Shown piece after piece: positions 1 through 64,000 of a stretch of 64,000 nucleotides of DNA (positions are counted from its first letter, which is position 1; the number at the start of each line of letters is the position of its first letter). Origin of the DNA: Candidatus Dormiibacterota bacterium (GTDB taxonomy: Bacteria; Chloroflexota; Dormibacteria; CF-121). The notes under the pieces are model-generated. The model was not told the origin of the DNA. It did not search any database and saw only the letters and a program-made list of their open reading frames with translations. A program made the translations under genes and the position numbers. The stretch spans positions 1,317-65,316 of the forward strand of contig DAIPYJ010000011.1 in the NCBI GenBank assembly GCA_036782775.1. The letters are read 5' to 3'.

Positions 1-3000
1 CAAAGACCAACGTCGCGGTGATCGTTCCGCGTCCGAAGATGGGGTTCCCGTGGGTATCGAGCTGTTTATTCGTGTTTCCAGAAGTCAGGGTGATCGACGC
101 CCAGGCAGCCTTAGAGTTGAGGGCCGTGGGCGCCTGCTGGGGAAGGTCCTCGTTGTGTTGAACAGTGGCTGGTGGGCCGTCGGTGCCCCACCAGACCCGG
201 GCAGTGCTGGCGGAGCCGGGCAACGCAGTCAGGTTTTGAGCCGGGGAGCCATTACTGAAGACATCGCTGTCTGAAATCGTCGTCAGTGAGGTCCCGCTGG
301 CCGGATCCACCAAAATTCCTCCGCCGCCGTTGTTACGAATCGCGGAGCAACTGACGACGGCGTTTCCGGTTCCCGTCGCGTGAAGGGCATACCCCGTCGC
401 GCTACCGCTGTTGGTCAGAAGCGCACCCGTGACGTCCAACTCGCCACTGGCGATGGTGAGCCCGGTCGTCGCGTACTGAACGCCTCCCCCGGTGAATCTG
501 CTGGTCGTCCCGGTCGGATCGACGTCGATCCCGCTCCAATAGTCCGAGCTCGAGAGACTGCATGGACTTGCTACGAAAACACTGGGGCAGGCCGCCATGC
601 CGAGGCTGCCGTCCTTCATGCTCGTAAACGTCGTTCCACTCGTGGTCAGCTTGCCGTTGACCTTAATGGCACCGGTCAAGATCTTTGCTACGCCCGGTCC
701 CGACACAAAGTCTCCGTTTACGGTGAGCCCTCCGTCGAGCATGTATCCAAGCGCGCCGGTGATTTGCGGGATTACGAAGCTAAACGGATCGGTCCCGACC
801 GTGTTTGCAATTCCGTCGAAGACCATGGCGTTGAGTCCATTGCCCGTTCCGCTATTGCCGCTAATCGCGTGCTTGAACTCGCCTGTCACGTGGTTGAGGA
901 AGATAGCCGGATAGGTTCCGCCGCTGTTGCTCACGGCGTTGTTTTGAAGGGTCAGGCTATCCGCGCCCGTGAGGCGGATTCCGTAGGTGCCAGCGCCATC
1001 GATCGTGTTGTTACTGATGATCGTTGTTTGGCCACCGAGACCACTCGCCACGATGCCATCCTTCGACACGTTCTTTATGGTTGCCCACTCGACATCGAGG
1101 CTGTCGCTGCAACTGCCGGCGCAGGCAGGTCCGCCCAAAAACGTGGCGATGATCCCATGGGAACCGAGGCGCTCCAGGTCCGTTGGGCCCGTTGCGGTCG
1201 GCGGCGTCGTCGTCGTATTCACCGCCATCGGCGCAACTTGAAGCGCTGTGTCCTGGGCGCTGATTCCGTCGCCGGTCGCATCGGTGATCGTCGTGCCCTT
1301 CACCACCAAACCGAATCCGCTCGATCCAAATTGGGCGGTCGGGCCGCTGTCGATCGCAACGCCATTTACCGCATCCGTGATCTTGCCATTGGTGATATTC
1401 GCCGACCCGGGCTTACCCAGCCCGTCGTTAGTAACGACCAGGCCGCCCCAATCACCGGGTTGGACGCTGGTTGACGAGCAGAGGCCGGTGAAAACTGAAG
1501 GACATGTCACGGGATACGCCGATGTGTCTTTGAGGCTGGTGAACAACTTTGTCCCAGCCGAGGCATCACTGGCATCCAGGACCCCACCACGAATAGTGAT
1601 GGGACCGCCCAAGGATTTAACGATGTCGCCGGCGTGGATCTTGAGCGTTCCATCGTTCACGCGGACGGCTCCGTTCAGTAGGTAGCCCAAACGGTGGGTG
1701 GTCGCATTCACGGTCGGCGTCAGCCAGTTCAGGTCGCTATTGACGTCGCCGTGAAATGCAAGGACATCCATGCCGTTGTTCGAGCCAACATTTCCGCGCA
1801 CATTGTTGGCGAAGTCCGCCGAGACGCCGTCGAGGTAAATCGCGGGATACGGCGCTGCGGTCGCCGCAGTGCAACCAGTTACGGCACCAAGGCCGCTACA
1901 ACTGACGTTGTTGTTGCGGAGAACCAGGGCATTCGCGTCGACGAGGCGGATGCCAAAGGTTGCCGCATCTTGCACGTGGTTGTCGGTGATCCAGACCGGC
2001 TGTCCAGCGAGCGCCTGGCCGAGGATCGCTTCGGCGCTCGTGGACATGAACCGGTTGCCGCTGAGACGCAAATATGCGGTGACGCCGCTCCCAACTACGT
2101 TCGCATTGATGCCGTTAACAGCGCCGGTAATTGTCGAGTCGGTCACGGACAATGACGTGTTCAGCGCGTCGACCGCGTCGCCGAGGCTCGAGCTGATCGA
2201 GCTCCGAGCCACGACTAAGGCGAAGCTCGAGGACGTCGGACTGTGCGCGGTGCTCCCAGTGATCGAAATGCCCGTCCCGGCATACCGCACGGCGGCGTTG
2301 ATCAGCGCTCCATTCGCCGCCGCTCCACTGAGGTTGATCCCTCCCCAATCGCCGGGATTCGCAGCCTTGCAGCCGGGTAATAGCTGAGAGGGACAGGCGG
2401 CAACCCCGGCAGCGTTATCGGCGAGACTCGTGAAGATCTTTTGCGCGCTGGTGCCGGTGTTGTCGGCGCGCATGGTGACGCCCTGAAGCAGGAGCGTTCC
2501 GCCGTTGCCCACCTTGACGACGTCGCCGGCATTGACCGTGAGGGTCGTACCCGATGTCGGCATCGACAGGGAGTTATCGAGCAGATAGCCGAGCGGGCGG
2601 GTCGGATCACTCGTCTTGCGAGCGGTAAGCCAGGCCAGGTCGCCTGTCACGGTGCCATGGAAAACGAGGGCGTCGAGGCCGTTCCCTGCACCCGTATTTC
2701 CGGTGATGTTGCTTGAAAAGTCGCCGTCATAGCCGTTGAGGTAAATCGCCGCAAAGCCTGTTGCGGCGTTCGTCACAACGTTGTTCTTTAACGTCAAGTG
2801 GTCGGGACCGACCAGGTCGATCCCATAGCCACCCGAATGGTCGACCACCACGCTTTTGATGGTCGTCGACTGGCCCGCGAGGCTGAGACCGACGATGCCG
2901 TCCGAGCCGCTCCGTGAAATGGATGCGTTTTCGATGTCAAGGCTCCGGCCGGTCACAACACCGCCGGCCGTTAAGTCGACGTTGATGGCTGAACCACCAT

Positions 3001-5728
3001 TGTTCGTGAACGACCCGCCGCTGATGGACACTGCAGACAAGCTGTGCACGCCGTCGGAAACGGTGTTGCGGATGTTCGTGTTGGTAAGTCTCAGGTTGTC
3101 CGCTCCTAAGGCGGTCCCTGGATTGCCCATCGAAATCCCGGTGGTCGCGTAGCGAATCTCGCCCCCGATCAGGCTGTTCGATTGGTTCGCCGCCGGCACC
3201 AATCCGCCCCAGTCCCCGGCAGCCGGTGCCTGGCAAGCGCCCGACGCCTTCGGCACGAAGACCGTGCCACAAGTGGGCAGCCGACTATGTTCTTTGAAGC
3301 TGGTGAAGGTCGCATTGACCCCGGTTACTGGACCCCCCTTGACGGTTATTTTTCCGTTGTTCAAAACCGGCACGTAATCGCCGCTCGGGTCGGTAGTGTT
3401 CAACGTCAGGCCGCCGTTGACGGTCAGGTCGCCGTCCAGCATGTACCCGAGCGGGTTGGCACTGGTCGCGCTGGCGAGCCCAACGGTTTGCCAGGTCAGG
3501 GCCGTCGACGTCGCGCCATGGAAGACGATGGCATTGAGTCCATTGCCCGTTCCGGTGTTGCCACTGATGAGGCTGCCGAAATCGGCATTCGAGACACCAT
3601 TGAGGTAAATCGCCGAATGCGTCGGTGACGCCACGCCGCTATTGCTGATTGCGTTGTTCTGCAGCGTTAAATGATCGGCCCCCTGAAGGTTGATGCCGAA
3701 ACTCCCGGCGTTCCTGATTGTGTTGGTCTCGATATCAACCGGCTGGCCGGCCAGCCCTGTACCGACGATGGCTTCGTCGACGCTGCCCTGGAAGGTGTCA
3801 GCGGTGACGGTCAGCGCGCCAAGTAGAGTCCCGCCGGCAGTCGTGTAATCCGCATTGATGCCTTGGTGCCCGATCGCCGGCGCACTACAAATGCCAGCCG
3901 CGCATCCAAAGGTGGTTGCGGAAACAGTGACCGGCGTGTTGACGGCGGTGACGCCATCGGCAAAGGTCGGACCGATCGTGCTCGACGCGATGGAGACGGC
4001 GTGCGCGCCCTGGGCCGAGACTCCGGTCGTCGGGTAGAGAACCGTCGCATTATTGATCCGCACCGCCGCGGTATTGGGGGTGGTCGCTGTCGGCGGGCCG
4101 ACGACATCGATTCCGGACCACTCACCCGCGGGCAGCGGATTCGGACAGCTCTGGACGAAGACCGTTGGGCAGCTCGCGATGTTGGCGTTGTCTCGCAGGC
4201 TGGTGAAGACCTTGGCTCCAGAATCACTGGCATCAAGGGTTGCGTTGTTGAGCGTGATCGACCCATCCTTCACCTTGACGAAGCTGCCGCCGGGCACGTT
4301 GAATGTCCCGCCGTTCATGGTCATGCCGCCGTTGATCAGATAGCCAAGCGGACGTGTGGCGTTTTGGGCGTTTGTGGCGTTCTTCCAGGTAAAGGTCGAC
4401 GATGTCACCGTGCCGTTGAAGACGATGGCGTCGAGCCCATTCTCGCCGCCGGTGTTTCCGGTGACCCGGTTCTCGAGGTCGACCGTTGCCCCATTGAGGT
4501 AGATCGCTGAGTACTTGAGCCCACCACCGCTGCAGGGAGTCACCGATGGTTTCGGTGTGCCCGATCCATTGCAGTCGAAAAGGTTGGTCGCGATCAGCGG
4601 ATCATTGACGCCGTTCAGTTCGATTCCAAAAGAGCCGGCACGATAAAAGCGATTGTTCTTCAGGGTGAAGGGTACCGATGGCGACCCGGCAAAACTGGCC
4701 TGGATCGCGTCATTGCCGATCGTCCCGGCGGCGCATGGGCTCAAAGGCAGGCATGTGGTGTCGCCGAACGGCACCGAACTGCCAAATGCTGTTGCTTCGA
4801 TATCGACGCCGGCCGAACCCGCCGGCGCTGCCCCGTCATAGGTGAGCTTGATGCCTTGCGATCCGATATTGTTCACGGTTCCAAACAGGCCATCGGCTAG
4901 CGGTGGAGAGTTGGCGGTGTTCTTCTCACCGATAAACGAGGCCGGGGTGTCAGTGACGTCGATCCCGTCGAAATAGGAGGGTCCGATCGCACTCTTGTAA
5001 AGCGCAAGCCCGTACGGAATAAGAGCCGGATTTCCGCTTGCGTCGAGCCGGCCACTCGGATCAATCGTCGATGTAGCCCCGCTCGTAATCGTGATGGAGG
5101 TCAGAGCATGACCGATGCTGGTGTAACCGAGCGAGGCGTTGCCGCGGTTAGCCGCGTCACTGGCAACGATCTGCAATCCGTCCCAGGACGCGACATCAGG
5201 CTCGGCGTCGAAGCTGACGAAGTTTTGTGACCCGGTACCGACCGTCCGGATGCTGCCGCCGTAGACGGTGATGCCGGCCCCGTGGGAGAAGATCTGGACT
5301 GGCCCGAGGCTCGCATCAATGACTAGCGTGGAGCCCGGATTCACCACCACCCCTGGGGTTGGCGTGGTGGCCGCCTGGCCCGGAAGCGGAAATGAGGGAC
5401 ATGCAGACGAAGGCTGGATCGGATCGTTCGTCGTGTTGAGCGGCAGAATGTAGGGGCTGTGCGCCGCCGTCCAGGTCGTCGTGGTTCCGCCGGCCGTATC
5501 TGGCTTCAGCGCCCCGCAGGATATGATCGTCGGCCCATCGCTGGCGACGGCCAACGCCCGCTGATGGAGCTGGACCGGACCTTGCTGCGTCGCGCCGCGT
5601 GCCGTCAGCAGCACGAGGGCCAGCACGGCGAAGCCGAGCTTCCAGCCATGCCGAAGCAGGAGATTCGTAGACGGACCCGACAATCGTGGTCGGTTACCTA
5701 GGTCGAGCCTCACTCCCTCCCTCGGCAT
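1..5728 (-). CDS. Giant secreted parallel beta-helix repeat protein (>1900 aa, runs off left edge; absent from ORF track)
   Basis: Manual translation from ATG 5728 (or GTG 5713): hydrophobic N-terminal segment (WKLGFAVLALVLLTARG), then Gly/Asn/Thr/Ser-rich beta-helix-like sequence with five ~300-aa modules. The frame still reads as protein at bases 2-70, and the ORF track lists no stop-bounded ORF in this frame, consistent with no stop in the window. Confidence 0.88.
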   Translation of the reverse strand, partial: MPREGVRLDLGNRPRLSGPSTNLLLRHGWKLGFAVLALVLLTARGATQQGPVQLHQRALAVASDGPTIISCGALKPDTAGGTTTTWTAAHSPYILPLNTTNDPIQPSSACPSFPLPGQAATTPTPGVVVNPGSTLVIDASLGPVQIFSHGAGITVYGGSIRTVGTGSQNFVSFDAEPDVASWDGLQIVASDAANRGNASLGYTSIGHALTSITITSGATSTIDPSGRLDASGNPALIPYGLALYKSAIGPSYFDGIDVTDTPASFIGEKNTANSPPLADGLFGTVNNIGSQGIKLTYDGAAPAGSAGVDIEATAFGSSVPFGDTTCLPLSPCAAGTIGNDAIQASFAGSPSVPFTLKNNRFYRAGSFGIELNGVNDPLIATNLFDCNGSGTPKPSVTPCSGGGLKYSAIYLNGATVDLENRVTGNTGGENGLDAIVFNGTVTSSTFTWKNATNAQNATRPLGYLINGGMTMNGGTFNVPGGSFVKVKDGSITLNNATLDASDSGAKVFTSLRDNANIASCPTVFVQSCPNPLPAGEWSGIDVVGPPTATTPNTAAVRINNATVLYPTTGVSAQGAHAVSIASSTIGPTFADGVTAVNTPVTVSATTFGCAAGICSAPAIGHQGINADYTTAGGTLLGALTVTADTFQGSVDEAIVGTGLAGQPVDIETNTIRNAGSFGINLQGADHLTLQNNAISNSGVASPTHSAIYLNGVSNADFGSLISGNTGTGNGLNAIVFHGATSTALTWQTVGLASATSANPLGYMLDGDLTVNGGLTLNTTDPSGDYVPVLNNGKITVKGGPVTGVNATFTSFKEHSRLPTCGTVFVPKASGACQAPAAGDWGGLVPAANQSNSLIGGEIRYATTGISMGNPGTALGADNLRLTNTNIRNTVSDGVHSLSAVSISGGSFTNNGGSAINVDLTAGGVVTGRSLDIENASISRSGSDGIVGLSLAGQSTTIKSVVVDHSGGYGIDLVGPDHLTLKNNVVTNAATGFAAIYLNGYDGDFSSNITGNTGAGNGLDALVFHGTVTGDLAWLTARKTSDPTRPLGYLLDNSLSMPTSGTTLTVNAGDVVKVGNGGTLLLQGVTMRADNTGTSAQKIFTSLADNAAGVAACPSQLLPGCKAANPGDWGGINLSGAAANGALINAAVRYAGTGISITGSTAHSPTSSSFALVVARSSISSSLGDAVDALNTSLSVTDSTITGAVNGINANVVGSGVTAYLRLSGNRFMSTSAEAILGQALAGQPVWITDNHVQDAATFGIRLVDANALVLRNNNVSCSGLGAVTGCTAATAAPYPAIYLDGVSADFANNVRGNVGSNNGMDVLAFHGDVNSDLNWLTPTVNATTHRLGYLLNGAVRVNDGTLKIHAGDIVKSLGGPITIRGGVLDASDASAGTKLFTSLKDTSAYPVTCPSVFTGLCSSTSVQPGDWGGLVVTNDGLGKPGSANITNGKITDAVNGVAIDSGPTAQFGSSGFGLVVKGTTITDATGDGISAQDTALQVAPMAVNTTTTPPTATGPTDLERLGSHGIIATFLGGPACAGSCSDSLDVEWATIKNVSKDGIVASGLGGQTTIISNNTIDGAGTYGIRLTGADSLTLQNNAVSNSGGTYPAIFLNHVTGEFKHAISGNSGTGNGLNAMVFDGIANTVGTDPFSFVIPQITGALGYMLDGGLTVNGDFVSGPGVAKILTGAIKVNGKLTTSGTTFTSMKDGSLGMAACPSVFVASPCSLSSSDYWSGIDVDPTGTTSRFTGGGVQYATTGLTIASGELDVTGALLTNSGSATGYALHATGTGNAVVSCSAIRNNGGGGILVDPASGTSLTTISDSDVFSNGSPAQNLTALPGSASTARVWWGTDGPPATVQHNEDLPQQAPTALNSKAAWASITLTSGNTNKQLDTHGNPIFGRGTITATLVF

Positions 5729-5773
5729 GCAGAACTAGACCGTGTCGGTCATTTGGATTCAGCGGCGAGAGCG

Positions 5774-5802
5774 ACGTTAGGCGGCTAGATTTTCACCGTC
5801 AA
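5774..5802 (-). promoter_or_regulatory. Sigma-70-type promoter of the giant protein gene
   Basis: Minus strand TTGACG-17 nt-TAACGT, about 45 nt upstream of ATG 5728. Confidence 0.6.
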
Positions 5803-5913
5803 GCAAATTGCGCGAAACTCACAGCCATCTGCCCAATCGGGCGCGGCGGTTTGCCCATTCGATTGATAGGCCGCCGGCGCCTTCCGGACAGCTGCTAACG
5901 CCGCTATCAGGAG

Positions 5914-8034
5914 CTAGGCAGCGGCGCCGACCGATCCAATCGACCTCAGGGCGGCCACCACCAGGTCCTGTGCGGTCAGGGCGTCGCCATGGTATTCAGC
6001 CGCCCCCCAGTGAATCGAGATCCGCTCGGATTGGAGGGCGGTCTCGACTCGCCGGGCGAGGGTCGCCGCCTGGGCCGCGTCGATGCCAGGCGCCAGGATG
6101 GCAAAGTTGTCGCCGATCCAGCGAGAAGCCAGATCGTCGCCTCGGATGGAGCCACGGATCGCCTTTGCGATCCGTTTGAGCACCGCATCGCCCGCGCGGT
6201 GCCCATAGGCCGAGTTGGTTTCCCGCAGGTTGATGACATCGAACATCAGCAAGGTCCCCCATGACTGCGGCCGGAGCAGGTGCTTGTTGACGGCGTCCTC
6301 GAACGCGTCGCGGTTCATCAGGCCGGTGAGCGCGTCGACGCTGGCGGCGTGCGCCAGGCGGTCGATCAATCGGGCGTTGGCCATGGCGACCGCCGCCTGG
6401 TTGCCGAGGATCGTCAGCAAGCGCAGCTGATCGAGTGAGAACTGGTTCAGGCCCAGCTTCAGCACCACAATGACGGCCAGCACCTCGTCCTCGAAGACAA
6501 CCGGCACGGCAAGCATCGACTCATCGATGACATCCGTACCGGCGACGTGGGTGGCCTTGGGATGCCGTTCCGTATCGCCGAGCACGACGCCGCGCCGCGA
6601 CTCGGCGACCCAGCCGGCGATGCCTTGACCGAGCTCGACCGAAGCATTGTCGGCGGTCACGGCCTGATACTCCGCACGCTCATTTCCTCCCAGATAGACG
6701 ATGTCGAGCCGGCTGCGATCCTCGCTCATCAAGAGCACCCGGCACTGGTCGCGGGGGATGAGCGAGGCGATCGTCTCGCCGATCAGATTGCAGATGTCCT
6801 CGGTGCTGGTCGTACGCGCGAGCTGCTGCCCGAGTCCCTCGATCGTCTGCATGTGTTGCGCCCATGACCGTGGTCCGGTCACCGGCGCCGGCTGACCGGA
6901 CGCCTGCGCGGGGGCGCTGACATGCGGTGGCGCTTCGGCGATGACGTCCAACATGACATCGACCACGCGCGGGTCGAACTGCCCGCCGCGGCCTTTACGA
7001 AACTCCGACACGATCTCCTCAGGCGGCAGCGCCTGGCGGTAGGCGCGGTCCGAGGCCATTGCATGGAACGAATCGCAGGCATGGATGATTCGGGCCTCGA
7101 TCGGGATCTCCTCCCCTTTCAGCCCATCGGGATAGCCGGTCCCGTTCCACCGTTCGTGCTCGGCGCGCACGATCGGACCGAGCGGCGCGAGGAACGGAAC
7201 CGAGGCGAGGATGCGCTCGCCGATCACGGGGTGCTCGCGCATGATGGCAAACTCTTCGGGCGTCAGTGGTCCCGGCTTTTGCAGGATGTAGCCGGGGATG
7301 CCGATCTTGCCGATGTCGTGCAGCAGCGCTCCATACTCGAGCAGGCGCAGCTGCTCCCCCACCAGGCCAAGGCGCTTGCCGACCGTGACAGCGAGCTCGG
7401 CTGTTTCGCGTGAATGCTCCTCGGTGTAGCGGTCCTTGGCGTCCAGCGCGGCGGCCAGCGCGCCGATGGTCGCAACGTAGCTCTCTTCCTGCTCCTTGTT
7501 CCGCCGTTCGTACTCACGCAGCAGCGCCGCCCGCACCTGCGCCGGAATGTAGGCCGAGAGAATCGTCGCGCCGGTCAGCACCACGACCGTGCGCAGGTAG
7601 GCATCGTCCCAGCCCTGCAGCAGCAGCGGCAGGGCGGCGGTGAGGGCGGTGAGCAGCGCGATCGCCAGCCCGGTCCGAAAGCCGTACGCCGCGGCCATGA
7701 ACACCGCCGGCGGGATGAACATCGGCAGGACCTGGGAGTGGATGCCGCCGGTCGACATCAGCATGAAGCCCAGCAGGGCCAGCCCGGGGAGAACGATGAC
7801 GACCAGGAACCGCTCGACCGGCAGGCGGTGCCAGGGGAAGAACCAGGTCCCGATCGCCCCCACATAAGAAAGGATGGCGACCATCGCGATCGGCATGAAG
7901 TTCAACTTCGGGCCGCCGATCAGGCTGCTGCCGGCATTGACGGTGGCCGCGACGAGGAACGCGATCGCGGCAATCCGGAACATCGCCTGGTGAAAATCGA
8001 CCGGTAGGCGCTCCTTTTGAGCCATCGGCGCCAA
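5914..8034 (-). CDS. Membrane-anchored HD-GYP + GAF + degenerate GGDEF protein (probable cyclic-dinucleotide phosphodiesterase)
   Basis: About 5-6 N-terminal TM segments; LLHDIGKIG and HERWNGTGYP motifs; GAF region; the GGDEF position reads WIGDNF. Confidence 0.88.
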   Translation of the reverse strand: MAPMAQKERLPVDFHQAMFRIAAIAFLVAATVNAGSSLIGGPKLNFMPIAMVAILSYVGAIGTWFFPWHRLPVERFLVVIVLPGLALLGFMLMSTGGIHSQVLPMFIPPAVFMAAAYGFRTGLAIALLTALTAALPLLLQGWDDAYLRTVVVLTGATILSAYIPAQVRAALLREYERRNKEQEESYVATIGALAAALDAKDRYTEEHSRETAELAVTVGKRLGLVGEQLRLLEYGALLHDIGKIGIPGYILQKPGPLTPEEFAIMREHPVIGERILASVPFLAPLGPIVRAEHERWNGTGYPDGLKGEEIPIEARIIHACDSFHAMASDRAYRQALPPEEIVSEFRKGRGGQFDPRVVDVMLDVIAEAPPHVSAPAQASGQPAPVTGPRSWAQHMQTIEGLGQQLARTTSTEDICNLIGETIASLIPRDQCRVLLMSEDRSRLDIVYLGGNERAEYQAVTADNASVELGQGIAGWVAESRRGVVLGDTERHPKATHVAGTDVIDESMLAVPVVFEDEVLAVIVVLKLGLNQFSLDQLRLLTILGNQAAVAMANARLIDRLAHAASVDALTGLMNRDAFEDAVNKHLLRPQSWGTLLMFDVINLRETNSAYGHRAGDAVLKRIAKAIRGSIRGDDLASRWIGDNFAILAPGIDAAQAATLARRVETALQSERISIHWGAAEYHGDALTAQDLVVAALRSIGSVGAAA

Positions 8035-8074
8035 TACAACGCGTGTTCAGGGCCCTTCCAGCGACAATGGCCTG

Positions 8075-9397
8075 ATGCCAGCGGCCGGCCGGGTCAACGG
8101 ACAGGGCGCCGAACCGCCAATTCGGATCGACTCCCGGGAGGAGCTTGTCTACCTCCTCGGTGAGGCCTCCGAGCTCGAACACGGCCTCCTCTGCGAATAC
8201 CTCTATGCCCAGTTTTCGCTCAAACGCGGGGTTGACGAGGGTATCAGCCAGCTCGAGCTGGACCGCATCCTGGCCTGGGAGACGACCCTGATCGACATCA
8301 TCAAGCAGGAGATGCTGCACCTGGCGCTGGCCACCAACCTACTGACCGCGGTCGGCGCCGCGCCCCACTTCGAGCGGCCGAATTTCCCGATCCTCTCGCG
8401 CTGGTACCCGGCGGACGTCCAGATCGCGCTCGTTCCTTTGGGCGAGCGGGCTTTGCGGCACTTCATGTACCTCGAGCGCCCCGAGGGCATGACCCTGGAG
8501 GACGCCGAGGGCTTCAGCCATGTCGGCGGCATGGAGCCGATCCGCGTCGACGATCCGCAGCTGACGCCCGGGCCGGAGGAATGGCACACCGTCGGCCACC
8601 TCTACCGCGGCATCGAGGCCGGCCTCGCCCGCCTCGTCGACCGCTACGGAGAGGAGAGTGTGTTCATCGGACCTGCGCACGCGCAGGCGACGACCGACAT
8701 CTTCGAGTGGCCGCAGCTAACCGCCGTCACCAACCTCGCCTCCGCCAGTCAGGCAATCGAGCTGATCGTGGAACAAGGCGAGGGCGCACGGGGCGACTGG
8801 GTGAACTCGCATTTTGGTCGCTTCGTCGGGGTCCTCGAGGACTTCCTCGGTCTGCGACGCGCAAACCCAGGCTTCGATCCGGCGCGGCCCGTGATCCCGG
8901 TCTATGTGCACGAACCTCCAGACGTCGAGGACGCCGCGCTGATCGAGGATCCGCTGACCCGGCGGGTCGGCGACCTGTTCAGCGCTATTTACGAAGTGAT
9001 CCTGCAGCTCCAGGCTCGCTACTTTGTCCATCACGGCGAGACGGGCACCGAGGTAGACACCCTCGCGAAAACGGTCAAGCACCTGATGAACTGGGTGATG
9101 CGGGCGCTGGGGCCGATCCTCACCCGAATGCCGGTCGGCGCCGGCTTTCCCGGGAAGACGGCCGGGCCGGCGTTCGACATCCTGCGGCCCGCCTTCTTCA
9201 TCCTCCCCCACCGCCATGCCGCCTGGACCGTCCTCCATGAGCGGCTGGAATCCCTGGGATCGACCGCCGATGAGCTGGCGAGGGAACCGGGCCTCAGCGA
9301 CCTCAGCGGTATCGCCAGGAACCTGCACGGGTTCGCCGCCGACCTCGACCAGCACTTGCAGGAACGGCGCAAGGCGGAGGCCACGGCAGCCCGCTGA
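8075..9397 (+). CDS. Ferritin-like domain protein (VioB C-terminal / PF12902-like)
   Basis: ELEHGLLCEYLYA, EMLHLALATNLL and ELIVEQGEG: ExxH-type four-helix-bundle motifs. Confidence 0.75.
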   Translation: MPAAGRVNGQGAEPPIRIDSREELVYLLGEASELEHGLLCEYLYAQFSLKRGVDEGISQLELDRILAWETTLIDIIKQEMLHLALATNLLTAVGAAPHFERPNFPILSRWYPADVQIALVPLGERALRHFMYLERPEGMTLEDAEGFSHVGGMEPIRVDDPQLTPGPEEWHTVGHLYRGIEAGLARLVDRYGEESVFIGPAHAQATTDIFEWPQLTAVTNLASASQAIELIVEQGEGARGDWVNSHFGRFVGVLEDFLGLRRANPGFDPARPVIPVYVHEPPDVEDAALIEDPLTRRVGDLFSAIYEVILQLQARYFVHHGETGTEVDTLAKTVKHLMNWVMRALGPILTRMPVGAGFPGKTAGPAFDILRPAFFILPHRHAAWTVLHERLESLGSTADELAREPGLSDLSGIARNLHGFAADLDQHLQERRKAEATAAR

Positions 9398-9410
9398 TCG
9401 GATGCCGGCG

Positions 9411-9938
9411 CTACTGCCCGATCGCGCCGTCGGTCAGCTCGCGCAGGATGTCGGCGTGCCCGGCGTGGCGGGCCGTCTCTTCGATCATGTGGACCATGAT
9501 CCAGCGAAGGTTGACCGGACCTCGTCCCGGCGGCGTACTGGCGGCCATGTCATCCAGTGAGGCGCCGGCAACGATCTCGCGTGAAATCGCGCACTCCTGC
9601 TCGTAGAGCCGGCGGACCGCGTCGATGGTGTCGCCTGGACCGATCCGGAAATCGACATCAGGATCGGGGTCGTCTTCAGGCCACGGATATTCCTCCGGAC
9701 GGCCCGCGAACCGGTGCTGAAACCATCCCCGCTCGACATAGGCGAGGTGCTTGACGACGCCGAGCAGCGTCGTCGCGGAGGGCACCAGCCGCTGGGACGC
9801 CTGCTCCGTCGAGACGCCGTCCAGCTTGAAGAGCACGTTATCCCGATAGCGGTCGAGAAAAGCGCTCAACATCGTCTTCTCATCGCCAGACCCCGGCACC
9901 GGCAGCCGCTCGTGCGGAACGACGCGCGCTTCAGCCAC
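9411..9938 (-). CDS. DinB/DUF664 family protein
   Basis: LLGVVKHLAYVE and WIMVHMIEETARHAGHADILRE motifs; GTG start just after the upstream gene's stop. Confidence 0.88.
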   Translation of the reverse strand: MAEARVVPHERLPVPGSGDEKTMLSAFLDRYRDNVLFKLDGVSTEQASQRLVPSATTLLGVVKHLAYVERGWFQHRFAGRPEEYPWPEDDPDPDVDFRIGPGDTIDAVRRLYEQECAISREIVAGASLDDMAASTPPGRGPVNLRWIMVHMIEETARHAGHADILRELTDGAIGQ

Positions 9939-9940
9939 CG

Positions 9941-12900
9941 TCAGGACACCTTCTCCGTTCCGCTGCGGGTGGGCGCGGCGAGCCGGTAGGCGCGGACCGC
10001 CTGGGGAAAGCCTTTGAGCGTGAGCGACTCCTCGCTCACGCGCAGTTCCTGGCTCTCGAGCCAATCGCGCGTGCGCCGATAGGCCTCCTCACTCATCAGG
10101 ACCTCCCCGCCGTGCACGACAGCCTGCAGCCGGGCGGCGAGGTTGATCGTCTCGCCGACCGCGGTCACCGGCGAGCCCTGGCTGAACTGGCCGACGACAG
10201 CGGGCCCCACGGCGATGCCGATGCCGACCGGAACGCCGGCGAAGGCCGCCTTCTCGCGAATCGCCACCGCCGCCTGCAGCGCCTGGACCGGATGGTCGAG
10301 CCGCACGCCGGTGACATTGAAGGTCGCCATGATGGCATCGCCTTCGTAGCGCCCAACCAGTCCCTGGTGCCGGCGGATCTCGTCCTCCGCCCAGCGATAC
10401 AAGCTCGCGATCTGATCGGCGAGCTGGTCCGGCGCTTCGCGCAGAGTCAGCGCCGTGTAATCCCGCACGTCGATGAAGAGAACGGTGACGAGCCGTTCGG
10501 TGGGCTCGCGGATGCCGGCCGGAACTTGCGCTGGCGGCCGGTCGACCGCAGGCTCGGGAATCTCGACCCCCAGCTCGCGCAAAGCCTCGCGTGCACGGCG
10601 GGCCTCCAGCAGATGGCGGCGCGATGTCGCCTCCTCGAGCACGCCGCGCAGCTCCGCTTCAGCGCGATCGCGCTGGCCGGCTCGAGCCAGGGCCTGGGCA
10701 TACACGCGACGAGACGGCCAGGCCTCGTCCAGGTAGACGGCTTCTTGCAGCGCCTTCGCGGCGCGCTCGAGCAGCGGTAGGGCAGCGTCCACGCGATCCT
10801 CGGCCAGCAGGACACGGCCCTCGATACGCCAGAGCAGCGGGTGGCCGCGGAAGCGGTCGGTGATGGCGCTCTCGAGCACCTGGCGCGCGGAACCCAGGTC
10901 GCCGAGGCGGACGAAGGCCTCAGTTACCCGGTCGATCATGTACACCTCGCTCCATTTCTTCGGGTTCTGCCCCAGCGAATCTCGGACGCGTTCCGCGTCG
11001 CGGCGAAGGCCTGCCAGGTCACCAGCCGCCAGGTTCAGCGCCAACCGGATGTAGAGGAGAAACATCACCTCACCCTGCTCAGGGCTGGCCGGCTCCGGCA
11101 AGATGGTCCGGCGGGCGTCCTCGAGACGATCGAGCATCGCGTAAACATAGGCCAGGTCCATCCGCATCCTGGCCGCAAATAGCGCTTCCCCGGCGTCTTC
11201 GAGCTGGGGCAGCGCCGCCTCGAGCAGGGCCCGCGCGCGCTCCGGCTCGCCGTCGGCGCGCACAGCCAACTCAGCCAGTTGATGCAAATAACTCGGCTCA
11301 CGCGCGCGGCTCGGATCGCTGCGAGCCTGGTAATGGGCCAGACGCTCTTTTGCCTGGCGGATCCGGCAAAAATGGACGTAGTCGCCGATCGAGTTGTACA
11401 TCGCGGTCTCCGCCATCCAGTCGAAGCCCCGCTCGATGGCTTCGAGATAGCTGCGGTCGAGCCACGCCAGACCTTCCTCGATCTTCCCCATCGCCGCCAG
11501 GTTGTCACCGACATAGCCATAGGCGAAGATGCGGGCCGCATCGGCGCCCGCGGCTTCGGCGATCATCACTGCCTTGTGGGCCAGCTCGAAGCCGCGTTCA
11601 TGGTCTTTGTCGAAGCCGGCAAGGCCGCCGAGCCGAACATAGGCGATGGCAAGATCGGCGCTCGGTCCATACGGCTCGAGCGTGACGCGCGCCTGCTCAT
11701 ACTCGCGATACGCGAGGTCGGGGCGTGCCTGTAGCCAGTAGCAACGTCCAAGCCAGAGGCGAAAGCTCGCGGCTTCCTGCGTTTTTCCGCAGCGTTCCAG
11801 GGCTGCGATTCCCTCGTCGAGATATCGTTGTCCGCGGCGGGACTCGCCGGCGAAGAAATAGGCACGGCCCATCGCGCTGAGCAACTTGGCGCGCTCGCAA
11901 CGGTCGGTAACGCGATCGACGATGCGCTCGTAGATCTGGGCGGCGTCCATGTACGCGCGGTCGGCTTCCGCCTCGCGCGCGGCCTCGAGCGCCACAGGAA
12001 CGGCCGCTTCCCACTGGCCGGCGGCCATCAGGTGATGAGCGAGCTCATGCTTGTCGACGCCGGGCGACGACTCGAGCGCCCTCGCGGCGGAGGCATGGAG
12101 CCGCTCCTTTTCCGGGGTGATCAAGTCGTCGTAGATCGCCTCCCTGGTAAGCGCGTGCCGGAATCGATAGCGGCCGGACGGCTCCTCGTCCATCAGCTGG
12201 CTGTTGACGAAGGCACGCAGGGCGTGCAGCACCGTCGGTTCTGGCTGCGCCGAAACGGCCACCAGCAGCCGGTAGTCGAAGGACCGGCCGAGCACCGCGG
12301 CGGCGCGGAGAATGCCGCCGAGCTCTTCGCTCATGCGCTCGACCCGCAGAAGGATTGCGTGCTTGACGGTCGACGGCAGCCGCAGGTCATGAATTGCCTT
12401 GCGGTCCCAGCCGCCGTCGGTCAGGAAGATGTCGCCGCGATCGAGCGCGGCCTTGAGGAACTCCTCGAGCACAAAGGGATTGCCTTCCGTCCGGAGAAAG
12501 AGGAAATCGCGCAGGTCCGGTGCAACCGGGGCGCGATCGAAGATGGCGCTCACCATCGCCTCGACGCCCGCCGGCGCCAGCGGCGGCAGGTGGATCGCGG
12601 TCATCGCCCCACTCCGTTCCCAGCCCTGGACGAGGGGCAGCAACGGATGACGGCGGTTGACCTCGTCGCTTCGATAGGTCGCGAGCACCAGGATTCGAGT
12701 CCGGCGGCGGATTCGCCGCACGATGTACTCGAGCAGCTCGCGGCTGGAGGCATCCGCCCAGTGCAGGTCCTCGAGCACCAGCAGCATTCCCTGTCGCGCG
12801 GCAAGCGCGCGCAGCAGCGCCAGCATCGCTTCGTAGAGGCGCACCTTTGCCTGATTCGGCTCGCCCGGATCGATCAGCGAGGTCTGCAGCTCGAACTGCG

Positions 12901-13234
12901 GCAGGATCTGGCTCAGCTGCCGGCAGGTCCCCGGACCGAGCTCGAGGCGAATGGGCTCGAGATCGACGCCGGCCAGGTAATTGCCGATCGCCTCCACGAA
13001 TGGCAGGTAAGGCAGCGCCATCTCGGCTTCACTGGTGCTGCCAGAGAGCACCAGGATGCCGGCGCGCCGGGCGCGCATCTTCAGCTCGTTGACCAAACGG
13101 GTTTTGCCGACGCCGGCATCGCCGGCAATCAAGACGGCCTGGCCGTCGCCCCGGTGGGCTGCGACCAATGCGTCTTCCAGCAGGCTCAGTTCGGCGTCGC
13201 GGCCGATCAGGACGGGGCAGAGCGCGCGTTCCAT
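9941..13234 (-). CDS. STAND-type (AAA_16) ATPase + TPR-like helical region + C-terminal class III nucleotide cyclase
   Basis: Walker A GDAGVGKT, Walker B LVLEDLHWAD, FRHALTREAIY; cyclase motifs LFIDVRDYT, YEGDAIMA, GETINLAARLQ; GGAGG RBS before ATG 13234. Confidence 0.88.
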   Translation of the reverse strand: MERALCPVLIGRDAELSLLEDALVAAHRGDGQAVLIAGDAGVGKTRLVNELKMRARRAGILVLSGSTSEAEMALPYLPFVEAIGNYLAGVDLEPIRLELGPGTCRQLSQILPQFELQTSLIDPGEPNQAKVRLYEAMLALLRALAARQGMLLVLEDLHWADASSRELLEYIVRRIRRRTRILVLATYRSDEVNRRHPLLPLVQGWERSGAMTAIHLPPLAPAGVEAMVSAIFDRAPVAPDLRDFLFLRTEGNPFVLEEFLKAALDRGDIFLTDGGWDRKAIHDLRLPSTVKHAILLRVERMSEELGGILRAAAVLGRSFDYRLLVAVSAQPEPTVLHALRAFVNSQLMDEEPSGRYRFRHALTREAIYDDLITPEKERLHASAARALESSPGVDKHELAHHLMAAGQWEAAVPVALEAAREAEADRAYMDAAQIYERIVDRVTDRCERAKLLSAMGRAYFFAGESRRGQRYLDEGIAALERCGKTQEAASFRLWLGRCYWLQARPDLAYREYEQARVTLEPYGPSADLAIAYVRLGGLAGFDKDHERGFELAHKAVMIAEAAGADAARIFAYGYVGDNLAAMGKIEEGLAWLDRSYLEAIERGFDWMAETAMYNSIGDYVHFCRIRQAKERLAHYQARSDPSRAREPSYLHQLAELAVRADGEPERARALLEAALPQLEDAGEALFAARMRMDLAYVYAMLDRLEDARRTILPEPASPEQGEVMFLLYIRLALNLAAGDLAGLRRDAERVRDSLGQNPKKWSEVYMIDRVTEAFVRLGDLGSARQVLESAITDRFRGHPLLWRIEGRVLLAEDRVDAALPLLERAAKALQEAVYLDEAWPSRRVYAQALARAGQRDRAEAELRGVLEEATSRRHLLEARRAREALRELGVEIPEPAVDRPPAQVPAGIREPTERLVTVLFIDVRDYTALTLREAPDQLADQIASLYRWAEDEIRRHQGLVGRYEGDAIMATFNVTGVRLDHPVQALQAAVAIREKAAFAGVPVGIGIAVGPAVVGQFSQGSPVTAVGETINLAARLQAVVHGGEVLMSEEAYRRTRDWLESQELRVSEESLTLKGFPQAVRAYRLAAPTRSGTEKVS

Positions 13235-13313
13235 GCGCCTCCATCTTATGAGCGTCATTTGGACGCGGTTCTAAATGAGTTGCGACCTCTGCCGATGGGC
13301 CTGCCTATGATCG

Positions 13314-14393
13314 ATGGTGATGGCATCCAACGATGCGGCGGTCCAGGAACGGGACGCGGCGCTGCAGGCCCTGGTCGACCGGGCCGGCGACGATGGCTGC
13401 ATCAACCTCTCGGAAGTCACTCACGTCATTCGGGGGCTGGGGCTCGATGACGAAGGCGGCGAAGAGTTTTTGGCCGAACTCCAGGGGCGCGGCCTCGATG
13501 TGCGCGACGACTGCGGCGCCGAAACGGCCCCGGCCTCGCACTACGACAACGAAGACCTGGCGATGGTTACCGCCGACGCGGTCGGCGTTTTTCTGAACGA
13601 ACTCCGCCGCTTCCCGCTGCTGACTGCCGCCGAAGAGGTCGAGCTCGCCAAGCGGATCGAGCGGGGCGATCAGGAGGCGCGCCACCGGATGATCAACTCG
13701 AACCTGCGGCTCGTCGTCTCGGTCGCTCGCCGCTACCAGCATCGGGGGTTGACCCTGATCGACCTGATCCAGGAAGGCGTGCTCGGCTTGATTCGTGCCG
13801 TCGACAAGTTCGACTGGCGGCGCGGCTACAAGTTCTCGACCTATGCCACCTGGTGGGTTCGGCAGGCGGTGCAGCGCGGGTTGGAAACCCGCGGTCGTGA
13901 GATCCGCATGCCCTCGAATGTCCTCGACGTGGAGCGAAAGATGGCGCGGGCCGAGCCGGAGCTGACCCATACGCTGCGGCGGGCGCCGACCAACAAGGAA
14001 CTGGCCGACGCGATCGGCGTGACCGCCGCCCAGGTGGCGACCGTCCGCGCTGCCGCCCGCACCGTGACCAGCCTGGACCGGCCGATTTCGAGCGATGCCG
14101 ACGCGGCGCCGCTGGCGGAGTTCGTGCCGCACACGGCGCCGGGACCCGAAGAGCGGTTGACGCTGGCCCTCACCGAGCAGAAGCTTCGCGCCGCGATCCA
14201 GACCCTGCCCGACGATGAACGCCACGTCATCGAACTGCGCTTCGGCGTCGACGGCGAGGCGCAACCGCTGGGCGTTAGGGAGATCGCCCGCCGGCTTGGC
14301 ATGACGGCGCGTCGCGTGCAGAGCCTCGAGGCGCGCGGCCTCGAGCGCCTGTCGCTCAACCGCGAGATCCAGGCGCTTCGGGACGCCGCGTAG
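13314..14393 (+). CDS. Sigma-70 family RNA polymerase sigma factor (RpoD/SigB-like group)
   Basis: NLRLVVSVARRY, DLIQEG, KFSTYATWWVRQ (region 2) and region 4 HTH. Confidence 0.92.
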   Translation: MVMASNDAAVQERDAALQALVDRAGDDGCINLSEVTHVIRGLGLDDEGGEEFLAELQGRGLDVRDDCGAETAPASHYDNEDLAMVTADAVGVFLNELRRFPLLTAAEEVELAKRIERGDQEARHRMINSNLRLVVSVARRYQHRGLTLIDLIQEGVLGLIRAVDKFDWRRGYKFSTYATWWVRQAVQRGLETRGREIRMPSNVLDVERKMARAEPELTHTLRRAPTNKELADAIGVTAAQVATVRAAARTVTSLDRPISSDADAAPLAEFVPHTAPGPEERLTLALTEQKLRAAIQTLPDDERHVIELRFGVDGEAQPLGVREIARRLGMTARRVQSLEARGLERLSLNREIQALRDAA

Positions 14394-14436
14394 ACCCCTC
14401 CCCGTACCCCCTCCCCGTAAACGGTGCGGGGGGATA
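14394..14436. repeat. Duplicated CCCCTCCCCGTA motif with a G-rich complement between convergent genes (REP-like / terminator-like)
   Basis: accccTccccgta-ccccctccccgtaaacggtgcgggggg lies between the stops of the sigma factor and MoaD-like genes. Confidence 0.4.
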
Positions 14437-14442
14437 CCGGCA

Positions 14443-14739
14443 TCAGCCGCCCGCGATTGCTCCGACGACCATCAGCGGCTCCGTCCCGCTGTTGACTTCG
14501 GTTGGCAGCGGCGCGTCCGGAGACTCGTTCGATAAATCCTGCTGGCAGGCAAAGAAGCGAATGAACGCGCGCCGCTGCTGCGTCGTATGGTCACGAATCG
14601 TGCCCTCCAGCATCGGATAGCGCGATTCCAGGGCGTTCAGCACCGACCGTTGGGTGACCGGCGCCGGCACCTCGAGCGTGACCTCGCCCGACACGTTCGC
14701 CAGCCGCCGGAGATGCGCCGGCAGCAGCACGCGAATCAC
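14443..14739 (-). CDS. MoaD/ThiS family ubiquitin-like sulfur-carrier protein
   Basis: 98 aa with C-terminal GAIAGG; start overlaps the stop of the upstream gene (GTGA). Confidence 0.9.
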
Positions 14740-15851
14740 GGCAACGTCTGGGCTTCGACCGAGAACACCGCCGGGAGATCACGCACGATCGGCTTCCAGG
14801 TGTCGCCGCCGTCGGCCGATCCATAGACCTGTCCGCCGGTGGTGCCGAAATAGACGCCCGCCGGATCGAGCCCGTCCACCGAGCTGGCGTCGCGCAGGAT
14901 GTTGACGTAGCAATCGGTCTGCGGCAAGCCCTTGGTCAGCGCCTCCCAGTCATCGCCGCCCTTCTTGCTGCGATAAACGCGCAGTTTGCCGTCCGGCGTG
15001 AAGTGCTCGCTGTCGCTCTTGATCGGGAAAACGTAGATCGTCTCGGGATCGTTGGGATTCACTTCAATGGTGAAACCGAAGTCGGTGGGCAGGTTGCCGC
15101 TGATTTCACGCCAGTTTTCGGCGCAATCATCGGTTCGCATCACGTCCCAATGTTTTTGCATGAAGAGGGTTTCCGGTCGCGATGGGTGCATGGCGATCCG
15201 GTGGACACAATGCCCGACTTCCGCTGTGGGATTCGGGATGTACTCGGAACGGAGGCCCTTGTTGGCCGGCTTCCAGCTGTTGCCGCCGTCATCGCTGCGG
15301 AGGACGCCGGCTGACGAAATCGCGACGTAGATCCTGTCGTTGTTCGCGGGATCGAACAGGATCGTGTGCAGGCAAAGGCCGCCCGCGCCCGGCGCCCACG
15401 ACGGACCGGTTGGATGCTTGCGGAGCGCCGGCATTTCGGCCCAGGTCTGTCCGCCATCGGTGGTTTTGAAGAGCGCGGCGTCCTCGACGCCGGCATAGAC
15501 CGTGTCCGGATCCTTGGCCGAGGGCTCGAGGTGCCAGACACGCTTGAATGCCCAGGGTCTCGGCGTGCCGTCGTAATAGAGGTGGGTGCCCGGGTCGCCC
15601 TCGTAGACAAACTTGTTCCCAACCGGCTCCCAGGTCTTACCTCCGTCGTTGGAGCGCTGGATCAACTGGCCGAACCAACCGGTCGACTGGGAGAGATAGA
15701 TCCGGTCAGGATCGACGGGCGAGGCCTTCAGGTGATAAACCTCCCAGCCGCCGAAATGCGGTCCCGAGACATCCCACCGCTCTCTCTTGGCGTCCGACGT
15801 CAGCACGAACGCCCCCTTGTGGGTTCCGACCAGCACGCGAACTCCGCTCAT
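14736..15851 (-). CDS. BNR/Asp-box beta-propeller protein (exo-alpha-sialidase-like)
   Basis: Repeated S-x-D-G-G-x-T-W boxes ([32 protein letters not shown]); GGAG RBS. Confidence 0.88.
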
Positions 15852-15940
15852 CCCGCTCCTCCTTTGACCTCCGGCGCTAGCTCCTGGATGGTACCTGCCT
15901 TCATAGACCGGTTCAGTGAACCAAATTCATCGGCTCCATT

Positions 15941-15972
15941 GCCGACTGCGGTCGCCGACTGCGGTCGCCGAC
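15941..15972. repeat. Short tandem repeat GCCGACTGCGGTC x2.5
   Basis: Units at 15941-15953 and 15954-15966, partial at 15967-15972; intergenic. Confidence 0.8.
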
Positions 15973-16140
15973 AGCCGCCGATAAACGGTAGGCGACCGAG
16001 AGAAAAAACGACGATCGGCCGAGGCGTTAGTTCTGCTAACCAGCCAGTAAGGCAAACACGTCGATGGCTTGTCGCATTTGGGGAGTCGAACTGCGCCTTG
16101 CCATCGGATGCCGTACCAAATACCGTGTCAATCGGGGAAG

Positions 16141-16533
16141 ATGGGCGAGGTCAACGCCGGTTTGGCAGCGGCGAGGAGGCATCAGGTCCTGGTCGTCGAT
16201 GATGACGCGGACGTTCGCACCATGCTCCGGACCCAGCTCGAAATCGATGGTTACCAGGTACTGGAAGCTCCCGATGGTAACCGGGGGTGGAAAATGATCC
16301 AGCAGTATCATCCCGCAGTGGTAATCGCGGACGTTCACATGCCGCATCGCAGCGGCCTCGAGCTTTGCCGAATCGCCCGGGCGGCCGGCTTCAAGGACAC
16401 CGGCTTTGTGGCATTCACGGCGGGAATGGCCTCGGCCGAGGAGTGCCGCGCCGCCGGATTCGATGCCCATTTCCTCAAAACCGACCCATTGCCGAGCCTC
16501 TCGCGGATGGTCCAGCAACTCCTCTACCGCTAG
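16141..16533 (+). CDS. Stand-alone response regulator receiver (CheY-like)
   Basis: VLVVDDD and ADVHMP motifs; no output domain. Confidence 0.85.
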   Translation: MGEVNAGLAAARRHQVLVVDDDADVRTMLRTQLEIDGYQVLEAPDGNRGWKMIQQYHPAVVIADVHMPHRSGLELCRIARAAGFKDTGFVAFTAGMASAEECRAAGFDAHFLKTDPLPSLSRMVQQLLYR

Positions 16534-16561
16534 CTCCTTGGCGTCCATCGGCACTCGGTTG

Positions 16562-17026
16562 ATGACCGACGACGACTGGCCGGCGGTCCGACAGATCTAC
16601 GCCGAAGGAATCGCGACCGGGGATGCGACGTTCGAAACGGAGCCGCCGACGCGGGAGCGCTTCCGGGCGGCACACATCCCCAACTTGACCCTGGTTGCCG
16701 AGCGAGCCGGCCGGGTGGTCGGGTGGGCAGCCGCCGGACGGGTCAGCGATCGGTGCGCCTACGAGGGCGTGGCCGAGCACAGTGTCTACGTCGCCGCCCG
16801 CGAGCGCGGAAGCGGAGTTGGCCGTGTGGTTCTCACGGCATTGATCGAGGCGAGCGAGCAACAGGGGATCTGGACCCTGCAGTCCGGCATCTTTCCGGAA
16901 AACACCGCCAGCCTCGCGTTGCACAAGGCCTGCGGATTCCGCGTCGTCGGATTGCGCGAGCGGCTCGGGAAGCACCACGGGGTCTGGCGCGATGTGCTCC
17001 TGCTCGAGCGGCGGATGGCCGAATGA
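16562..17026 (+). CDS. GNAT N-acetyltransferase (phosphinothricin acetyltransferase/YncA-like)
   Basis: ATFETEPP, EHSVYV, RGSGVG, NTASLALHKACGF motifs. Confidence 0.9.
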   Translation: MTDDDWPAVRQIYAEGIATGDATFETEPPTRERFRAAHIPNLTLVAERAGRVVGWAAAGRVSDRCAYEGVAEHSVYVAARERGSGVGRVVLTALIEASEQQGIWTLQSGIFPENTASLALHKACGFRVVGLRERLGKHHGVWRDVLLLERRMAE

Positions 17027-17187
17027 CGATCCTCGATCAACGCAAATCACTGGACCTGCAGCCGGCGGGAGGAGCTGCCGGTGCCGTGTACGATCGGCCG
17101 ATCGGCCTGCGCCTCTTATATAAGGATGCGACCTCAGGCGAGGAGCACTACCTTCTGCGCATTTCCCAGCTGGGTTTTGGACACTAA
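17023..17187 (+). pseudogene. Truncated, probably frameshifted small-protein remnant (cupin-like)
   Basis: YDRPIGLRLLYKDATSGEEHYLLR then drifts; an alternative frame continues FPAG. Family assignment is from recollection only. Confidence 0.45.
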
Positions 17188-17190
17188 CCG

Positions 17191-17844
17191 GTGAAGCTAC
17201 TCGGTGTCGCAGTCCTCGGGATCGGGTCTGCCGTGGCAGCCGGTCTCTGGGCTGGAGGGCACCTGATCGCTCGCGAGACCGTCGGCGCGGTCCAGGGCAA
17301 TGCTCGGCTGATCGGATATGCATCGGTTGTCCTGCTCCTGCCGCTCGCAGCAGAAGTGGTTACGGGTGTCCAGCTTGGGCTGCTTGCGCACGCCCTGATC
17401 GGCTTCCTCCTCATCCCACCGCTTGTGATCAAGCTCGGCAGCGTGGGGTATCGCTTCGCCCGGTACTACGCGGGTGATCGTCACTACCGGTTGGCTGGGC
17501 CACCCGAACCGGTCATGCGCGTGCTCGGAGCCGGGCTGGTTCTTCTGACCATCGTGCTCTTCGCAAGCGGCATCGAGCTGTGGCTGTTCGGCTACCGCTT
17601 TGGCCAGCAGTGGGCGACCTGGCACAAGGCCGCGTTCGTCTTGTGGTTCCTCGTCGTCATCGTCCACGTGGTTGCGTATGTTCCTCGCGCCGCCGACCTG
17701 ACGACGGCGGATTGGCAAAGCCGGCTGCCGGGAGCCTTAAGCCGACAGGCTCTCGTGATTGTCGGTCTCCTTCTAGGCGCCGGGTTGCTCCTTGCCATGC
17801 TGCCCTTCAAGTCACCATTCCTGCCGGCCTTGGGCGGCACTTAG
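17191..17844 (+). CDS. Multi-pass membrane protein with His-bearing TM helices
   Basis: About 6 hydrophobic segments; AHALIGF, WHKAAF and IVHV resemble cytochrome-b-like His ligands. Confidence 0.65.
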   Translation: MKLLGVAVLGIGSAVAAGLWAGGHLIARETVGAVQGNARLIGYASVVLLLPLAAEVVTGVQLGLLAHALIGFLLIPPLVIKLGSVGYRFARYYAGDRHYRLAGPPEPVMRVLGAGLVLLTIVLFASGIELWLFGYRFGQQWATWHKAAFVLWFLVVIVHVVAYVPRAADLTTADWQSRLPGALSRQALVIVGLLLGAGLLLAMLPFKSPFLPALGGT

Positions 17845-17883
17845 CACAACGTTCGGCCGAGCCACAAGCTACCGTTAAATAGG

Positions 17884-18579
17884 ATGCCGGTTCCGATTCG
17901 CGTGATGATCGAACAGGGCAAGAAGAAGGCCGTCGCCTCAGCCTTCGACTGGCCCGGCTGGGACCGAGGCGGCAAGGCTGAGGATGAGGCCTTGACGGTG
18001 CTCGCCAGCTATCGGCCGCGGTACGCCCGGGTGGCGATGCTCACCGGGCTGGGGAAGGCGTTCGGCGCGGCGGGGTCCTTGAGGGTGGTCGAACACGTGC
18101 AAGGAACTGGCATGACCGACTTCTACACCCTGTCGGCCAGGCCGGCGAAGCCGGAACAGAAGCCGATGAGCGAGGCGGAATGCGAGCGAAAGCTGGCTCT
18201 ACTCCGAGCCTGCTGGGCGTACTTTGACGAGGTCGCGTCGCGCGTGTCGGCCGAGTTGCGAAAGGGTCCTCGTGGCGGAGGTCGCGATCGCGACTTGATC
18301 GTCCGTCACGCGAACGGCGCTGAGATCGTCGAATTCGCGCCAAAGGTGGGCGTGATCAGCGCCGTCGAAGCCTGGCAGAAGGCGGACCGGCGCAAACTTC
18401 GGGCTCACCGCGACGCGTTCTGCGCGGCAATCCGGGAGTACAACTCCCGCGGTGCCGCGGCGCGAACCTGGACCGTTCAGTTCGTGATCCGCCGCTGCGC
18501 GTATCACTGCTCGACCACGCCTGGGAAATGGAAGACAAGGATCTCTCGGGCACGCCTCACTCGCCGCGGAAATAATTAA
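17884..18579 (+). CDS. Conserved hypothetical protein with apparent 1-nt deletion near 18508
   Basis: ASAFDWPGW motif; after ...RRCAYH the shifted frame reads (M)LDHAWEMEDKDLSG, a DinB-like H-x3-H ending. Confidence 0.65.
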   Translation: MPVPIRVMIEQGKKKAVASAFDWPGWDRGGKAEDEALTVLASYRPRYARVAMLTGLGKAFGAAGSLRVVEHVQGTGMTDFYTLSARPAKPEQKPMSEAECERKLALLRACWAYFDEVASRVSAELRKGPRGGGRDRDLIVRHANGAEIVEFAPKVGVISAVEAWQKADRRKLRAHRDAFCAAIREYNSRGAAARTWTVQFVIRRCAYHCSTTPGKWKTRISRARLTRRGNN

Positions 18580-18637
18580 CCGCAATCACCAGTCAACGGC
18601 TCCTCGTGAATGCGTCGTACGTTGACCCTGCGCTGGA

Positions 18638-20176
18638 TTAAGCCAGGGCAGCGTAGAGGTGAACCTCTCCCGGGACGCCTTTCAGCTGATGATTGCCTCG
18701 ATCTGCCAGCTGGATCTCTGAACCGGCAACCACTTCTCGCAGCGCTTCTGATACCAGCACCTCGCCTCCCTTCGCCTCTGACATCACCCGTGCCGCCAGG
18801 TGGACGTTGCCGCCTTCGACGTATCGACCATCGACCTGGACTTCGCCAATGTGCACGCCAACCCGAACGTCGAGCGTCAACGGTTTAACGGCCTCGACGA
18901 TGGCATGCCCGCAGTCGATCGCGCGAGCCGGCGCGTCGAAGGTGATGAAAAATCCGTCCCCGGTCGTATCGACCTCGTGGCCGCCATAGTGCCTCAGGCA
19001 TCGGCGCACGGTGGCGCGAAATCGCTCGAGCAGCTCGCGCCATGGCCGATTGCCCATGGCGTAGGCGCGCTCGGTGGATCCAACCAGGTCGATGAAGAGC
19101 AGGGTCATGACCCTGGCTTCTGAGATGTACCGATTCGCCAGCCTCAGCGCTCGCGCTCGCGCCGGCATGAAGGCGATCGCTACCGGCACGACGGACGCAA
19201 GCAGGACGAGTTCTTCTGATTGCCGGCCCGTGACTCCGCTGAGCACCAGATTCGCCGCGCCGCTGATGGCGATGAAGGCGATGGCGAGGCCGGCAGTTAA
19301 GCCGGCATACATGAGGGTCCGATTCAGGATGTGGTCGATGTCGAACAGTCCCTGCCGGAAGATTCCGATCGCGAGGGCGAGTGGGATTCCACTGACCGCC
19401 GCCGAGAAAACCGCTCGGTTCAAGGCCTGAAAGGGGATCCCCCCTGAGGCGCTTGGACGCAAGAGCGCCCCGGTGGGGACGACTAACAGGTAGACGACGA
19501 CGAAGACAAGGCCGCCCAGCACCGCCCATTTCATCTGCTGCCGCTGAACAGGCGAAGACCGGCGCCAGTAGCGGTAGATGGCTGCGGGCATCGTGGAGGC
19601 GACCAGCGTGACCACCACGATCCTTTCCCCGATCGGACCGATCGGAAAGGCTCCAAGAAAGGGACCACCAACCGCAGGGATCAGCCAGATCAGCAGCCAC
19701 AGTGCGGAAAGCACCAGCGTCAAGCGTGATACGAAGCGCCCGTCCGGGAAGCAGAATGCCCACGGTAGGCTCAACCCCTCGGCGATGAGGAGGACGGTGG
19801 CGGGCCAGGGCGGCGCCCAAGGATTCGCTCTCCCCTCCAAGATGATGCCGGTGATCTGCGTAAACGTGCCCATCACCACTGCAAACGAAAGGAAACCACT
19901 GGCCAGAACCAGACCGAAGAGGTCGCGCGAACGCCGCACAAAGACGAGAAGGGCGAGGGCGATCCAGGCGATGAACGCCACCACGCTGAGAGCAGCAGCG
20001 CTGATGGCCGGCGCGCCGAGCGCCGCCTGGCTCTCGAGCCAGCCAGGCAGCCAGCGCAGATAGATGATGATCGCCAGCACGCCAAATAGGGCGACCAGGC
20101 CGCGGCCCACAACCAGGACCGGACCTTTGAGTTCGCGGCGAAGGAACACATCGAGCCCGGAACCCGAGGCCCTCAC
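18638..20176 (-). CDS. Membrane-bound class III adenylate/guanylate cyclase
   Basis: Multiple TM segments; LFIDLVGST, DTTGDGFF, GGNVHLAAR motifs. Confidence 0.9.
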   Translation of the reverse strand: MRASGSGLDVFLRRELKGPVLVVGRGLVALFGVLAIIIYLRWLPGWLESQAALGAPAISAAALSVVAFIAWIALALLVFVRRSRDLFGLVLASGFLSFAVVMGTFTQITGIILEGRANPWAPPWPATVLLIAEGLSLPWAFCFPDGRFVSRLTLVLSALWLLIWLIPAVGGPFLGAFPIGPIGERIVVVTLVASTMPAAIYRYWRRSSPVQRQQMKWAVLGGLVFVVVYLLVVPTGALLRPSASGGIPFQALNRAVFSAAVSGIPLALAIGIFRQGLFDIDHILNRTLMYAGLTAGLAIAFIAISGAANLVLSGVTGRQSEELVLLASVVPVAIAFMPARARALRLANRYISEARVMTLLFIDLVGSTERAYAMGNRPWRELLERFRATVRRCLRHYGGHEVDTTGDGFFITFDAPARAIDCGHAIVEAVKPLTLDVRVGVHIGEVQVDGRYVEGGNVHLAARVMSEAKGGEVLVSEALREVVAGSEIQLADRGNHQLKGVPGEVHLYAALA

Positions 20177-20339
20177 GAAGGAATTATGTGGCCGCTAAGT
20201 CAGTTTGACCATCACCAACCTGTTGACAGCTGGCAAGGCCCGGCGGACCAACTCCCGCTACTACAAGTCAATCGGCGGTGGCTACGGGGGCTACAACGAG
20301 GACCACGAGTTCTTCGGCTATCGCCAGTCGATCTGACGA

Positions 20340-20729
20340 CTAGCGATCGCGCGCTGCGTTGAGTCGTACTCCCTGGAGAATGACCGCCTTCAAAGCGGCC
20401 GCATCGATGGCTTCATGTAGGTGGAAATCGATGGCGCGAACCGTTTTGCTGTCCAGCCGCGCGTTGAAGAGCTTCTTCGGATCTTTGATGAACGCACCCT
20501 TGGGAAAGGTCAACCTGACGGCGTTCTTGAGGGCTTCACCGATACAAACGATTCCGTTATGCGACCAGACAGGCACACCTTGCGGCCTACTGGGCTTCTT
20601 CCACTTCACCTCTTCGACCAGATCGGCGTCGGCTTTCTTGATCACGGCGCGGAGCTGCGCCAGCATCTTGCCTCGCCAATCAGCACTAAGCGCCTTGATG
20701 ATCGCGGTGACCTCGGGATTGTCAGCCAA
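20340..20729 (-). CDS. DUF1801 (YdhG-like) domain protein
   Basis: EEVKW...GVPVWSHNG...LTFPKGA...KLFN pattern. Confidence 0.85.
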   Translation of the reverse strand: MADNPEVTAIIKALSADWRGKMLAQLRAVIKKADADLVEEVKWKKPSRPQGVPVWSHNGIVCIGEALKNAVRLTFPKGAFIKDPKKLFNARLDSKTVRAIDFHLHEAIDAAALKAVILQGVRLNAARDR

Positions 20730-20740
20730 GCTTCGACGAT

Positions 20741-22867
20741 CTATCCCTGAGCCTTCGGGAGCTTGACGGCCACCGTCGTTCCCTTGCCCAGTTCGCTGTC
20801 AATGATCATCACATCCCCGCCCATGCCACGGGCGAGGGTTCGCGAAATGAAGAGGCCCAACCCACTGCCTGACTTGGTGGCCATAACGCTCGGAGCCAGC
20901 CGAACGAAGCGCTCGAACACCCGCTCCCGACTGTCCATCGGGATGCCGATCCCTGCATCGCGCACCAGGACCATCGGCTCAGCGCCGTCCTCGACTCGTA
21001 TCTGTATGTGCGCCGGCGCCACACTGTAGTCGAGAGCGTTGCGGATCAGATTATCTAGGACAAGGGACAAGTGGTCACCGTCACCCAGCGCATGCACACT
21101 CTCACGAGGCCCTTCGAAGGCACACCGGGCGGCCTCGAGTTCGACTCGTGGCTGCGCCCTTCGGATGGCGGCCCGGGCTTCAGCCACCAGATCGATTCGT
21201 CGAACCGCCGGTTCGAGCTGGTTTGCCTCGGCCCGCGCCGCCACCAGGAGTGATTCCACGAGGCGCTCGAGGCTAGCCAGCTCGGTCTCGATGATGGACA
21301 TGGGGTGATTCCATCCATCCGGCGCGATTCCCAGGCTGCCGTCCATGAGAAGCGACCAGTAGCCCTTCAGGACGGTCAGAGGCGTCCGTAGCTCATGTCC
21401 GGCCAGGTTCAGGAATTCCCTTTTCGCGGCCTCGCCTTGCCTGGCTTCCTGGAGTAGATGGCCCATCTGCAGGAGCAGAGCGGCCACAGCCGTGAACTGA
21501 CGGACCCCCTGGATCTCATCCTCGACAAACGGCTCGTTCGGACGGCACCGGAATAGATTCAGAAGACCGATTGGCTCGCCAACAACGCTCAGCGGCAAAA
21601 TCACTGCTGGCCCCGGCCCATGAGTTTTGTCCGCGGAATTGTCAGGCGGGAATAACGCTTCAACCTCAGCCCATTCGGTGTGGACAGGGCTCCCGGTCCG
21701 CAGGGCGGTCTGCATGACTGCGGAGACCGAGACGCGAGCGCGAGGAACACGGACTTGATTGCCTTCGACATCGAGGCAATCCTCAATAACCAGCCCGCCC
21801 TCCTCCAGCTTGCAGATCGACCCTCCGTCGGCGCCGGCCATCGAAATCGCCCGGCGGAGAAGGTTGCGGAGCAACGTGCTCAGTTCGGGTTCGCTCGCCA
21901 ACTCCTGCCCCAGCTCGAGTGCCGCCCGCAACCGTTCTTCGCTATTGACGGCTGCATCCTTTTGGCGGACCGCCTCATTGAAGAGTCGCGCGTTGTGAAG
22001 CGCCAGGGCCGCTGGCATCGCCATCCGCTCGATCGCTGTTTGCTGGTCGTGGCTGAACGCGGCCTCCCGCCGTCCGACGATCAGGAGACCGATGACCTGA
22101 TCCCCCATCACGAGCGGGACGTTGAGCCGATACGACAGCTCACCGATAAACGGCCTGAGAGTTTCAGACAGGTGGGTCAGCTCATTTGGGCCAGAGGGCG
22201 TGGGTTTGCGCGCACGCACCGCCGCGAGCACCCCCGGAACGGACAGTCGCCAACGCGAGCCGATGGGAAGCGGCTGCCGACGAGCGTCTTGCGAAGCCTC
22301 GACGATGCCCTCGTCACCTTCGATTCGTGCCACGGTCGCGTGGGTAGCCTGAGCTGCACCCACGGCCAGCGTCAGCAGCCGGTCGAGCACCGCTTCCGGC
22401 TGGAGGCTCGAGTTCAACTGGGCAGACACCTGATTCAAAAATTCGAGTTGACTCATCGCCGTCCGCAGCGCGGTGACATCGCGGTTGATTTCAAGGATGC
22501 CGACGGGACGCCCGGCAGCATCAGATTGCAGTGCCCACCTGGCGTCGACCATCATCTGGGCGCCATCCCGCCGCGTCTGGACAAGGCTGCCTCCCCATCG
22601 CCCCGAGCGGATGACCTCGGCCTCGATCTCTGCTCGGGGCCGATCGTGAACCGTACGGAGGAGCTCGAATGACTTTCGGCCGAGCGCCTCGGCCCCCCGC
22701 CAGCCATAGACGTCCTCGGCGCCGCGATTCCAGTAGGTGATCACGCTCTCCGGTAATGCGAGCGTGAAGATCGCGTCGTAGGCAAGATCGAGGAGCCGCG
22801 CTTCAGGGCTGCCCGGGTGAAGTCGCTGGTCTATCGAACTCTGGGTCGTCCCGGCGGACTCGGGCAT
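20741..22867 (-). CDS. PAS-GAF-GAF sensor histidine kinase
   Basis: PAS (YWNRGAEDVYGW), H-box GHELRTPL, N-box DNLIRNA, DAGIG and GSGLGL boxes. Confidence 0.92.
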   Translation of the reverse strand: MPESAGTTQSSIDQRLHPGSPEARLLDLAYDAIFTLALPESVITYWNRGAEDVYGWRGAEALGRKSFELLRTVHDRPRAEIEAEVIRSGRWGGSLVQTRRDGAQMMVDARWALQSDAAGRPVGILEINRDVTALRTAMSQLEFLNQVSAQLNSSLQPEAVLDRLLTLAVGAAQATHATVARIEGDEGIVEASQDARRQPLPIGSRWRLSVPGVLAAVRARKPTPSGPNELTHLSETLRPFIGELSYRLNVPLVMGDQVIGLLIVGRREAAFSHDQQTAIERMAMPAALALHNARLFNEAVRQKDAAVNSEERLRAALELGQELASEPELSTLLRNLLRRAISMAGADGGSICKLEEGGLVIEDCLDVEGNQVRVPRARVSVSAVMQTALRTGSPVHTEWAEVEALFPPDNSADKTHGPGPAVILPLSVVGEPIGLLNLFRCRPNEPFVEDEIQGVRQFTAVAALLLQMGHLLQEARQGEAAKREFLNLAGHELRTPLTVLKGYWSLLMDGSLGIAPDGWNHPMSIIETELASLERLVESLLVAARAEANQLEPAVRRIDLVAEARAAIRRAQPRVELEAARCAFEGPRESVHALGDGDHLSLVLDNLIRNALDYSVAPAHIQIRVEDGAEPMVLVRDAGIGIPMDSRERVFERFVRLAPSVMATKSGSGLGLFISRTLARGMGGDVMIIDSELGKGTTVAVKLPKAQG

Positions 22868-22892
22868 GTGCCTTCTCGCTGCTCTTCAAACA

Positions 22893-23411
22893 TCAGCGAC
22901 ACCATCTCGATAGCTGCGCGGCCAGGTCCTGGGGCATCATGCGGCTCTTCAAAAGGTAGTCGCGTGCACCCAGGCTGAGAGCTTCCTGCTGCAGGACTTG
23001 ATCGTCGTAGTTGGTCAGGACCACAACCGGTGTACTGGTGCCAACCCGCTCTCCCATCATCGTCCGTAACATCCCGAGTCCATCCATGCGCGGCATTCTC
23101 AGGTCAAGCAGGACGATGTCGAAGTGGCCCGACCGGATGGCGTCGAGGCCGGCCAGGCCATCGGCCGCAAGCCTGACGATGTGGCCGCGGAGCCTCAGGA
23201 CCGTCGCGTACAGCTCGGCCACGGCAGGGTCGTCTTCTACGAGCAAGACATGGCAGCGCCTGCTCGAGGTTTTTTGGTTTCGAGACTCCGTGCGCTTGTG
23301 ACCCAACTCCCGCCCGGGGTCCGGGCCGGCCTCGAGAGCCCATTGGCCGAAAGGGGCTGAAAGCGAGTCGGGCGGCACCTGAGCCTGCAGCCGGCCTGTG
23401 GAGATTGCCAC
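22893..23411 (-). CDS. Response regulator receiver protein with N-terminal extension
   Basis: VLLVEDD, LLDLRMP, YLLK motifs. Confidence 0.85.
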   Translation of the reverse strand: MAISTGRLQAQVPPDSLSAPFGQWALEAGPDPGRELGHKRTESRNQKTSSRRCHVLLVEDDPAVAELYATVLRLRGHIVRLAADGLAGLDAIRSGHFDIVLLDLRMPRMDGLGMLRTMMGERVGTSTPVVVLTNYDDQVLQQEALSLGARDYLLKSRMMPQDLAAQLSRWCR

Positions 23412-23419
23412 GGTCCGCT

Positions 23420-23448
23420 ATTGTAAAGAATGATAGCACCGCTGTCAA
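23420..23448 (-). promoter_or_regulatory. Near-consensus sigma-70 promoter of the receiver/kinase operon
   Basis: TTGACA-17 nt-TACAAT ending 8 nt before GTG 23411. Confidence 0.8.
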
Positions 23449-23504
23449 TAAATAACCCCTAGAGAATTGCACCCAAAGCGAAATCAGCCACTCGGCCGAC
23501 CGCC

Positions 23505-25322
23505 ATGGCTGACGTGAAGCGCCTAATGGAGAGGTTGTCCCCACCTGCTATCGGTGATTACGCCCTGCTGGGAGATGCCCGAACCGCCGCGCTGATCTCC
23601 CGCCGAGGATCGATCAACTGGCTCTGTATTCCGGCATTTGATGGGGAGCCAGTCTTCGGGCGGCTGATCGACCAGCAAAGCGGCGGAAGATTCGAGCTGG
23701 AAGTGGACGGCGAGGTCGAGGGCCGTTCCTATCGGGACGGATCCGCCGTCCTCGAAACGCGCTGGCGAGGCCGATCCGGCAGCGCCATTGTCACCGAGGC
23801 GATGCCGGTGACCGTCAAGGGCCTGCGTCCCCAGCTGGCCTTGATTCGGGAAGTGCGCTGCACCGGCGGCGAGGTCGAGGCGAGGATCCTGTTCGATCCG
23901 AGGCTCGGCCTCCCCGGACGTAAGCCACGCTCGAGTCGTCGCGGCCCCGCGCTCCTCTGTGACTGGGGCTCGATTGCCGTACTCCTCCAATGCTTCGGCC
24001 AGGATGCGCCACCGCCCGAAAGGCCGACATCAGTTCACCTCCGCGCCGGGACGACGCTGACGCTCGTCCTTTCCCTTGCCGATCGAACCCCGGCCATTTT
24101 CCTCACACCCGCTGACGTCGATCGTCTGCTCGCTGAGACGGATTCGGATTGGAAGAAATGGAGCGGCGAGATCAAGTACTTCGGTCCGTTTCGTGAGGCC
24201 GTGATCCGCAGCCTGATCACACTCCGCATGCTGACGTTTTCGCCATCCGGCGCCCCGGTGGCTGCGCCGACGACATCGCTGCCCGAGCGGATCGGCGGCG
24301 ACCTCAACTGGGACTACCGCTACGCCTGGCCGCGCGACGCGAGCCTTGGTTCGGGCGCCTTTATGGCAACCGGCAAGGCCGAGGAGGCGAAGGCCTTCCT
24401 CCGCTGGCTCGAGATTGCCAGCCGGCTGACTCTGCCTCGAATGCGCGTCCTCTACACGCTCATGGGGAATCCGGCCAAGCGCGAGCGCGAGTTGCGCAAC
24501 GTTTCCGGTTTCCAGGGCAGTTTGCCGGTGAGGGTATCGAACCTGGCCTCAGAACAGCACCAGCTCGATGTCTACGGCTGGGTCGTCGATACGGCCTGGC
24601 ACCTGGTAAGCATGGGCTGCGAGCTCGACGGGCCCAGCTGGCGAATGATCCGCGACCTCGCGGATTTCGCCTGCACCTGCTGGCGCGACCCAGACTCCGG
24701 GATCTGGGAGGAACGTGGTGTGCTGCGCCACTACGTCTCCTCGAAGTTCCTCGCCTTCGTGGCGCTCGATCGAGCGGCGCGGATCGCGCGACATCGCCGC
24801 AGCGATTTGCAAAAGGCCGCTCAGTGGGAGCGCGAGCGCGATGCACTGCGATCGGACGTCCGCGAGCATGGATGGAACAACGGCCTCAACTCGTACGCGG
24901 CTTCCTATGACTCGAACAACCTGGACGCTTCACTGCTGCTCCTCGGCATGTCAGAACTCGATGGCGACCGGCCGGAGCGTTTGCGATTCACGATCGACGC
25001 GATTCGCAGGAAACTCAGCGCCGGTGGGCCGCTTCTTTATCGCTACCTGCCGGCTGACGGCAAAGCGACCGAAGGGGCATTTCTCGCCTGCAGCTTCTGG
25101 TTGATTGATGCGCTCGCACGAAACGGCGATATCGACGAGGCGGAACGGCTCATGTCTGCGGCCATCGCCTTCGGCGGCGAGCTTGGCCTGTTACCGGAGG
25201 AGATCGATCCTTCGAGCGGCGGGGCGCTGGGAAATTTCCCGCAGGCGCTCAGCCACTCGAGCCTGGTCGGGGCGGCGCTGTCGATCGAGGAGGCTAAGGC
25301 TTCAAGAACGCGCCCAGGATAG
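23505..25322 (+). CDS. Glycoside hydrolase family 15 (trehalase-like)
   Basis: IGDYALLGDARTAAL, NWDYRYAWPRD, GIWEER, GNFPQALSH motifs. Confidence 0.92.
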   Translation: MADVKRLMERLSPPAIGDYALLGDARTAALISRRGSINWLCIPAFDGEPVFGRLIDQQSGGRFELEVDGEVEGRSYRDGSAVLETRWRGRSGSAIVTEAMPVTVKGLRPQLALIREVRCTGGEVEARILFDPRLGLPGRKPRSSRRGPALLCDWGSIAVLLQCFGQDAPPPERPTSVHLRAGTTLTLVLSLADRTPAIFLTPADVDRLLAETDSDWKKWSGEIKYFGPFREAVIRSLITLRMLTFSPSGAPVAAPTTSLPERIGGDLNWDYRYAWPRDASLGSGAFMATGKAEEAKAFLRWLEIASRLTLPRMRVLYTLMGNPAKRERELRNVSGFQGSLPVRVSNLASEQHQLDVYGWVVDTAWHLVSMGCELDGPSWRMIRDLADFACTCWRDPDSGIWEERGVLRHYVSSKFLAFVALDRAARIARHRRSDLQKAAQWERERDALRSDVREHGWNNGLNSYAASYDSNNLDASLLLLGMSELDGDRPERLRFTIDAIRRKLSAGGPLLYRYLPADGKATEGAFLACSFWLIDALARNGDIDEAERLMSAAIAFGGELGLLPEEIDPSSGGALGNFPQALSHSSLVGAALSIEEAKASRTRPG

Positions 25323-25764
25323 CGCCGTAGATCACGTGCGCGAAGATCGTCACCGCGACCGTGCGGCTGCCGTAGTTGCGAGCGAAGAGGGCGGGCGGCT
25401 CCAGCACGGCGAAGTCAAGGCCGGCGCGTTCGGACGCCATCCGCGGATGGATGGACGGTAGCGCCGGAATGATCAGGGTAAGGGCGAGCAGTCCGTGCAC
25501 CAGGCCGAAGAGACCGCCAAGCAGCACGCCGGAGTGTCCGATGAGCGAGAAGCCCGACGCGTAGAAGAGCGCGAAGACCTGTCCGTTGAAGAAATGGATC
25601 ACGATTCCGGGGAGCTTGGCCCGGTCCAGGTCTGCCGTGAACAGCGTCCCCAGCATGGTCGGCAGGTCCATGCGGGTCTGCCGCCAGAGCTGTGCCGCGA
25701 CCAGGATCGCGGTGAGCACGGCGGTCGCAATGAATCCGAACGTCAGCCAGCCGAGCCAGTCCAC
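25294..25764 (-). CDS. Four-TM membrane protein
   Basis: Hydrophobic helices with His residues (IHFFNG, VHGL, AHVIYG). Confidence 0.7.
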   Translation of the reverse strand: MDWLGWLTFGFIATAVLTAILVAAQLWRQTRMDLPTMLGTLFTADLDRAKLPGIVIHFFNGQVFALFYASGFSLIGHSGVLLGGLFGLVHGLLALTLIIPALPSIHPRMASERAGLDFAVLEPPALFARNYGSRTVAVTIFAHVIYGAILGAFLKP

Positions 25765-26796
25765 CTATCGGCCGTGGCGATGAAGGCGTCCGCCGGGGCG
25801 CAACAGGTTCACCGCGAGCGCCGTGAGGGCGGCCGCCGCGATCCATCGCCGGTGGCTGCTGGCAAGGAACTGCCAGCTGACGCCATGCGACTGGGCATCG
25901 AAGCTGCCATGCGCGCCGCGGTCCTCATCCGAATCGAGCGCCTTATATAGGTTGTTTTGACGGCCCGGGTCCTCGGGTTGGTCGGTCTGCTGCGCCATGA
26001 AGCCTTTTCTTCCCAGGTACCAGTCCAGGAGACCCGGCGCCAGCTTGTCGAGGAGCAGCGTCTGTGCAGTCGGGCCTCCAACCCAGACCTCTCGCCGGTT
26101 GTGGCGGGACGCCCAGACTACTGCTTTAGCCGCCACCTCTGGTTGGAAGATCGGCGGGACCGGCTGAGCTCGCCTGGGAAGACGCGACTTGACCCAGGAG
26201 AATTGTGGGGTGTTCAGCGCCGGCAGTTGAACCATCGTGATGCGCACGTTGCTTCGGTCGTGAATCAACTCAGCCCTGATGGACTCGGTGAAGCCCTGGA
26301 TCGCGTGCTTCGCCCCGCAATACGCCGACTGAAGCGGGATTCCGCGATATGCAAGCGCTGAGCCGACCTGCACGATCACGCCACGATTCCGGGGAAGCAT
26401 GCGCTTGAGCGCGCTCATGGTGCCGTGCACGGTGCCGAGATAGGTGACATCGGTCACCCGCCGAAACTCATCCGCTTCCATCTGCTTGAAGGGCGAGAAG
26501 ACCGAGAGCATCGCGTTGTTCACCCAGACATCGATCGGGCCCAGTTCGGCCTCAACCGCGCTCGCGGCCGCTTCCACCTGGGCGGCGTCACCAACGTCGG
26601 TTTGAATCACAACCGCTCGCCCACCCTGCTGTTCGACGTCGAGTGCCGCCGCCTTAAGCCCGGCCGCCCCGCGTGCCAGAAGACCGACGGAAACACCACG
26701 CCTCGCAAACGCCTGCGCAATCGCGCGGCCAACGCCGGCGCTTGCCCCTGCCACCACGACGACCTGTCGAACGGGCGCTACGGCCACGGCTGGCAC
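25765..26796 (-). CDS. SDR family oxidoreductase
   Basis: GASAGVG, VNNA, YCGAK motifs. Confidence 0.92.
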   Translation of the reverse strand: MPAVAVAPVRQVVVVAGASAGVGRAIAQAFARRGVSVGLLARGAAGLKAAALDVEQQGGRAVVIQTDVGDAAQVEAAASAVEAELGPIDVWVNNAMLSVFSPFKQMEADEFRRVTDVTYLGTVHGTMSALKRMLPRNRGVIVQVGSALAYRGIPLQSAYCGAKHAIQGFTESIRAELIHDRSNVRITMVQLPALNTPQFSWVKSRLPRRAQPVPPIFQPEVAAKAVVWASRHNRREVWVGGPTAQTLLLDKLAPGLLDWYLGRKGFMAQQTDQPEDPGRQNNLYKALDSDEDRGAHGSFDAQSHGVSWQFLASSHRRWIAAAALTALAVNLLRPGGRLHRHGR

Positions 26797-26848
26797 CTCA
26801 TTTGACTCGGGCTGATCGGCCGACCTATAAAGAATCTAGGTTATTTTT

Positions 26849-27727
26849 ATGCAAGCGTCCAAACTTCAGGAGTCGGTCCCCAGTAAGGCTGTCGGTTACC
26901 TCGAGGACATGCCCTGGGTCGAGAAAACAGCCGGGGTGGTAGCCGATGCGCTGGCTCCGGTTGCGAGCGCTGCTGAAGACGCCGGCGTGATGGACGTCCT
27001 GCATGGACGCTGGCTTGGCCATGCGCTGCACCCGGTATTGAGTGACCTGCCCATAGGACTGTGGACGGCGGCCGCTCTCTTCGATGTCGTCGAGATGGAC
27101 GCGCCCGCGACGTTGATGAGCGCTTCGGGTTCGGCTGCGGCGGTTGCCACGGCGGTGACTGGCCTTGCCGACTGGACCGTTACGCATGGACGAGACCGGA
27201 GGCTGGGTCTCCTCCACGGACTCATCAATGCAACCGCACTGGTCGTTCAGCTCGATTCCCTCTATCACAGAATCCGTCGACGGCGCGGTCCGGCTCGCGG
27301 TCTCGGCATGGCCGGGTGGCTACTCGCACTCGGCGCCGCCTATTTCGGGGGTGAGCTGGTGTTTGGCCGGGGGCTCATGGTCGATCACAACGCCTGGGCG
27401 AACGGGCCGGAGCGATGGACGGCAGTCCTTCCGGAGGCAAAGTTGGTGGAAGGCAAGCCTCAGAAAGTCCAGCTGGATGGCGGTCATCCCATTCTTCTTT
27501 ATCGGGAAGCGGGCGAGGTATACGCCATGGAAGAAACGTGCTCGCATGCCGGGGGCCCGTTGGCGGAGGGAAAAGTCAACCGCGGCGTCGTGACCTGTCC
27601 CTGGCATGGATCGCAGTTCCGGCTGACTGACGGGTCGCTGCGTCGAGGTCCCGCGACCTTCCCGCAGCTGCGCCTCGAGACGCGCATCAATTCCGGCCAG
27701 GTGGAGGTTCGCGGCCGGCAGGGCTGA
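26849..27727 (+). CDS. DUF2231-type membrane domain + Rieske [2Fe-2S] domain protein
   Basis: HALHPVLSDLPIG, LLHGLIN; Rieske CSHAGG...CPWHGSQF. Possible promoter TTGACT-18-TATAAA at 26802-26831. Confidence 0.9.
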   Translation: MQASKLQESVPSKAVGYLEDMPWVEKTAGVVADALAPVASAAEDAGVMDVLHGRWLGHALHPVLSDLPIGLWTAAALFDVVEMDAPATLMSASGSAAAVATAVTGLADWTVTHGRDRRLGLLHGLINATALVVQLDSLYHRIRRRRGPARGLGMAGWLLALGAAYFGGELVFGRGLMVDHNAWANGPERWTAVLPEAKLVEGKPQKVQLDGGHPILLYREAGEVYAMEETCSHAGGPLAEGKVNRGVVTCPWHGSQFRLTDGSLRRGPATFPQLRLETRINSGQVEVRGRQG

Positions 27728-27772
27728 ACTGCTATTTAGAACGACGGGCTGGAAGGGACTGGGAACGGCCGC

Positions 27773-28117
27773 CTAGCCGCTGGTGACGACGACCGTGCCT
27801 TTCATATTCTGCGGATGGAAGGAGCAGTCGTACTGGTAGGTCCCGGGCGAGGAGAAGGTAAAGGTGATCGACTGGCCCGGGCGCATGACGCCGACCACCT
27901 TGCCGTTCTGGGCCGGGATTCGAACCGAATGAGTGAAATTGTCGTGATTTGTCCAGGTCACGGTGGTGCCGGCTTTGACCGTGATCTGGGCCGGCGAAAA
28001 GAGATAGGACGGCGGTAGATCGACATGGTCGGTTGCGACGGTCTTGGATGCCTGGCCGCCGCAAGCCGCAAGCGCGAGCGCGAGCGTGAGCGCCAGGAGG
28101 GGGACTCTGGCGCTCAC
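27773..28117 (-). CDS. Cupredoxin/plastocyanin-like lipoprotein
   Basis: Lipobox LAAC; WTNHDNFTHSV and YDCSFHPQNM type-1 copper ligands. Confidence 0.9.
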   Translation of the reverse strand: MSARVPLLALTLALALAACGGQASKTVATDHVDLPPSYLFSPAQITVKAGTTVTWTNHDNFTHSVRIPAQNGKVVGVMRPGQSITFTFSSPGTYQYDCSFHPQNMKGTVVVTSG

Positions 28118-28140
28118 GGAGAGGAGGCGAGGGCGCAACG

Positions 28141-28440
28141 CTAGGCCCGGCTCAGCCCGGTGCGCAACACGCGCTGGCTGGCCCAGGTAAAGACGAGGAT
28201 GAAGGCGACCACGTCCAGCACCTCGCTGATGGTGTGCGCGAACAGGAAGACCGTCCAGTCGAGGTGATAGGTCATGTAGCTGATCTCGGCCAGCGCGAAG
28301 AGGGCGAAGCCCCATCCAAGGAGCGACTGTCCCTTGCTAAACGACTGCTGGGCGAAATAGGCACCGATGAGGAAAAGGACGACGTGAATCAGCAGGAAGA
28401 CGGGCGGCGGAATGCTATTGACGAAGCTACCGATTGGCAT
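28141..28440 (-). CDS. Small 3-TM His-containing membrane protein
   Basis: Hydrophobic; LIHVV, MTYHLDW, FAHTISE; GGAGG RBS. Confidence 0.75.
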   Translation of the reverse strand: MPIGSFVNSIPPPVFLLIHVVLFLIGAYFAQQSFSKGQSLLGWGFALFALAEISYMTYHLDWTVFLFAHTISEVLDVVAFILVFTWASQRVLRTGLSRA

Positions 28441-28705
28441 GCGAATACCTCCTTGCTTTGATGGTTGTCTGAGAGCGTCGCGGCGGAAAGATTGACTCCA
28501 GCACGACGGCGGCCAACGTGATCACCATCCCGGCGAGGATGATCAGGTGGCCGGTCTGCTGGGCGGGCGTGAATGAGCCGTAATACCCGGGCGCCTGCAG
28601 GTGCGCCATCGTGTCGTAGATCGTCCCGAGCACGATGACGAGTACCCCGAAGCGGGCGAACGGCGGGAACTGCTTCCAGGCGATCACGAGCGGGTTGCGG
28701 GCCAT
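28427..28705 (-). CDS. Small 2-TM membrane protein
   Basis: Two TM helices with DTMAH and QQTGHL; overlaps the next gene's start. Confidence 0.65.
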   Translation of the reverse strand: MARNPLVIAWKQFPPFARFGVLVIVLGTIYDTMAHLQAPGYYGSFTPAQQTGHLIILAGMVITLAAVVLESIFPPRRSQTTIKARRYSHANR

Positions 28706-28717
28706 CTTGTGTCTTCC

Positions 28718-28745
28718 TATAAAACTAATTAGCATTAGTTTTATA
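28718..28745. promoter_or_regulatory. Perfect inverted repeat, probable operator
   Basis: TATAAAACTAAT-TAGC-ATTAGTTTTATA; AT-rich, between divergent genes. Confidence 0.75.
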
Positions 28746-28806
28746 TGAGCGGCGTGACGGAAGTCAAGTTTGATGCGCAAAAGGATCTGCATTTAAATTG
28801 GGCCCG

Positions 28807-29496
28807 ATGAAGAGACTGGACGAAAGGCTGCGCGCGGTGGCGGCCCTCAACGATCCAACCCGGCGCAAGCTCTACGTGCAGGCCGCCAAACGCCCCGACG
28901 GCATTTCACGCGACGAGGCAGCCAAGGCGGCCCGGATCAGCCGGATGCTCGCGGCCTTTCATCTGGATCGGCTGGTCGAGGTCGGCCTTCTCAAGGCGAC
29001 GTATCGGCGTCTGTCGGGTAAGACCGGACCCCGAGCTGGCCGGCCGTCGAAGCTCTACCAGCGCGCAGACCAAGAGGTGGAGGTCACCCTCCCGGAACGG
29101 CGGTACGAACTGGTCGCCCAGCTGCTCGCTGCCGCCATCGACCAGCCGGGTGAGACCTCTATCGATGAACGGCTGGCTTGTACGGCCCGAGACTTTGGAG
29201 TGCAGATGGCGGATGGCGATCGTTTCCGGATTCGTAAGGCCTCCCTCCCGCATGGTCGACGCGCGGCCTTAGAAGGCGTCCTCGAGGGCTACGGCTTCCA
29301 GCCCTTCCGCGACGGACAGGTTGTGAGGCTGCGCAACTGTCCCTTCGATGCACTTGCACGCGACCACCGGCAGTTGGTTTGCGGAGCCAACCTCCATCTG
29401 ATGGAAGGTGTGCTCGATGGATTGGAGATGAGCGACGCCCAGGCCAGGCTGGACCCTCGGCCGGGGACGTGTTGCGTCGCCTTTTATCCTTCGTAG
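28807..29496 (+). CDS. Winged-HTH transcriptional regulator with C-terminal Cys cluster (SufR/ArsR-like)
   Basis: AAFHLDRL, GRPSKLY, LRNCPF, LVC, TCC motifs. Confidence 0.85.
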   Translation: MKRLDERLRAVAALNDPTRRKLYVQAAKRPDGISRDEAAKAARISRMLAAFHLDRLVEVGLLKATYRRLSGKTGPRAGRPSKLYQRADQEVEVTLPERRYELVAQLLAAAIDQPGETSIDERLACTARDFGVQMADGDRFRIRKASLPHGRRAALEGVLEGYGFQPFRDGQVVRLRNCPFDALARDHRQLVCGANLHLMEGVLDGLEMSDAQARLDPRPGTCCVAFYPS

Positions 29497-29532
29497 CCGA
29501 AGGATCCCCGCCGCCAAGCGAACCGCTCGCCC

Positions 29533-29784
29533 TCAGGGATAACGGTCCGCGATTACTCGGCAGCGGTCCTTCCAAAGCGCAAGCCGACGGCCATACAAGT
29601 CGACCTGCTTCCTTAGAACATCGGCCGGCGTGTGCTGATCGGCCTGCCTTTTCAAGGCGATGCGGAGCAGTTCCGCGTAGACCGTCACCCATCGAAAGGC
29701 CTGCTCCAGATCCCGTGAGTCGTCGACCTCTTCGTCAAGGATCTTGCCGTCGATGAGGACGACGTCGGCGGGCGCTGTTACCAC
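29533..29784 (-). CDS. Small helical hypothetical protein (A-x-x-W-x-x-V-Y-x-E-L family)
   Basis: GGAG RBS before GTG; shares motifs with 57017-57322. Confidence 0.6.
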   Translation of the reverse strand: MVTAPADVVLIDGKILDEEVDDSRDLEQAFRWVTVYAELLRIALKRQADQHTPADVLRKQVDLYGRRLALWKDRCRVIADRYP

Positions 29785-30021
29785 TGCCTCTCCCGCTCGC
29801 TGCTGGAGCCCTGCCCCGATTGGTGCCGAGGACAGTCTATGGCCGAGCGGGCAAAAAGAGCTGCAAACATCCCAAGCCGTTAGAGAGGTCCACAAATTTT
29901 CGCCACCTGCGCTCGTAACGAGCGAACGTAACAGTCTTATCTAGGCCAATTGCGATAGCAATGGAGGTAGGGAATATTGCATAAAGACCCGCAATAAACC
30001 GACGACTCAAGGAGGATACGG

Positions 30022-30708
30022 ATGAAGCGAATCTCGTCGATGTCTCCGGCTCGCTTGGGAGCCGTTCTTCTACTCCTTGTCTTTGCGGCATTCGGTTCGG
30101 CAGTTGGCGCGACTTCTGTCTTCGGTGGGCAGTCCTCGACGACCTCACTGCCTTGCCAGTTCGGTGGCAGCAACTGCATCAACATCGGCTTCACCGAGGC
30201 GTGGCTCAATGGCCAAACGGTTGACCTGGAGTACAGCCATGACTTCTTCTGTCAGCAGCCGCCATCCAGCGGCGCCACCTCCTCATGCGAGGGCGGTGCC
30301 GCGGCTCAAGTGAATCCACCTAGCGGAGCGGTCGTCAGTCCACTGCGGACGGTAACGCCGATGGGGTTCTCACCGCCGGATGCAACACTTCAGTGTCCAA
30401 TCGCTGGAAGCTGCATCGATCATCCTCACACCATCGACCTCTCCCGGTTGATGGGTTCCAGCAATGCGACACTTCCGCCGCACAGCCACATCCTGATCGA
30501 CGACGAGTCGTTTCAGTCGACCTGGTGGCCGGTGGTCGTGGTCGGTGTCAAGAACATCAAGGCGTGGAACGAAATCGTCCGTGCTAAGAGCGAGGCAGCG
30601 GTTCAGGCCTGCCAGGCGGCCGGCAACTGCACCGCCGATATCCCGACCAATACATTTCTCTTCTTCCAGGTGCTTGGTCCCGGCATGAGCATTACCGCCC
30701 CGGCATAG
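30022..30708 (+). CDS. Secreted Cys-rich hypothetical protein
   Basis: AAGGAGG RBS, signal peptide, eight Cys in four close pairs. Confidence 0.8.
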   Translation: MKRISSMSPARLGAVLLLLVFAAFGSAVGATSVFGGQSSTTSLPCQFGGSNCINIGFTEAWLNGQTVDLEYSHDFFCQQPPSSGATSSCEGGAAAQVNPPSGAVVSPLRTVTPMGFSPPDATLQCPIAGSCIDHPHTIDLSRLMGSSNATLPPHSHILIDDESFQSTWWPVVVVGVKNIKAWNEIVRAKSEAAVQACQAAGNCTADIPTNTFLFFQVLGPGMSITAPA

Positions 30709-30777
30709 ACCCGACACGTCGGTCGTCGTGGATCCGGCGACTTACAGCCGGATCCACCAGCGGACCGGTTTTAGGAG

Positions 30778-31701
30778 ATGAACGTGCAACGCTTGTCAAC
30801 CGATAACAATCGTTCGAACCTCATCGCGACGCTGGCGACACTCGGGGCGATCGCGGTCTTCGTCGGTGCCGTGTTGCCCTGGCTGAGCGTGTTTCATGGG
30901 ATTCGCAGCTATAGCGGGATCAGCGGCCTGAACGGGCGGGCCCTCGCAGCCGGCGCCGTGGCAGCAGCTGCCCTCTCGATCATCTACTCGGTTCGGCCGC
31001 GCAAACAGCTGCGGTACGCCATCGGAGTGTTGGGATGCATTCTGGCCGTTTTTAGTGCCTATCTCATCGCCCAGCTGCTTCAGGTGTTTGCGACGCTTCA
31101 GGGGACGTTCCTTCCGACCTTGGGGCCCGGCCTGTTCGTGGCGGCGGCCGGTTCCCTCGTCCTCATCCTTACCCTCATCATTCCGGCCGACCGGTCAAAA
31201 CCGTCCGCGAAACGCACGCTCAGCGTCGGCGCGGCGTCACTGGTCGCCCTTTCCGGCGGCGCAGGCACGATCCACCTGGCTGTCGCGGCCGCGCACTACC
31301 GTGAGTTTCCTCTCTACGGCGTGTTTTTCGTCAGCCTGGGTCTGGCACAGATTGTCTGGAGTGCTCTCGTCGTCATCCGAGGGCTCTCGCGACCACTGCT
31401 TCTTACGGCAGCAGTCGGCAGTGCGGGCATCGCCGCACTCTGGGTGATCTCTCGCACCAGTGGCGTCCCCATCGGTCCCGAGCCGTGGGTTCCGGAATCG
31501 GTCAGCTTTGCCAGCGTCGTCGCAACTGCGTTCGAACTCATGCTGGTGGCCTTTGCACTGTTGAAACTCGCAAGGCCAATCAATCTGCCGGGACGGTGGG
31601 GACGGCTTGGGTTGAGTATCCCCCTGGCAGTCTCAGCGCTTACCATCGCCGCCATCGTCCTGGACGTCGCGACGCACGGGCACAGCGTCGGGCCAGCTTA
31701 A
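30778..31701 (+). CDS. Multi-pass membrane protein with H-x6-H TM module
   Basis: About 9 TM segments; HLAVAAAHYRE motif. Confidence 0.75.
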   Translation: MNVQRLSTDNNRSNLIATLATLGAIAVFVGAVLPWLSVFHGIRSYSGISGLNGRALAAGAVAAAALSIIYSVRPRKQLRYAIGVLGCILAVFSAYLIAQLLQVFATLQGTFLPTLGPGLFVAAAGSLVLILTLIIPADRSKPSAKRTLSVGAASLVALSGGAGTIHLAVAAAHYREFPLYGVFFVSLGLAQIVWSALVVIRGLSRPLLLTAAVGSAGIAALWVISRTSGVPIGPEPWVPESVSFASVVATAFELMLVAFALLKLARPINLPGRWGRLGLSIPLAVSALTIAAIVLDVATHGHSVGPA

Positions 31702-31809
31702 TCGGTCGCTGACTTCAGTTTTCCATCGCATCCTTAGGTTTCGGTGGCGAGAGCCGATGACGAGAGCAGCGGCCGGCGATAAAGCCCAAGGGCGCATCCT
31801 TAGAGCACA

Positions 31810-33030
31810 TTGCGCAGGCCCGTCTTGCGCCATCCTCTAGGTGCTGCCCTCAGCGGATACCAGCTTGCCCTGGGCCAGCCCGGCTACCGGCGCCTTTGGT
31901 TGGCCGCCGTGCTCAGCCGAACTGGCGACACGGTCAACTTTGCCGCCCTTCCCCTGTTCGTGTTCGATGTCACCCACCGAGCCGGCGCGGTTGCAGCCAC
32001 CGTCTTCGTTGAGAGCGTCGGCCTCGTTATTGGCGCCGCCGCAGGCCAACTGATCGTGGACCGCGTTCCACCTCGTCGGCTCCTGGTGACCGCCGACATG
32101 CTGCGGGCAGGCGCCACCGGCGTGCTGACCCTCCTCCCAAGCTTCCCGACTGCAGTCGCGGTCAGTTTCGGGCTAGCGCTGGGTACGGCCATCTTCTCAC
32201 CAGTCTCGAATGCCGTCGTTCCGAGGCTCGTGCCTGATCGAGCCCTGCCGGGAGCAAACGGGCTGCAGTGGACGGCCGGTGTAGCCCTGCAGCTACTGGC
32301 TTCGCCGCTAGGGGGACTCCTGGTCGCCCTTGGTCTGGCGAGAGTTGCGTTTGGGCTGAACGCGATCAGCTTCCTGGGCTCCGCTGTACTCCTCATCGGC
32401 TTGCCCGAACTCGAAGCACTCGAGCAAAAGCCGCGCGCCGTATGGCTTCAGGTTCAGAGAAGCTTTGGAGCGGTTCGGCAGGTCCCGCTCATGCTGCCGC
32501 TGCTTACCATTCAAGGACTGGCGGCACTTGCCGTAGGTGCAACGTCAGCCCTGCTTGTTGTCCTCGCGCGCCAGGCGTACGGTCTAAACGGAACCGGATA
32601 CGGGCTCTGGCTGAGCGCCATTGCAATCGGAGCACTGATCGGACCAGTCATGGTCCCGGTGCTCGAACAGCTGCGTCCGTCCCGTGTGGTGAGCGCCGCT
32701 TATGTCATTCGTGGGGCTGGCGACATTGGGCTTGGCCTCCTTTATAGCGGCGTCGGTGGAGCTTTCCTGCTCGCCCTTTACGGCGTCAATACCTCAAGCG
32801 GCATGGTGTCGTTCCAGACTCTGGTCCAGCGCACCGTTCCGCCAGACTTGCGTGGACGCGCATTTGCGCTGCTTGACTTCGTCTGGCAAGCCGCGCGGCT
32901 CCTATCCGTCGCCGCCGGTGCTGCGCTCGTCGAAGTTATCGGCATTCGTGACCTATTCCTCGTTGGCGGGGCCTTGCTTTTTGCAGCCGGGGGCATCGGA
33001 TTCCTCACTCTTGAGCCAGGCCGGCGTTAA
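31810..33030 (+). CDS. MFS transporter (H+ antiporter/DHA3-like)
   Basis: 12 TM pattern; DRVPPRRLLVTAD, PPDLRGRAF motifs. Confidence 0.88.
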   Translation: MRRPVLRHPLGAALSGYQLALGQPGYRRLWLAAVLSRTGDTVNFAALPLFVFDVTHRAGAVAATVFVESVGLVIGAAAGQLIVDRVPPRRLLVTADMLRAGATGVLTLLPSFPTAVAVSFGLALGTAIFSPVSNAVVPRLVPDRALPGANGLQWTAGVALQLLASPLGGLLVALGLARVAFGLNAISFLGSAVLLIGLPELEALEQKPRAVWLQVQRSFGAVRQVPLMLPLLTIQGLAALAVGATSALLVVLARQAYGLNGTGYGLWLSAIAIGALIGPVMVPVLEQLRPSRVVSAAYVIRGAGDIGLGLLYSGVGGAFLLALYGVNTSSGMVSFQTLVQRTVPPDLRGRAFALLDFVWQAARLLSVAAGAALVEVIGIRDLFLVGGALLFAAGGIGFLTLEPGRR

Positions 33031-33043
33031 AGGCTTCGCGGCG

Positions 33044-34531
33044 TTACGCGGTCTGGCTCGCCTCGACGAACGTGTCCGGGCCGCGGTCAAACGCCTTTGC
33101 GCACCCTGGATTGCAGAAGTAATAGGTTGTTCCGTTGTAGTCGCGCTTGGCCGCCGCTGACTGCGTGTCGACGGTCATTCCGCACACCGGGTCGGTTGCC
33201 TCTGCCATCGTTGGCCTCCTTAGCTCGTGTTCCGTCTCCGTTTGCTCACTGGGTTGAGTCGAGAACCGGTCGGGGTTGGCGGTGAATCGTTCGCGACAGC
33301 GGTCGGAACAGAAGTAAATAGTCTGGGTGCCCCGGGGCAGGCTCGCCGGCGCGAGCGCCCGCTCGACCTGCATCCCACATACCGGGTCCATCGCGTACCG
33401 CGCGCCCCCACCGAGCCGCTCGCGGTTTCGGTACAGCCAGAAGAGCAGCGCGAAAAGGCCCAGGAAAACGAGGTTGAGATACGTCGTGTAATTCCACTGC
33501 AAAGCGGGCTGCACGACCTGGACCGGACGCGACGCCGGCACCAGCCCAGCCCAGGTGAAGAGATATTCGGTTGCCAGCCCGGCCGCCGCCATCACCAGCC
33601 AGAAGGCGCCCAGGAGGCGAAGCGTCAGCGTCCAGCCGTAAAAGCGTCGATAGATAAGAAGGAGCGGAAACGTGATCAGGTCGGCGAAGATGAAGCTCCC
33701 CACGCCGCCGAAGCTGATGCCGCCCTTCCAGAGGGCCGCCGCCAGCGGCACGTTGCCGATCGAGCAGACGAAGCTGATGATGGCGATCAGCGGCCCGACA
33801 ATCACGTTTTCGACTGAGGTGGCCACGCCGTGGCCGTGGAAGAAGATCGCGTTCCAGAACGCGTTCGGAACCAGAACGGCAAGGAAGCCGGCAACCAGGT
33901 ATCCGGCCACCATCTCCTTGCGCAGCATGACGAGGTCGGCCATCGTATAGCTCGCCGCATCGGCCCAGCCGGCGGGCGAGCGGAGACGACGACTCAGCGG
34001 AACGGTGTGCGGTTGGTCTGCCACGGGCTCGTGGTTGTTGTGACCTACGCTCCGGTCAGATCCACCAACGCCCGCCAGTTTTTGCCGCGCTCGCTCCACC
34101 AGCGCCGGCCGGAAGAAGAACCGGGCAACGAGCGCAAGCAGCGCGATCATGATGATGCCGCCGACGTACTCGCTCACGGCAAACTGCCAGCCGATCAAGA
34201 TCCAGAGCACGAGGCCGAGTTCGATCACCAGGTTGGTCGACGCCAGCATGAACACCATGGCGGTGGTGAAGTCGGCGCCCTTCGCAAAGAGCGACTTCGC
34301 CATCGCGCTCGCGGCATAGGAGCAGGACGAGGATGCGGCGCCGAAGGCGGCGGCGATTCCGAGGGTGCGGGGCCGGTGATCGCCCATCACCCGCTGCATT
34401 TCGGAACGAGAAACGAAGGCCTGGACGGCGCCCGAGAGGCCGAAGCCGAAGATCAGCGGCCACAGGGTATCCCATAACATAAAAAACGCCATGCGGAGGC
34501 TGTCGCCGACGGCACTGAGCACGTGGATCAT
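33044..34531 (-). CDS. DUF318-type permease fused to two YHS/TRASH domains
   Basis: SSSCSY and SFVCSIGNVP permease motifs; DPVCGM...YFCS..C and DPVCGM...YFCNPGC. Confidence 0.88.
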   Translation of the reverse strand: MIHVLSAVGDSLRMAFFMLWDTLWPLIFGFGLSGAVQAFVSRSEMQRVMGDHRPRTLGIAAAFGAASSSCSYAASAMAKSLFAKGADFTTAMVFMLASTNLVIELGLVLWILIGWQFAVSEYVGGIIMIALLALVARFFFRPALVERARQKLAGVGGSDRSVGHNNHEPVADQPHTVPLSRRLRSPAGWADAASYTMADLVMLRKEMVAGYLVAGFLAVLVPNAFWNAIFFHGHGVATSVENVIVGPLIAIISFVCSIGNVPLAAALWKGGISFGGVGSFIFADLITFPLLLIYRRFYGWTLTLRLLGAFWLVMAAAGLATEYLFTWAGLVPASRPVQVVQPALQWNYTTYLNLVFLGLFALLFWLYRNRERLGGGARYAMDPVCGMQVERALAPASLPRGTQTIYFCSDRCRERFTANPDRFSTQPSEQTETEHELRRPTMAEATDPVCGMTVDTQSAAAKRDYNGTTYYFCNPGCAKAFDRGPDTFVEASQTA

Positions 34532-34550
34532 TCGGTGGCCTGGCTCCTGA

Positions 34551-34826
34551 TTACGCCTTCGCGAATCGCTCGACGGCCTTGACCAGCTCGTCGACCTTCG
34601 ACTTGTCACCCTGGCGCACCGCCGTGGTCACGCAGCCCTTGATGTGATCCTCGAGCAGGAGGAACGCGACCTGGTCAAGAGCCGCCTTGACGGCGTTGAC
34701 CTGGGTGAGGACGTCGATGCAGTAGATGTCTTCGGCGACCATTCGAGAAACCCCCCGAACCTGGCCTTCCACTCTCCCGAGGCGGGCCAAGAGCGCGTCT
34801 TTGTCCTTTCGATAGCCCGGCTTCAT
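34551..34826 (-). CDS. csoR: CsoR/RcnR family metal-sensing repressor
   Basis: RLGRVEGQVRG, YCIDVLTQ, LLEDHIKGCV (C-H-C copper ligands). Confidence 0.9.
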   Translation of the reverse strand: MKPGYRKDKDALLARLGRVEGQVRGVSRMVAEDIYCIDVLTQVNAVKAALDQVAFLLLEDHIKGCVTTAVRQGDKSKVDELVKAVERFAKA

Positions 34827-34833
34827 TGGCGCG

Positions 34834-34853
34834 ATTATACCCATTAGGGGTAT
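34834..34853 (-). promoter_or_regulatory. CsoR-type operator overlapping a TATAAT -10 box
   Basis: ATACCC-ATTAG-GGGTAT (34837-34853), the C-tract/G-tract form typical of CsoR operators; minus-strand TATAAT at 34834-34839, 7 nt before ATG 34826. Confidence 0.8.
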
Positions 34854-34994
34854 CCGGTACGTCGCCACCCCGCTGCTGCCCGTGGAATGTGTAACCCGCA
34901 CTCGTATCAAATGTGAGGCCCCATCAGGGCCCATTCACAGGGTGCCGTCGCGCGAGGGGACGCGCATGCAATCGAGCAAAAGGAGGTAACCGCC

Positions 34995-35669
34995 ATGGAC
35001 CATACCTCCGGCGGACGGACGTTCAATCGGAGTGGAGTTGAGCTTCGACGCGTTGGGCCGCCCGCAGCGGCCTGGCTGACTGCGCTGGCGGCGTTGGCCT
35101 TGTCGGCCGGCTTCGTGATAGGCAGTGCCATCTTCCGGGGCATCACCATCGGTCCCTCGACCGCGACCCGATTGGTCGTGATCCTGGCCCTGAACGCCAT
35201 CCTGCTGTTGCTCACGTTCATCGCGGTGCTGCTGGTTCCATGGATTTCTCCTTCCGTCCGGCTCTGGTCCCAGGTCATCCTCAGCCTGGCGCTAGCCTTC
35301 GCCGGGGCGATGCATTTCGTGCTAGCCAGCGCGCATCTGGATGAATCGACCCTGCTTGGCCTCGGATTCTTCGCCGCAGGCGCGCTGCAGATCGCCCTCG
35401 CCGTGGTCGTAATCACCGTGACCTTTGTCAAGCGTCGGCCACCATTCGTCTTCCTGGCGGTGATTGCGCTGAATGCTGCGCTCGTGTTTCTCTATGCCGT
35501 TCACGTCTGGCTCGGTTTCCCCCTGGCGGGCCGACCGACGAGCACGACTCTCGGCGGCCAAGAGGACATCGATCTGCCGGGAATCGTGACGAAGCTTGCC
35601 GAACTCGTCAGTCTCGTACTCGGCTACGTCTCGCTGGCCTCCTTTCGAACGAGGCGGATGAGCCGTTGA
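34995..35669 (+). CDS. Membrane protein with H-x6-H TM module
   Basis: About 6 TM segments; HFVLASAHLDE; AAGGAGG RBS. Confidence 0.75.
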   Translation: MDHTSGGRTFNRSGVELRRVGPPAAAWLTALAALALSAGFVIGSAIFRGITIGPSTATRLVVILALNAILLLLTFIAVLLVPWISPSVRLWSQVILSLALAFAGAMHFVLASAHLDESTLLGLGFFAAGALQIALAVVVITVTFVKRRPPFVFLAVIALNAALVFLYAVHVWLGFPLAGRPTSTTLGGQEDIDLPGIVTKLAELVSLVLGYVSLASFRTRRMSR

Positions 35670-35684
35670 TGCACGCTGTGCCGC

Positions 35685-35966
35685 CTAAGCTCGTTTCCTG
35701 CGAGTCGCAACCAGGATGCTGTAGTTCGAAACACAAAGCGGCGTCAGGAAGGTCATCAAGGTTTTGGCTACGACGACGCCATCGGCATGACCGGCAAGAA
35801 ACAGGGGCAGCTGGTTGAGCGCCACGAAGATCGAGCCAATCAGCAGCGCGATCGTGATCGTCTTCCTCAGGTGAGCCGGGTAGGTTACAACGTGAATCGC
35901 TTCGTGCCAGCTCGTCCAGCTGGGTGCCGGCAGTCGAACCGTCGAGCAACTTGATTCCGAAGCCAT
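35685..35966 (-). CDS. Small 2-TM protein, NrtS-like
   Basis: ALLIGSIFVALNQ...TFLTPLCVSNYS pattern. Confidence 0.7.
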   Translation of the reverse strand: MASESSCSTVRLPAPSWTSWHEAIHVVTYPAHLRKTITIALLIGSIFVALNQLPLFLAGHADGVVVAKTLMTFLTPLCVSNYSILVATRRKRA

Positions 35967-36068
35967 CTCACTTCTCCTATCGCCCCCTGGGGGAGCAGTT
36001 CTGATGCCTTCACGGTAGTGGTAGGAGGGCGGCGTTACATCCGTACCCGTACTGAATTCTCGAGCGGG

Positions 36069-37121
36069 CTAAATGCCGAGATCGCCAGCTCGGCGAGCGA
36101 GCTCAACCCGGGATTGGACCCCTAACTTGTGGTAGGCACTGGCCAAATGGCTTTCGACGGTGCGCTCACTGATATGGAGATGCATGGCAATGGCTCCCGC
36201 CGTTTCGCCCCCGACGGCCAGCCGAACGACCTCGCGCTCCCGGACGGTTAGCGCCTCTGGACCGACGCCAAAAGCCCGGCCGCGGCGTCGGCGCCGACCG
36301 CCAGCCAGAAAGGTCTCAACCTCGCGCAAGACGGGCTCAGCCTCACCGACCCAGGGCACGTGGTCAACTCCAGGCAACTCAACGAGTTTGGCGCCAGGAA
36401 TGCGCGATGCCAGGTATCTGGCGTTGGCAACGTCAAACCAACGCTCGTCGGTTCGATGCAGGACCAACGTTGGCACCTGAATTTGTGGGAGCAGGTTCCT
36501 TACGTCGATTTGCGAGTTCATTCGCACCAGCGCTGCAGCCATTCCTGGGCTCGCCGCGCCCCGGAGATAGCGAGCCCACCATTTTCTGTACCGCTCTTCT
36601 TTGAGCGCCGTCGGATTGTGCTGAATCCACCACTCTCCCGTCTGCCATGCGCGGTCGATGCCCGCCAGAAAATCCTGAAATTGTTCCAGGGTGCGTCCCC
36701 ATGGGTAGTCATCAGCCTGCAGCCAACGCGCGTAGGAACCGTAGACGACGAGTGCCGAGGTCCGGCTTGGGAAAGTTCGGGCGAAGGTAATCGAGAGTGG
36801 TCCCCCTTCCGAAATTCCAAACAAGGCGGTGTGCTGGGACCCGACCGCATCCAGGACGGCCCGCATGTCGTCCATCCGTTCCGCCAGGCTCGGCGGCTCG
36901 GCCACCGGATCTGAGAGTCCGGTCCCTCGCTTGTCGAACAGAATTAGACGGCTGAAGCTCGCCAGCCGGTTTAGGAACTGGGCCAGGTGCGGCTCTTCCC
37001 AGGCGATGTCCAGGTGCGAAACAAAACCATGCACAAGAAGCAGATCGATTGGGCCCTCCCCGATGACTTGATAGGCGACGCTCAGCGCTCCGCTCTTGGC
37101 GTATCTCGTCTCAACTGGCAT
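36069..37121 (-). CDS. Alpha/beta hydrolase-fold domain fused to LuxR-type HTH
   Basis: FDKRGTGLSD, GISEGG nucleophile elbow, LTVREREV...HLASAYHKLGV. Confidence 0.9.
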   Translation of the reverse strand: MPVETRYAKSGALSVAYQVIGEGPIDLLLVHGFVSHLDIAWEEPHLAQFLNRLASFSRLILFDKRGTGLSDPVAEPPSLAERMDDMRAVLDAVGSQHTALFGISEGGPLSITFARTFPSRTSALVVYGSYARWLQADDYPWGRTLEQFQDFLAGIDRAWQTGEWWIQHNPTALKEERYRKWWARYLRGAASPGMAAALVRMNSQIDVRNLLPQIQVPTLVLHRTDERWFDVANARYLASRIPGAKLVELPGVDHVPWVGEAEPVLREVETFLAGGRRRRRGRAFGVGPEALTVREREVVRLAVGGETAGAIAMHLHISERTVESHLASAYHKLGVQSRVELARRAGDLGI

Positions 37122-37136
37122 ATGGGGGCAAACGCC

Positions 37137-37820
37137 CTACGCGCGTGAGGCGGTAACCGGGCGAATGCGGGCAAAAGCGCTCAAGGGCGCCCATCTTGGG
37201 AGGGCTTGAGCAACCGCCGGCATTCCTTCGAGTCGAATCAAACCTCGGCCAAGAGCGTCCTGCCAGGAGATCAATCCGGCGTGCCACCTGGTGAGCCATT
37301 CGGCGGTCGTGGTCACCACCAGATCTTCATCGAATCCAGGTGGCTTCAAACAGACCTCGGCCTCAGGACGCTGGAAAACCACCCAATACCGCTCTCTTTT
37401 CCGTCCGGTTAGGTCGAAGCGCACCGTACGGCGTTGGCGCGGAAGCGACTCCGGCGACGCCAGGCGGCAGATGGCCCAGAGGACGACGAAGGCATCGTAG
37501 TCGCCCGACCCAAGTTCGATCCAGCGCGCGCCCCAGGCGCCGAGGGCCATGGTGACTTCCTTCAGCTCCTGCCCGGCCGGCGTCAGAAAGTAGAGGTGCC
37601 CACGCCCATCCGGGTTCGGCCGCATCTCGACAACACCCAGCCGGCTGAGTTCTCTGAGCCGCCGGGTCAGGAGCGTACGGGACATTCTCGGCACCCCCTC
37701 AGCAATGGCGTTGAAGGAATGGCACCCGAGCATCAGGTTTCGAACGATCAACGGCGTCCAGCGTTCGGCGAAGATCGCCGCGCCGCGCGCGATCGGACAG
37801 TACTGGTTGTATTCCGTCAC
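37137..37820 (-). CDS. HxlR family winged-helix regulator with C-terminal SCP2-like domain
   Basis: YNQYCPIARGA, ERWTPLIVRNL, LCLKPPG-type motif (EVCLKPPGFDED). Confidence 0.88.
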   Translation of the reverse strand: MTEYNQYCPIARGAAIFAERWTPLIVRNLMLGCHSFNAIAEGVPRMSRTLLTRRLRELSRLGVVEMRPNPDGRGHLYFLTPAGQELKEVTMALGAWGARWIELGSGDYDAFVVLWAICRLASPESLPRQRRTVRFDLTGRKRERYWVVFQRPEAEVCLKPPGFDEDLVVTTTAEWLTRWHAGLISWQDALGRGLIRLEGMPAVAQALPRWAPLSAFARIRPVTASRA

Positions 37821-37904
37821 GCCTTCAGTTTCGCATGGCTGGATCGAAACGCAAGTACATTTTTCGTCCTTGCCATTCGGCCAGCCATTGTCCAGACTGA
37901 CGGC

Positions 37905-39275
37905 GTGCTTACCACGCCGACCTTGGCCGAGTTTACCGGTCGCCTGATCGGACAGCAAGACCCTGACTACGATTCCGCCCGGCGAATCTGGAACGATGCG
38001 ATCGACCGGCGGCCGTTGCTGATCGCGCAGTGCGCTAATAGCGACGACGCAGCCCGAGCGCTGGCCTTTACGCGAAAGGAGGGGCTCCCAATCAGCGTCC
38101 GCGGTGGCGGGCATAATGTGGCAGGCTCAGCGCTCTGCGACGACGGAATCGTTGTTGACTTCTCGGCGTTGCGGAAGGTGGAGGTCGATCCACAACTGCG
38201 AGTCGCACGGGTGCAGCCGGGGGCTTTGTGGAGTGATCTGGATAGTGCCACTCAGGCACACGGACTGGCCACGCCGGCCGGCATCGTAACCCACACCGGT
38301 GTCGCGGGACTCACTGTGGGAGGAGGCTTCGGCTGGTTGAGCCGGCGCTGGGGCCTATCTTCCGACAACCTGGTGGGAGCTCAGGTCCTGCTTGCCGACG
38401 GTACTCGGTTGCATGCGAGCGCTGACGAGAATTCAGACCTCTTCTGGGCGATTTCCGGAGGCGGAGGCAACTTCGGCATCGTCACGGAGTTCGAGTTCCG
38501 GCTCCATCCGCTTGGAAAGGAAGTCCTGGCGGGTCCCTTGCTTTATCGCCCTGACCAAGCCCGTGAGGTCCTCGCCTTCTATCGCGAGTTTATCGCCAGC
38601 GCTCCCGATGAGCTCGCTGTGTATCTCAACCTTCGAACGGCGCCCCCGTTCGATTGGGTGCCACCCGACGTACGAGGCACGAACGTGCTGATCGTCATTC
38701 CGTTCTATTCCGGTGACCTCGACCGCGGTGAAGCACTCCTCGAACCGCTGCGCCGCTTCAGGCCGCCCGTGGCAGACCTGGTTCGCCGCCAGCCCTACCT
38801 GACTCATCAAGGCTTCTTGGACGCGAGCGTCCCCCACCACTGGGGCTACTACTGGAAGTCGCACTACCTTCCTCCGCTGAGTGACGGTGCCATTGATGTC
38901 TTGCTGAGCCGTGCATGGCAAAAGACGTCACCCTCGTCCTACACGCTCCTCTTTCACATGGGCGGTGCGATCGCCCGGCGTCCTGCAGACTTCTCCGCGG
39001 CGGGCGGACGCGATGCCGCTCATGCCATCAACATCAACGCTGCCTGGTCCCAGGGCGGCCCACAGCACCCAGACATTGGCTGGTGTCGCGAGTTCTTCGG
39101 GGCGATGGAACCACACGCCACCGGCAGCGTTTATGTGAATTTCCTGCACAATGATGAAGGCGAGTCGCGGATCCGTGCCGCCTACGGCGACCGGTATGAC
39201 CGACTCGCTCGGATCAAGGCACGTTACGACCCGGATAACGTCTTCCGTTCGAATCAGAACATCAAGCCGGCTTGA
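37905..39275 (+). CDS. FAD-binding oxidoreductase (berberine-bridge/VAO-PCMH family)
   Basis: RGGGHNVAG, GGGGNFGIVT, YVNF, YDPDNVFRSNQNI motifs. Confidence 0.92.
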   Translation: MLTTPTLAEFTGRLIGQQDPDYDSARRIWNDAIDRRPLLIAQCANSDDAARALAFTRKEGLPISVRGGGHNVAGSALCDDGIVVDFSALRKVEVDPQLRVARVQPGALWSDLDSATQAHGLATPAGIVTHTGVAGLTVGGGFGWLSRRWGLSSDNLVGAQVLLADGTRLHASADENSDLFWAISGGGGNFGIVTEFEFRLHPLGKEVLAGPLLYRPDQAREVLAFYREFIASAPDELAVYLNLRTAPPFDWVPPDVRGTNVLIVIPFYSGDLDRGEALLEPLRRFRPPVADLVRRQPYLTHQGFLDASVPHHWGYYWKSHYLPPLSDGAIDVLLSRAWQKTSPSSYTLLFHMGGAIARRPADFSAAGGRDAAHAININAAWSQGGPQHPDIGWCREFFGAMEPHATGSVYVNFLHNDEGESRIRAAYGDRYDRLARIKARYDPDNVFRSNQNIKPA

Positions 39276-39288
39276 AGCTCGCCACGGA

Positions 39289-39591
39289 TCAGCCGACGGG
39301 GAGTTCCTCCAGCAGCCGCTTCCGCAATTCATGCAGCGGCTCATCCGCTCCCGGCACGACGTCATAGGTCCACCGCTTGTGGAACTCGACGGCGTTGTCC
39401 GGATCAATGACTAATAGGTGAAGCCGTCAACGCCTTCGACGGTTGGGTGGGGCTCAACCTGCACCGTTCGAAGCCTCGGCGACGACGGTGATGTCCCGCT
39501 CAAGTCCGAGACGGGTAGCGAGCAGTAACCGAATGTCTGCCTGATCATCGACGATAAGAACCTTGCTCAGCCGCTTTTCGGTTTCCAGCAC
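39289..39591 (-). pseudogene. Gene remnants: N-terminal receiver fragment plus an unrelated C-terminal fragment
   Basis: GTG 39591 gives VLETEKRLSKVLIVDDQADIR...VAEASNGAG-stop (39454); the same frame resumes as LLVIDPDNAVEFHKRWTYD...EELPVG-stop (39289). Confidence 0.6.
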
Positions 39592-39684
39592 CTCACCGTC
39601 CCGTGTCAGCGTAGCAGCGAGACTTCCGCGGATTTCTGAAAGGTCTTTTGTCGCCTATCGGGGCGAACCTACACACACCAGCAA

Positions 39685-39891
39685 TTAGCTGCGGGCTTGG
39701 CGCAACTTCTGTGTCTGGCGGATAGCGTCACGAAATTCAACGATCATCTCTTGATACGCCGTCACCTCAAGAGCCGCCACCGTCTGACCAGCGGCGACGA
39801 GCCGGCCTTTGATGGCGACGGACGCGAAGTAGGCGCCGTTGTAGTACGGCAGCAGATTCTCGAACTTGAACGCGGGATCGCCCCTAGCCAT
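39685..39891 (-). CDS. 68-aa hypothetical protein coupled to the selenoperoxiredoxin-like gene
   Basis: ATG overlaps the upstream stop region; ENLLPYYNGAYFASVAIK, helical. Confidence 0.6.
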   Translation of the reverse strand: MARGDPAFKFENLLPYYNGAYFASVAIKGRLVAAGQTVAALEVTAYQEMIVEFRDAIRQTQKLRQARS

Positions 39892-40342
39892 GGCTGAGCG
39901 CTTCCAGGACCACCGCATCTTTGGGCCGATCAGCGAAATCTCTGCCTTCGTATACATAGCGGATGAGGCCCGTCTGATCGGCAAGCACCAGCGCGGGCTT
40001 CGAGATCCGACCCGAGGAATCCCACAGCCCGAACCGCTTGATGACAACCTCACCCTCGGGATCACTCAAGAGGTCAAATGGCAGAAGGAGTTTGTCGATC
40101 ATGGCTTGGTTCTGCTCTGGCGAATCGACCGAGATCCCGTAGATCCGGATTTGCCGCTTTTGAAACTCTTCCCATTTCCTGGCGAAGCTGACCAGCTGCC
40201 CATTGCAGTAGGGTCACCAATCACCCCGATAGAAGATCACCAGGTTCGGCCCTGCAGGATCGGGCAATGACCTCTCAGATCCAGACTGATCTTGGAGGAC
40301 AAAGGTCGGCAGACGGCTTCCAGCAGAAAGGCCAGGCGACAT
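39884..40342 (-). CDS. AhpC/TSA peroxiredoxin-like protein with in-frame TGA (probable selenocysteine, U-P-Y-C)
   Basis: MSPGLSAGSRLPTFVLQDQSG...LVIFYRGDW-TGA(40216-40214)-PYCNGQL...YGISVDS...LLSDP...FADRP; 152 aa with readthrough. Confidence 0.88.
40181..40200 (-). promoter_or_regulatory. Candidate bacterial SECIS hairpin
   Basis: GGC-AGCT-GGUC-AGCT-UC-GCC; apical loop starts with GG, 20 nt after the UGA. Confidence 0.55.
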
Positions 40343-40410
40343 CGTCTTCGAGCATATCGGAGGCCACGCTCTTCATCCGGCCTTCACGTGGCCTTTAACG
40401 TTGGGACAGG

Positions 40411-40422
40411 CTGAGCGCTCAG
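40411..40422. promoter_or_regulatory. Perfect 12-bp palindrome between the divergent selenoprotein genes
   Basis: CTGAGCGCTCAG, followed by a further CTCAG half-site. Confidence 0.35.
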
Positions 40423-40470
40423 ACTCAGGGTAACGTCGTCCTGTAGTTGTGTACCGTGAAGACTGGCTCA

Positions 40471-41103
40471 ATGCGCCGGACGCGTGTCCGCTCCATCCTC
40501 TCGATTGCCGCCCCGGTGCTGCTGTTTGTCGGCATCTTTCTGGTGCGTGGTGGCTACTTTGGCGAACTCATCAATCGCGTCGGTGAGACAGGGTCACCGG
40601 TTTCCGTTCACCAGCTGAACGACATCGGCACCTTGCAGCAGGCATTCAATCACGATGCCGGTACGCCGCGGCTCATCCTGCTGGTCTCCCCCACTTGACC
40701 GGACTGCAATGCCGGCGCCCGTTGGGTGCAGCAGGAGATTTTGAAGAAACACCCGTCGGTTCCGCTGCGGGTTGAGGTCGTCTGGCTGCCGATGCTGACC
40801 GGCGACTCCGAGCAGTTGATCGATCGGCGCGTCCTCTCCGATCCACGAGTCAGCTATTACTGGGATCCCCATCGGATCGTCGGCCAGTGGTTCTCGAGCC
40901 ACGTGACGCAGCAACCGGGCATCACCTGGGATGCGTTCTTTCTCTACGGGGCCCAGGCAGGGTGGGACTCCACACCGGGTCCGCTGGTTGCCTCTGGCTC
41001 GAGCATCATCGGCAACACCGGCCAGCTCAGGGCCGGGTTCAATCAGATTCAGCCGTCAAGTAGCACGGCCGCTGTGCCGGGTCCATCCACGCCGCGCTCC
41101 TAG
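40471..41103 (+). CDS. Membrane-anchored thioredoxin-fold protein with in-frame TGA (probable selenocysteine, U-P-D-C)
   Basis: N-terminal TM helix; RLILLVSPT-TGA(40696-40698)-PDCNAGARWVQ...VVWLPML...YYWD...WDAFFLY; joins ORFs 40447-40698 and 40726-41103 in one frame (210 aa). Confidence 0.88.
40715..40729 (+). promoter_or_regulatory. Candidate bacterial SECIS hairpin
   Basis: GCGCCC-GUU-GGGUGC; G-led loop 22 nt after the UGA. Confidence 0.55.
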
Positions 41104-41109
41104 GCACGC

Positions 41110-41982
41110 GTGTCGCTTGGGATACGGCGGACCTGGCTCGGAATTGCAGCCGCGGCAGGCGCCCTCTTCCTGGCTGCGCTCGCCGCGTTCATTTTGGCCC
41201 CGGATGGCCATTTCGCGATCGGCGTCGAATCCGCTTCGTCAGCCGCTTCCGCGCTCGCCCAGCGTCCCAGTCAGTCGCTGCCTCGGATCTACGCCCTCTT
41301 CGCCGGCATGGTGGCCGCCTTCAATCCGTGCGGATTCGCCCTGTTACCGGCGTATCTAGGCCTTTACCTTCAGGATGACCGCGGCCGCCGTCGTTCGATC
41401 GCCACCACCATCTCGACCCCGCTCAAGGTATCGCTCAGCGTCACCGCCGCCTTCGTCGCGGTGTTCGGTCTGGTCGGGCTTGCGGTTGGCGTCGCGGGAA
41501 CAGCGATCTCATCAGTGCTTCCGCTGGTTGGGTTCATCATCGGCGTCGTCCTTATCGTAGTCGGCGGTGCGGTTCTGTCAGGCTGGAGCCTGGACACAGC
41601 CAGCACGACCAAGCTTGCCGACCGGCTCGGGCCGGCCGCCGGTCGCACCACCATGTCTGGATATTTCGCCTACGGGATCGCCTACGCGCTGGCATCCCTT
41701 GGCTGCACCTTGCCGGTCTTTCTCACCGTCCTTGGGCTTGCACCCCTTGCCGGCGGCCTGCTTGGCGGACTGCTGCAATTTCTGCTCTATGGCATCGGCA
41801 TGGCCGTCGTCCTGGCGGTACTGACGATCGCGGCCGCCCTCTTCAAGACCGAGCTCTTGCGCCGACTGCGTGGCGTCGGACGGATCATCGAGCCAGCCGG
41901 CGCCATCTTGCTTTTGCTCGTCGGCGCTTACGTGGTCTATTACTGGGTTACCCTTGGCGGACTCTTCCGTGGCACTGCCTGA
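41110..41982 (+). CDS. CcdA/DsbD-beta-like transmembrane thiol-disulfide electron carrier
   Basis: AFNPCGFALLPAY and ASLGCTLPVF, the two CcdA Cys motifs. Confidence 0.88.
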   Translation: MSLGIRRTWLGIAAAAGALFLAALAAFILAPDGHFAIGVESASSAASALAQRPSQSLPRIYALFAGMVAAFNPCGFALLPAYLGLYLQDDRGRRRSIATTISTPLKVSLSVTAAFVAVFGLVGLAVGVAGTAISSVLPLVGFIIGVVLIVVGGAVLSGWSLDTASTTKLADRLGPAAGRTTMSGYFAYGIAYALASLGCTLPVFLTVLGLAPLAGGLLGGLLQFLLYGIGMAVVLAVLTIAAALFKTELLRRLRGVGRIIEPAGAILLLLVGAYVVYYWVTLGGLFRGTA

Positions 41983-42676
41983 TCCCGAGAGCACGCCCGG
42001 TGTCGGTTTGCGGATTGAGATTCGCGGCCTGAGCCACGAGTACGGAACGCCTCACGCAAGGGTCCAGGCACTGACGGACATCTCATTCGAGGTGTCCGCT
42101 GGTGATTACGTAGCCCTCATGGGTCCGTCCGGCGCCGGCAAAAGCACCTTGCTGGCCCTCCTCGGTGGGCTCGACCGCCCTCAAGAGGGAACGTTGGCCA
42201 TCGACGGGCGCGATATGCGGGCGCTCAGTCGTGATCAGCTGGCCGAGTATCGGCGCACCACGGTTGGCTTCGTATTCCAGCACTTCGGGCTGGTCGACCT
42301 GCTGACCGCTGCCGAGAACGTCGAGCTGGCCTTGTCATTGGCGGGCGTGCCTCCGCACCAGCGGCGGCAACACGTCGGTGCCCTGCTGTCCTCCGTCGGC
42401 CTGCTCGAGCGACGCAACCACCGGCCATCGTCGCTCAGCGGCGGTGAGCGTCAACGGGTCGCGATCGCGCGGGCGCTCGCCAATGATCCACGGTTGCTCC
42501 TCGCGGACGAGCCGACTGGAAATCTCGATAGCAAGACCGCCGTCGGCGTCATGGACCTGCTCGAGAGCCTCCGGCGTGAGCGCGGTTGCACTCTCCTGGT
42601 GGTCACCCACAATCCGCTGGTCGCTGCTCGCGCCGATCGCCGCGTCGTCATCGATTCTGGCCGGATCGTCCTATGA
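41969..42676 (+). CDS. ABC ATPase (LolD/MacB-type)
   Basis: GPSGAGKST, LSGGERQRV, LLADEPTGNLD motifs. Confidence 0.95.
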   Translation: MALPDPESTPGVGLRIEIRGLSHEYGTPHARVQALTDISFEVSAGDYVALMGPSGAGKSTLLALLGGLDRPQEGTLAIDGRDMRALSRDQLAEYRRTTVGFVFQHFGLVDLLTAAENVELALSLAGVPPHQRRQHVGALLSSVGLLERRNHRPSSLSGGERQRVAIARALANDPRLLLADEPTGNLDSKTAVGVMDLLESLRRERGCTLLVVTHNPLVAARADRRVVIDSGRIVL

Positions 42677-44010
42677 GCTGGCGAGACGAACTGACGCTGG
42701 CGCTACGAAGCCTGCTGCGTCGCCCCGGACGGACGGCAATCACCCTGTTGGCGGTCGTTCTGGGGACCGGGCTGCTGGTCGCATTGGGAAGCGTCGGCGC
42801 GACGGCGGATTCCCGCATCGTCAGCCAGCTGAGCAAGGGTGGTCCGGCAGCGGCGATCAAGGTGGCGGCTGCCCTTCCAAACCCCGGGCAGCTCGACAGT
42901 GACAACCTTCAGGCCGGCGCTCCGAAGAACATCGACGACGCGGCGGTGGGAGCCATTCGGCGCGCGCCCTATGTCGCCTCGGTGGTACCGTTCCTGGCGG
43001 CTCCGGTGCTCGCCATTCCACCGCCGCAGGGTCTGTCCGCGGTACCAGGTACCAACGGTGAGACGCCCATCTTGCCGAATTGGATCTTCGACGCCATGGT
43101 TGGCACCGACCTGAGTCAGGTGAACAACCTCCCGATCACGGTCCTCGCCGGCCGGCTGCCGAGCCTCCATTCGCTGGACGAAGTCGCGGTGACGCAAGGG
43201 TACCTCGATCATCTTCATCTCGATGTCCACCATCCGGGAGTCGTGCTCGGGACGGAGATCGAGGTCGGAATGCCGCAATCGCACGTCATCAATGGCAACC
43301 TGCGGCGCCAGGCGCGCTGGATCAAGGCCCGGGTCGTCGGCGTCGTCGCCCAACAAGTCGGCGACGGCGAATTTCTGGTTCCCCTCGAGCAGGCGCAGAT
43401 CGCGCGGGGATGGGCGCTACAAGGGATCAGTGACGGCGATGATCCGTTGCCGGTTTCGCCTTATTCCGGCCTGGTGGTCGTGGCGGGCAGTCTCGACCAG
43501 GTGCATACAGTCCGCGCCGAGATCACCGTCCTCGGATATGCCACCAGTGCCCCCGAGCATCTGGTTGCATCCGTGCAGAAATATCTCCATGTGGTCGATA
43601 TCGTTCTCGGTGGCATCGGCACCATCGCCCTGGTGATCGCCTGCCTGGGGATCGCGAACGCTTTACTTGCCGCCGTCCGCGAACGCCGGCGGGAAATTGG
43701 GGTGCTGAAAGCCATCGGGGCACGCGACCAGGACATCCTTCGCTGGTTTCTCATCGAGGCGCTCGCGGTGGGAGCTCTGGGCGGCGCGATCGGCACGTTG
43801 CTCGGCGTCCTGGTTGCGGAAGGGCTTGGTCAATCCGTCAACCACTATCTCCTGACCCAGGGGTTGCAAAGCGTGTCGCTGGGCGAGGTCTCGCCGGCTC
43901 TGCTCGCCGCCGGTGTCCTTGGCACGGTCTTGCTCGCGTTGCTGGCTGCGGTCGCGCCGGCGCTACAGGCGGCGCGGCTGCCTGCCCTCGAGGCGGTGAG
44001 CGCGGCATGA
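42673..44010 (+). CDS. FtsX/MacB-type ABC permease
   Basis: N-terminal TM, large extracytoplasmic domain, ERRREIGVLKAIGA; ATGA overlap. Confidence 0.92.
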   Translation: MSWRDELTLALRSLLRRPGRTAITLLAVVLGTGLLVALGSVGATADSRIVSQLSKGGPAAAIKVAAALPNPGQLDSDNLQAGAPKNIDDAAVGAIRRAPYVASVVPFLAAPVLAIPPPQGLSAVPGTNGETPILPNWIFDAMVGTDLSQVNNLPITVLAGRLPSLHSLDEVAVTQGYLDHLHLDVHHPGVVLGTEIEVGMPQSHVINGNLRRQARWIKARVVGVVAQQVGDGEFLVPLEQAQIARGWALQGISDGDDPLPVSPYSGLVVVAGSLDQVHTVRAEITVLGYATSAPEHLVASVQKYLHVVDIVLGGIGTIALVIACLGIANALLAAVRERRREIGVLKAIGARDQDILRWFLIEALAVGALGGAIGTLLGVLVAEGLGQSVNHYLLTQGLQSVSLGEVSPALLAAGVLGTVLLALLAAVAPALQAARLPALEAVSAA

Positions 44011-44768
44011 GGTTGCGGCTGAGCTCGCTTTGCCTGCTGAGCCTCGTCCTGACGCTGGCGGCCTGCACATCGCTTACTCCAACGGGAGCCCGGCGGTCGA
44101 CGCCAAGTCCGAGACCCGCTGCCGTGGCTGCGCCCGTGGTCTATGCCGCGCTCGGGGCGAGCGAGACGGTTGGCGTCGGGGTGGGTGATCACCTCCGGCA
44201 GGCCTGGCCGCAGATCTTCTTCAACATCGCCTTGCCGGATTCGGCGGTCTTTTACAACTTCGGATTCCCTGGCGCGACGACCGCCGACGCGCTGCAGCTG
44301 GAACTGCCGGCGGCGATTGGCGTCCATCCGACGATCGTCACCATCTGGCTCAACGTCAATGATCTGATCGCGGGCGTTTCACCAGTCACCTACGAGACCG
44401 AGCTGCAGCAGTTAGTCCAGCGGTTGCGAGCCGCCGGTACTCGCGAGATTCTGATCGCGAATACCCCCTACCTCGATCGGCTCCCTGCGTATCTCAGCTG
44501 CAATGCGCCATCCGGGTCGCTCCACTGTCCCTTCCCCGCAGAGGCGCCGACCGCAGCCCAGCTCAACGCCATGGTCGACGCCTACAACGCCGGCATCCAA
44601 TGCGTAGCAGCCGAGGAATCCGCGGTTGTTGTCGACCTGCACACGCAGGGAGAATTGCCCGATCTCCATCCCGACTATCTCAGCGCGGATGGCCTTCACC
44701 CCAATGCCAGGGGTTACGCCGCGATCGCCTCGGCCTTCAAGGCGGCGCTGGCCGGGAAGACGCCTTAG
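44007..44768 (+). CDS. SGNH/GDSL hydrolase lipoprotein
   Basis: Lipobox LAAC; ALGASETVG, WLNVND, DGLHP motifs. Confidence 0.88.
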   Translation: MRLRLSSLCLLSLVLTLAACTSLTPTGARRSTPSPRPAAVAAPVVYAALGASETVGVGVGDHLRQAWPQIFFNIALPDSAVFYNFGFPGATTADALQLELPAAIGVHPTIVTIWLNVNDLIAGVSPVTYETELQQLVQRLRAAGTREILIANTPYLDRLPAYLSCNAPSGSLHCPFPAEAPTAAQLNAMVDAYNAGIQCVAAEESAVVVDLHTQGELPDLHPDYLSADGLHPNARGYAAIASAFKAALAGKTP

Positions 44769-44850
44769 ATTTCCTTAATAGCGCCTTCACGTTTCCGCCG
44801 TATATCGGTTTGGGATGGGAAAGGGATCGGCGAGCTTGAGCGCAACCGGC

Positions 44851-45339
44851 ATGCGCGAGTTGAGTCCGCTCTTCGGCCGGGCAATCGCCGCCCTTCGCAT
44901 CTGGTTCGGCATCGTCTTTCTCACCAACGGCCTTGCCAAGTTCATCCCCTCGATCGCGAAGACGCCCGTCGGATTCTTGATCGACCTCAATGGAGCCAAA
45001 GGCATCCTTATCTTCTACGCGCACCGGAATCCGGTCCCGCCCTATCGCAGCCTGGTCGACCAGCTGATCGCGCCCAACTGGAGCCTCTTTGGGCCCGCCG
45101 AGGCGGTGGTTGAGGTCGTCGTTGGCGTTCTGCTGATCGTCGGCCTGTTCGCGACGCTGGCTGCCCTGGTCGGTGCGCTGCTCCAACTACATCTGCAGTT
45201 CGCGTCGCTCTGGAGCAACCAGTGGGTCTTCGAGTACTCGGTCGAATGGGTGCCCTTGCTGGTGTTGGCCGCGATCCACGCCGGCCGCTGGTTCGGCCTC
45301 GATTCGCGTCGTCCGAGGGCGTCCGGATGGCTGGGGTGA
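44851..45339 (+). CDS. DoxX/TQO small-subunit-like membrane protein
   Basis: LRIWFGIVFLTNGLAK, EVVVGVLLIVGL, GRWFGLDS motifs. Start could be as early as 44815. Confidence 0.8.
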   Translation: MRELSPLFGRAIAALRIWFGIVFLTNGLAKFIPSIAKTPVGFLIDLNGAKGILIFYAHRNPVPPYRSLVDQLIAPNWSLFGPAEAVVEVVVGVLLIVGLFATLAALVGALLQLHLQFASLWSNQWVFEYSVEWVPLLVLAAIHAGRWFGLDSRRPRASGWLG

Positions 45340-46016
45340 GCCGGGTCGCCGTGATCATCCCGGCGCTCAACGAGGCCGGGGCCATCGGCGATGTTGTCGC
45401 CGAGATAAGGGCGACGGTCGATGCCGAGGTGATCGTCGTCGACAACGGCAGTCAGGATCAGACCGCCACAGTGGCGCGCCGAGCCGGTGCCGTGGTCGTG
45501 ACCTGTCCGGAGCGCGGGTATGGCAAGGCCTGCCTCCGGGGAATCGCCGAGGCGCGCGGGAATGATGTCCTGGTCTTCATCGATGGCGACGGCAGCATGC
45601 CGGCGGTGGACATCCCCGCTTTGGTGGGGCCCATCCTCGATGGCCGAGCGGACATCGTCTGCGGCGCCCGGCGCGCTGACCCTGGCACGATGCCAGCGCA
45701 CCAGCGATGGGGTAACCGCCTTTCGATGGCGCTGCTGCGCTCGCTCTACGGCGTCAGGCTCTCTGACCTCGGTCCCTTCCGCGCGGTTCGGGCGACCACC
45801 CTCGCGAGTCTCGCCATGCGGGCGTCGAAGTTTGCCTGGCCGGCGGAAATGCTGGCCCGGGCGGCAAAAGTGCAGGCGCGGATCATCGAGGTGCCGGTCG
45901 GCTACCGCGCACGTGCAGCCGGCCGGTCGAAGGTTGGCGGTACCCTTCGCGGATCGATCGGGGCCGGCATGGGAATCGTCGGATCGCTGGCCTGGGTGCG
46001 GATGTTACCGCGGTGA
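45336..46016 (+). CDS. Glycosyltransferase family 2 (polyprenol-phosphate glycosyltransferase-like)
   Basis: IIPALNE, VDNGSQD, RGYGKAC, FIDGDGS, DLGPFRA motifs. Confidence 0.92.
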   Translation: MSRVAVIIPALNEAGAIGDVVAEIRATVDAEVIVVDNGSQDQTATVARRAGAVVVTCPERGYGKACLRGIAEARGNDVLVFIDGDGSMPAVDIPALVGPILDGRADIVCGARRADPGTMPAHQRWGNRLSMALLRSLYGVRLSDLGPFRAVRATTLASLAMRASKFAWPAEMLARAAKVQARIIEVPVGYRARAAGRSKVGGTLRGSIGAGMGIVGSLAWVRMLPR

Positions 46017-46696
46017 GCGACAGCCCATTTCGGAGCTGGTCATCCGACGAATGGCTGATCCTCCTGGCGCGCTGGCCGCAGCCGGGTGTCGGCAAGTCGC
46101 GCCTGGCGGCCGGCATTGGGGATGAGCAGGCGTATCGGCTCGAACAGGCCTTCCTGATGGACACCATCGGATGGGCTTCGCTGGCGCCGGCGCACCTGAT
46201 CACGTTCACCCCGGCTGGAGCTGCAGCGCAATTTCGCCGCTGCGCCCCGCGCGCGCATTTGCGGCGCCAGGCGGAGGGAGACCTGGGCGTCCGCATTCAT
46301 CAGGCGTTCGTGGATGCCTTCAGTCTCGGAGCCCGTCGGGCCGTCATCGTCGGCAGCGACAGCCCGAATCTTCCATATGCGATCGTCGATTCCTGCAGGT
46401 CGGGGCTGCCGACGGCGGACGCGATGATCGCGCCGACCAGCGACGGCGGCTTCTGCGCCCTCGGCCTCACCCGGCCGGCACCCGAACTGTTTGTGGGGGT
46501 TGCCTGGAGCACGCCAGACGTTTGCGCGCAGGTCATGGCGAATGCCCGTGCCGCCGGGCTCGAGATCCGCTCAACCGAACCCTGGTACGACGTCGACGAC
46601 GTGCTGGGTCTCAATCGCCTGCGCTTCGATCTGTCCCTCGACGGTGAATTCGCCCCCAATACCAGCGCAACCCTGGCCCGAATCAACCGGAAGTAA
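46013..46696 (+). CDS. DUF2064 / TIGR04282-type transferase (CofC/MobA-like fold)
   Basis: GVGKSRLAA, QAEGDLGVRI, IVGSDSP, PTSDGGF, WYDVDD motifs. Confidence 0.88.
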   Translation: MSDSPFRSWSSDEWLILLARWPQPGVGKSRLAAGIGDEQAYRLEQAFLMDTIGWASLAPAHLITFTPAGAAAQFRRCAPRAHLRRQAEGDLGVRIHQAFVDAFSLGARRAVIVGSDSPNLPYAIVDSCRSGLPTADAMIAPTSDGGFCALGLTRPAPELFVGVAWSTPDVCAQVMANARAAGLEIRSTEPWYDVDDVLGLNRLRFDLSLDGEFAPNTSATLARINRK

Positions 46697-46706
46697 GGAG
46701 GCACAG

Positions 46707-47855
46707 ATGGCTGTCATTACCGAAGATTCGACGACCGTTGAGCAACGACTGGTGAGCGTGCTCGACGTCGCGCGTGCCAACGCGGGATCGGTCGACGCGG
46801 AGGGAGCCTTTCCGACGGAAACCATTGCGGCACTCCGAAGCTCGGGCCTGCTCGGCCTGACGGTGTCGGAAGGCGACGGTGGGCTCGGCGCCGGCCCCCG
46901 CGAATTCGTCCAGGTGGTCTCCGCACTGGCCGAAGCCTGCGGCTCGAGCGCAATGATCTACCTCATGCACGTCAGCGCCGTGGCGTGCATCACGGGCGCA
47001 CCGCCTCCGGGCATTCCGCACGTGCTGTCGCGTCTGGCATCGGGCGACTGGCTCGGGACGCTCGCCTTCAGCGAGCGCGGTTCGAGAAGCCATTTCTGGG
47101 CGCCGGTCTCGCGCGAGGTCTACGAAGGCGGCTCCATCCGGGTCCGGGCCTCCAAAAGCTGGGTCACCTCGGCCGGCCACGCCGATGTCTACGTCGTGTC
47201 GACGCTGGCCGCCGGGGATCGCGGTCCCACGGACAGCAACCTCTATGTCGTGCGCGGCGACGAGCCAGGGATGACGGTCGCGGCGCCCTGGCGCGGGATG
47301 GGCATGCGGGGCAATGCCTCGTCGCCAATGGCGGTCGATCTTCTGGTTGGCGAAGACCGGCGTATTGGCGCCGATGGCAGCGGCTTCAAATCGATGATGG
47401 AGGCGGTCTTGCCCTGGTTCAACCTGGGCAACGCCGCGGTCTCTCTCGGGCTGGCGCGTGCGGCCGTCAAGGCCGCCATCAAGCACGCCTCGGGCACGCG
47501 CTTCGAACATACCGGCGATGCCCTGGCGAACCTGCCAACCATTCGCGCCCGGCTGGCGCGCATGCAGATCGAGCTCGACGCAAACGACGCGTACCTGCGC
47601 CACGCCGCCGATAGCGTGGCTTCGCCGGATGACGGAACACTGTTGCAGGTCCTCGGCGTCAAGGCGGCGGCGAACGACGCCGCGCTCGACATCACCGATG
47701 GCGCCATGCGCGTATGCGGCGGCGCGGCGTTCTCGCAGCAGCTCGCCATCGACCGCTTTTTCCGCGACGCGCGAGCCGGCCACGTCATGGCGCCCACCGC
47801 GGACGTGCTATACGACTTTTACGGCAGGGCCATCACCGGCCTGCCCCTGTTCTGA
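46707..47855 (+). CDS. Acyl-CoA dehydrogenase-fold flavoprotein (FadE16/Rv1679-like)
   Basis: TAAGGAGG RBS; AFSERGSRS, KSWVTSAG, GMRGNAS, RFFRDARAGHVMAPT motifs. Confidence 0.88.
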   Translation: MAVITEDSTTVEQRLVSVLDVARANAGSVDAEGAFPTETIAALRSSGLLGLTVSEGDGGLGAGPREFVQVVSALAEACGSSAMIYLMHVSAVACITGAPPPGIPHVLSRLASGDWLGTLAFSERGSRSHFWAPVSREVYEGGSIRVRASKSWVTSAGHADVYVVSTLAAGDRGPTDSNLYVVRGDEPGMTVAAPWRGMGMRGNASSPMAVDLLVGEDRRIGADGSGFKSMMEAVLPWFNLGNAAVSLGLARAAVKAAIKHASGTRFEHTGDALANLPTIRARLARMQIELDANDAYLRHAADSVASPDDGTLLQVLGVKAAANDAALDITDGAMRVCGGAAFSQQLAIDRFFRDARAGHVMAPTADVLYDFYGRAITGLPLF

Positions 47856-47864
47856 GGTCGATCC

Positions 47865-48677
47865 ATGGCAAAGCCGTTGGTGGTTGGCGCGGTCGCCTAT
47901 ACCGCGAACGTCGTCCCCATCTGGGAGGGGATCCGCGAGTACTTCCGCGAGAGCGACGCCCCCATGGACTTTGTGCTTTTTTCTAACTACGAGCGCCAGG
48001 TCGATGCCTTACTCGAAGGGCAGATCGAGATCGCCTGGAACACCAACCTGGCGTGGGTCCGATGCCTGGGGCTCACGTCGGGCACCTGCCAGGCGCTGGC
48101 GATGCGCGACGCCGACCTCGTGTTCAAATCCGTCTTCGTCTCGCGCGCCGGCGCCGGGTTGCGCGGACTCGCGTCGCTGCGAGGACGACGATTGGCGCTC
48201 GGATCGCGCGACTCGGCGCAAGCCGCGATCCTCCCCCTCTATTTCTTGCATCACGCCGGCCTGGTCGACGGCGCCGTCACCGTGAGGCGGTTCGACACCG
48301 ACGTGGGCAAGCACGGCGATACCGGTCGCAGCGAGCTCGATGCCATCCGTGCCGTGTTGAGTGACCAGGCCGATGCGGCAGCCATCGGCATTAGCACCTG
48401 GGAAAGCGTCGGGAAGGGCGAGCTTGCCGATAGAGCACTGGAAGCCTTCTGGGAATCGCCCGAGTACTGCCACTGCAACTTCACCGCGCTTCAGTCCCTG
48501 GACCATGAGCGGAGCGAGGCCTGGGTCAGTCATCTGCTTCGGATGGACTGGAACATTCCCGCGCATCGCCGCATCCTCGAGCTCGAAGGCCTCAAGGCGT
48601 GGGTCCGTCCGCAGCTGGCGGGCTACGAGCCGCTGCTGGCGGCGGTCAAAGAGCAGCAGATCCCGTTGCGATGGTGA
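47865..48677 (+). CDS. PhnD/SsuA solute-binding-fold protein without signal peptide (Rv1680-like)
   Basis: Starts MAKPLVVGAVAY; YERQVDALL, IAWNTNLAW, GKHGDT, YCHCNFT motifs. Confidence 0.82.
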   Translation: MAKPLVVGAVAYTANVVPIWEGIREYFRESDAPMDFVLFSNYERQVDALLEGQIEIAWNTNLAWVRCLGLTSGTCQALAMRDADLVFKSVFVSRAGAGLRGLASLRGRRLALGSRDSAQAAILPLYFLHHAGLVDGAVTVRRFDTDVGKHGDTGRSELDAIRAVLSDQADAAAIGISTWESVGKGELADRALEAFWESPEYCHCNFTALQSLDHERSEAWVSHLLRMDWNIPAHRRILELEGLKAWVRPQLAGYEPLLAAVKEQQIPLRW

Positions 48678-49642
48678 TTCTCGACCTCATCGACGCGTTG
48701 CAGCCATTGGCGGACGGAGCTGTGGCCAGGGTTCCGCTGGATTCGGCGGCGGACATCGAGAGGGTCCGTACCTGGTGCGCGCGCAGCGGCAACACCGTGG
48801 TGCGCGTCAACGATGACTGGGTCGAGGTGCGGCGAGGACGTTTGCGGGAGCCGGCGGGGCTGGAAACCATCCCGGCACGGCTCTGGCTCTATACGAACTT
48901 CGATTGCAACCTGGCCTGTGATTACTGTTGTGTCCGCTCGTCCCCAACAGCGAATCGGCGCGCTCTCGGATTGGAGCGCATCGGGCCGCTGGTCGGGGAA
49001 GCGCCGGGGGCCGGCGTGACCGAGCTCTTCCTCACCGGCGGCGAACCCTTCATCCTGCCCGACATCGACGCCATCGTGCGCAGCTGCGTAACAGTGCTGC
49101 CCACGACCCTGCTGACCAACGGCATGCTGTTTCAACGGGGCCGCCGGCTCGAAGCCTTGCGCCGGATGCCGCGCGATGGTTTCGCGCTTCAGATCAGCCT
49201 CGATTCCCCGACGCCGGAACTCCACGACCGCCATCGCGGTCAGGGCTCGTGGGAGAAGGCGATTGCCGGCATCCGCCTCGCAAGGGCCGAAGGCTTTCGG
49301 GTACGCGTGGCAACCACCCTGACCGAAGAGGGGTCGATCGAGTCGGAGCTCCGCGGTTTTCTTGATGAGCTCGGCATCCGGCGCGACGACCAGGTGATTC
49401 GGCCGCAGGCCCGTCGCGGGCTGGCACAAAAGGGTGTCGTGCTGACGGTGCCCGCCCTCATCCCCGAAGTCACGGTGACCGCCGACGGTGTCTACTGGCA
49501 CCCGGTCGCCGCCGACGACGATGACATGCTGGTGACCCGCTCGCTCTTTCCACTGGCCGACGCCGTGAACCAGGTGCGACATCGGCATCTCGAGCAGCAG
49601 CAGAAAGTGGAGGCGCTGGCGGAGGCGTTCGTATGCGCTTAG
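48671..49642 (+). CDS. Radical SAM protein with short TusA/SirA-like N-terminal domain (MoeX/Rv1681-like)
   Basis: CNLACDYC (CxxxCxxC), TGGEP, TNG, QISLDS; N-terminal TWCARSGNTVV; ends FVCA. Confidence 0.9.
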   Translation: MVILDLIDALQPLADGAVARVPLDSAADIERVRTWCARSGNTVVRVNDDWVEVRRGRLREPAGLETIPARLWLYTNFDCNLACDYCCVRSSPTANRRALGLERIGPLVGEAPGAGVTELFLTGGEPFILPDIDAIVRSCVTVLPTTLLTNGMLFQRGRRLEALRRMPRDGFALQISLDSPTPELHDRHRGQGSWEKAIAGIRLARAEGFRVRVATTLTEEGSIESELRGFLDELGIRRDDQVIRPQARRGLAQKGVVLTVPALIPEVTVTADGVYWHPVAADDDDMLVTRSLFPLADAVNQVRHRHLEQQQKVEALAEAFVCA

Positions 49643-51054
49643 TCGCCCGCGACGAGATCGCACGGACGGAACGGATTGCGACAAGCGAGATCGCGCAGCC
49701 CAGGCCTCACCAAGTGCTCATCTGGGCGCTCGCGCTGGGAGCATCGTTTGCCTATTTCGGATTGGCGCTGGTCCGCCATTTGAGCTTTCACAGCGCCGCC
49801 TACGACCTGGGCTTTTTCGACCAGGTTCTCTGGAACGCCTCACGCGGCCATGGGCTTCGATCGACCTTCATCCCCTATGTCTTTTTTGGCGAGCATTTTG
49901 AACCCGCCCTGCTGCTCTTCATCCCGATCTATCGCGTCGTCGCGTCGCCCCTCTGGCTGCTGGGCGCCCAGTCGATTGCGCTTGGGCTCGCCGCGGTCCC
50001 GCTGCACGCCATCGCCCGGCGCCTGCTCGATTTGCAACGAGCGTGGCTCGTGGTCGGCGCATACCTGCTGCAACTCGGAATCGCGCGCGCCGTCGCGAGT
50101 GATTTCCACACGGAGACACTCGCCGTGCCCTTTGTCTTCCTTGCCATCCTCTTCGCGCTCCAGCGACGCTGGCATTGGTTTGCGCTGTTTGCCATCATTC
50201 CCATGCTCGCCAAGGAAGACGGCGTCCTGGTAACGATCGGCATCGCCATCCTGGCGCTCATCATGACGCGCCAGCGCATCAGCCTCGTGCCGGCAATCGC
50301 CGCGCTGGGGTACGGCATCGTCGTGCTCTTCTGGGCCATGCCCGTTATCCGACACGGCGCACCGGGAGACCTGGTCCTTCGTTATGCGTACCTGGGATCG
50401 ACGCCCGAGCAGGTGGTGCTCCATACGCTGACGCGACCTTGGCTCTGGCTGGAGAACTTGGCGAGCTCCCCGGCGTTGCCGGCTCTCCTGCTCTTGCTCG
50501 CCGCCGTCGGATTTCTTCCCATCTTCCGGCCAGCCGCGATGGGGGCCGCGTTGCTGCCCCTGATCCCGGCGTTCCTATCCACCGATCCGTATCAGGCCGG
50601 ACTGCGGCTGCAATATTCGATCCCCGCGGTGCCCTTGTTGATGATCGCCGCGCTGCTCGGCTGGCAGCGCCTGCCCGCGATGAGCGGCGGCGTGATGGTC
50701 ATACTCGGTGCCGCAGCGACCTGGGTCGTGCTGGGGCCGGTCCTACCGCGCCTCGGGACCGACGTGCCGGGTCTCGGGCGCGCCGCTGACGTCACTCGTA
50801 TCTTGCGTCTCATCCCGTCGGGCGATGAGGTCGGGGCGAGTTCGAATCTCGTGCCCCATCTGTCGGAGCGCCCGTCGATCTGGGAGTTTCCCGCCGGGTT
50901 CGGCGCCCGGTGGATTGTCATCGATCGGTCAGCGAGTGTCTCGCAGGAAAGTCAGGCGCATGGGTACGCCGCGGCAATTGCGCGGTTGCCCGCGGCCGGC
51001 TACACGATGGAGGCAGAAGCGGACGGCGTGACCGTCTGGCGCAAGTCGCCATGA
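49633..51054 (+). CDS. DUF2079 membrane protein (predicted GT-C-like glycosyltransferase)
   Basis: YDLGFFDQVLWN, GEHFEP, DFH, KED motifs; about 10 TM. Confidence 0.85.
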   Translation: MRLVARDEIARTERIATSEIAQPRPHQVLIWALALGASFAYFGLALVRHLSFHSAAYDLGFFDQVLWNASRGHGLRSTFIPYVFFGEHFEPALLLFIPIYRVVASPLWLLGAQSIALGLAAVPLHAIARRLLDLQRAWLVVGAYLLQLGIARAVASDFHTETLAVPFVFLAILFALQRRWHWFALFAIIPMLAKEDGVLVTIGIAILALIMTRQRISLVPAIAALGYGIVVLFWAMPVIRHGAPGDLVLRYAYLGSTPEQVVLHTLTRPWLWLENLASSPALPALLLLLAAVGFLPIFRPAAMGAALLPLIPAFLSTDPYQAGLRLQYSIPAVPLLMIAALLGWQRLPAMSGGVMVILGAAATWVVLGPVLPRLGTDVPGLGRAADVTRILRLIPSGDEVGASSNLVPHLSERPSIWEFPAGFGARWIVIDRSASVSQESQAHGYAAAIARLPAAGYTMEAEADGVTVWRKSP

Positions 51055-52163
51055 CACGAGTCCTTGTGACTGGCGGCGCCGGATTCATCGGCTCGCATCT
51101 GGTTGACGCCCTGCTGACGCGAGGATTCGACGTCCGCGTCCTCGACAACCTCGATCCCCAGGCACACGAAGGCGGTCGCGCGCGATTCCTTTCGAGCGAT
51201 GCCGAGTTGATGGTCGGCGATCTACGCGACCGCGACGCCGTTCGCCGCGCCCTGAACGGGATGGAGCTGGTCTTCCACCAGGCGGGCATGGTGGGAAACG
51301 GCCAGTCGATGTACGAGATCCATCGCTATGTCGAGGTCAACGGCGGCGGCACCGCCATCCTCATGGAAGAGATCGTGGCGCGTCGTGATCGCATCCGCCG
51401 GGTGATTGCGGCGTCGTCGATGGTGGTTTACGGCGAGGGCGCCTACTGGTGTGCTCAGCACGGCGAGTGCCGGGGAACGCGATCGGCGGAAGACCTGCGG
51501 GCGCGCCGGTGGGAGCCCCTTTGCCAGATCTGCGGCGCCGCGCTGACGCCGAGGCCGACAAATGAAGAGTGGCCCCTGCAGCCGACCTCGCCGTATGCGA
51601 TTTCAAAGCGCGATTCTGAGGAGATCACGCTGGTCAGTGCCCGTGCGCACGGCGTGGACGCGGTGGCGTTGCGCTACCTCAACGTCTACGGTCCGCGCCA
51701 GGCGCTTGGCAACCCATACACGGGGGTCGCTGCCGTCTTCTGCGCCCGATTGCTCAGTGGCCGAGCGCCGCTCATCTTCGAGGACGGCGGCCAGCGACGC
51801 GACCTGGTTCATGTCTCGGATATCGTGCGCGCCAATCTCCTCGCCATGGACTCGCCATTGGCCTCCGGTTATCCGATCAACATTGGGACCGGAACCTCGG
51901 TTACCGTCCTGGAGCTCGCCCAAACGTTAGCGCGAGGATTGGGTATCGATCACGCCCCCGAAATCTCCGGCCTCTACCGCGCCGGGGACATTCGGCACTG
52001 CTATGCGGATATCAGCCGTGCCGAACGGCTTCTCGGGTTCAGCGCCGAGGCTGATCGCGACGAGTGCCTGAGCGAGCTCGCCCAATGGGTTGCTACGCAG
52101 CCGTCAGTGGATCGCTCGGAGGGAGCGCTTGCCGCACTCAAGGACCGGGGGCTGATCCGCTGA
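51051..52163 (+). CDS. NAD-dependent NDP-sugar epimerase/dehydratase
   Basis: TGGAGFIGSHL, YAISK, RYLNVYGPRQ, RDLVHVSD motifs. Confidence 0.93.
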   Translation: MTRVLVTGGAGFIGSHLVDALLTRGFDVRVLDNLDPQAHEGGRARFLSSDAELMVGDLRDRDAVRRALNGMELVFHQAGMVGNGQSMYEIHRYVEVNGGGTAILMEEIVARRDRIRRVIAASSMVVYGEGAYWCAQHGECRGTRSAEDLRARRWEPLCQICGAALTPRPTNEEWPLQPTSPYAISKRDSEEITLVSARAHGVDAVALRYLNVYGPRQALGNPYTGVAAVFCARLLSGRAPLIFEDGGQRRDLVHVSDIVRANLLAMDSPLASGYPINIGTGTSVTVLELAQTLARGLGIDHAPEISGLYRAGDIRHCYADISRAERLLGFSAEADRDECLSELAQWVATQPSVDRSEGALAALKDRGLIR

Positions 52164-52168
52164 TCGAT

Positions 52169-53164
52169 GTGGCTCACCCAGAATCGACTGGCTGGCGATT
52201 GGCGATGGCGGTGACGCTGGCGCTCTCGCTCGCAGCCTGCGGCGCATCATCAGCACCACGCGTCGGTGAGCCGGCAGCGCCGGCAACGGTTACCGCCTCA
52301 CCCGCCGGAAGGCTGGTCGCGGTCGGCGCAGGGCCGGAGGGGATCGCCGTCGACCCCGAAGCCGGCCTGATCGCGGTCGCCGTCCGCTCGCCCGCCGCAA
52401 TCGTGGTGCTCGATCGCAGCGGATCAACCCTTCGTCGGGTGGCGCTACCCTCCTCCGCGCGCCATCTTCGTTTCAGCACATCGGGCTCGCTGTTGGTCCC
52501 GGCTGAGCAGGCCCAGCAGTTGATCCAGGTCGACGTGACGAGCGGACGCATCGTGAGCTCTACGCCTGTTGGGCACCAGCCGCATGATGCCGTTCCGTTC
52601 GGCAGCAGGGTTTTCGTCACCAACGAGTTCTCCGACACGCTGTCCGTCATCGAGGCCGTGCAGGTGGTGGCAACGATCCCTGCGCCGAAGCAGCCCGGTG
52701 GCATCGCGGCATCGACCAGCGTGCTGGCGGTGCTCGGGGTGCGATCACACACCGTGCGCTTCATCGATGCCGGTTCCCTGGCGACGATCGCGACGCTGCC
52801 CGCCGGGGCCGGGCCAACGCATGTCGTGGGCGATGGCGAGGGCCGATTCTTCGTCACCGACACGGTTGGCAATGCCCTGCTGACCTATGCCTCGTCTCCG
52901 GCGCCGCATCTGGTAAGCCGGCGGACGGTGCAGGGAACGCCCTATGGCATCGCCCTTGACACCGTCCATGCCCGACTGTTCCTGACGCTGACGGCTCGTA
53001 ACCAGGCAGTCGAATACCACCTAGTCGGGGACACCCTCGCCGAGGTCGCTCGATTTTCCACCCCACGACAGCCGAACACCGTCGCGGCCGACCCCGTCAG
53101 CGGGACGGTCTTCGTCACCGGTACCGCCGACGGTGTCGTGCAGATCATGTCAAGCTTCAACTGA
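52169..53164 (+). CDS. YncE/YVTN beta-propeller lipoprotein
   Basis: Lipobox LAAC; repeated P-x-GIA / PHD blades, FVTN. Confidence 0.82.
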   Translation: MAHPESTGWRLAMAVTLALSLAACGASSAPRVGEPAAPATVTASPAGRLVAVGAGPEGIAVDPEAGLIAVAVRSPAAIVVLDRSGSTLRRVALPSSARHLRFSTSGSLLVPAEQAQQLIQVDVTSGRIVSSTPVGHQPHDAVPFGSRVFVTNEFSDTLSVIEAVQVVATIPAPKQPGGIAASTSVLAVLGVRSHTVRFIDAGSLATIATLPAGAGPTHVVGDGEGRFFVTDTVGNALLTYASSPAPHLVSRRTVQGTPYGIALDTVHARLFLTLTARNQAVEYHLVGDTLAEVARFSTPRQPNTVAADPVSGTVFVTGTADGVVQIMSSFN

Positions 53165-53832
53165 TGGCTACCCGCGTGCTTCTCATCGACGACGATCCGA
53201 AGATCGTTTCACTGCTGCAGCGTGGCCTCGCCTTCGAGGGCTTCGAGGTGACCACCGCACCCGACGGCACCGACGGATTGAACGCGGCGCGGACCACTCG
53301 GCCACAGCTGGTATTGCTCGACATCGCGATGCCCGAGCCGGACGGATTCGAAGTCTGCCGCCGGCTGCGGCTTGCCACCGACGTGCCGGTCATCATGCTG
53401 ACCGCCCGCGACGACGTGGCCGATAAGGTGAGCGCGCTGAATCTCGGCGCGGACGACTATGTGGCCAAGCCGTTCGCCTTTGACGAGCTGCTGGCCCGGA
53501 TTCGCGCCGTGCTCCGCCGCCATCAGGATGGCGATGAGCCGCTCACCTACCTCGACCTTGTCGTCGATCCCCGGACGCGCGAGGCCCAGCGCGCCGGCCG
53601 GGTCATCGACTTGACCGGCCGCGAGTTCGACCTGCTGCTCTTCTTCATGCGTCATCCGCGGCAGGTGCTGACCCGCCAGCAGCTGATCGACCGCGTCTGG
53701 GGGTTTGACGAATCGCCGGAGACAAACGCGCTCGACGTCCATATCGGCCACCTGCGGCAAAAGCTCGAAGGCGCGGACGGCACCCGTTTGATCCAGACCA
53801 TCCGCGGCATCGGCTATGCGCTTCGCGGGTAA
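53164..53832 (+). CDS. OmpR/MprA-type response regulator
   Basis: LIDDD, LLDIAMP, DDYVAKPF, IQTIRGIGY motifs. Confidence 0.95.
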   Translation: MATRVLLIDDDPKIVSLLQRGLAFEGFEVTTAPDGTDGLNAARTTRPQLVLLDIAMPEPDGFEVCRRLRLATDVPVIMLTARDDVADKVSALNLGADDYVAKPFAFDELLARIRAVLRRHQDGDEPLTYLDLVVDPRTREAQRAGRVIDLTGREFDLLLFFMRHPRQVLTRQQLIDRVWGFDESPETNALDVHIGHLRQKLEGADGTRLIQTIRGIGYALRG

Positions 53833-55228
53833 GGCGCTCGGCGTCGATGTTCGGTTGGCGCTCTGGTTCAGCGTCATCATGGGCGCGGTCCTCGCCGCCC
53901 TGAGCCTGACTGTCTTCCAGCTCACCAAGGACAGCCTGCTCCGCGAAGCCGATCAGGATGTCCGCCAACGCGCCACTCTCATCGCGGCGGCACAACCGAT
54001 CGAAAGCTCGCAAATCCTGATGCCGCGCACCGATGTCTTCAGCGCCCCAGATATCTTTGTCCAGATCGTCGATCCAAACGGCCACGTGCTGAGCACCTCG
54101 AGCAATCTGTCGGGACACGTTCTTCCTTTTATTCCCTCAGCGATCCGGGCCGGCAATGTCACCGAGCAGCAAGTCAGTGGCCGGATGCTCATCCTCTGTG
54201 GCCGACCGATCACCTCTGGCGGCATGCTCAAGGGCTACGTGCTCGTCGCACGCTCGCCGCAAACGATTTATGTCGCCCTGGATCGGCTGCGTTCGATTCT
54301 CTATCCAGGCGCTGCGCTCGCGCTGATCCTGGCTGGAATCGCCGGGTGGCTCCTGGTGCGCAGGGCACTCGGACCGCTGCGGCGGATTGGCAGCGCCGCC
54401 GCCCGGATCGCCGCGACCCGGGATCACACCCAACGCATTGGATATACCGGACCACCCGATGAGATTGGCCGCGTCGCGCAGACGATCGACGGCATGCTCA
54501 AGTCACTAGAGGAAGCGCACGCACAGGTCCAGGCGTCGCATGACGCACAGAAACGGTTTCTGGCTGAGATCTCCCACGAACTCCGCACGCCGTTGACCAT
54601 CATGCTTTCCTCGTTGGACCTGCTCGTCAGGACTGGACGGTCCGACCCCGAATTCGCCAGGCGCGCGATCGCCGATATTCGAGTCGAGGCCGACCGAATG
54701 GCGCGGATGGTCAGCCATCTCCTGATCATGGCGCGTTCCGACGCGGGCGCGCCCGCGGCTCCACATCGCCCGGTGATCGTGGTCGACGTCTTGACTGATG
54801 CATGCCGGCAACTCAGCCAGACAAACGGACGCTTGCGCTATCGGAACCTCGAGCGGATCGACGATGCCGTCGTCGATGGCGACAGCGACTATCTGAAGCA
54901 GCTGTTTCTGATCCTGCTCGATAACGCCTTCAAATACACACCGCCCGATGGGCATGTCGAAGTCAGCGGCACCTTCAACGACGGAACCGTCGCCATCGCT
55001 GTCGCCGACGAGGGGATGGGCATTCCTCCCGAGGATTTGCCGCATCTATTCGAGCGCTTCTACCGCGGGAAAAATGCGCACAGCCAGGGACTCGGCTTAG
55101 GGCTTGCCATCGCGCGACATATCGCGATGCAACACGGGGGGCGAATCGACGCTGAAAGCAAGCCAGGCAGTGGTAGCCGGTTTACGGTATCACTGCCGCT
55201 CGCGACGCCCGTAGAGAGCTTAGGCTAA
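53816..55228 (+). CDS. HAMP sensor histidine kinase
   Basis: Two TM, HAMP, SHELRTPL, DNAFKY, GLGLGL motifs. Confidence 0.95.
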   Translation: MRFAGKALGVDVRLALWFSVIMGAVLAALSLTVFQLTKDSLLREADQDVRQRATLIAAAQPIESSQILMPRTDVFSAPDIFVQIVDPNGHVLSTSSNLSGHVLPFIPSAIRAGNVTEQQVSGRMLILCGRPITSGGMLKGYVLVARSPQTIYVALDRLRSILYPGAALALILAGIAGWLLVRRALGPLRRIGSAAARIAATRDHTQRIGYTGPPDEIGRVAQTIDGMLKSLEEAHAQVQASHDAQKRFLAEISHELRTPLTIMLSSLDLLVRTGRSDPEFARRAIADIRVEADRMARMVSHLLIMARSDAGAPAAPHRPVIVVDVLTDACRQLSQTNGRLRYRNLERIDDAVVDGDSDYLKQLFLILLDNAFKYTPPDGHVEVSGTFNDGTVAIAVADEGMGIPPEDLPHLFERFYRGKNAHSQGLGLGLAIARHIAMQHGGRIDAESKPGSGSRFTVSLPLATPVESLG

Positions 55229-55250
55229 GCGGGCCCCACGCCTGGCTGCG

Positions 55251-55910
55251 ATGCTTAGATGGGGACCAATGAGCTGGCGTATCCGGTCGACCTGGCGCCG
55301 CTCGTGGGCGCTGCTGGTTGCGATCGGGCTGATCGCCAGTCTCGGCCTCCTTGGATTGACGGCGTACAACTGGGTCGAGATTCCGTTCCTCAAGTTCGAG
55401 CTTGCTGCCGGCCAGTGCAAGTTCGGTCCACCCTTAGCCGGCGTCTACTTCCCCAGCCGCCTCCATGTGCTGAATCGCTGCATGACGGTGAGCGGCGTCG
55501 TCGATTGTTTCAAGGTCGAGCCTGATGGTGACGTCCACCTGCGCGTCCGGTTGGATCCTCAGTTCTCGGGGCTGCTGAAACCGGCCAACGCGCTGCAGAC
55601 CTGCGCCGACCATTTAGGCCCACACATCGTCGTCGAGATCATTCCGCAGCACCCCGAAGGTCTTCTCTTCAGAAATAACGATGCCGACGCCGGAGGGTTC
55701 ATCGATCCACAAATGCCCGCTCCCGGCGAGCACGTCACGGTCACCGGGCCCTACGTCATCGACACCAACATCCTTCACCGTGTCCTCTACCAGGGGAGGG
55801 TCGCTGAGAATTGGGCAGAGATTCATCCCGCCTGGGCGATCCGGGTCGATCAACCAGTCAGCCCTGCCCAGCCGAACAAGTTCGGCCCGGCGTTTGGAGA
55901 ATCTGGTTGA
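55251..55910 (+). CDS. Membrane-anchored hypothetical protein, OB-fold-like
   Basis: N-terminal TM; EPDGDVH, VVEIIP, WAEIHP motifs. Confidence 0.65.
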   Translation: MLRWGPMSWRIRSTWRRSWALLVAIGLIASLGLLGLTAYNWVEIPFLKFELAAGQCKFGPPLAGVYFPSRLHVLNRCMTVSGVVDCFKVEPDGDVHLRVRLDPQFSGLLKPANALQTCADHLGPHIVVEIIPQHPEGLLFRNNDADAGGFIDPQMPAPGEHVTVTGPYVIDTNILHRVLYQGRVAENWAEIHPAWAIRVDQPVSPAQPNKFGPAFGESG

Positions 55911-55924
55911 CCTTCGGCAAAAAG

Positions 55925-56878
55925 TTAGATCGCTTCTGACCTGGTCTCCGTCTTCGATTCGGAGCTGATGTCGGGAACCGACTCAACGGCGACCTCCCGG
56001 ACATCGGGAATAGCCTCCAGGATCGTCTTTTCCACTTGATGGCTCAGCTCGTGCGCCTCCACGAACGATATGGTCGGAGGAAGGTGCACCCTCACGCGGA
56101 CCTCGACCTGCCGTCCCAGCCAGCGCACGCGCAGGTTCGTCACCGCTTTCACCTCTGGGATCTGGTTGATCGCAGCAAGCACGGTCCTGCCGACTTCGTC
56201 GTCATGAACGTCCATCAGGCGAGAGACCACATCCCGAGTCGCATCGATGCCGATGTGCACAATCAGCAGGGCGATCGCAAAGCCGGCTAGTGGGTCGGCC
56301 GCGCGAAAACCCAGTGCCACACCAATCAGGCCGACCAAGGCTCCTCCAGAGGCAATCGCGTCGAGCATCGAATGCTTGGCATCGACGATCAGGGGCGCAC
56401 TTTTGATCGCACGACCGACCTTGAGCTTGTAGCGGGCCACTAGCTGGTTGCCAACGATGCCAACGACGGCCGCCACCATGCCAATGGCCAGGTGGCTCGT
56501 GCCGCGGCCCGAGACAAACTTCTCGTAGGACTGCCAGGCTGCGAGCACGGCACTTGCCCAAATCGCGGCGACGATCACGATGCCCGCAAGATCCTCGGCG
56601 CGGCCATAACCATACGGGTACCTTGCCGTGGCCGTCCGTCGCGACGCACGAAAGCCCAAATAGACGCCAACGGTCGTGAAGACGTCGCCGAGATTGTGCA
56701 AGGCATCGGATAGCAGGGCCACGCTGCCAGATAGGAAGACGACACCAAGTTCGAAGCTGCTGGTCAGCAACAGACCAAGTGACGAGAAGACGATGGCGCG
56801 CATCGCCTTCTGACGGTTGGCCTCGTCGCTGCCTCGCTCGGGCAGATAGAAGATCCCCGGCTGAGCGCGGTGCGTCAT
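55925..56878 (-). CDS. Cation diffusion facilitator family transporter
   Basis: LLSDALHNLGD, GYGRAEDL, VDAKHSMLD, C-terminal dimerisation domain. Confidence 0.92.
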   Translation of the reverse strand: MTHRAQPGIFYLPERGSDEANRQKAMRAIVFSSLGLLLTSSFELGVVFLSGSVALLSDALHNLGDVFTTVGVYLGFRASRRTATARYPYGYGRAEDLAGIVIVAAIWASAVLAAWQSYEKFVSGRGTSHLAIGMVAAVVGIVGNQLVARYKLKVGRAIKSAPLIVDAKHSMLDAIASGGALVGLIGVALGFRAADPLAGFAIALLIVHIGIDATRDVVSRLMDVHDDEVGRTVLAAINQIPEVKAVTNLRVRWLGRQVEVRVRVHLPPTISFVEAHELSHQVEKTILEAIPDVREVAVESVPDISSESKTETRSEAI

Positions 56879-57016
56879 CGTCTTAATAGTGGCGGATGGC
56901 AATCGGCGGCCATGATGGCTGATCGGAGGCATGCAAGTCGTCGGTCAGCTAGCTCAAGATCAGCCTTGCGTTGCAGCTTGCCGCAGAAGCCGGTGGCGTC
57001 GTATGTTTGGCAGCAA

Positions 57017-57322
57017 ATGGATGATGCCAAGCCCGAAGTTGCGGCGGAAAAGGCGATACAGCCCGATCGGCTTCTTCCGGGCGAGGCGCGAGACACTCGT
57101 CTCTTGGAAGACGCAGAGCACTGGTTGGCCGTATACACGGAACTCGTACAGGGCAAACAGTCAATGGTGGCTGCCACACGTCAAACGATCGATGCGATGA
57201 GTCGGAATGATGCTCGCCGCGAGGTGGAATCGACGGATATGGTCGTGCTCGCACGCGAGCTCGACCGCTTTCGCCGTGGAATGGACTTTTGGAAGACTCG
57301 CATCCACGAGTTGCAGGGTTGA
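57017..57322 (+). CDS. Small helical hypothetical protein (paralog of 29533-29784)
   Basis: LLPGE...EDAEHWLAVYTEL...RFRRGMDFWKTR. Confidence 0.7.
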   Translation: MDDAKPEVAAEKAIQPDRLLPGEARDTRLLEDAEHWLAVYTELVQGKQSMVAATRQTIDAMSRNDARREVESTDMVVLARELDRFRRGMDFWKTRIHELQG

Positions 57323-57436
57323 TTAGTTACAGGAACGGCGCTACGGCAAGACAGCCCTAGCAGTCAGCCTGCCGACGCTCTGAATTCGTTGGCTTGAGAC
57401 TCTGGCGGAAGGGTGCTAGGGTGATTTTTGAGATTT

Positions 57437-57715
57437 ATGCCTGAGAATGTGATTGTTAAGCCAAGACCGGCCGATCGCTGCACTTTTCGGCGTCCCTTCG
57501 CGCCTGGATTCGACGAATGTCCGACCTTTGAAGCCGTCGAATACGGTGTCACCAATTTCACCGGGGATCCTCTCCGGTCGATCATCACGTGCGTTCACCT
57601 GGAGCCCGGCGCGTTGGATCCGGATTTTCCGAACGCCTCGGCTTACCCACGTTGCGCCATCGGAGGGCCGGCCGAGCGGGCCGCGTATGCGGCGTTCGGC
57701 CCGGCGAGCGGCTAA
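57437..57715 (+). CDS. Small Cys/Pro-rich hypothetical protein
   Basis: RC...ECP...TCVHL...PRC: four Cys plus His in 92 aa. Confidence 0.65.
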   Translation: MPENVIVKPRPADRCTFRRPFAPGFDECPTFEAVEYGVTNFTGDPLRSIITCVHLEPGALDPDFPNASAYPRCAIGGPAERAAYAAFGPASG

Positions 57716-57797
57716 TCGCGTTGAGCCACCCGGTTGATAAACATGGAGGAAGGCCCGGGTAGCCGGGCTTTCCTCCGACGGCATCGGGAGCTAAGGC

Positions 57798-58847
57798 TTA
57801 GCTGGCGTTGTCGGCGAACTGGTTGGTGTAGGTCTTGCTCAGGTCGATGGTCGCGTTCTCGCTCTTGAAGCTCGGCACGTAACTCTTGAGCACATTGAGG
57901 ACGGTCTGCGGACCCGAGGACGGCATCTTGCAATCGGTGTTGAACTGACCCATCTGGTTCTGCAGCGCGGTGACATAAAGGTCCTTGCTGGGGAGCAGGT
58001 AATCCGCCGGCATCTTGTCCGCGATCTGAGCGGCAGTATGGCTGTGCATCCACTTCATCGTCTTGGTGTAGACGTTGACCAGGCGCTGAGCAACGTCCTT
58101 GTGGCTGTTGACCCAATCGTTCTTCGCGAAGATGCCGATGAAGGGATAGTCGCCGCCGAGCGCCGCTTCCGTGGACTTCGGGTCGCGCAGGTCAATGAGC
58201 ACCTTGCCGACGCCGCTCTGGACCAACCGGGTAATGGTCGGCTCGGTTGTCATCCCCGCATCGATCTGGTTGTGCTGCATGGCCGCGATGAAGGTATCGC
58301 CCGCTCCGACCCCGATGTAATGGGCCGAGGCCGGATCCACGCCCGCCTTACCCAGCAGCGCCATGGTGAGCGTGTGGGTGCCGGAGCCAAGCTCGGTGAT
58401 ACCGAGGTTTTTGCCTTTGAGGTCGGCGGCGGATGTGATCGAGCTGGCTTCATTAGCCCTTACCATCTCGGCCTCACCAGGCGCGACACCGAACTGGCAG
58501 ATGGTCTCCATGTTCTTCCCTTTCGCCTGCAGGTCGATCGTGTGGTTGTAGGCTCCGGAGCCGGCGTCGACGGCGCCCGCCACGACTTCTTCCTCGGTGG
58601 CCTGTCCGGATGCCTCGTCGTCGAGCGTGATGTCGATGTTCTCCGCCGCGAAGTAGCCGAGCTGTTTGGCGAGCATGTTGGGCAGGTAGATCTGCTTGTT
58701 CAGCCCTCCCACCATGAGCGTCAATTTGACCGGCGAGCCTGATGATCCGCTTGCGCCGGTGGACGTGTTGTTGCCACTTCCACAGGCGCTGAGCAGCAGG
58801 GCCGCCACTGATAGCCCGACGAACGCTTTACCAGTCAATGCCTGCAT
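57798..58847 (-). CDS. NitT/TauT (SsuA/THI5-like) ABC substrate-binding lipoprotein
   Basis: Lipobox LSAC; LKGKNLGIT, IDAGMT motifs. Confidence 0.9.
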   Translation of the reverse strand: MQALTGKAFVGLSVAALLLSACGSGNNTSTGASGSSGSPVKLTLMVGGLNKQIYLPNMLAKQLGYFAAENIDITLDDEASGQATEEEVVAGAVDAGSGAYNHTIDLQAKGKNMETICQFGVAPGEAEMVRANEASSITSAADLKGKNLGITELGSGTHTLTMALLGKAGVDPASAHYIGVGAGDTFIAAMQHNQIDAGMTTEPTITRLVQSGVGKVLIDLRDPKSTEAALGGDYPFIGIFAKNDWVNSHKDVAQRLVNVYTKTMKWMHSHTAAQIADKMPADYLLPSKDLYVTALQNQMGQFNTDCKMPSSGPQTVLNVLKSYVPSFKSENATIDLSKTYTNQFADNAS

Positions 58848-58858
58848 CGAATCCTCCT

Positions 58859-59812
58859 CTAAATAGTTGTTGCGCCGCTAACTTGTCGTGGTCGCCAGGT
58901 GATAAGCCGGTTTTCGATCAGGGTGATCAGGCTCTCGGCCACGAGCGCCAGGACGGCCAGGAGCAACATCCCGGCGTAGACGCCATCGGCGTCGAACAGG
59001 TTTTTCGAGTTGTAGATCAGCTCGCCGACACCCTGCGTAGCCCCGAAGAGCTCGCCCACCACCGCCCCGACCAGGGCGAGGCCGAAGCTGATATGCAGGC
59101 TGGCCACGATCCAGGTGAGCGCCGAGGGCACGATGATCTCGGTTGTCAGGCGGCGGTTACTCGCGCCCAGGATGCGCGCGTTGGCAATCAGGTTGGGATC
59201 GACCTCACGCACACCCTGAAATGCGTTGAAGAAGACGACGAAGAAGACCAGGATCCCGGCGGTCATGACCTTCGGTATCAGGCCGAGGCCGAACATGATG
59301 GTGAAGATGGCCCCGAGCACAACGCGCGGGATGGAGTTACCCGCCTTGATGTAAGGCGAGAGCACGTCAGACAGCAGACGGATCCGGCCGAGGAGCACCC
59401 CGAACGTGACTCCGAAGAGAACACCGACGATAAATCCGAGGATGGTCTCTTCCATCGTGATCGCGATTTGCAGCCAGAGCGGGCCGAGCGAAGTTCCCTG
59501 CGTAATCCAGAGCCACAGCCGGGCCGCGATTCGGGAAGGCATGCCGAAGAAGAAGGGATCGGTCCAATTCATCCGGGCGCTCAGCTCCCAGGCGGCAACG
59601 AGGACGACACCAAACAGGACGCGCAGCGCGTAGACGAAATAACGACGCCGGCGGATAGCGCGACGGCGCTGGGCGAGCAGCTCGGCGTCCGAGGTGGAAG
59701 GCGCGAGGGCCCAGGCAGGAGCGACAGGTGCGGCTGGGCCACCCTGCTGAGCCGACCCACCGCCCGGCTCCGCGGACACGCTAGACCGCGGCAGCGTGCT
59801 TCTGACGCTCAT
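58859..59812 (-). CDS. NitT/TauT ABC permease
   Basis: IPRVVL, ARILGAS, AVVGELFG motifs. Confidence 0.92.
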   Translation of the reverse strand: MSVRSTLPRSSVSAEPGGGSAQQGGPAAPVAPAWALAPSTSDAELLAQRRRAIRRRRYFVYALRVLFGVVLVAAWELSARMNWTDPFFFGMPSRIAARLWLWITQGTSLGPLWLQIAITMEETILGFIVGVLFGVTFGVLLGRIRLLSDVLSPYIKAGNSIPRVVLGAIFTIMFGLGLIPKVMTAGILVFFVVFFNAFQGVREVDPNLIANARILGASNRRLTTEIIVPSALTWIVASLHISFGLALVGAVVGELFGATQGVGELIYNSKNLFDADGVYAGMLLLAVLALVAESLITLIENRLITWRPRQVSGATTI

Positions 59813-60584
59813 AACTCACCAGCACCTCATCGCGCAATTGACTCCAGATCGCCTCGTAGATCTCGGTGAACCGCGGCTGGAAACGGATCTCGGCAACGTT
59901 GCGCGGCCGGGGGAGATCGACCGTGTAGGTCCCCTTGACCGTGCCGGGGCCGGCCGTCAGGACGACGACCCGGTCGGAGAGGGCAATCGCCTCCTCCAGG
60001 TCGTGGGTGACAAACACGACCGAAGGCCGACTCGCCGCCCACAGCGACAGGAGCTCGTTCTCCATCAAGGTCCGCGTCTGCACGTCGAGGGCGGAAAAGG
60101 GTTCGTCCATTAAGAGGATGCGCGGACCGTTGATCAGGCTCTGGGCCAGGCCGACCCGTTTACGCATGCCGCCCGAGAGCTGGTGAGGATAGCGGTCTTC
60201 GAAGCCGGCCAGGCCGACCCGTGCGATCCACTCCCGGGCTCGCTGGCGGGGATTGTCGACGCCGTGGTATCGCGGGCCGGCGGCCACGTTCTCGAGGACA
60301 GTCTTCCAGGGAAAGACGGCATCGGTCTGGAAGACATAGCCGATTCCGTCCGGGATGCCGCGCACCGGCTGCCCCATCACCACGACCTCACCGACGCTGG
60401 GCGGCTCGAGTCCGGAAATCAGGGCGAGCGTGGTGGACTTGCCGCAACCAGTGGGACCGACCACGGAGCAGAACTCCCCCTCCCCGACTTCCATGGTCAG
60501 GTCGCGGATCGCCGTGTAGACGCCGCCTTTCGGCGTGGCAAAGCGCTTGGTCACGCTGCGGAGCTCGATTGCCGGAGCAGCCAT
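59781..60584 (-). CDS. NitT/TauT ABC ATPase
   Basis: GPTGCGKST, LSGGMRKR, MDEPFSALD motifs. Confidence 0.95.
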   Translation of the reverse strand: MAAPAIELRSVTKRFATPKGGVYTAIRDLTMEVGEGEFCSVVGPTGCGKSTTLALISGLEPPSVGEVVVMGQPVRGIPDGIGYVFQTDAVFPWKTVLENVAAGPRYHGVDNPRQRAREWIARVGLAGFEDRYPHQLSGGMRKRVGLAQSLINGPRILLMDEPFSALDVQTRTLMENELLSLWAASRPSVVFVTHDLEEAIALSDRVVVLTAGPGTVKGTYTVDLPRPRNVAEIRFQPRFTEIYEAIWSQLRDEVLVSYERQKHAAAV

Positions 60585-60690
60585 GTAGCAGCCACCCTAA
60601 AACGCCCACTGTCAGGCTGAAAAGCCTTGCGGAGGTTACGGGCGTTTTGGTCTTAGTGGTCGCTTTGCGTTGAGGCGGGGACGGGATACG

Positions 60691-62343
60691 ATGGCTGCAA
60701 TGGGCAGGCTGCTTCGGCTCAGCCTGGCATCACGCATCCTCGTTTTACAGGTGGCCGTGATTGTCGGGGCGCTGATCATCGGGACACTCGTGACAGTCGC
60801 CGTCGAGCGGAGCCAGCTGGACTCACGCTACGAGGGGCAGGCTCTGAACGTGGCGGAATCCGTCGCCGGAATGCCTTCAGTTCGCGAAGCGCTGCGCGAC
60901 TCGGACCCGTCGCGGACGCTCCAGCCGCTGGCGGAAGGCATGCGCAAGGCGTCCGGTGCGAGCTTCATCGTCATAACCGGGCCCGACGGCACTCGTTATT
61001 CGCACCCGAACCCGTCGCTGATCGGCAAGAAGGTGGATGAAAACCCTGCGCCGGTGCTGGCGGGTCACAGCTTCGTCGGGATCCAGCATGGAACGCTGGG
61101 AACCTCGGCTCGAGGCAAGGCCCCAATCTTCGATGGGACCGGCAAGGTGGTCGGCATGGTCTCGGTCGGCTTCCTTGAAACAGAACTTTGGAAGCAGCTG
61201 ATGAATGACTTGAGACAGTTGATCCTGGCATTGCTGGTGGCGGTGGGGCTGGCTGTGATCGGCGCATTGCTACTGGCTCGCCATCTCAAGCGGCAGACCT
61301 TTGGACTCGAGCCGCAGGAGATCGCGGCGTTACTCGAGCAGCGGGAGGCAAGCCTGCACGGCATTCGGGAAGGCACGGTCGCAACTGACCTGGAAGGCCG
61401 GATCACCCTGATCAACGATGAGGCGCGCCGCCTGCTGCGTCTGCCCGACGATGTCCAGGGGAAGCGTCTGATCGACGTGCTGCCGGCTGGTCGTGTCCGT
61501 GAGGTGCTCAACGGCCAGGTGACCGGGGCCGACGAAACCGTGCTCGCGGCGGATCGGGTGCTGGTCGTGAGTCGGATGCCGGTAGTGGTTCGCAGACGTA
61601 CGATCGGCTACGTCGCGACGTTCCGGGACCGGACCGAGCTGGAAGGGCTGTTGCGTGAGCTGGACAACGCAAGGAGCGTGACCGAGGCGCTGCGCGCGCA
61701 GGCGCACGACTTCTCCAACCGGCTGCACACCATTGCCGGACTGATCGAGCTGGGCCGCTACGAGGAGGCGATGCAGCTAACCACAGAATCGTCGTCGGTG
61801 TCGCAGGAGCTGACCGAATCCCTACTGGAGCGCGTCGCCGACCCGGTGCTGGGCGCGCTTTTGCTCGGAAAGTCTGCCGTGGCCGCGGAAAGAGGCATTG
61901 CATTTCGCCTCTCGCCTGATAGCCGGCTGGACGGAGACGCCGGACATCCGCGCGACCTGATCACAGTGGTCGGCAACCTCATCGACAATGCGCTGGAGGC
62001 AGTGGCTGCCAGCCCTAATGGCGGGCCGCGCTGGGTGGAAGTTTCGATGCGTAAGACAGACACGCAGCTCGTGATCAGCGTGCACGACTCGGGACCGGGG
62101 ATCGCTGGAGATGATCCACAGCGGATTTTTGCGGAAGGCTACACCACGAAAGTTGCCCCGCCCGGCGCACGGCGTGGACTCGGCCTGGCCCTGGTCAAGC
62201 AGGTTGCCGCTCGACGCGGCGGCGAAGTCACTGTAGTGAACCGCGGCGGTGCCGTCTTTACAGTGCGACTCCCGGTCGAGCCTCATGGCAAGTCAGGGGA
62301 GCCAGTACCAGATAGGTCTAAGCCGGCTGAGGTGCATGCATGA
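60691..62343 (+). CDS. CitA/DcuS-type sensor histidine kinase
   Basis: Cache (RYSHPNP...GTLG), PAS, LRAQAHDFSNRLH, GNLIDNA motifs. Confidence 0.93.
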   Translation: MAAMGRLLRLSLASRILVLQVAVIVGALIIGTLVTVAVERSQLDSRYEGQALNVAESVAGMPSVREALRDSDPSRTLQPLAEGMRKASGASFIVITGPDGTRYSHPNPSLIGKKVDENPAPVLAGHSFVGIQHGTLGTSARGKAPIFDGTGKVVGMVSVGFLETELWKQLMNDLRQLILALLVAVGLAVIGALLLARHLKRQTFGLEPQEIAALLEQREASLHGIREGTVATDLEGRITLINDEARRLLRLPDDVQGKRLIDVLPAGRVREVLNGQVTGADETVLAADRVLVVSRMPVVVRRRTIGYVATFRDRTELEGLLRELDNARSVTEALRAQAHDFSNRLHTIAGLIELGRYEEAMQLTTESSSVSQELTESLLERVADPVLGALLLGKSAVAAERGIAFRLSPDSRLDGDAGHPRDLITVVGNLIDNALEAVAASPNGGPRWVEVSMRKTDTQLVISVHDSGPGIAGDDPQRIFAEGYTTKVAPPGARRGLGLALVKQVAARRGGEVTVVNRGGAVFTVRLPVEPHGKSGEPVPDRSKPAEVHA

Positions 62344-63038
62344 TCCGCACGCTGATCGTCGATGATGACTTCAGGGTTGCCGAGCTGCACCGGGCTTACG
62401 TCGAGAAGGTGCCCGGTTTCACCGTGGTTGGTGTCGCTGGCACCGGTGCGGACGCGCTCCGGATGGTCGCGAGCACGAAGGCCGATCTCGTCCTGCTCGA
62501 CATTTATCTGCCCGATATCTCTGGGCTCGAAGTGCTGCGGTCCGTGCGTGAGGTCGGTGCAGATGCGGTAGACATCATTGCCATTACTGCGGCCCGCGAC
62601 GTGGAAACGCTCCGTTCCGCAATGCATGGGGGCGTGATCCATTACCTGATCAAACCGTTTCGCTTCGCGGCCCTTCAAGACAAGCTCCAGAGCTATGCGG
62701 CGATGCGCCGCCGGCTAGCGGAGCTCTCTGAAGCCGACCAGAATGCGGTAGATGCGCTCTACCAGATGTTGCGTCAAGGCGGGACGGCTGAGGCGTTGCC
62801 GAAGGGACTGTCCCGGACAACGCTGGAGCTGGTGCTTCGCATCGTGCAGCAAGCGGGTAGCGCCTTGGCCGCTAGCGAGGTCGCCGATCGGGCTCAGCTC
62901 AGCCGGGTCACGGCGAGGCGCTATCTGGATCACCTGGTGCAGGCCGGCCGAGTTGAGCTGGTGATGCGGTATGGCGTGCCGGGGAGACCTGAGCATAGAT
63001 ATCGCTTGCTCGGTGCTCCGTTATTGAGCGGAACCTGA
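62340..63038 (+). CDS. CitB/DcuR-type response regulator
   Basis: LLDIYLPD, YLIKPF, SRVTARRYL, YGVPGRPEHRY motifs. Confidence 0.93.
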   Translation: MIRTLIVDDDFRVAELHRAYVEKVPGFTVVGVAGTGADALRMVASTKADLVLLDIYLPDISGLEVLRSVREVGADAVDIIAITAARDVETLRSAMHGGVIHYLIKPFRFAALQDKLQSYAAMRRRLAELSEADQNAVDALYQMLRQGGTAEALPKGLSRTTLELVLRIVQQAGSALAASEVADRAQLSRVTARRYLDHLVQAGRVELVMRYGVPGRPEHRYRLLGAPLLSGT

Positions 63039-63302
63039 ACATGGCCCGAGGTTGTCAGCCCGCCACATCGCTCGAACGTTTACCCCGATGTATCAGGCGA
63101 TCACGGACCTCAAGCTCCCGGCATCCGGGCTAAAAGCCGGCCAGCGCCGCAAGAGGTGCTAAACGCTTCCCATCGGCGTGACTGAGGGGGCACGTTCTCA
63201 TAACTCAGCGACATCGTGGCCGGCTCGGATATCGAGCGGTCCGAACGTGTTACAACAGCCTGGGAGGCGTGAGGCCTCCGGAAAAGGGAGGAGGTGTTGT
63301 CG

Positions 63303-64000
63303 ATGCGAAAGCGTGCGTTCGCCATCGTCGCCGTCGTTATGCTCCTGACAGCGTCGACCGTTACTCAGGCCGCCACCGGTATTGCCAGCGCGCCATCGAA
63401 CTTCAATGAGTTCACGGTTGCTCAGCTGGAGTCGATGATGTCGTCCGGCCAGCTCACCTCGGTTGCGCTCACTAACTTCTACCTCAAGCGAATCCTGGCG
63501 ATGGACCAGCAGGGTCCGGGCGTCAACTCCGTGATCGAGCTGAACCCGGACGCACTGTCGATGGCCCAGGCAGCCGATAACGCTCGCGCCGCTGGCAGGG
63601 TGCTGGGGCCGCTCCAAGGCATCCCGGTGCTGCTAAAGGACAACATCGACACCGGCGACAAGATGCAGACGAGCGCGGGATCGTTCGCGCTCGTGGGCAG
63701 CTCCGCAACACAGGACTCGACCGTGGCCGCGAAGCTCCGGGCCGGTGGAGCCGTCATCCTTGGCAAGACCAACCTCTCGGAATGGGCCAACTTTCGGTCC
63801 TTCGAGTCCATCAGCGGGTGGTCTGGCCGCGGCGGTCAGACGAACAACCCCTACGGGATCAACCGCAACCCCTGCGGCTCCAGCTCCGGCTCGGCGGCCG
63901 CGGTCTCGGCGAATTTCACAGCCGTCTCGCTCGGGACGGAGACGGACGGCAGCATCGTCTGCCCGGCCAACGCCAACGGGGTGGTCGGGATCAAACCCAC
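63303..64000 (+). CDS. Secreted amidase-signature family protein (partial, runs off right edge; absent from ORF track)
   Basis: GGAGG RBS, signal peptide, LKDNIDT, GKTNLSEWANFRS, GSSSGS, GTETDGSI motifs. Confidence 0.92.
   Translation, partial: MRKRAFAIVAVVMLLTASTVTQAATGIASAPSNFNEFTVAQLESMMSSGQLTSVALTNFYLKRILAMDQQGPGVNSVIELNPDALSMAQAADNARAAGRVLGPLQGIPVLLKDNIDTGDKMQTSAGSFALVGSSATQDSTVAAKLRAGGAVILGKTNLSEWANFRSFESISGWSGRGGQTNNPYGINRNPCGSSSGSAAAVSANFTAVSLGTETDGSIVCPANANGVVGIKP

Follow-up and report, generated by a model that had tools for sequence, protein, structure and literature searches.

A cassette comprising a DoxX-type gene, an ACAD-fold flavoprotein, an SBP-fold protein and a radical SAM enzyme (rSAM) has already been catalogued, as in the Rv1676-Rv1681 locus of Mycobacterium tuberculosis (Mtb), which runs Rv1676, dsbF, Rv1678, fadE16, Rv1680, moeX. 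We found no functional literature on the Mtb-type Rv1676-Rv1681 cassette. Arsenosugar-type loci combine ArsS (TIGR04167), TIGR04282 and TIGR04283 proteins. In lipid-carrier glycosylation pairs (PpgS/Rv3779, ArnC/ArnT, GtrB/GtrC, CsbB/YfhO), whose working principle is well established, a DPM1-type GT2 glycosyltransferase is accompanied by a polytopic transferase and a sugar-nucleotide-modifying SDR, with two-component control in the case of PmrAB-Arn. ResA, CcmG, TlpA and Mtb DsbE/DsbF are thioredoxin-fold proteins with an N-terminal membrane anchor and a link to CcdA by adjacency or fusion, and Prx-like UxxC/CxxC oxidoreductases (SelL-related and PrxU families) bear an AhpC/TSA domain with a UxxC motif.

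The locus described here lies in a 64,000-nucleotide stretch of Candidatus Dormiibacterota DNA, the whole of which is referred to as the window. As in Mtb, its ACAD-fold, SBP-fold and rSAM proteins (the triad) pass curated equivalog or exception cut-offs (NF049984, NF049985, NF049973), bearing out a similarity to Rv1679, Rv1680 and Rv1681 that an earlier note had pointed out, with a DoxX-type gene upstream and thiol redoxins adjacent. Unlike in Mtb, GT2 and DUF2064 genes lie between DoxX and ACAD, DUF2079 and epimerase genes follow the rSAM gene, the run also holds CcdA, an ABC exporter, an SGNH gene and a two-component system, and the redoxins use Sec. This expanded arrangement is new, and it offers a testable functional context for the uncharacterised MoeX cassette. 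With somewhat less than even confidence, we read the locus as a lineage-specific mosaic of four modules, each recurring alone elsewhere, that would work together as proposed below: a relay of CcdA and membrane-anchored TrxU with PrxU divergent (M1), an ABC exporter of MacB type together with an SGNH lipoprotein (M2), the Rv1678-Rv1681 cassette of DoxX, ACAD-fold flavoprotein, PhnD-like binding protein and rSAM (M3), and a two-component-controlled set of SDR, DPM1/AglJ/PpgS-like GT2, DUF2064 protein, polytopic transferase (DUF2079) and propeller lipoprotein (M4).

Gene content and packing

All genes listed in the earlier note, two divergent U-x-x-C genes and a 17-gene plus-strand run, were found among the window ORFs with strand and order as claimed (Table 1). 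Sixteen plus-strand genes (40471-55228) are closely packed, with a divergent two-gene minus-strand unit upstream. The minus-strand selenoprotein is likewise present, although 39685-39891 belongs to a separate ORF, predicted to be translationally coupled to the Prx-like gene and without a match in a Pfam search. With start codons guided by gene lengths in a close relative (L001), on which choice the values depend, the successive junctions of the plus run measure +6, -14, -4, -4, +46, -13, -4, +10, +9, -7, -10, -4, +5, -1, -17 and +22 nt; the start of the ABC ATPase was picked to fit the L001 length and the overlap. The claimed tight packing thus stands, with a widest gap of 46 nt, 3' of the SGNH gene, in place of about 80 nt. 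No terminator-like or promoter-like sites were found in the gaps of the run, counts not exceeding shuffled expectation; this is compatible with a single transcript without proving it. On sequence grounds, 40471-55228 is probably one operon, and we infer that its genes are co-transcribed.

L001 retains the whole PrxU-to-kinase block at 58-84% protein identity, with different flanks. Where the run has its last gene, the syntenic L001 carries an unrelated gene of 324 aa instead. The last gene, missing there, probably lies outside the conserved block; since it matches neither Pfam nor NCBIfam, its former label 'OB-fold' is unsupported.

Table 1. Genes of the locus, with supporting matches or features
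Product	Position	Strand	Match or feature
68-aa conserved ORF	39685..39891	-	8-nt overlap with the PrxU stop; has a conserved L001 counterpart
Prx-like (AhpC/TSA) selenoprotein PrxU	39884..40342	-	W-U-P-Y-C; 152 codons; TGA 40214-40216
TrxU, membrane-anchored thioredoxin-fold selenoprotein	40471..41103	+	S-P-T-U-P-D-C; TGA 40696-40698
CcdA/DsbD-type transmembrane electron carrier	41110..41982	+	DsbD_2 29.1 vs cut-off 24.9
ABC ATPase, MacB/LolD/FtsE type	41969..42676	+	ABC_tran E=2.3e-36
FtsX/MacB-type permease with periplasmic core domain	42673..44010	+	FtsX, MacB_PCD matches
SGNH/GDSL hydrolase lipoprotein	44007..44768	+	Lipase_GDSL_2 E=7.2e-27; lipobox LTLAAC
DoxX-family small membrane protein, Rv1678 position	44815..45339	+	DoxX 30.2 vs cut-off 23.6
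GT2 glycosyltransferase, polyprenyl-phosphate-sugar synthase type	45327..46016	+	Glycos_transf_2 E=1.3e-21
DUF2064/TIGR04282 nucleotidyl-transferase-like protein	46013..46696	+	TIGR04282 154.6 vs cut-off 134
Rv1679-family ACAD-fold flavoprotein	46707..47855	+	NF049984 608.7 vs cut-off 600
Rv1680-family SBP-fold (PhnD-like) protein	47865..48677	+	NF049985 458.3 vs cut-off 400
Rv1681 (MoeX)-family radical SAM enzyme	48671..49642	+	NF049973 477.7 vs cut-off 380
DUF2079 polytopic membrane protein, putative GT-C-type transferase	49633..51054	+	DUF2079 E=3.9e-64, full length
NAD-dependent sugar-nucleotide epimerase/dehydratase (SDR)	51051..52163	+	Epimerase E=1.5e-48
Beta-propeller lipoprotein	52169..53164	+	TIGR02276 repeat 44.7 vs cut-off 27.85; lipobox LSLAAC
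OmpR-family response regulator	53164..53832	+	Response_reg and Trans_reg_C matches
Sensor histidine kinase	53816..55228	+	two TM segments, HAMP, HisKA, HATPase_c
Unassigned-family 219-aa protein	55251..55910	+	no Pfam or NCBIfam match

Selenoproteins, CcdA and the exporter genes

Both in-frame TGA codons are genuine and are kept in relatives: that of TrxU in L001, L085 and L086/87, with the protein conserved on both sides of it, and that of PrxU in L001. SECIS hairpins were found, with a stability not above that of shuffled sequence and without covariation; Sec-decoding genes and tRNA-Sec were not found within the window. Read with U as C, PrxU gives an AhpC-TSA match (E=1.4e-27) that spans the TGA. 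It remains under the cut-offs of the SelL-related (SelL_rel_redox, 39.8 vs 120) and PrxU (32.1 vs 270) families and, unlike these proteins, has its U aligned with the Thr of the peroxiredoxin T-x-x-C motif, the next Cys being the peroxidatic one. Its sequence, in which we saw neither a TM segment nor a signal sequence, predicts a cytoplasmic protein.

TrxU matched nothing in Pfam or NCBIfam. An AF2 model (pLDDT 92) of its Cys-form homologue P0123, which has SPTCPVC, shows a thioredoxin fold with Mtb DsbE (1LU4) as the top PDB match and ResA, StoA, CcmG and Mtb DsbF (3IOS) as further ones. Predicted fold, N-terminal anchor and CcdA adjacency are thus shared with the ResA/CcmG/TlpA/DsbE/DsbF group, as are CcdA fusions, seen in the natural CcdA/TrxU-family proteins P0150 and P0151. 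Unlike that group, TrxU has Sec for the first Cys of CxxC and its family lacks a Pfam or NCBIfam model; in comparison with Mtb DsbF it belongs to another sequence family (about 14% identity by structural alignment). Roughly half of the representatives of the TrxU sequence family look like Sec forms. The neighbouring CcdA-type protein carries FNPCG and LGCTLPV motifs, its DsbD_TM score (26.1) being slightly under the cut-off of 27.1. In agreement with the transmembrane electron relay proposed earlier, CcdA and a DsbE/F-like lipoprotein adjoin the triad in eight loci, and every triad-adjacent CcdA in actinobacteria has a lipoprotein neighbour with WCP(K/I)C or WCSIC.

In M2, the top NCBIfam matches of the ABC ATPase (LolD, DevA, MacB) are each under their own cut-off. 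The permease is 80-82% identical to its counterparts in L001 and L085 and 52% to that in L139, where SGNH-FtsX-ABC genes (46/52/60% identity to the window) are joined to a glycosylation module.

The Rv1678-Rv1681 cassette and the glycosylation genes

The window interleaves M4 with M3 in the order DoxX / GT2-DUF2064 / ACAD-SBP-rSAM / DUF2079-epimerase. The position of DoxX ahead of the triad, noted earlier as Mtb-like, holds for most loci: tblastn places a DoxX gene beside the triad in 52 of 81, clustering in 60 of 84. The intermediate relative L083 has an unbroken DoxX-ACAD-SBP-rSAM-propeller order. The ACAD-fold protein lacks the canonical catalytic Glu, 'VMAPTADV' aligning to 'IYEGTSEV' of butyryl-CoA dehydrogenase, and VMAP(T/S)(A/S)D occurs in all 67 orthologues checked. 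The nearest PDB relatives of the SBP-fold protein are phosphonate- and phosphite-binding proteins; as read from its sequence it has no signal peptide, which predicts a cytoplasmic location. The rSAM carries a CNLACDYCC motif and invariant C36, C139 and penultimate C322. Its N-terminal TusA-like domain is without the CPxP cysteine in our alignment reading, the Pfam match being under cut-off, and no SPASM/twitch extension was found among its Pfam and NCBIfam matches. The structural matches of its AF2 model (pLDDT 83), nearest to BlsE, SuiB, SkfB, MoaA, DesII and AbmM with a TMq of only 0.4-0.5, are generic and point to no substrate. Assignment as ArsS was ruled out (35 bits vs cut-off 300).

Among the glycosylation genes, the GT2 has AglJ, Dol-P-hexose transferase and PpgS as top NCBIfam matches, below the PpgS equivalog cut-off (78 vs 370 bits); TIGR04283 was ruled out (56 bits vs 182). 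Across loci, the GT2 partner of DUF2064 is consistently of this Dol-P-hexose/AglJ/PpgS type. The DUF2064 protein, of TIGR04282 type as previously claimed, matches PDB 3CGX (1.2e-24) and weakly resembles CofC/FbiD-type guanylyltransferases. The DUF2079 protein matches weakly a cell-surface glycopolymer formation family. Its position is taken in other lineages by GT87 (five loci, with fragments in two more) or by an unclassified family X (ten loci). The family X gene lies directly against the rSAM gene in L084, L071 and L044, and in L035 the two overlap at the rSAM stop. No homology was detectable among the three polytopic families, so regarding all of them as glycosyltransferases is an assumption. 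GalE/LegB-type matches of the SDR are under their cut-offs. Of the former name 'YncE lipoprotein', the lipobox holds, whereas the beta-propeller match is only weak, with NHL, SGL and YNCE all under cut-off. A propeller homologue stands immediately 3' of the rSAM gene in L083 (53%); in L067 (42%) it is also downstream, at a distance of about 1 kb. In L153 and L165, homologues neighbour GT87, with DUF2064 no more than about 2 kb away. The locus has its own two-component system, as proposed, belonging to the glycosylation module, a parallel to PmrAB-Arn. Unlike the lipid-carrier pairs, the window adds DUF2064, its polytopic partner varies between lineages, and a GtrA-type flippase was not seen.

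The earlier note had envisaged a selenium-using version of the Rv1678-Rv1681 system that builds an S/Se/As-containing sugar and places it on the cell surface, a reading that relates the locus to arsenosugar loci. A TIGR04282-passing protein beside a GT2 and an rSAM is indeed shared with those loci, two selenoproteins flank the operon, and the SBP-fold protein distantly resembles a putative selenate-binding family (79 bits vs cut-off 250). However, with an rSAM other than ArsS and a GT2 other than TIGR04283, each far under the cut-off of that family, there is no evidence for such a sugar; ArsM (the arsenic methyltransferase), selenophosphate synthetase and Sec machinery were not found among the scanned window ORFs, and the TusA-like domain lacks its cysteine. 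Moreover, Sec occurs solely at the redox-active positions of the two redoxins, which are accessory proteins; on these alone the 'selenium-using' description was based, and Cys-form homologues of them exist. We consider this explanation the least probable and very unlikely.

Only slightly less improbable is that the cassette, GT2 and DUF2064 make a glycosylated small-molecule redox cofactor, mycofactocin- or F420-style, with DoxX as membrane partner. In mycofactocin biosynthesis (MftC/MftF), a GT2 decorates a radical-SAM-derived cofactor, which provides a precedent; the CofC/FbiD likeness of DUF2064 fits, and flavoprotein, rSAM and small binding protein look like a cofactor-maturation set. Against this, a precursor-peptide gene was not seen, the rSAM lacks the SPASM/twitch matches, the GT2 is nearest to polyprenyl-phosphate-sugar synthases, and the polytopic transferase and lipoproteins indicate the envelope.

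Proposed working and co-location of the modules

In the four-module mosaic that we tentatively prefer, the kinase would sense an envelope signal and the regulator would turn the operon on. M4 would make a lipid-linked sugar and hand it, on the outer side of the membrane, to an acceptor in the envelope, and M3 may carry out radical/flavin tailoring of M4's sugar nucleotide or of its phosphorylated lipid carrier, with the SBP-fold protein holding the anionic substrate and DoxX coupling the ACAD-fold flavoprotein to the quinone pool. In M1, CcdA would move electrons across the membrane to the DsbE/F-like TrxU, keeping extracytoplasmic cysteines of envelope proteins, or of their target, reduced; M2 may serve export or turnover.

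Of 80 triad loci from actinobacteria, about 20 have GT2 and DUF2064 (with epimerase and a large polytopic membrane protein in some) within 10 kb of the cassette (counts: GT2 20, DUF2064 19, epimerase 14, CcdA 8), in varying gene orders in Streptomyces, Glycomyces, Nonomuraea, Pseudarthrobacter, PHSC20C1 and metagenome-assembled genomes, while about three quarters of triad loci have no glycosylation genes inside this distance. Conversely, 31 loci seeded from DUF2064 and spanning 8 kb or more contain GT2 (29), epimerase (21), response regulator (16), histidine kinase (14) and GT87 or family X (13), and cassette genes (rSAM, DoxX) in just one. The glycosylation/sensor module is thus usually free-standing. 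Given co-location of one in 31 in the reverse direction against about a quarter in the forward direction, we conclude that the M3-M4 link is real but facultative; it could come from shared regulation rather than shared chemistry.

These figures also bear on a rival explanation that we regard as unlikely, though well ahead of the two above, namely that the modules are biochemically independent and co-expressed in an envelope- or redox-stress island, the cassette being unrelated to glycosylation and serving redox chemistry of another kind, such as thiol/sulfur or quinone-linked reactions. The free-standing module agrees with this, and the steadiest neighbours of the triad are DoxX and redoxins (CcdA and DsbE/F-like, rhodanese genes in L082, DUF929 in L083), not glycosylation genes. 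In Mtb, where dsbF and Rv1676 adjoin the cassette, Rv1676, dsbF and fadE16 all decrease together under bedaquiline. On the other hand, the DUF2064 module is rare, and by a rough estimate chance would give well under one case in 80 loci of 20 kb; the observed share of triad loci, about 25% and with several arrangements, is far higher. In addition, M3 and M4 genes alternate along the run, and their stop and start codons overlap.

The 17 genes as a set, previously viewed as one candidate system, are not a conserved unit and are kept by close relatives only. GT2/DUF2064 and CcdA with DsbE/F-like lipoproteins do recur by the triad, whereas DUF2079, the FtsX permease, SGNH, TrxU and PrxU stand alongside it only in L001, apart from two weak PrxU matches (27-28%) beside the triad elsewhere.

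Operon layout and close relatives

ORF listing, translation and Pfam/NCBIfam scans bore out the gene list and gene order of the earlier note. The plus-strand run begins at the gene for TrxU, a predicted thioredoxin-fold UxxC selenoprotein, and lies divergent to the gene for PrxU, a predicted peroxiredoxin-like UxxC selenoprotein. Apart from the ACAD-fold, SBP-fold, radical SAM (rSAM), GT2 and DUF2064 proteins, the scans identified a CcdA protein, a MacB/LolD-type ATPase, an FtsX/MacB_PCD permease, an SGNH lipoprotein and DoxX, followed by DUF2079, an SDR epimerase/dehydratase, a beta-propeller lipoprotein (weak match), an OmpR-type regulator and a HAMP histidine kinase. CcdA passed the DsbD_2 cut-off (29.1 versus 24.9), scored just under that for DsbD_TM (26.1 versus 27.1) and carries both cysteine motifs, FNPCG and GCTLPV, placing it among the CcdA/DsbD carriers.

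With starts picked from candidate start codons and from gene lengths in the syntenic relative L001, the junctions of the run measure +6, -14, -4, -4, +46, -13, -4, +10, +9, -7, -10, -4, +5, -1, -17 and +22 nt. The largest gap, put at about 80 nt in the earlier note, is the 46 nt 3' of the SGNH gene. None of the intergenic gaps contains a terminator-like or promoter-like site, and counts of such sites are at or below shuffled expectation. The minus-strand selenoprotein gene had been recognized correctly, except for its extent, which had taken in a separate ORF, and the gene proposed as the seventeenth of the plus-strand run probably does not belong to the conserved block.

In the syntenic relative L001, a metagenome contig of 56 kb, the whole stretch from the PrxU gene through the kinase gene is retained, including both TGA codons, with proteins 58–84% identical; its flanks differ from those of the window. 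Another locus, L085, retains TrxU-CcdA-ABC-FtsX-SGNH. In L083, whose rSAM protein is 63–64% identical, the order is a plain DoxX-ACAD-SBP-rSAM-propeller with a DUF929 gene upstream. Compared with L083, the window lineage has GT2-DUF2064 between DoxX and ACAD and DUF2079-epimerase between rSAM and the propeller, a placement that looks like insertion. Among named sequences, the sigma-70 factor found its best matches in a 'Ca. Acidoferrum' metagenome-assembled genome (73%) and in Gaiellaceae (about 55%). Our preferred reading of the locus is a mosaic in which this lineage has packed four modules, probably into one operon: a TrxU-CcdA relay, a MacB-type ABC exporter with the SGNH lipoprotein, the DoxX-ACAD-SBP-rSAM cassette (Rv1678–Rv1681, MoeX; ACAD-SBP-rSAM being its triad) and a two-component-controlled glycosylation module.

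Coordinates of features in the window and in homologous loci
Sequence	Position	Strand	Feature
Window	1-5728	-	1909-codon ORF running off the window start; unusual codon-position GC (0.56/0.55/0.74)
Window	5914-22867		Dense signalling cluster: HD-GYP/GGDEF/GAF, two adenylate-cyclase-domain proteins (one with AAA_16 and TPR), PAS-GAF histidine kinase, sigma-70 factor
Window	23505-25322	+	GH15/trehalase-like gene
Window	33044-34609	-	ArsP_1-type permease with two YHS domains; metal-handling gene flanking the block
Window	~39450-39560	-	Short receiver-domain-like fragment (KVLIVDDQADIRLLLATRLGLERDITVVAEASNGAG) ending in a stop; looks like a response regulator gene remnant
Window	39685-39891	-	68-aa ORF (MARGDPAFKFENLLPYYNG...), 8-nt overlap with the PrxU-gene stop; conserved, present in L001; no Pfam match
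Window	39884-40342	-	PrxU gene
Window	40471-41103	+	TrxU gene, start of the plus-strand run
Window	55251-55910	+	ORF without Pfam/NCBIfam family match; no counterpart in L001
Window	55925-56932	-	CDF cation-efflux gene; metal-handling gene flanking the block
L005	3959-5863		GH15/trehalase-like gene
L049	4941-7064		GH15/trehalase-like gene
L082	417-2529, 6524-7315		Rhodanese and ArsR-rhodanese genes and PNP_UDP_1 nucleoside phosphorylase gene flanking the triad (metagenome contig)
L084	2713-3835		ACAD gene, apparently in two overlapping pieces; frameshift or assembly error possible
L084	5657-7033		Gene of family X (unclassified polytopic proteins)

Predicted selenoproteins, and redoxins beside the cassette

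The in-frame stop of both selenoprotein genes is TGA. That of TrxU is common to the window, L001, L085 and L086/87, where the protein sequence is strongly conserved both before and after it, and that of PrxU is kept in the window and in L001. The AhpC-TSA domain alignment of PrxU runs across the codon; with U replaced by C, the AhpC/TSA domain spanning it is matched at E = 1.4e-27. Cysteine occupies the Sec position in the TrxU homologues P0123 (SPTCPVC) and P0130–P0134, with SPTC/SPRC motifs, and the homologue P0139 has Trp there, encoded by TGG. A conserved UGA with coding conservation on both sides, together with cysteine at the aligned position in homologues, marks both as predicted selenoprotein genes.

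A hairpin starts about 9–16 nt 3' of the UGA in the TrxU gene; in the PrxU gene it starts 8 nt 3' of the UGA or, in a longer fold, takes in the UGA itself. These candidate SECIS hairpins lie at the expected spacing, but their stability relative to dinucleotide shuffles spans z-scores of -1.9 to +0.6, and the 7 pairs of the consensus fold are all invariant, thus giving no covariation. Synonymous-site conservation over the hairpin (4/7 versus 18/75, p = 0.08) is only suggestive. As the hairpins are no stabler than shuffles and lack covariation, we base the Sec call on the comparison of ORFs rather than on SECIS thermodynamics. Neither Rfam nor tRNA searches of the full 64-kb window gave a match, and the scanned ORFs included no sel genes.

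When PrxU is aligned with peroxiredoxins, U falls on the Thr of T-x-x-C and the following Cys on the peroxidatic Cys; PrxU is therefore predicted to be a Prx-like UxxC thiol oxidoreductase. Its CxxC-type alignment partners are ResA and thioredoxin-family proteins. TrxU, which is anchored in the membrane at its N terminus, carries the motif S-P-T-U-P-D-C and found no match in Pfam or NCBIfam. An AlphaFold2 model of the Cys-form homologue P0123 adopts a thioredoxin fold (pLDDT 92), for which M. tuberculosis DsbE is the best solved match, followed by ResA, StoA, M. tuberculosis DsbF and CcmG.

Queried with this Cys form, an exhaustive HMMER search gave 1195 representative clusters at E ≤ 1e-3. 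Judged from the match table, the best 150 include about 70 fragments of 110–125 aa whose first residues align just past the first Cys, which appears to be the signature of gene callers stopping at the UGA. In two family members, P0150 and P0151, a CcdA-type membrane domain is naturally fused to a TrxU-family domain; P0148 and P0168 are multi-domain proteins that appear to bear heavy-metal-associated domains. This thioredoxin-fold family, largely Sec-containing, is new. Because it has no curated model and around half of its best 150 entries are apparently cut at the UGA, it should be given a model of its own, and its entries should be re-annotated.

CcdA lies near the triad in eight actinobacterial loci, and in each of them the gene beside it encodes a lipoprotein with WCPKC, WCPIC or WCSIC, motifs by which we class these proteins as DsbE/F-like. 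The position of dsbF (Rv1677) near the cassette in M. tuberculosis parallels this arrangement. Under bedaquiline, Rv1676, dsbF and fadE16 are all down together in H37Rv.

Proteins of the cassette and of the glycosylation module

The likeness to Rv1679, Rv1680 and Rv1681 to which the earlier note had pointed was confirmed by NCBIfam models. The ACAD-fold protein belongs to the Rv1679 family NF049984, barely above its threshold (608.7 versus 600 bits; a Streptomyces orthologue scored 611.2), the SBP-fold protein to the Rv1680 family NF049985 (458.3 versus 400 bits, model positions 1–268 of 268) and the rSAM protein, which has the CxxxCxxC motif, to the Rv1681 family NF049973 (477.7 versus 380 bits, positions 1–326 of 326). 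The cassette is conserved across Actinomycetota, M. tuberculosis included, and has been catalogued by NCBI curators. In the literature searched, nothing functional was found on Rv1679–81, moeX, fadE16, DUF2064, TIGR04282 or DUF2079, none of these families is treated in Haft's selenoprotein preprint, and "molybdopterin synthesis" for MoeX is a name inherited from MoaA similarity only.

In the ACAD-fold protein, Ala stands in for the catalytic Glu (VMAPTADV versus IYEGTSEV), and the alternative helix-G position appears, by eye, to be Trp/Phe. With Glu in neither the Y-E-G motif nor the helix-G position, the protein does not qualify as a canonical, alpha,beta-dehydrogenating acyl-CoA dehydrogenase, and as the Ala recurs in 67 of 67 orthologues, classical dehydrogenation is unlikely. 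No signal peptide is present in the SBP-fold protein, whose nearest relatives bind phosphonate or phosphite; these features suggest that it works in the cytoplasm and binds an anionic, phosphorylated ligand. The rSAM model (pLDDT 83) has as nearest structures BlsE, SuiB, SkfB, MoaA, DesII and AbmM, a mix of nucleotide/sugar-nucleotide enzymes and peptide maturases, at TM-scores of just 0.4–0.5. Invariant cysteines other than those of the cluster motif are C36, C139 and C322, the last being the penultimate residue. The TusA-like N-terminal domain was rejected as evidence for sulfur insertion through a TusA-type relay: its Pfam TusA score stays under the cut-off (19 versus 28.6 bits), CPxP is missing, and the conserved Cys aligns with the non-catalytic TusA Cys.

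The assignment of the DUF2064 protein to TIGR04282 held (154.6 versus 134 bits); its actinobacterial partners scored 105–123 bits, from partial sequences. The idea of an S/Se/As-containing sugar, raised at the same time, is unsupported: GT2 reached 56.2 bits against the 182 of TIGR04283, over its N-terminal third alone, and the rSAM protein is not ArsS, matching TIGR04167 at 35.2 versus 300 bits through the radical SAM core alone, in a family defined to include a Cys/Sec-rich C-terminal domain. GT2 is instead similar to polyprenyl-phosphate-sugar synthases (AglJ, Dol-P-hexose transferase, PpgS). The likeness goes no further than general type: for PpgS, a polyprenyl-phosphate N-acetylgalactosaminyl synthase (NF058614), it scored 78.3 versus 370 bits.

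Large polytopic proteins accompany the glycosylation genes: GT87 in Streptomyces, family X in ten other loci and DUF2079 here. The DUF2079 protein has a Pfam DUF2079 match and a weak NF046093 match, and a profile search against the PDB gave nothing useful; DUF2079 itself we take to be a putative member of the GT-C clan. Family X (about 458 aa; L014, L035, L044, L046, L049, L057, L069, L071, L076 and L084) found no significant Pfam match in any member (best E 0.05–0.3), and homology to DUF2079 was discounted, none being detectable by hhalign (probability 0.1%). Its genes adjoin the rSAM gene or the GT2 gene, abutting the former in L084, L071 and L044 and overlapping its stop in L035.

Co-location of cassette and glycosylation module

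An rSAM alignment searched against one genome per GTDB species found 464 relatives, of which the best 80 were all from Actinomycetota (55–62% identity). Neighbours were counted by tblastn within 10 kb in 81 loci including L001 (forward test). Conversely, actinobacterial DUF2064 proteins served as seeds in metagenomes, with counts from 31 loci of at least 8 kb (reverse test).

Neighbouring genes in the forward (rSAM-seeded) and reverse (DUF2064-seeded) tests
Gene	Forward	Reverse
SBP	78/81	
ACAD	69/81	
DoxX	52/81 (60/84 by clustering)	
GT2	21/81	29/31
DUF2064	20/81	
Epimerase	15/81	21/31
Response regulator	10/81	16/31
CcdA	9/81	
Histidine kinase	6/81	14/31
GT87		9/31
Family X		4/31
Cassette genes (rSAM + DoxX)		1/31 (L135)

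The full gene set described in the earlier note did not recur: among the 81 loci, FtsX, SGNH, DUF2079 and TrxU were matched in L001 only, the propeller in one further locus (L067) and PrxU, weakly (27–28%), in two further ones. Thirteen other ABC ATPase matches (27–45% identity) were dismissed as generic paralogues. The position of the glycosylation genes with respect to the triad varies: they may be divergent, convergent, upstream, downstream or interleaved. Such loci occur in Streptomyces, Glycomyces, Nonomuraea, Pseudarthrobacter and PHSC20C1, as well as in several metagenome-assembled genomes. The cassette adjoins a sensor-controlled, putatively lipid-linked glycosylation module in about a quarter of the loci and is interleaved with it here. 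This non-random, rearranged co-location, together with the interleaving, supports a facultative link of the MoeX cassette to this module.

Since cassette genes occur in just one of the DUF2064-seeded loci, the glycosylation/sensor module counts as a unit in its own right. L139 has it joined to SGNH-FtsX-ABC genes (46/52/60% identical to those of the window), and in L153 and L165 a propeller homologue adjoins GT87 at most about 2 kb from DUF2064. Under the functional link that we propose, the regulator would control an envelope glycosylation, with the cassette tailoring a sugar nucleotide or lipid carrier, DoxX linking the ACAD flavoprotein to quinone, and TrxU-CcdA keeping extracytoplasmic thiols reduced. 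The main rival explanation is co-regulation alone of independent envelope or redox functions.

The joint proposal, that the Rv1678–Rv1681 cassette is a radical-SAM/flavin unit modifying the sugar nucleotide or phosphorylated lipid carrier of a two-component-controlled GT2, DUF2064 and polytopic-transferase pathway, and that TrxU represents a large, mostly Sec, unannotated family of CcdA-dependent extracytoplasmic reductases, we regard as unlikely to hold in full; if true, a cassette that is conserved in M. tuberculosis would gain its first functional context. The three cassette families and TIGR04282 were already catalogued; the expanded arrangement and the recurrent cassette-glycosylation pairing are new.

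Neighbours were also clustered in an unbiased manner, with a GC3>GC1 filter against antisense shadow ORFs in high-GC DNA. GH15, an MFS sugar transporter and LCP were recurrent, but looked like lineage synteny and were not retained as linked neighbours; the window has a GH15/trehalase-like gene, and six actinobacterial loci have one of the same family no more than 10 kb from the triad. Two triad copies each were found in Pseudarthrobacter sp. O4 (L058, L074), Streptomyces sp. IBSNAI002 (L013, L019) and Streptomyces sp. 21So2-11 (L012, L039), with GT2-DUF2064 beside only one copy in the Pseudarthrobacter strain and beside both in the two Streptomyces strains.

Follow-up and report, generated by a model that had tools for sequence, protein, structure and literature searches.

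A putative exported selenoprotein with a thioredoxin fold, encoded beside a CcdA-like gene, from a soil-bacterial family without a name in protein-family databases

Comparative analysis of the window, by which we mean the whole 64,000-nucleotide stretch of a Candidatus Dormiibacterota contig, confirmed the prediction that two short open reading frames (ORFs) on its forward strand are one gene, whose product would be a membrane-anchored, outward-facing protein of the thioredoxin fold with selenocysteine (Sec) in the first position of its active site. The best explanation of the locus, which we hold with somewhat more belief than doubt, is an exported selenoprotein with a redox centre of the TlpA/DsbE/ResA/CcmG type that would be kept reduced by a CcdA-like membrane protein, and a CcdA-fed reductase is its most likely function. 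Judged from its sequence, the protein would belong to a large soil-bacterial family that has no name in protein-family databases; the family is new but of a kind that is well known. The features of the locus are as follows.

39884..40342, minus strand: putative second selenoprotein gene, AhpC/TSA (Prx-like), divergent, with TGA 40214-40216 in GDW-U-PYC
40471..41103, plus strand: predicted selenoprotein coding sequence, complete, 210 codons, Sec as residue 76, stop TAG 41101-41103
40471..40551, plus strand: N-terminus MRRTRVRS, then one hydrophobic helix (residues 9-27), a predicted signal anchor (hydropathy, charge)
40603..41040, plus strand: thioredoxin-fold domain, approximate limits, residues ~45-190 (alignment A2, AlphaFold model, Foldseek)
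40696..40698, plus strand: UGA putatively read as Sec (residue 76), first position of the U-P-D-C redox motif (40696-40707)
40715..40729, plus strand: SECIS-type hairpin within the coding sequence, arms GCGCC 40715-40719 and GGUGC 40725-40729, loop CGUUG
41110..41982, plus strand: CcdA-like (DsbD_2) membrane protein, 7 nt downstream of the selenoprotein (Pfam DsbD_2, TM scan)
41870..44768, plus strand: ABC ATPase, MacB/FtsX-type permease (to 44010) and GDSL-family protein with lipobox (44007-44768) (Pfam)

One gene with an in-frame UGA

The ORFs at 40447-40698 (+) and 40726-41103 (+) lie in the same frame, 279 nt apart in the ORF listing, and the translation of 40447-41106 has one stop only between them, the TGA at 40696-40698, which bears out the original prediction of one frame split at the first position of a CxxC-type motif. 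Because the translation puts this TGA within SPT*PDC (in its context, ...LILLVSPT*PDCNAGARWVQ...), the reading T-U-P-D-C is correct. The start is likely the ATG at 40471, with the TTG at 40447 as the alternative, and the layout of one frame with an internal TGA is common to the orthologous loci L001 and L004-L008.

Among the related genome loci, which were found with an alignment of 12 closer family sequences, TGA occupies the site column in about 62 of the approximately 65 with a resolvable site (GTDB species representatives), and it does so in all five distinct metagenomic orthologue loci. The genomes with TGA span at least eight phyla (Dormibacterota, Chloroflexota, Acidobacteriota, Actinomycetota, Gemmatimonadota, Latescibacterota, Planctomycetota, Nitrospinota, KSB1 and Saccharimonadales are represented), and the protein sequence is kept on both sides of the codon. 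In L002/L003, L079, L084 and L085 the codon is TGC instead, the Cys homologue P0003 reads SPT-C-PVC at the site, and Cys occupies it in 63 of the 76 representative clusters whose sequence extends over the site. Among the best 150 representatives, a further 73 are fragments with their start just past the site, a pattern as would be expected of miscalled Sec genes. Synonymous changes exceed non-synonymous ones equally before and after the TGA, third-codon-position differences predominate on both flanks, and the first possible start downstream of the TGA varies in position among homologues. Neither a permanent termination at this column nor a conserved internal start was found in the homologues, and the proposed read-through of the UGA as Sec is upheld by the TGA in about 62 genomes, the Cys homologues, the two-sided coding signature and a covarying hairpin.

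It is, in our estimation, very improbable that the TGA is a true stop, leaving two small genes or a pseudogene, or that UGA stands for an amino acid other than Sec. Such a view could draw on the splitting of the locus by gene callers in every database entry, on the two representative clusters with tryptophan at the site, which may stem from code-4 translation, and on the Sec machinery, since a tRNA scan found no tRNA in the 64-kb window and no SelA, SelB or SelD was seen among the ~45 ORFs scanned in it, the window being a fraction of the genome. A pseudogene, however, is contradicted by a stop that lies at one column across at least eight phyla, with equal purifying selection on either side. 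Split into two genes, the locus would yield an upstream product of no more than a signal anchor and half a strand, and a downstream product devoid of strand 1, redox motif and export signal, whose first possible start moreover shifts between homologues. Also against a true stop are the Cys in the same column of homologues, the covariation of the hairpin and the termination of other window genes with TGA.

Indirect evidence that the organism would decode Sec comes from the adjacent Prx-like gene, of a catalogued selenoprotein family, whose UGA occupies the place of the catalytic Cys: when Cys is put in place of the stop, the AhpC-TSA match of its product spans it (E 1.4e-27, residues 8-130). 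Sec insertion itself, which we infer from sequence comparison, would proceed by SelB recoding UGA 40696, guided by the in-frame hairpin at 40715-40729.

This hairpin begins 16 nt after the UGA and has an invariant loop G at 40721, in agreement with the claim made for it at the outset, as the loop G is the 23rd nucleotide after the TGA, with 22 nt separating the two. An optional sixth pair gives the arms GCGCC(C) 40715-40719(20) and (G)GGUGC (24)25-40729, with the loop (C)GUU(G). Folding of the window sequence alone was indistinguishable from that of shuffles (z = +0.92 over 81 nt and z = -0.17 over 45 nt), owing to the GC-richness of the region, and covariation was therefore used instead of thermodynamics. 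The five pairs are formed in 98.8% of cells (49 distinct sequences), shifting the 3' partners by 1-3 columns lowers pairing to 23-58%, and none of 500 shuffles attains the observed pairing or covariation. At pair 24-36 of alignment A4, the combinations are CG (39), UA (5), GC (2), GU (1) and UG (1), and each column falls on a third codon position (Gly, Val), so that these are compensating changes at synonymous sites; divergent members have other hairpins at the same place, also with compensating changes. These observations argue for a SECIS-type stem-loop conserved as a structure, with G in its apical loop, although its conservation may partly reflect that of the peptide GARWV, given that the close Cys homologue L002 retains the same hairpin. 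The idea that Cys forms go without the hairpin was dropped, the sample being too small: the three distant Cys loci lose the register, with 2-3 of the five pairs, but the close Cys homologue keeps it. Rfam, which is not known to include a bacterial SECIS model, gave nothing at the gathering threshold across the whole window.

Fold, family and predicted location

Structure prediction and the search for representatives made use of P0003, a Cys homologue that shares 55% identity with the window protein. Its AlphaFold model is a thioredoxin fold (pLDDT 92.5, pTM 0.85) whose helix 1 carries the redox pair at its N-terminus, and structurally it is nearest to the TlpA/DsbE/ResA/CcmG group, the top Foldseek matches being Mycobacterium tuberculosis DsbE (1lu4), ResA, StoA, DsbF and CcmG (E 5e-5 to 1e-3, TM up to 0.67), while a profile search against PDB sequences has only thioredoxin-fold proteins as its top matches. 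Foldseek places glutathione peroxidases (GPx) nearly level with the reductases, with TM-scores normalised to the target of 0.47-0.55 for GPx and 0.57-0.67 for DsbE/ResA. The TlpA/DsbE-type thioredoxin fold that had been predicted is supported, but membership of a named TlpA, Redoxin or Thioredoxin family does not hold at the level of sequence. The read-through product and 10 relatives match no Pfam or NCBIfam model, and among the 49 members of alignment A2, searched at E <= 10, Redoxin matches three (best 0.029), AhpC-TSA one (E 0.17), and Thioredoxin_8 and GSHPx none; the window protein has no match to HMA of Pfam either.

The family pattern that emerges from alignment A2 is FN.D.G.PRL.LL.SPT(U/C)P.C..GA.W ... 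VW ... PGD ... D.RV..WD ... WD.Y.LYG ... W. Close orthologues carry the dipeptides PT and PS, which also occur in CcmG and DsbF. Reductases of the TlpA/DsbE/ResA/CcmG type carry a cis-proline loop that faces the active site, whereas in A2, to go by the alignment and not by coordinates, there is no conserved Pro before the strand WD.Y.LYG and a conserved W-D is found instead. The family comprises 1,195 clusters at 50% identity and extends over at least eight phyla, most of them soil-dwelling, Sec forms make up about half of the closest 150 clusters, and all named database entries for the gene and its relatives read 'hypothetical protein'. A text search of the GOS sequence supplements, covering part of the files, found none of the motifs LSPTU, SPTUP, FLYGP and YAVWF. 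The family is set apart from catalogued selenoproteins by Pfam and NCBIfam models, and may coincide with families that exist in CDD only or with the 'Redoxin family protein'.

After MRRTRVRS comes ILSIAAPVLLFVGIFLV, the sole hydrophobic segment of the protein (Kyte-Doolittle 2.25 over 19 residues), for which an N-in/C-out anchor topology is predicted; with the N-terminus inside and a single anchor helix, the thioredoxin-fold domain would lie outside the cytoplasmic membrane. The extracytoplasmic location is a prediction only, and its bases are the anchor helix with its positive N-flank, the signals of relatives and the topology of fusions. In almost every Sec locus a signal peptide, lipobox or anchor stands 35-56 residues ahead of the Sec site, and the fusions place the family domain behind 6+2 TM helices, in keeping with the outward-facing domain proposed earlier. 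An extracytoplasmic selenol is less unusual than was then claimed, as periplasmic and extracellular selenoproteins are known or predicted: formate dehydrogenases with Sec are known in the periplasm (PMC3160892), DsbA-like, DsbG-like and thiol:disulfide-interchange selenoproteins have been predicted (PMC9312934, PMC13188914), and SaoB/SaoC are extracellular selenoproteins (10.1101/2022.07.06.499078).

Neighbouring genes and candidate functions

That the next gene encodes a CcdA-like protein, as originally proposed, is corroborated by a match to Pfam DsbD_2 above the cut-off (29.1 bits against 24.9, E 1.1e-6), with DsbD_TM just under its own (26.1 bits against 27.1). The TM scan gives the protein of 41110-41982 an extra N-terminal helix and six core helices, with Cys in the motifs FNPCG of core helix 1 and GCTLP of core helix 4. 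Its NCBIfam matches, ArsG and DsbD, are weak, the best being the ArsG organoarsenical permease, which aligns end to end (E 9e-8) far under the cut-off. A CcdA-like homologue lies directly downstream of the family gene in L001, L004-L008, L013, L016, L017, L018 and L039, which brings in three further phyla, while most family members have no adjacent CcdA-like gene. In P0030 and P0031, a CcdA-like core (with FNPCG and GCTLP) precedes two additional helices, behind which comes the family domain; this is the DsbD beta-gamma layout. We presume that the CcdA-like protein is the partner of the selenoprotein.

The genes of the ABC ATPase, permease and GDSL-family protein are probably co-transcribed with the selenoprotein, and the ABC ATPase ORF, which opens at 41870, probably has its true start near 41987, by comparison with L001. 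As general conserved partners they were discarded, since this order is confined to the close relatives L001, L004 and L008; in L013 the downstream ABC gene is of a different type. A Prx-like selenoprotein gene also adjoins the family gene in L012, but the product of the one in the window has no export signal and is therefore no obvious partner.

According to the mechanism that we propose, the U-P-D-C pair outside the membrane would act as a selenol/thiol redox centre in which Sec76 would attack and Cys79 would resolve, and the CcdA-like two-cysteine membrane protein would keep this centre reduced with reducing equivalents from the cytoplasm. The original prediction of a Sec-dependent TlpA/DsbE-like reductase is sustained as to Sec, fold, location and neighbour, and its reductase part stays provisional, in view of the metal contexts of relatives; we infer both the reductase activity and the direction of electron flow. 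Weighing on the other side of a CcdA-fed reductase are the absence of a CcdA-like gene beside most family members, many of which lie beside MerR/MerT genes or are fused to HMA, the lack of TlpA, Redoxin or Thioredoxin_8 profile matches, the W-D that apparently replaces the cis-proline, the high Foldseek rank of glutathione peroxidases and the ArsG permease as the best, though weak, NCBIfam match of the CcdA-like protein. The family contexts suggest that the physiological setting may be envelope stress from thiophilic metals, metalloids or oxidants.

Metal handling has to be taken as a serious rival because relatives occur in MerR-MerT, ArsR, HMA and CDF contexts, and we consider it possible, though clearly less probable than the CcdA-fed redox centre. 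The U-x-x-C of the same exported selenoprotein would then bind a thiophilic metal or metalloid (Hg, Cu, As or similar) and exchange it with a cysteine-pair carrier, MerT-like elsewhere and CcdA/DsbD_2-like here, in the role of MerP on a thioredoxin fold. In Acidobacteriota a MerR-type regulator is followed by a MerT-like gene, the family gene and often zf_CopZ, which puts the family gene in the merP position (Pfam-confirmed in L022, L020 and L023, and by tblastn in L065, L045, L061 and L059). In P0028 and P0177 family domains occur in fusion with HMA domains, in L065 a CDF cation-efflux gene comes after a second UGA paralogue, whose tail is rich in Cys, and in L013 an ArsR-family regulator lies directly upstream of the family gene and its CcdA-like gene. 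The end-to-end alignment of the CcdA-like protein with ArsG would fit as well, as would the Thr ahead of the first Cys or Sec, which recalls the HMA motif, MTCxxC, and the invariant charged residues, more numerous in A2 than in ordinary TlpA-like reductases. The window locus, however, has no MerR, MerT, HMA or ArsR gene beside it, the fold and the CcdA fusion layout belong to electron-transfer systems, and true reductases also occur in metal-regulated operons, the Scs system and the TlpA-ScoI pair being examples. ScsB is an electron transporter of the DsbD class (PMC3322552). The stricter version, in which an uncatalogued exported selenoprotein family captures thiophilic metals or metalloids with a selenol outside the cytoplasmic membrane and relays them to MerT-like or CcdA-like carriers, replacing MerP and reducing no disulfides, appears to us a little less probable again.

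We give still less credit to an envelope peroxidase, in which the Sec of the same exported protein would be peroxidatic, Cys79 resolving and the CcdA-like protein in charge of recycling; such an activity seems improbable. The glutathione peroxidases 2p5r, 2vup and 6vpd are among the best Foldseek matches (E 6e-5 to 1e-4), the conserved W-D at a strand start in A2 may resemble the WNF motif of GPx, a Prx-like selenoprotein gene is the divergent neighbour here and adjoins the family gene in L012, and an envelope peroxiredoxin dependent on the DsbD family is known (PMC3322552). Nevertheless, apart from the one faint AhpC-TSA match in 49 members there is no GSHPx or AhpC-TSA profile match, the target-normalised TM-scores are higher for DsbE/ResA than for GPx, and the Prx-like neighbour is without an export signal.

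Significance and relation to known systems

The public entries for the gene and its relatives are all split into two 'hypothetical proteins', and about 73 of the 150 closest cluster representatives are cut off at the Sec codon; a family model with a Sec exception would mend hundreds of annotations. Sec-based thiol chemistry outside the membrane would be widespread in Acidobacteriota, Gemmatimonadota, Chloroflexota, Dormibacterota and Actinomycetota, including those of soil and forest samples, and the recurrent MerR-MerT, ArsR, HMA and CDF contexts provide a concrete hypothesis that links selenium use to metal stress in soil. Bacterial selenoproteins are most often of the thioredoxin-fold UxxC kind, and in this respect the finding is therefore an incremental one. 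The family is relevant to a view of long standing, by which oxygen is unfavourable to reactive selenols (PMC9312934).

The catalogued bacterial UxxC selenoproteins of the thioredoxin fold include PF13098 (thiol:disulfide interchange), PF01323 (DsbA-like), NF041057 (DsbG-like), cd02966 (thiol-disulfide isomerase-like), PF08534 (Redoxin family protein) and NF045500 GOS_C (PMC9312934, PMC13188914, PMC2398784). The window protein resembles them in having Sec first in UxxC, a SECIS within the coding sequence and Cys homologues, and several of these families are also predicted to be periplasmic; their Pfam and NCBIfam models, however, miss the window protein and 10-49 members, the only trace being faint Redoxin matches (E >= 0.029) in 3 of 49. 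With MerP it has in common a small exported protein with T-C/U-x-x-C, which in the Acidobacteriota relatives is encoded directly after MerT-like genes under a MerR-type regulator, but MerP has the HMA fold in place of the thioredoxin fold, and the window copy has no adjacent mer genes.

The proteins of the TlpA/DsbE/ResA/CcmG group (for example DsbE 1lu4, ResA 1su9 of Bacillus subtilis and CcmG 1kng) are alike in the thioredoxin fold with an N-terminal extension, the redox pair at the start of helix 1, the anchor or signal peptide and the partner of CcdA/DsbD type. They differ in an identity of 12-18%, without a profile match, and in the Sec that here would replace the first Cys; the window family is apparently without the cis-proline (alignment A2), and the group lacks the set of invariant Asp, Arg and Trp of the window family. 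In the ScsB-TlpA-PprX system of the Caulobacter envelope, a transporter of the DsbD family feeds an exported TlpA-like protein, a peroxiredoxin being part of the system (PMC3322552). Its components are all of the Cys type and its peroxiredoxin is exported, unlike the Prx-like neighbour described here, which has no signal. DsbD and DipZ, the latter a CcdA-thioredoxin fusion of M. tuberculosis, are in contrast to the separate genes of the window and have a thioredoxin domain of another family, and the CcdA-like part in the window belongs to the DsbD_2 type, its match to DsbD itself being weak. Even so, the arrangement of DsbD beta plus gamma, with the thioredoxin domain outside, is shared by P0030 and P0031.

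Predicted selenocysteine at an in-frame TGA

The original prediction joined two ORFs into one frame with a TGA at the first CxxC position, and the sequence bears this out: the ORFs listed at 40447-40698 and 40726-41103 (+ strand) share a frame, and translation of 40447-41106 places a single stop between them, TGA 40696-40698, in the context TPRLILLVSPT-stop-PDCNAGARWVQQEIL. The N-terminus, MRRTRVRS, is followed by ILSIAAPVLLFVGIFLV, the sole strongly hydrophobic segment. The relevant features of the window are:

40471-41103, +, candidate selenoprotein frame (ATG 40471; 210 residues; TGA codon 76)
41110-41982, +, CcdA-like gene
40342-39884, -, Prx-like AhpC/TSA gene (TGA 40214-40216; motif GDW-U-PYC)
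37434-39275, +, FAD/BBE oxidase
37137-38114, -, HxlR-family regulator
33044-34609, -, permease of the ArsP_1 type carrying two fused metal-binding YHS domains, ~6 kb upstream of the candidate frame

With Cys replacing the stop, the read-through product matched only eight proteins in a word-indexed search, seven of them fragments of 118-126 residues starting past the TGA; the one full-length match, P0003, is a Cys homologue with the motif SPT-C-PVC-HAGARW. In the DNA encoding the fragments (L001 and L004-L008, five distinct loci) a TGA stands at the identical column, and upstream of it an anchor helix and the pattern GGY.GEL..R.GE.GS.V.VH....I..L...FN.D.GTPRL..LVSPT are conserved in-frame. Comparison of the window with four orthologues shows differences mostly in the third position of codons, before as well as after the TGA (for example, 10/6/28 by codon position upstream and 20/9/50 downstream), with synonymous codon changes exceeding non-synonymous ones on either side. 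An exhaustive search with P0003 (E <= 1e-3) matched 1,195 clusters; the redox site is covered by 76 of the best 150 representatives, and 73 begin just past it. The alignment with Cys homologues that had been proposed as a check came out in favor, with Cys at the site in P0003 and in 63 of these 76, the others having Ser (6), Gly (1), Trp (2) or an undetermined residue (4). One genome per species was scanned, which gave 79 loci, every one in a metagenome-assembled genome; they belong to Dormibacterota (the closest, at 54-56% identity), Chloroflexota, Acidobacteriota, Actinomycetota, Gemmatimonadota, Latescibacterota, Planctomycetota, Nitrospinota, KSB1, Saccharimonadales, and other phyla. Among loci with a resolvable codon, ~62 have TGA and three TGC. 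A stop kept at the same column through such divergence, where the alternative is Cys, constitutes the standard signature of Sec. We are highly confident that the gene at 40471-41103 encodes this residue.

The hairpin reported downstream is indeed present, its arms GCGCC (40715-40719) and GGUGC (40725-40729) enclosing the loop CGUUG. The window sequence alone proves no structure, since the region is no stabler than dinucleotide shuffles (z +0.92; z -0.17). In an alignment of 49 distinct Sec-form sequences, starting at the Thr codon preceding the TGA, the five proposed pairs are formed in 98.8% of cells, against 23-58% when the partners are slid 1-3 columns as a control, and the observed values for pairing and covariation are not attained in any of 500 shuffles. 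One pair is informative, linking the third base of a Gly codon with that of a Val codon (C-G 39, U-A 5, G-C 2, G-U 1, U-G 1), a coupling that protein selection cannot explain because both positions are synonymous; loop base 2 is always G. Four divergent loci (L081, L082, L086, and L087), with a different peptide, have other hairpins of 5-6 bp at equal distance from the TGA, also with compensating changes between relatives. This evidence is qualified on two counts: the hairpin is retained in the close Cys homologue (L002; GUGCC/GGCGC), and loss of its register is seen in a sample of only three distant Cys loci.

The divergently transcribed Prx-like gene is relevant to whether the organism decodes Sec: with Cys for its stop, the AhpC/TSA Pfam model matches across the stop (E 1.4e-27), and it belongs to the catalogued selenoprotein family "Prx-like thiol:disulfide oxidoreductase, UxxC" (PMC9312934). 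Its product has no export signal, and a homologue 48% identical adjoins the family gene in a Dormibacterota locus (L012). The window contains no tRNA and no Rfam match, and no SelA, SelB, or SelD among the ~45 ORFs scanned, which says nothing either way when 64 kb of a genome is covered.

Export signals and gene neighborhood

The frame upstream of the site was examined in 79 redox sites from the loci and the window (73 TGA, 6 TGC). Nearly all Sec loci encode a run of basic residues together with a hydrophobic segment whose end lies 35-56 residues ahead of Sec; among these segments are classical signal peptides (...LILAGALSWASQAGA), lipoboxes (LLVACQSG, LLAACASG, LSALSCAP), and anchors like that of the window. 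P0030 and P0031 are fusions in which a CcdA-like protein of the window's type (FNPCG and GCTLP motifs) precedes the family domain; two further helices follow the CcdA-like core, which predicts an outer position for the domain like that in DsbD. P0068 is a further candidate fusion. A TM scan of the CcdA-like protein in the window gives six core helices preceded by one additional N-terminal helix. The basic N-terminus and anchor, the export signals, and the predicted fusion topology all agree with the outward-facing domain originally proposed. P0003 and one L021 paralogue carry no export signal, and therefore the family is not exclusively exported.

A CcdA-like homologue lies directly downstream of the family gene in close orthologues and in L013 (Chloroflexota), L016 (Terriglobales), and L017, L018, L039 (Actinomycetota), and is missing from most other loci; the order of the ABC/FtsX/GDSL genes that follow it in the window is repeated in close relatives only. 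In the closest Cys-form gene, that of P0003 (L002/L003, 1125-1661), the encoded N-terminus is not hydrophobic, and an unrelated ORF of 95 residues takes the place of the CcdA-like gene downstream. The order in Acidobacteriota is a MerR-type regulator, a MerT-like gene, the family (Sec) gene and often a zf_CopZ protein (confirmed with Pfam for L022, L020, and L023, and detected by tblastn in L065, L045, L061, and L059), the family gene holding the slot of MerP in mer operons (e.g., L022 3326-4931). An ArsR-family regulator lies upstream in L013, and HMA domains are present in P0028 and P0177. These two, P0021, and P0165 are multi-domain relatives, one an HMA fusion and one a YceI fusion; some combine two domain copies, HMA, and a C-terminal "DF family (seleno)protein"/Thioredoxin_3-like domain. 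In two Terriglobia genomes (L031/L032 and L033/L034), two family-gene copies each, with identical flanks, stand beside a DDE transposase, which suggests carriage on a mobile element. Two loci hold a second paralogue, with an in-frame TGA in each copy:

L065, 421-1473 and 3392-4414, the first copy with a Cys-rich C-terminal tail and preceding a CDF cation-efflux gene
L021, 1968-2630 and 2627-3202, the second copy being the one without export signal

Fold and possible function

Pfam-A and NCBIfam gave no match for the protein or for ten relatives; at E <= 10, at most three of 49 family members matched a profile (best, Redoxin, 0.029), and all entries in public sources are named "hypothetical protein." A profile of the 49 full-length members gave only weak matches to PDB sequences (E 0.16-1.4), the top ones being thioredoxin-fold proteins aligned over strand 1 and the CxxC. 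The structure prediction that had been suggested, run with AlphaFold2 on P0003 and the 49-member alignment, returned a thioredoxin fold (pLDDT 92.5, pTM 0.85) of the order beta-alpha-beta ... beta-alpha-beta-beta-alpha, with the redox pair opening a helix. Foldseek ranked Mycobacterium tuberculosis DsbE first among PDB structures, followed by ResA, StoA, DsbF, CcmG, and other DsbE/TlpA-like proteins interleaved with glutathione peroxidases (E 5e-5 to 1e-3, TM-score up to 0.67, identity 12-18%). The TlpA/DsbE-like assignment holds for the fold and nearest structural class, but by sequence the family appears separate from the named ones. Invariant residues (P0003 numbering) are F39, R47, S53, P54, C59, W85, D92, D104, R106, D112, D134, and W145, with no evident cis-proline in the family alignment. 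Some full-length members (P0023, P0027, P0029) have Ser or Gly at the first Cys/Sec (SPTSPVC, SPTGVEC), and the second Cys is nearly invariant; the Trp of two representatives possibly reflects TGA translated under code 4.

The MerR/MerT, ArsR, HMA, and CDF contexts fit both a stress reductase and metal binding by U-x-x-C. For the window copy we favor, by a modest preference, a CcdA-fed reductase that would work under metal or oxidant stress: the fold points this way, as do the fusions resembling DsbD, the CcdA-like gene next door, and the dipeptides PT and PS that close orthologues have in common with CcmG and DsbF. A metal relay ranks second as a tentative option; here U-x-x-C would itself bind metal and pass it to or from a membrane carrier with a cysteine pair. 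A peroxidase, the class interleaved among the structural matches, is third and rather unlikely. Last comes a genuine stop, or a different recoding of the TGA, which is very improbable against the column conservation.

Comparison with catalogued selenoproteins

None of the Pfam/NCBIfam models that define catalogued selenoprotein families matches this one, and for that reason it is filed as a new family of thioredoxin-fold UxxC selenoproteins, and not under TlpA/DsbE. By text search, its motifs had no match in the portions covered of the GOS sequence supplements. Set apart by Pfam/NCBIfam models, the putative family may overlap with CDD-only families or with "Redoxin family protein," and is of a known kind: the 2022 and 2026 prokaryotic inventories hold many thioredoxin-fold UxxC families, several periplasmic by homology, such as DsbA-like, DsbG-like, thiol:disulfide interchange protein, and thiol-disulfide isomerase-like (PMC9312934, PMC13188914). 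Contrary to the original view of an unusual place for a selenol, the extracytoplasmic location is not unprecedented, since, besides these families, exported selenoproteins are known in the periplasmic formate dehydrogenases (PMC3160892) and in SaoB and SaoC (10.1101/2022.07.06.499078).

Follow-up and report, generated by a model that had tools for sequence, protein, structure and literature searches.

A conserved Rv1678–Rv1681-type triad of ACAD-fold, PhnD-fold and radical SAM genes, likely encoding a cytoplasmic multi-enzyme cassette

The locus described here lies in a 64-kb stretch of DNA (the window) and is centered on three adjacent genes encoding an acyl-CoA dehydrogenase (ACAD)-fold protein, a binding-protein-like (SBP-fold) protein and a radical SAM protein, referred to as the triad. 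The features of the locus are as follows:

41870–44010, MacB/LolD-type ATPase and FtsX permease, the only ABC genes near the triad and not a PhnC/PhnE importer
44815–45339, forward strand, DoxX-family membrane protein (Pfam DoxX, 7.1e-07)
45327–46016, forward strand, GT2 glycosyltransferase, polyprenyl-phosphate sugar synthase-like (Pfam Glycos_transf_2, 1.8e-21)
46013–46696, forward strand, DUF2064/TIGR04282 protein of nucleotidyltransferase-like fold (Pfam DUF2064, 5.3e-25), its start overlapping the GT2 stop
46707–47855, forward strand, ACAD-fold ORF (382 aa), Rv1679/FadE16 family flavoprotein without the catalytic Glu
47778–47798, forward strand, GHVMAPT motif, ACAD residues 358–364
47865–48677, forward strand, SBP-fold ORF (270 aa), Rv1680 "SBP-like" family, PhnD fold, signal-less
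48465–48476, forward strand, YCHC motif, SBP residues 201–204
48671–49642, forward strand, radical SAM ORF (323 aa counted from the ATG), Rv1681 family
49633–51054, forward strand, DUF2079 polytopic membrane protein, likely a GT-C-type glycosyltransferase (Pfam DUF2079, 3.9e-64)
51048–52163, forward strand, NAD-dependent sugar epimerase/dehydratase (Pfam Epimerase, 1.5e-48)

A strong Shine-Dalgarno sequence (AAGGAGG) precedes the ACAD start, 9 nt separate the ACAD and SBP genes, and the ATG of the radical SAM gene overlaps the SBP stop within ATGGTGA (7 nt shared), in line with the coupling to a CxxxCxxC radical SAM gene that an earlier note on this DNA had pointed out. The radical SAM stop and the DUF2079 start likewise overlap by 10 nt, and these start/stop overlaps indicate that the SBP and radical SAM genes, and the radical SAM and DUF2079 genes, are coupled. 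Further upstream, the GT2 ORF opens at 45222, and its likely start is the ATG at 45327, which overlaps the DoxX stop (alignment to an Arthrobacter GT2 begins at 45345).

Families were assigned where an HMM score reached or exceeded the curated NCBIfam cut-off. The ACAD-fold protein scored 608.7 bits against NF049984 (Rv1679 family acyl-CoA dehydrogenase, cut-off 600), with the match covering residues 12–382, full length; the SBP-fold protein scored 458.3 bits against NF049985 (Rv1680 family SBP-like protein, cut-off 400) and the radical SAM protein 477.6 bits against NF049973 (Rv1681 family radical SAM, cut-off 380). By these scores the window triad is one copy of the M. tuberculosis Rv1678–Rv1681 cassette. 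The two share gene order, motifs and a nearby DoxX-type partner, but the window DoxX is short, without the C-terminal membrane module of Rv1678, and the GT2 and DUF2064 genes stand between it and the triad. The order ACAD–SBP–radical SAM was constant in 80 genome loci from Actinomycetota and Dormibacterota, and holds as well in a relative with an 80% identical SBP. Comparison of these loci shows the triad proteins to be always encoded jointly and in constant order and, as read from the overlaps, coupled in translation. The earlier note had proposed a cytoplasmic enzyme module in place of lipid catabolism plus transport, and both the fixed triad and the passed cut-offs speak for that proposal. 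The Rv1679, Rv1680 "SBP-like" and Rv1681 families are already curated in NCBIfam, and what is new here is the DoxX partnership, a di-iron sister clade and the proximity to methylthioxylose (MTX)-like glycan genes. The DoxX partner, a TusA-like domain on the radical SAM protein and the glycosylation genes surrounding the triad go beyond what the earlier note had seen. Two apparent SBP–di-iron fusions (P0284 and P0347), considered as Rosetta-stone evidence, were dropped as probable artefacts, one of a frameshift and the other of an internal deletion.

The ACAD-fold protein comprises three ACAD domains (Pfam), resembles short-chain ACADs in the PDB (E 3e-33) and carries FAD-type motifs (K-x-W-V-T-S-A-G and G-G-x-x-F...R-D-A-R), by which FAD binding appears to be retained. 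That GHVMAPT stands in place of the catalytic I-Y-E-G-T, as noted earlier, was borne out: in a HMMER alignment the motif lies opposite ITEIYEGTSEV of butyryl-CoA dehydrogenase, with Ala362 at the position of the catalytic Glu, and the M-A-P-T of V-M-A-P-T, Ala362 included, is invariant in 89 ACAD homologues. The earlier note had also allowed for a Glu at the alternative IVD/LCAD-type position (helix G), which is occupied by an invariant Phe238 in the 89 sequences; we placed this residue via the butyryl-CoA dehydrogenase alignment and the equivalence of MCAD T255 to IVD E254. Tested as a canonical acyl-CoA dehydrogenase, the protein thus has a catalytic Glu at neither the MCAD-type nor the IVD/LCAD-type position, and ETF genes are not conserved among the recurrent neighbors of related loci. 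Its ACAD domains, FAD motifs and missing Glu are shared by several variants of the fold, namely 3-sulfinopropionyl-CoA desulfinase, DszC/SfnB and the VlmH-type N-hydroxylases (VlmH itself has an ACAD fold), but it passes none of their cut-offs (DszC 77 against 850, SfnB 95 against 431), and its family has invariants of its own (His88, S-E-x-G-S-R-S-H-F-W, P-W-F and M-A-P-T). Its closer relatives are true short-chain ACADs, with DszC more distant.

The SBP-fold protein matched PF12974 (Pfam, 8.7e-29) and PhnD in the PDB (E 3e-20), and its AF2 model (pLDDT 93) gave PhnD1, PtxB, ArrX and AioX as leading Foldseek matches (7s6g, E 1.4e-24, TM 0.74); it is a genuine member of the PhnD lineage, with a type II periplasmic-binding-protein fold. 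MqnA/MqnD, THI5 and DszB were absent from its top 50 Foldseek PDB matches, and NMT1/THI5 Pfam matches were faint and limited to some of its homologues. The analogies drawn earlier, to DszC for the flavoprotein and to MqnA/MqnD and THI5 for the SBP, thus found no support as family memberships. The active-site comparison called for in the earlier note further showed that two of the seven PhnD1 phosphate ligands are kept (Y44 as Y42, S124 as S117) and five replaced (T125 by A118, S126 by Q119, H156 by S156, D203 by H203 and Y204 by C204), with His203 and Cys204 taking the places of Asp203 and the capping Tyr204. This pair is the part of the previously highlighted Y-C-H-C motif that stood, being invariant in 142 homologues, though the first Cys varies (C/S/D/N) and the conserved form is x-x-H-C-x-F. 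The former phosphate pocket holds further residues invariant in the 142 sequences, namely Lys149-His150-Gly-Asp152, Asp116-Ser117, Tyr42 and Arg81. Given the invariance of M-A-P-T in the flavoprotein and of His203 and Cys204 here, the motifs of the window are not due to chance.

A signal peptide is impossible in the window, as the SBP ORF is not extendable upstream and beta-strand 1 of the AF2 model begins at residue 5; the N-terminal extensions of longer homologues are short and polar, without a hydrophobic core or lipobox. These coding features show the PhnD-fold protein to be, as encoded, cytoplasmic. No PhnC ATPase or PhnE permease was found in the 64-kb window, where the ABC genes are of the MacB/FtsX type, and no permease is conserved among the recurrent neighbors of 166 related loci. 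The lack of a signal, a lipobox and a cognate permease reported earlier was therefore confirmed, and the counter-case raised with it, an exported protein with a transporter partner, found neither an export signal in the window protein and the homologues examined nor a permease partner in the window and related loci. Compared with the periplasmic PhnD1, PtxB, HtxB, AioX and ArrX, the protein has the same fold and lineage and retains Tyr42 and Ser117 at anion-binding positions, but it is cytoplasmic, has no ABC partner and bears an invariant His-Cys in its pocket. It scored 27 bits against TIGR03431 (cut-off 261), and its family, ~60–70% identical across phyla, is unusually constrained for a binding protein.

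The radical SAM protein (AF2 model, pLDDT 85) carries CNLACDYC at residues 79–86 (nt 48905–48928), a CxxxCxxC motif whose C79, C83 and C86 are invariant, as are Cys87, Cys139 and Cys322. Residues 1–55 form a Cys-less TusA-like domain (Pfam TusA, E 8.8e-05; PF01206, 22.7 bits against a gathering threshold of 28.6), the match beginning at profile position 14, past the C-P-x-P Cys motif. No SPASM/twitch domain was found: Pfam detects PF04055 only, and the C-terminal part has the single invariant Cys322. The MoaA identity behind the old name MoeX was rejected (TIGR02666, 56 bits against 284; no C-terminal Cys triad).

In a sister clade a ferritin-like di-iron domain stands instead of the radical SAM domain, behind the same Cys-less TusA-like N-terminal domain (Pfam E 2e-06). 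The N-terminal domains of the two versions align profile to profile over 61 columns (E 3e-05), and neither clade has a conserved Cys at the position of the catalytic TusA Cys. The di-iron ligands follow an invariant pattern, E...DExRH...E...DExRH, and the corresponding triad was found in Planctomycetota, Armatimonadota and Actinomycetota (86 di-iron loci), with ACAD partners that reach only 444–476 bits against NF049984, where the cut-off is 600. Radical SAM and O2-dependent enzymes form same-job pairs elsewhere, as in the activation of class III and class I ribonucleotide reductases, BchE and AcsF, and anSME and FGE. The two versions of this cassette similarly share a slot, an N-terminal domain and two partners, but both are carried by aerobic soil bacteria, DoxX is lost from the di-iron version, and the likeness is one of sequence; the radical SAM enzyme and the di-iron oxidase need not be isofunctional.

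Of 40 radical-SAM-type loci with flanks of at least 6 kb, 38 have a DoxX homologue no more than 2 kb from the triad, against none of 33 di-iron-type loci; DoxX is a fourth conserved partner, of the radical SAM version only. Mycobacterial DoxX partners match NF049986 (Rv1678 family), and the C-terminal membrane module of Rv1678 is present in 37 loci, either fused or as a small ORF of its own; a small membrane protein homologous to it is encoded in the DoxX–ACAD gap of other loci and is absent from the window. An Rfam scan of seven loci for a riboswitch in this gap gave tRNAs only. DoxX could be merely a membrane anchor.

The window triad is embedded in an operon of MTX-like glycan-decoration genes (GT2, DUF2064, GT-C-like and epimerase). 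The DUF2064 protein scores 154.6 bits against TIGR04282 (cut-off 134), and the best NCBIfam matches of the GT2 protein (AglJ, dolichyl-P hexose transferase and PpgS) are all under cut-off. Of 45 well-flanked loci, 15 have at least three of five MTX-like genes no more than 10 kb from the triad; these 15 span at least nine families and two phyla, and the genes are arranged differently among them. In two loci (L029 and L167) the MTX-like genes and the triad stand in a single co-directional array, and in L167 the DUF2079 gene holds the same position as in the window; epimerase homologues are near the triad in 13 loci, and an MTAP paralogue is part of the L029 array and near 11 loci. A two-component system downstream of the window triad is of the generic OmpR type and uninformative. 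Genes for MTX beyond MtxS and MtxT were reportedly listed by Angala et al. in 2017, and the mycobacterial MTX genes (Rv0535–Rv0541c) are far from Rv1678–Rv1681 in M. tuberculosis. MtxS and MtxT together account for the synthesis and transfer of polyprenyl-P-methylthioxylose (PMC12088412, PMC8780516). The window neighbors present the same parts list as MTX capping of mycobacterial lipoarabinomannan and the ArsS-linked arsenosugar genes, with an MTAP paralogue added in relatives, but the window is without MTAP, and the likeness is a resemblance of gene kinds. No ArsM was found among the genes examined around the cassette and no ArsS in the window. Glycosylation genes are missing from the surroundings of 25 of 40 radical-SAM-type loci, and in M. 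tuberculosis the two sets lie far apart, so the glycan link may be lineage-specific or indirect.

We consider it rather likely that the triad is a cytoplasmic multi-enzyme cassette, belonging neither to beta-oxidation nor to a transporter, whose products are predicted to form a complex, and its chemistry is probably a radical-initiated redox reaction on a small anionic ligand. In such a cassette all three proteins may act on one small metabolite, as the earlier note put forward; a small, probably anionic, ligand would be held in the cleft of the PhnD-fold subunit, onto which the TusA-like domain would dock the radical enzyme. The 5'-deoxyadenosyl radical would initiate the chemistry, as the O2-activated di-iron center would in the sister clade, and the redox step would be carried out or balanced by the flavoprotein, with DoxX tethering the radical SAM version to the membrane and perhaps connecting it with the menaquinone pool. 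A SAM-derived 5'-substituted adenosine is what the MTX pathway processes, and since the glycan genes of the window resemble that pathway, the reaction of the radical SAM enzyme, or an adenosine-derived product of it, would in this lineage probably be coupled to an MTX-like pathway. A bolder version, which we regard as a long shot, is a new radical enzyme on a binding-protein scaffold, in which a radical (from radical SAM or, in the sister clade, an R2/VlmB-like di-iron center) attacks Cys204, with His203, or the cleft ligand, the ACAD-fold protein and DoxX/menaquinone balance the electrons, and in lineages like this one the adenosine-derived product feeds an MTX-like envelope glycan pathway; the two radical sources would follow the logic by which class III and class I ribonucleotide reductases differ.

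The conventional reading, a FadE16-like acyl-CoA dehydrogenase and a phosphonate/sulfonate ABC binding protein beside an unrelated MoaA-like radical SAM gene, draws on the similarities to short-chain ACADs and PhnD and on published labels of Rv1680. The sequence already contradicts it, however, through the missing Glu at both positions, the lack of a signal peptide, lipobox and PhnC/PhnE, the five replaced phosphate ligands, the synteny invariant in two phyla and the low MoaA score, and we hold it to be highly improbable. Oxidation of organosulfur or other heteroatom compounds also seems improbable, if less so; here the flavoprotein would be a DszC/SfnB/MsuC- or VlmH-like oxygenase or a desulfinase, the Cys-His pair of the PhnD-fold protein would be DszB-like, and the di-iron or radical SAM partner would cleave or oxidize a C-S, C-P or N group for nutrient salvage. 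It would fit the recurrent second-tier matches to 3-sulfinopropanoyl-CoA desulfinase (108–150 bits) and SfnB (95–116 bits), and the presence of a TusA-like domain and of DoxX, which has a relative among the subunits of a thiosulfate:quinone oxidoreductase. Among solved structures, moreover, the di-iron domain comes nearest to a VlmB homologue (E 1.5e-07), and in valanimycin biosynthesis VlmB acts together with VlmH, a flavin monooxygenase (PMC11705231). Yet all these flavoprotein scores are far under the family cut-offs, the TusA-like domain has no catalytic Cys, no flavin reductase is conserved near the triad loci, and DszB, THI5 and MqnA do not appear among the top Foldseek matches. An Ssu-like operon adjoining the Fimbriiglobus triad was set aside as a link to sulfur scavenging, as a single case among the 86 di-iron loci.

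Adenosyl transfer we see as possible but unlikely. The Rv1681-type enzyme would, like ArsS, MqnE or HpnH, add the 5'-deoxyadenosyl radical to a substrate on the PhnD-fold protein, the flavoprotein and DoxX would take up or provide the extra electron, and MTAP, DUF2064, GT2, epimerase and GT-C proteins would turn the product into a lipid-linked 5-deoxy-pentose on an envelope glycan. The siting of the triad among DUF2064 and GT2 genes, the MTAP paralogue in relatives and the confinement of the glycan association to the radical SAM version are all consistent with this, as is the precedent of MtxS and MtxT. In NCBIfam, TIGR04282 and TIGR04283 go by the name of arsenosugar-biosynthesis glycosyltransferase families, both defined through their association with ArsS. 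Adenosylation by ArsS is itself established (PMC12159101), and HpnH is among the better radical SAM matches (2.3e-17). The window protein is nevertheless far under the cut-offs of ArsS (35 against 300) and HpnH (63 against 225), the 64-kb window holds no MTAP anywhere, glycosylation genes are lacking near most loci, and the sister clade would need other chemistry, since adenosine transfer is beyond a di-iron domain.

The multi-enzyme reading bears on conserved M. tuberculosis genes, as Rv1678–Rv1681 are filed under lipid metabolism (Rv1679) and phosphonate transport/efflux (Rv1680). Rv1681 ("MoeX") was reported as a urine antigen in TB patients, and publications call Rv1680 a "putative phosphonate transporter component" and place it in lists of efflux genes (PMC8562490, PMC12195134). 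In the literature searched, no paper named two of Rv1679, Rv1680 and Rv1681 together, and lone mentions were antigen, proteomics or list entries. Judged by their residues, the phosphonate-transporter label on Rv1680 is probably wrong, and the lipid-metabolism label on Rv1679 appears wrong as well. If the three proteins form one enzyme, this would be a new case of a binding-protein fold recruited into catalysis, and its chemistry can be approached by concrete tests through the exchange of radical SAM for di-iron, the dependence on DoxX and the tie to a sugar pathway that starts from SAM. Among soil Actinomycetota and Dormibacterota the cassette is found widely.

The genes for the acyl-CoA dehydrogenase (ACAD)-fold, PhnD-fold (SBP-fold) and radical SAM proteins at 46707-49642 share one direction and constitute a fixed three-gene unit with coupled translation:

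46707-47855, + strand: ACAD-fold gene, 382 aa, with the Shine-Dalgarno sequence AAGGAGG 6 nt upstream
47865-48677, + strand: PhnD-fold gene, 270 aa
48671-49642, + strand: radical SAM gene, 323 aa, its ATG overlapping the PhnD-fold stop (ATGGTGA)

The three motifs singled out by the earlier note were all located, namely GHVMAPT (ACAD residues 358-364), CxxxCxxC (CNLACDYC, radical SAM residues 79-86) and YCHC (PhnD-fold residues 201-204), though the first cysteine of the last, Cys202, proved not to be conserved, being C, S, D or N among 142 sequences of the radical-SAM-type and di-iron-type clades described below. Each protein gave a full-length match above a curated NCBIfam cut-off: 'Rv1679 family acyl-CoA dehydrogenase' (608.7 bits versus 600), 'Rv1680 family SBP-like protein' (458.3 versus 400) and 'Rv1681 family radical SAM protein' (477.6 versus 380). 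In mycobacteria the neighbour of the triad is matched by a fourth model, 'Rv1678 family membrane protein', and so the Rv1678-Rv1681 cassette is already recognised by NCBI curators, who deliberately keep from naming its middle protein a transporter component. Since its families are curated, albeit uncharacterised, the triad is not new as a gene set. We found no functional study of Rv1679, Rv1680 or Rv1681 in the searchable literature; Rv1681/MoeX is reported as a urine antigen, Rv1679 in a hypoxia proteome, and Rv1680 has been labelled 'putative phosphonate transporter component' and also put among efflux genes (PMC8562490, PMC12195134).

The PhnD-fold protein had been described as lacking a signal peptide, and this held: its ORF cannot be extended upstream, strand 1 starts at residue 5 of the AF2 model (pLDDT 93), and the N-terminal tails of longer homologues are short and polar only. 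The protein is therefore predicted, from sequence and model, to be cytoplasmic. Its place in the PhnD lineage was firm by Foldseek (PhnD1, PtxB, ArrX, AioX, HtxB and E. coli PhnD; E down to 1e-24), and none of DszB, THI5 or MqnA appeared in its top 50 matches. An HMMER alignment served to carry the phosphate ligands published for Synechococcus PhnD1 (PMC10284923) onto the window protein.

Phosphate ligands of PhnD1 and the aligned window residues
PhnD1 Y44: window Y42, kept
PhnD1 S124: window S117, kept
PhnD1 T125: window A118
PhnD1 S126: window Q119
PhnD1 H156: window S156
PhnD1 D203: window H203
PhnD1 Y204 (capping): window C204

The last two substitutions place the His and second Cys of YCHC at precisely the positions through which PhnD1 touches its ligand's variable substituent. 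The cleft is remodelled, with invariant His, Cys, Lys and Asp; across the same 142 sequences Y42, R81, D116, S117, G148, H150, G151, D152, H203 and C204 are invariant. Identity within the family (56-84% across two phyla) is far higher than is usual for binding proteins, and the pocket, as its sequence reads, resembles an active site, or else a site for a cofactor or metal, rather than a transport receptor.

In the ACAD-fold protein, HMMER aligned 'AGHVMAPTADV' with 'ITEIYEGTSEV' of butyryl-CoA dehydrogenase, putting Ala362 at the position of the catalytic Glu. The earlier note would have given way had a Glu stood at the alternative, IVD/LCAD-type position; the same alignment sets 'LPWFNL' opposite 'LDGGRI' and puts Phe238 there, at what we take, by the equivalence of MCAD T255 and IVD E254, to be the helix-G base position. 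Both M-A-P-T and P-x-F are invariant among 89 members of both clades, as are His88, Ser122-Glu123, Asn203 and His260. Motifs of the FAD type are kept (K-x-W-V-T-S-A-G and G-G-x-x-F...R-D-A-R), and by HMMER the protein scores 118 bits against true short-chain ACADs and 63 bits against DszC, and so is nearer to the former. It is thus best read as an FAD-type flavoprotein that has no Glu base and is predicted to be no conventional dehydrogenase. Second-tier NCBIfam matches to 3-sulfinopropanoyl-CoA desulfinase, acryloyl-CoA reductase and SfnB all fell far below cut-off.

The core of the radical SAM protein is standard (CxxxCxxC, GGE); Pfam found PF04055 only, with no SPASM/twitch domain. Further invariant cysteines are Cys36, Cys87, Cys139 and Cys322, and Pfam TusA gives a sub-threshold hit to residues 1-55 (E 8.8e-05) that begins past the catalytic C-P-x-P motif. 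The structures nearest to its AF2 model (pLDDT 85) were BlsE, SkfB, MoaA, SuiB, EpeE, AbmM and viperin, all weak matches that, at the level of the model, point to no particular substrate class; the NCBIfam models for MoaA, ArsS and HpnH matched at scores far short of cut-off.

A genome scan yielded 80 loci in Actinomycetota and Dormibacterota, with the ACAD-SBP-radical SAM order invariant wherever the contig permits. In seven of the genome loci (L074-L080) the third gene product instead has a ferritin-like domain behind a TusA-like one, the former with an invariant di-iron ligand set (E...DExRH...E...DExRH). This di-iron family is large, extends to Planctomycetota (Fimbriiglobus ruber) and Armatimonadota, and always follows the ACAD- and PhnD-fold genes, whose products are the closest relatives of the Rv1679 and Rv1680 families yet score below their cut-offs (444-476 versus 600 and 364-398 versus 400). 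No NCBIfam model matched the di-iron protein itself, and so the clade appears uncurated. Radical SAM and di-iron proteins have N-terminal domains that align profile-to-profile (61 columns, E 3e-05); the catalytic domain, radical SAM or di-iron, has been exchanged behind a common TusA-like adaptor. Among solved structures the di-iron domain is nearest to a VlmB homologue (E 1.5e-07), with R2-like ligand-binding oxidases next.

Among 86 di-iron loci we found no conserved neighbours beyond the triad. In Fimbriiglobus ruber (L081:9556-13202) a divergent Ssu-like set (NMT1-type binding protein, luciferase-like monooxygenase, permease and ATPase) adjoins the triad, and it was not found in the other 85. 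Single neighbours, none of which recurs, include a small protein with a CDGSH-like iron-sulfur motif (C-x-C-G...C-D-E-S-H; L079:8369-8692) and another protein with a sulfotransferase-like P-S-K-S-G-T-T-W motif (L076:12077-12988), both motifs judged by eye, and an ISC iron-sulfur assembly operon (L085:10494-16440). Two apparent SBP/TusA-di-iron fusions are probably assembly or gene-call artefacts: the junction of P0284 (L083:8001-10055) reads like an out-of-frame SBP C-terminus, and P0347 retains no more of the SBP than residues 4-79.

Unbiased neighbour clustering showed a DoxX-family membrane protein adjoining the triad, either immediately before the ACAD gene or immediately after the radical SAM gene. 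Sensitive queries found it in 38 of the 40 radical-SAM-type loci having at least 6 kb on each side; it was absent from all seven genome and all 26 long metagenome or assembly di-iron loci, and so DoxX goes with the radical SAM version only. After DoxX, or fused to it, 37 loci carry a homologue of the Rv1678 C-terminus (L001:1396-1740, L016:4992-5360, L054:8485-8853 and 34 others), a small multi-pass membrane module of ~110 aa with a G-x-(G/N)-x-S-T motif that escapes detection at a 90-aa ORF threshold and is missing from the window and from the Dormibacterota loci. An MFS transporter adjoins the triad in seven loci, and in an uncultured Actinomycetota genome (L022:6204-17229) the entire unit of MFS transporter, DoxX, ACAD, SBP and radical SAM genes is tandemly duplicated.

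In the window the triad lies within an array of mostly overlapping or nearly overlapping genes, DoxX, GT2, DUF2064, ACAD, SBP, radical SAM, DUF2079 and NAD-epimerase, which recurs identically in a relative with an 80% identical SBP; Ca. Aeolococcus gillhamiae has the order MTAP-GT2-DUF2064-GT-C-ACAD-SBP-radical SAM-DoxX. At least three of five glycan-type genes (GT2, DUF2064, a GT-C-type membrane protein such as GT87 or DUF2079, an MTAP paralogue and an epimerase) occur within 10 kb in 15 of 45 well-flanked genome loci, variously arranged, from Micrococcaceae, Nanopelagicales, Jiangellales, Glycomycetaceae, Propionibacteriales, Nocardiaceae, Microbacteriaceae, Acidimicrobiia and Dormibacterota, and are essentially missing from di-iron loci. 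They match the parts list of the M. tuberculosis methylthioxylose (MTX) capping pathway, in which Rv0535 (MTAP), Rv0536 and Rv0540 are said, by Angala et al. in 2017, to have roles. In that pathway polyprenyl-P-MTX is the product of MtxS/Rv0539 and the substrate that MtxT/Rv0541c transfers (PMC12088412, PMC8780516). They also parallel TIGR04282/TIGR04283, the NCBIfam 'arsenosugar-biosynthesis glycosyltransferases'. Those families were originally associated with the adenosylating radical SAM enzyme ArsS. Adenosylation by ArsS is documented (PMC12159101). The cassette is thus predicted to be co-expressed with MTX- and arsenosugar-like genes in these lineages, and such genes, by analogy, would convert a SAM-derived 5'-substituted adenosine to a lipid-linked pentose. 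The window DUF2064 protein (46013-46696) scores above the TIGR04282 cut-off and would therefore receive the name 'arsenosugar biosynthesis glycosyltransferase' from automated annotation. No ArsS accompanies it, we noticed no ArsM in the genes that were examined, and the name is likely to mislead here.

The absent Glu base, the cytoplasmic, remodelled PhnD-fold protein and the fixed unit together favour the earlier proposal of an enzyme module over lipid catabolism plus transport. In such a module a small and probably anionic ligand would be held by the PhnD-fold subunit, onto which the TusA-like domain would dock the radical or oxidase enzyme, and the flavoprotein would perform or balance a redox step; DoxX would supply a membrane or quinone connection, which O2 would make unnecessary in the di-iron version. 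The radical SAM enzyme may merely abstract hydrogen, as the di-iron swap suggests, or it may transfer an adenosyl group or have its 5'-deoxyadenosine product used, a reading favoured by the recurrent MTAP/DUF2064/GT2 neighbourhood, which is specific to the radical SAM version. As far as the databases and papers searched show, three features have not been described before, namely the di-iron clade, the dependence on DoxX and the MTX-like operonic link, and they offer testable hypotheses for four uncharacterised M. tuberculosis genes.

DoxX is immediately preceded, on its own strand, by a MacB/LolD-type ABC ATPase, an FtsX/MacB_PCD permease and a GDSL lipase (41870-44768); this trio also precedes the cassette in two other loci (L029 and L167), and so may be part of the same envelope-related operon. 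The epimerase is followed by a YVTN/YncE-like beta-propeller protein (52064-53164), whose N-terminus is lipoprotein-like (LALSLAACGASS), and then by an OmpR-type two-component pair (response regulator and histidine kinase; 53164-55228), homologues of which lie near the cassette in ~6 other loci. G+C is ~0.60-0.62 at 1-6000 and 54000-58000, compared to 0.65-0.67 around the cassette.
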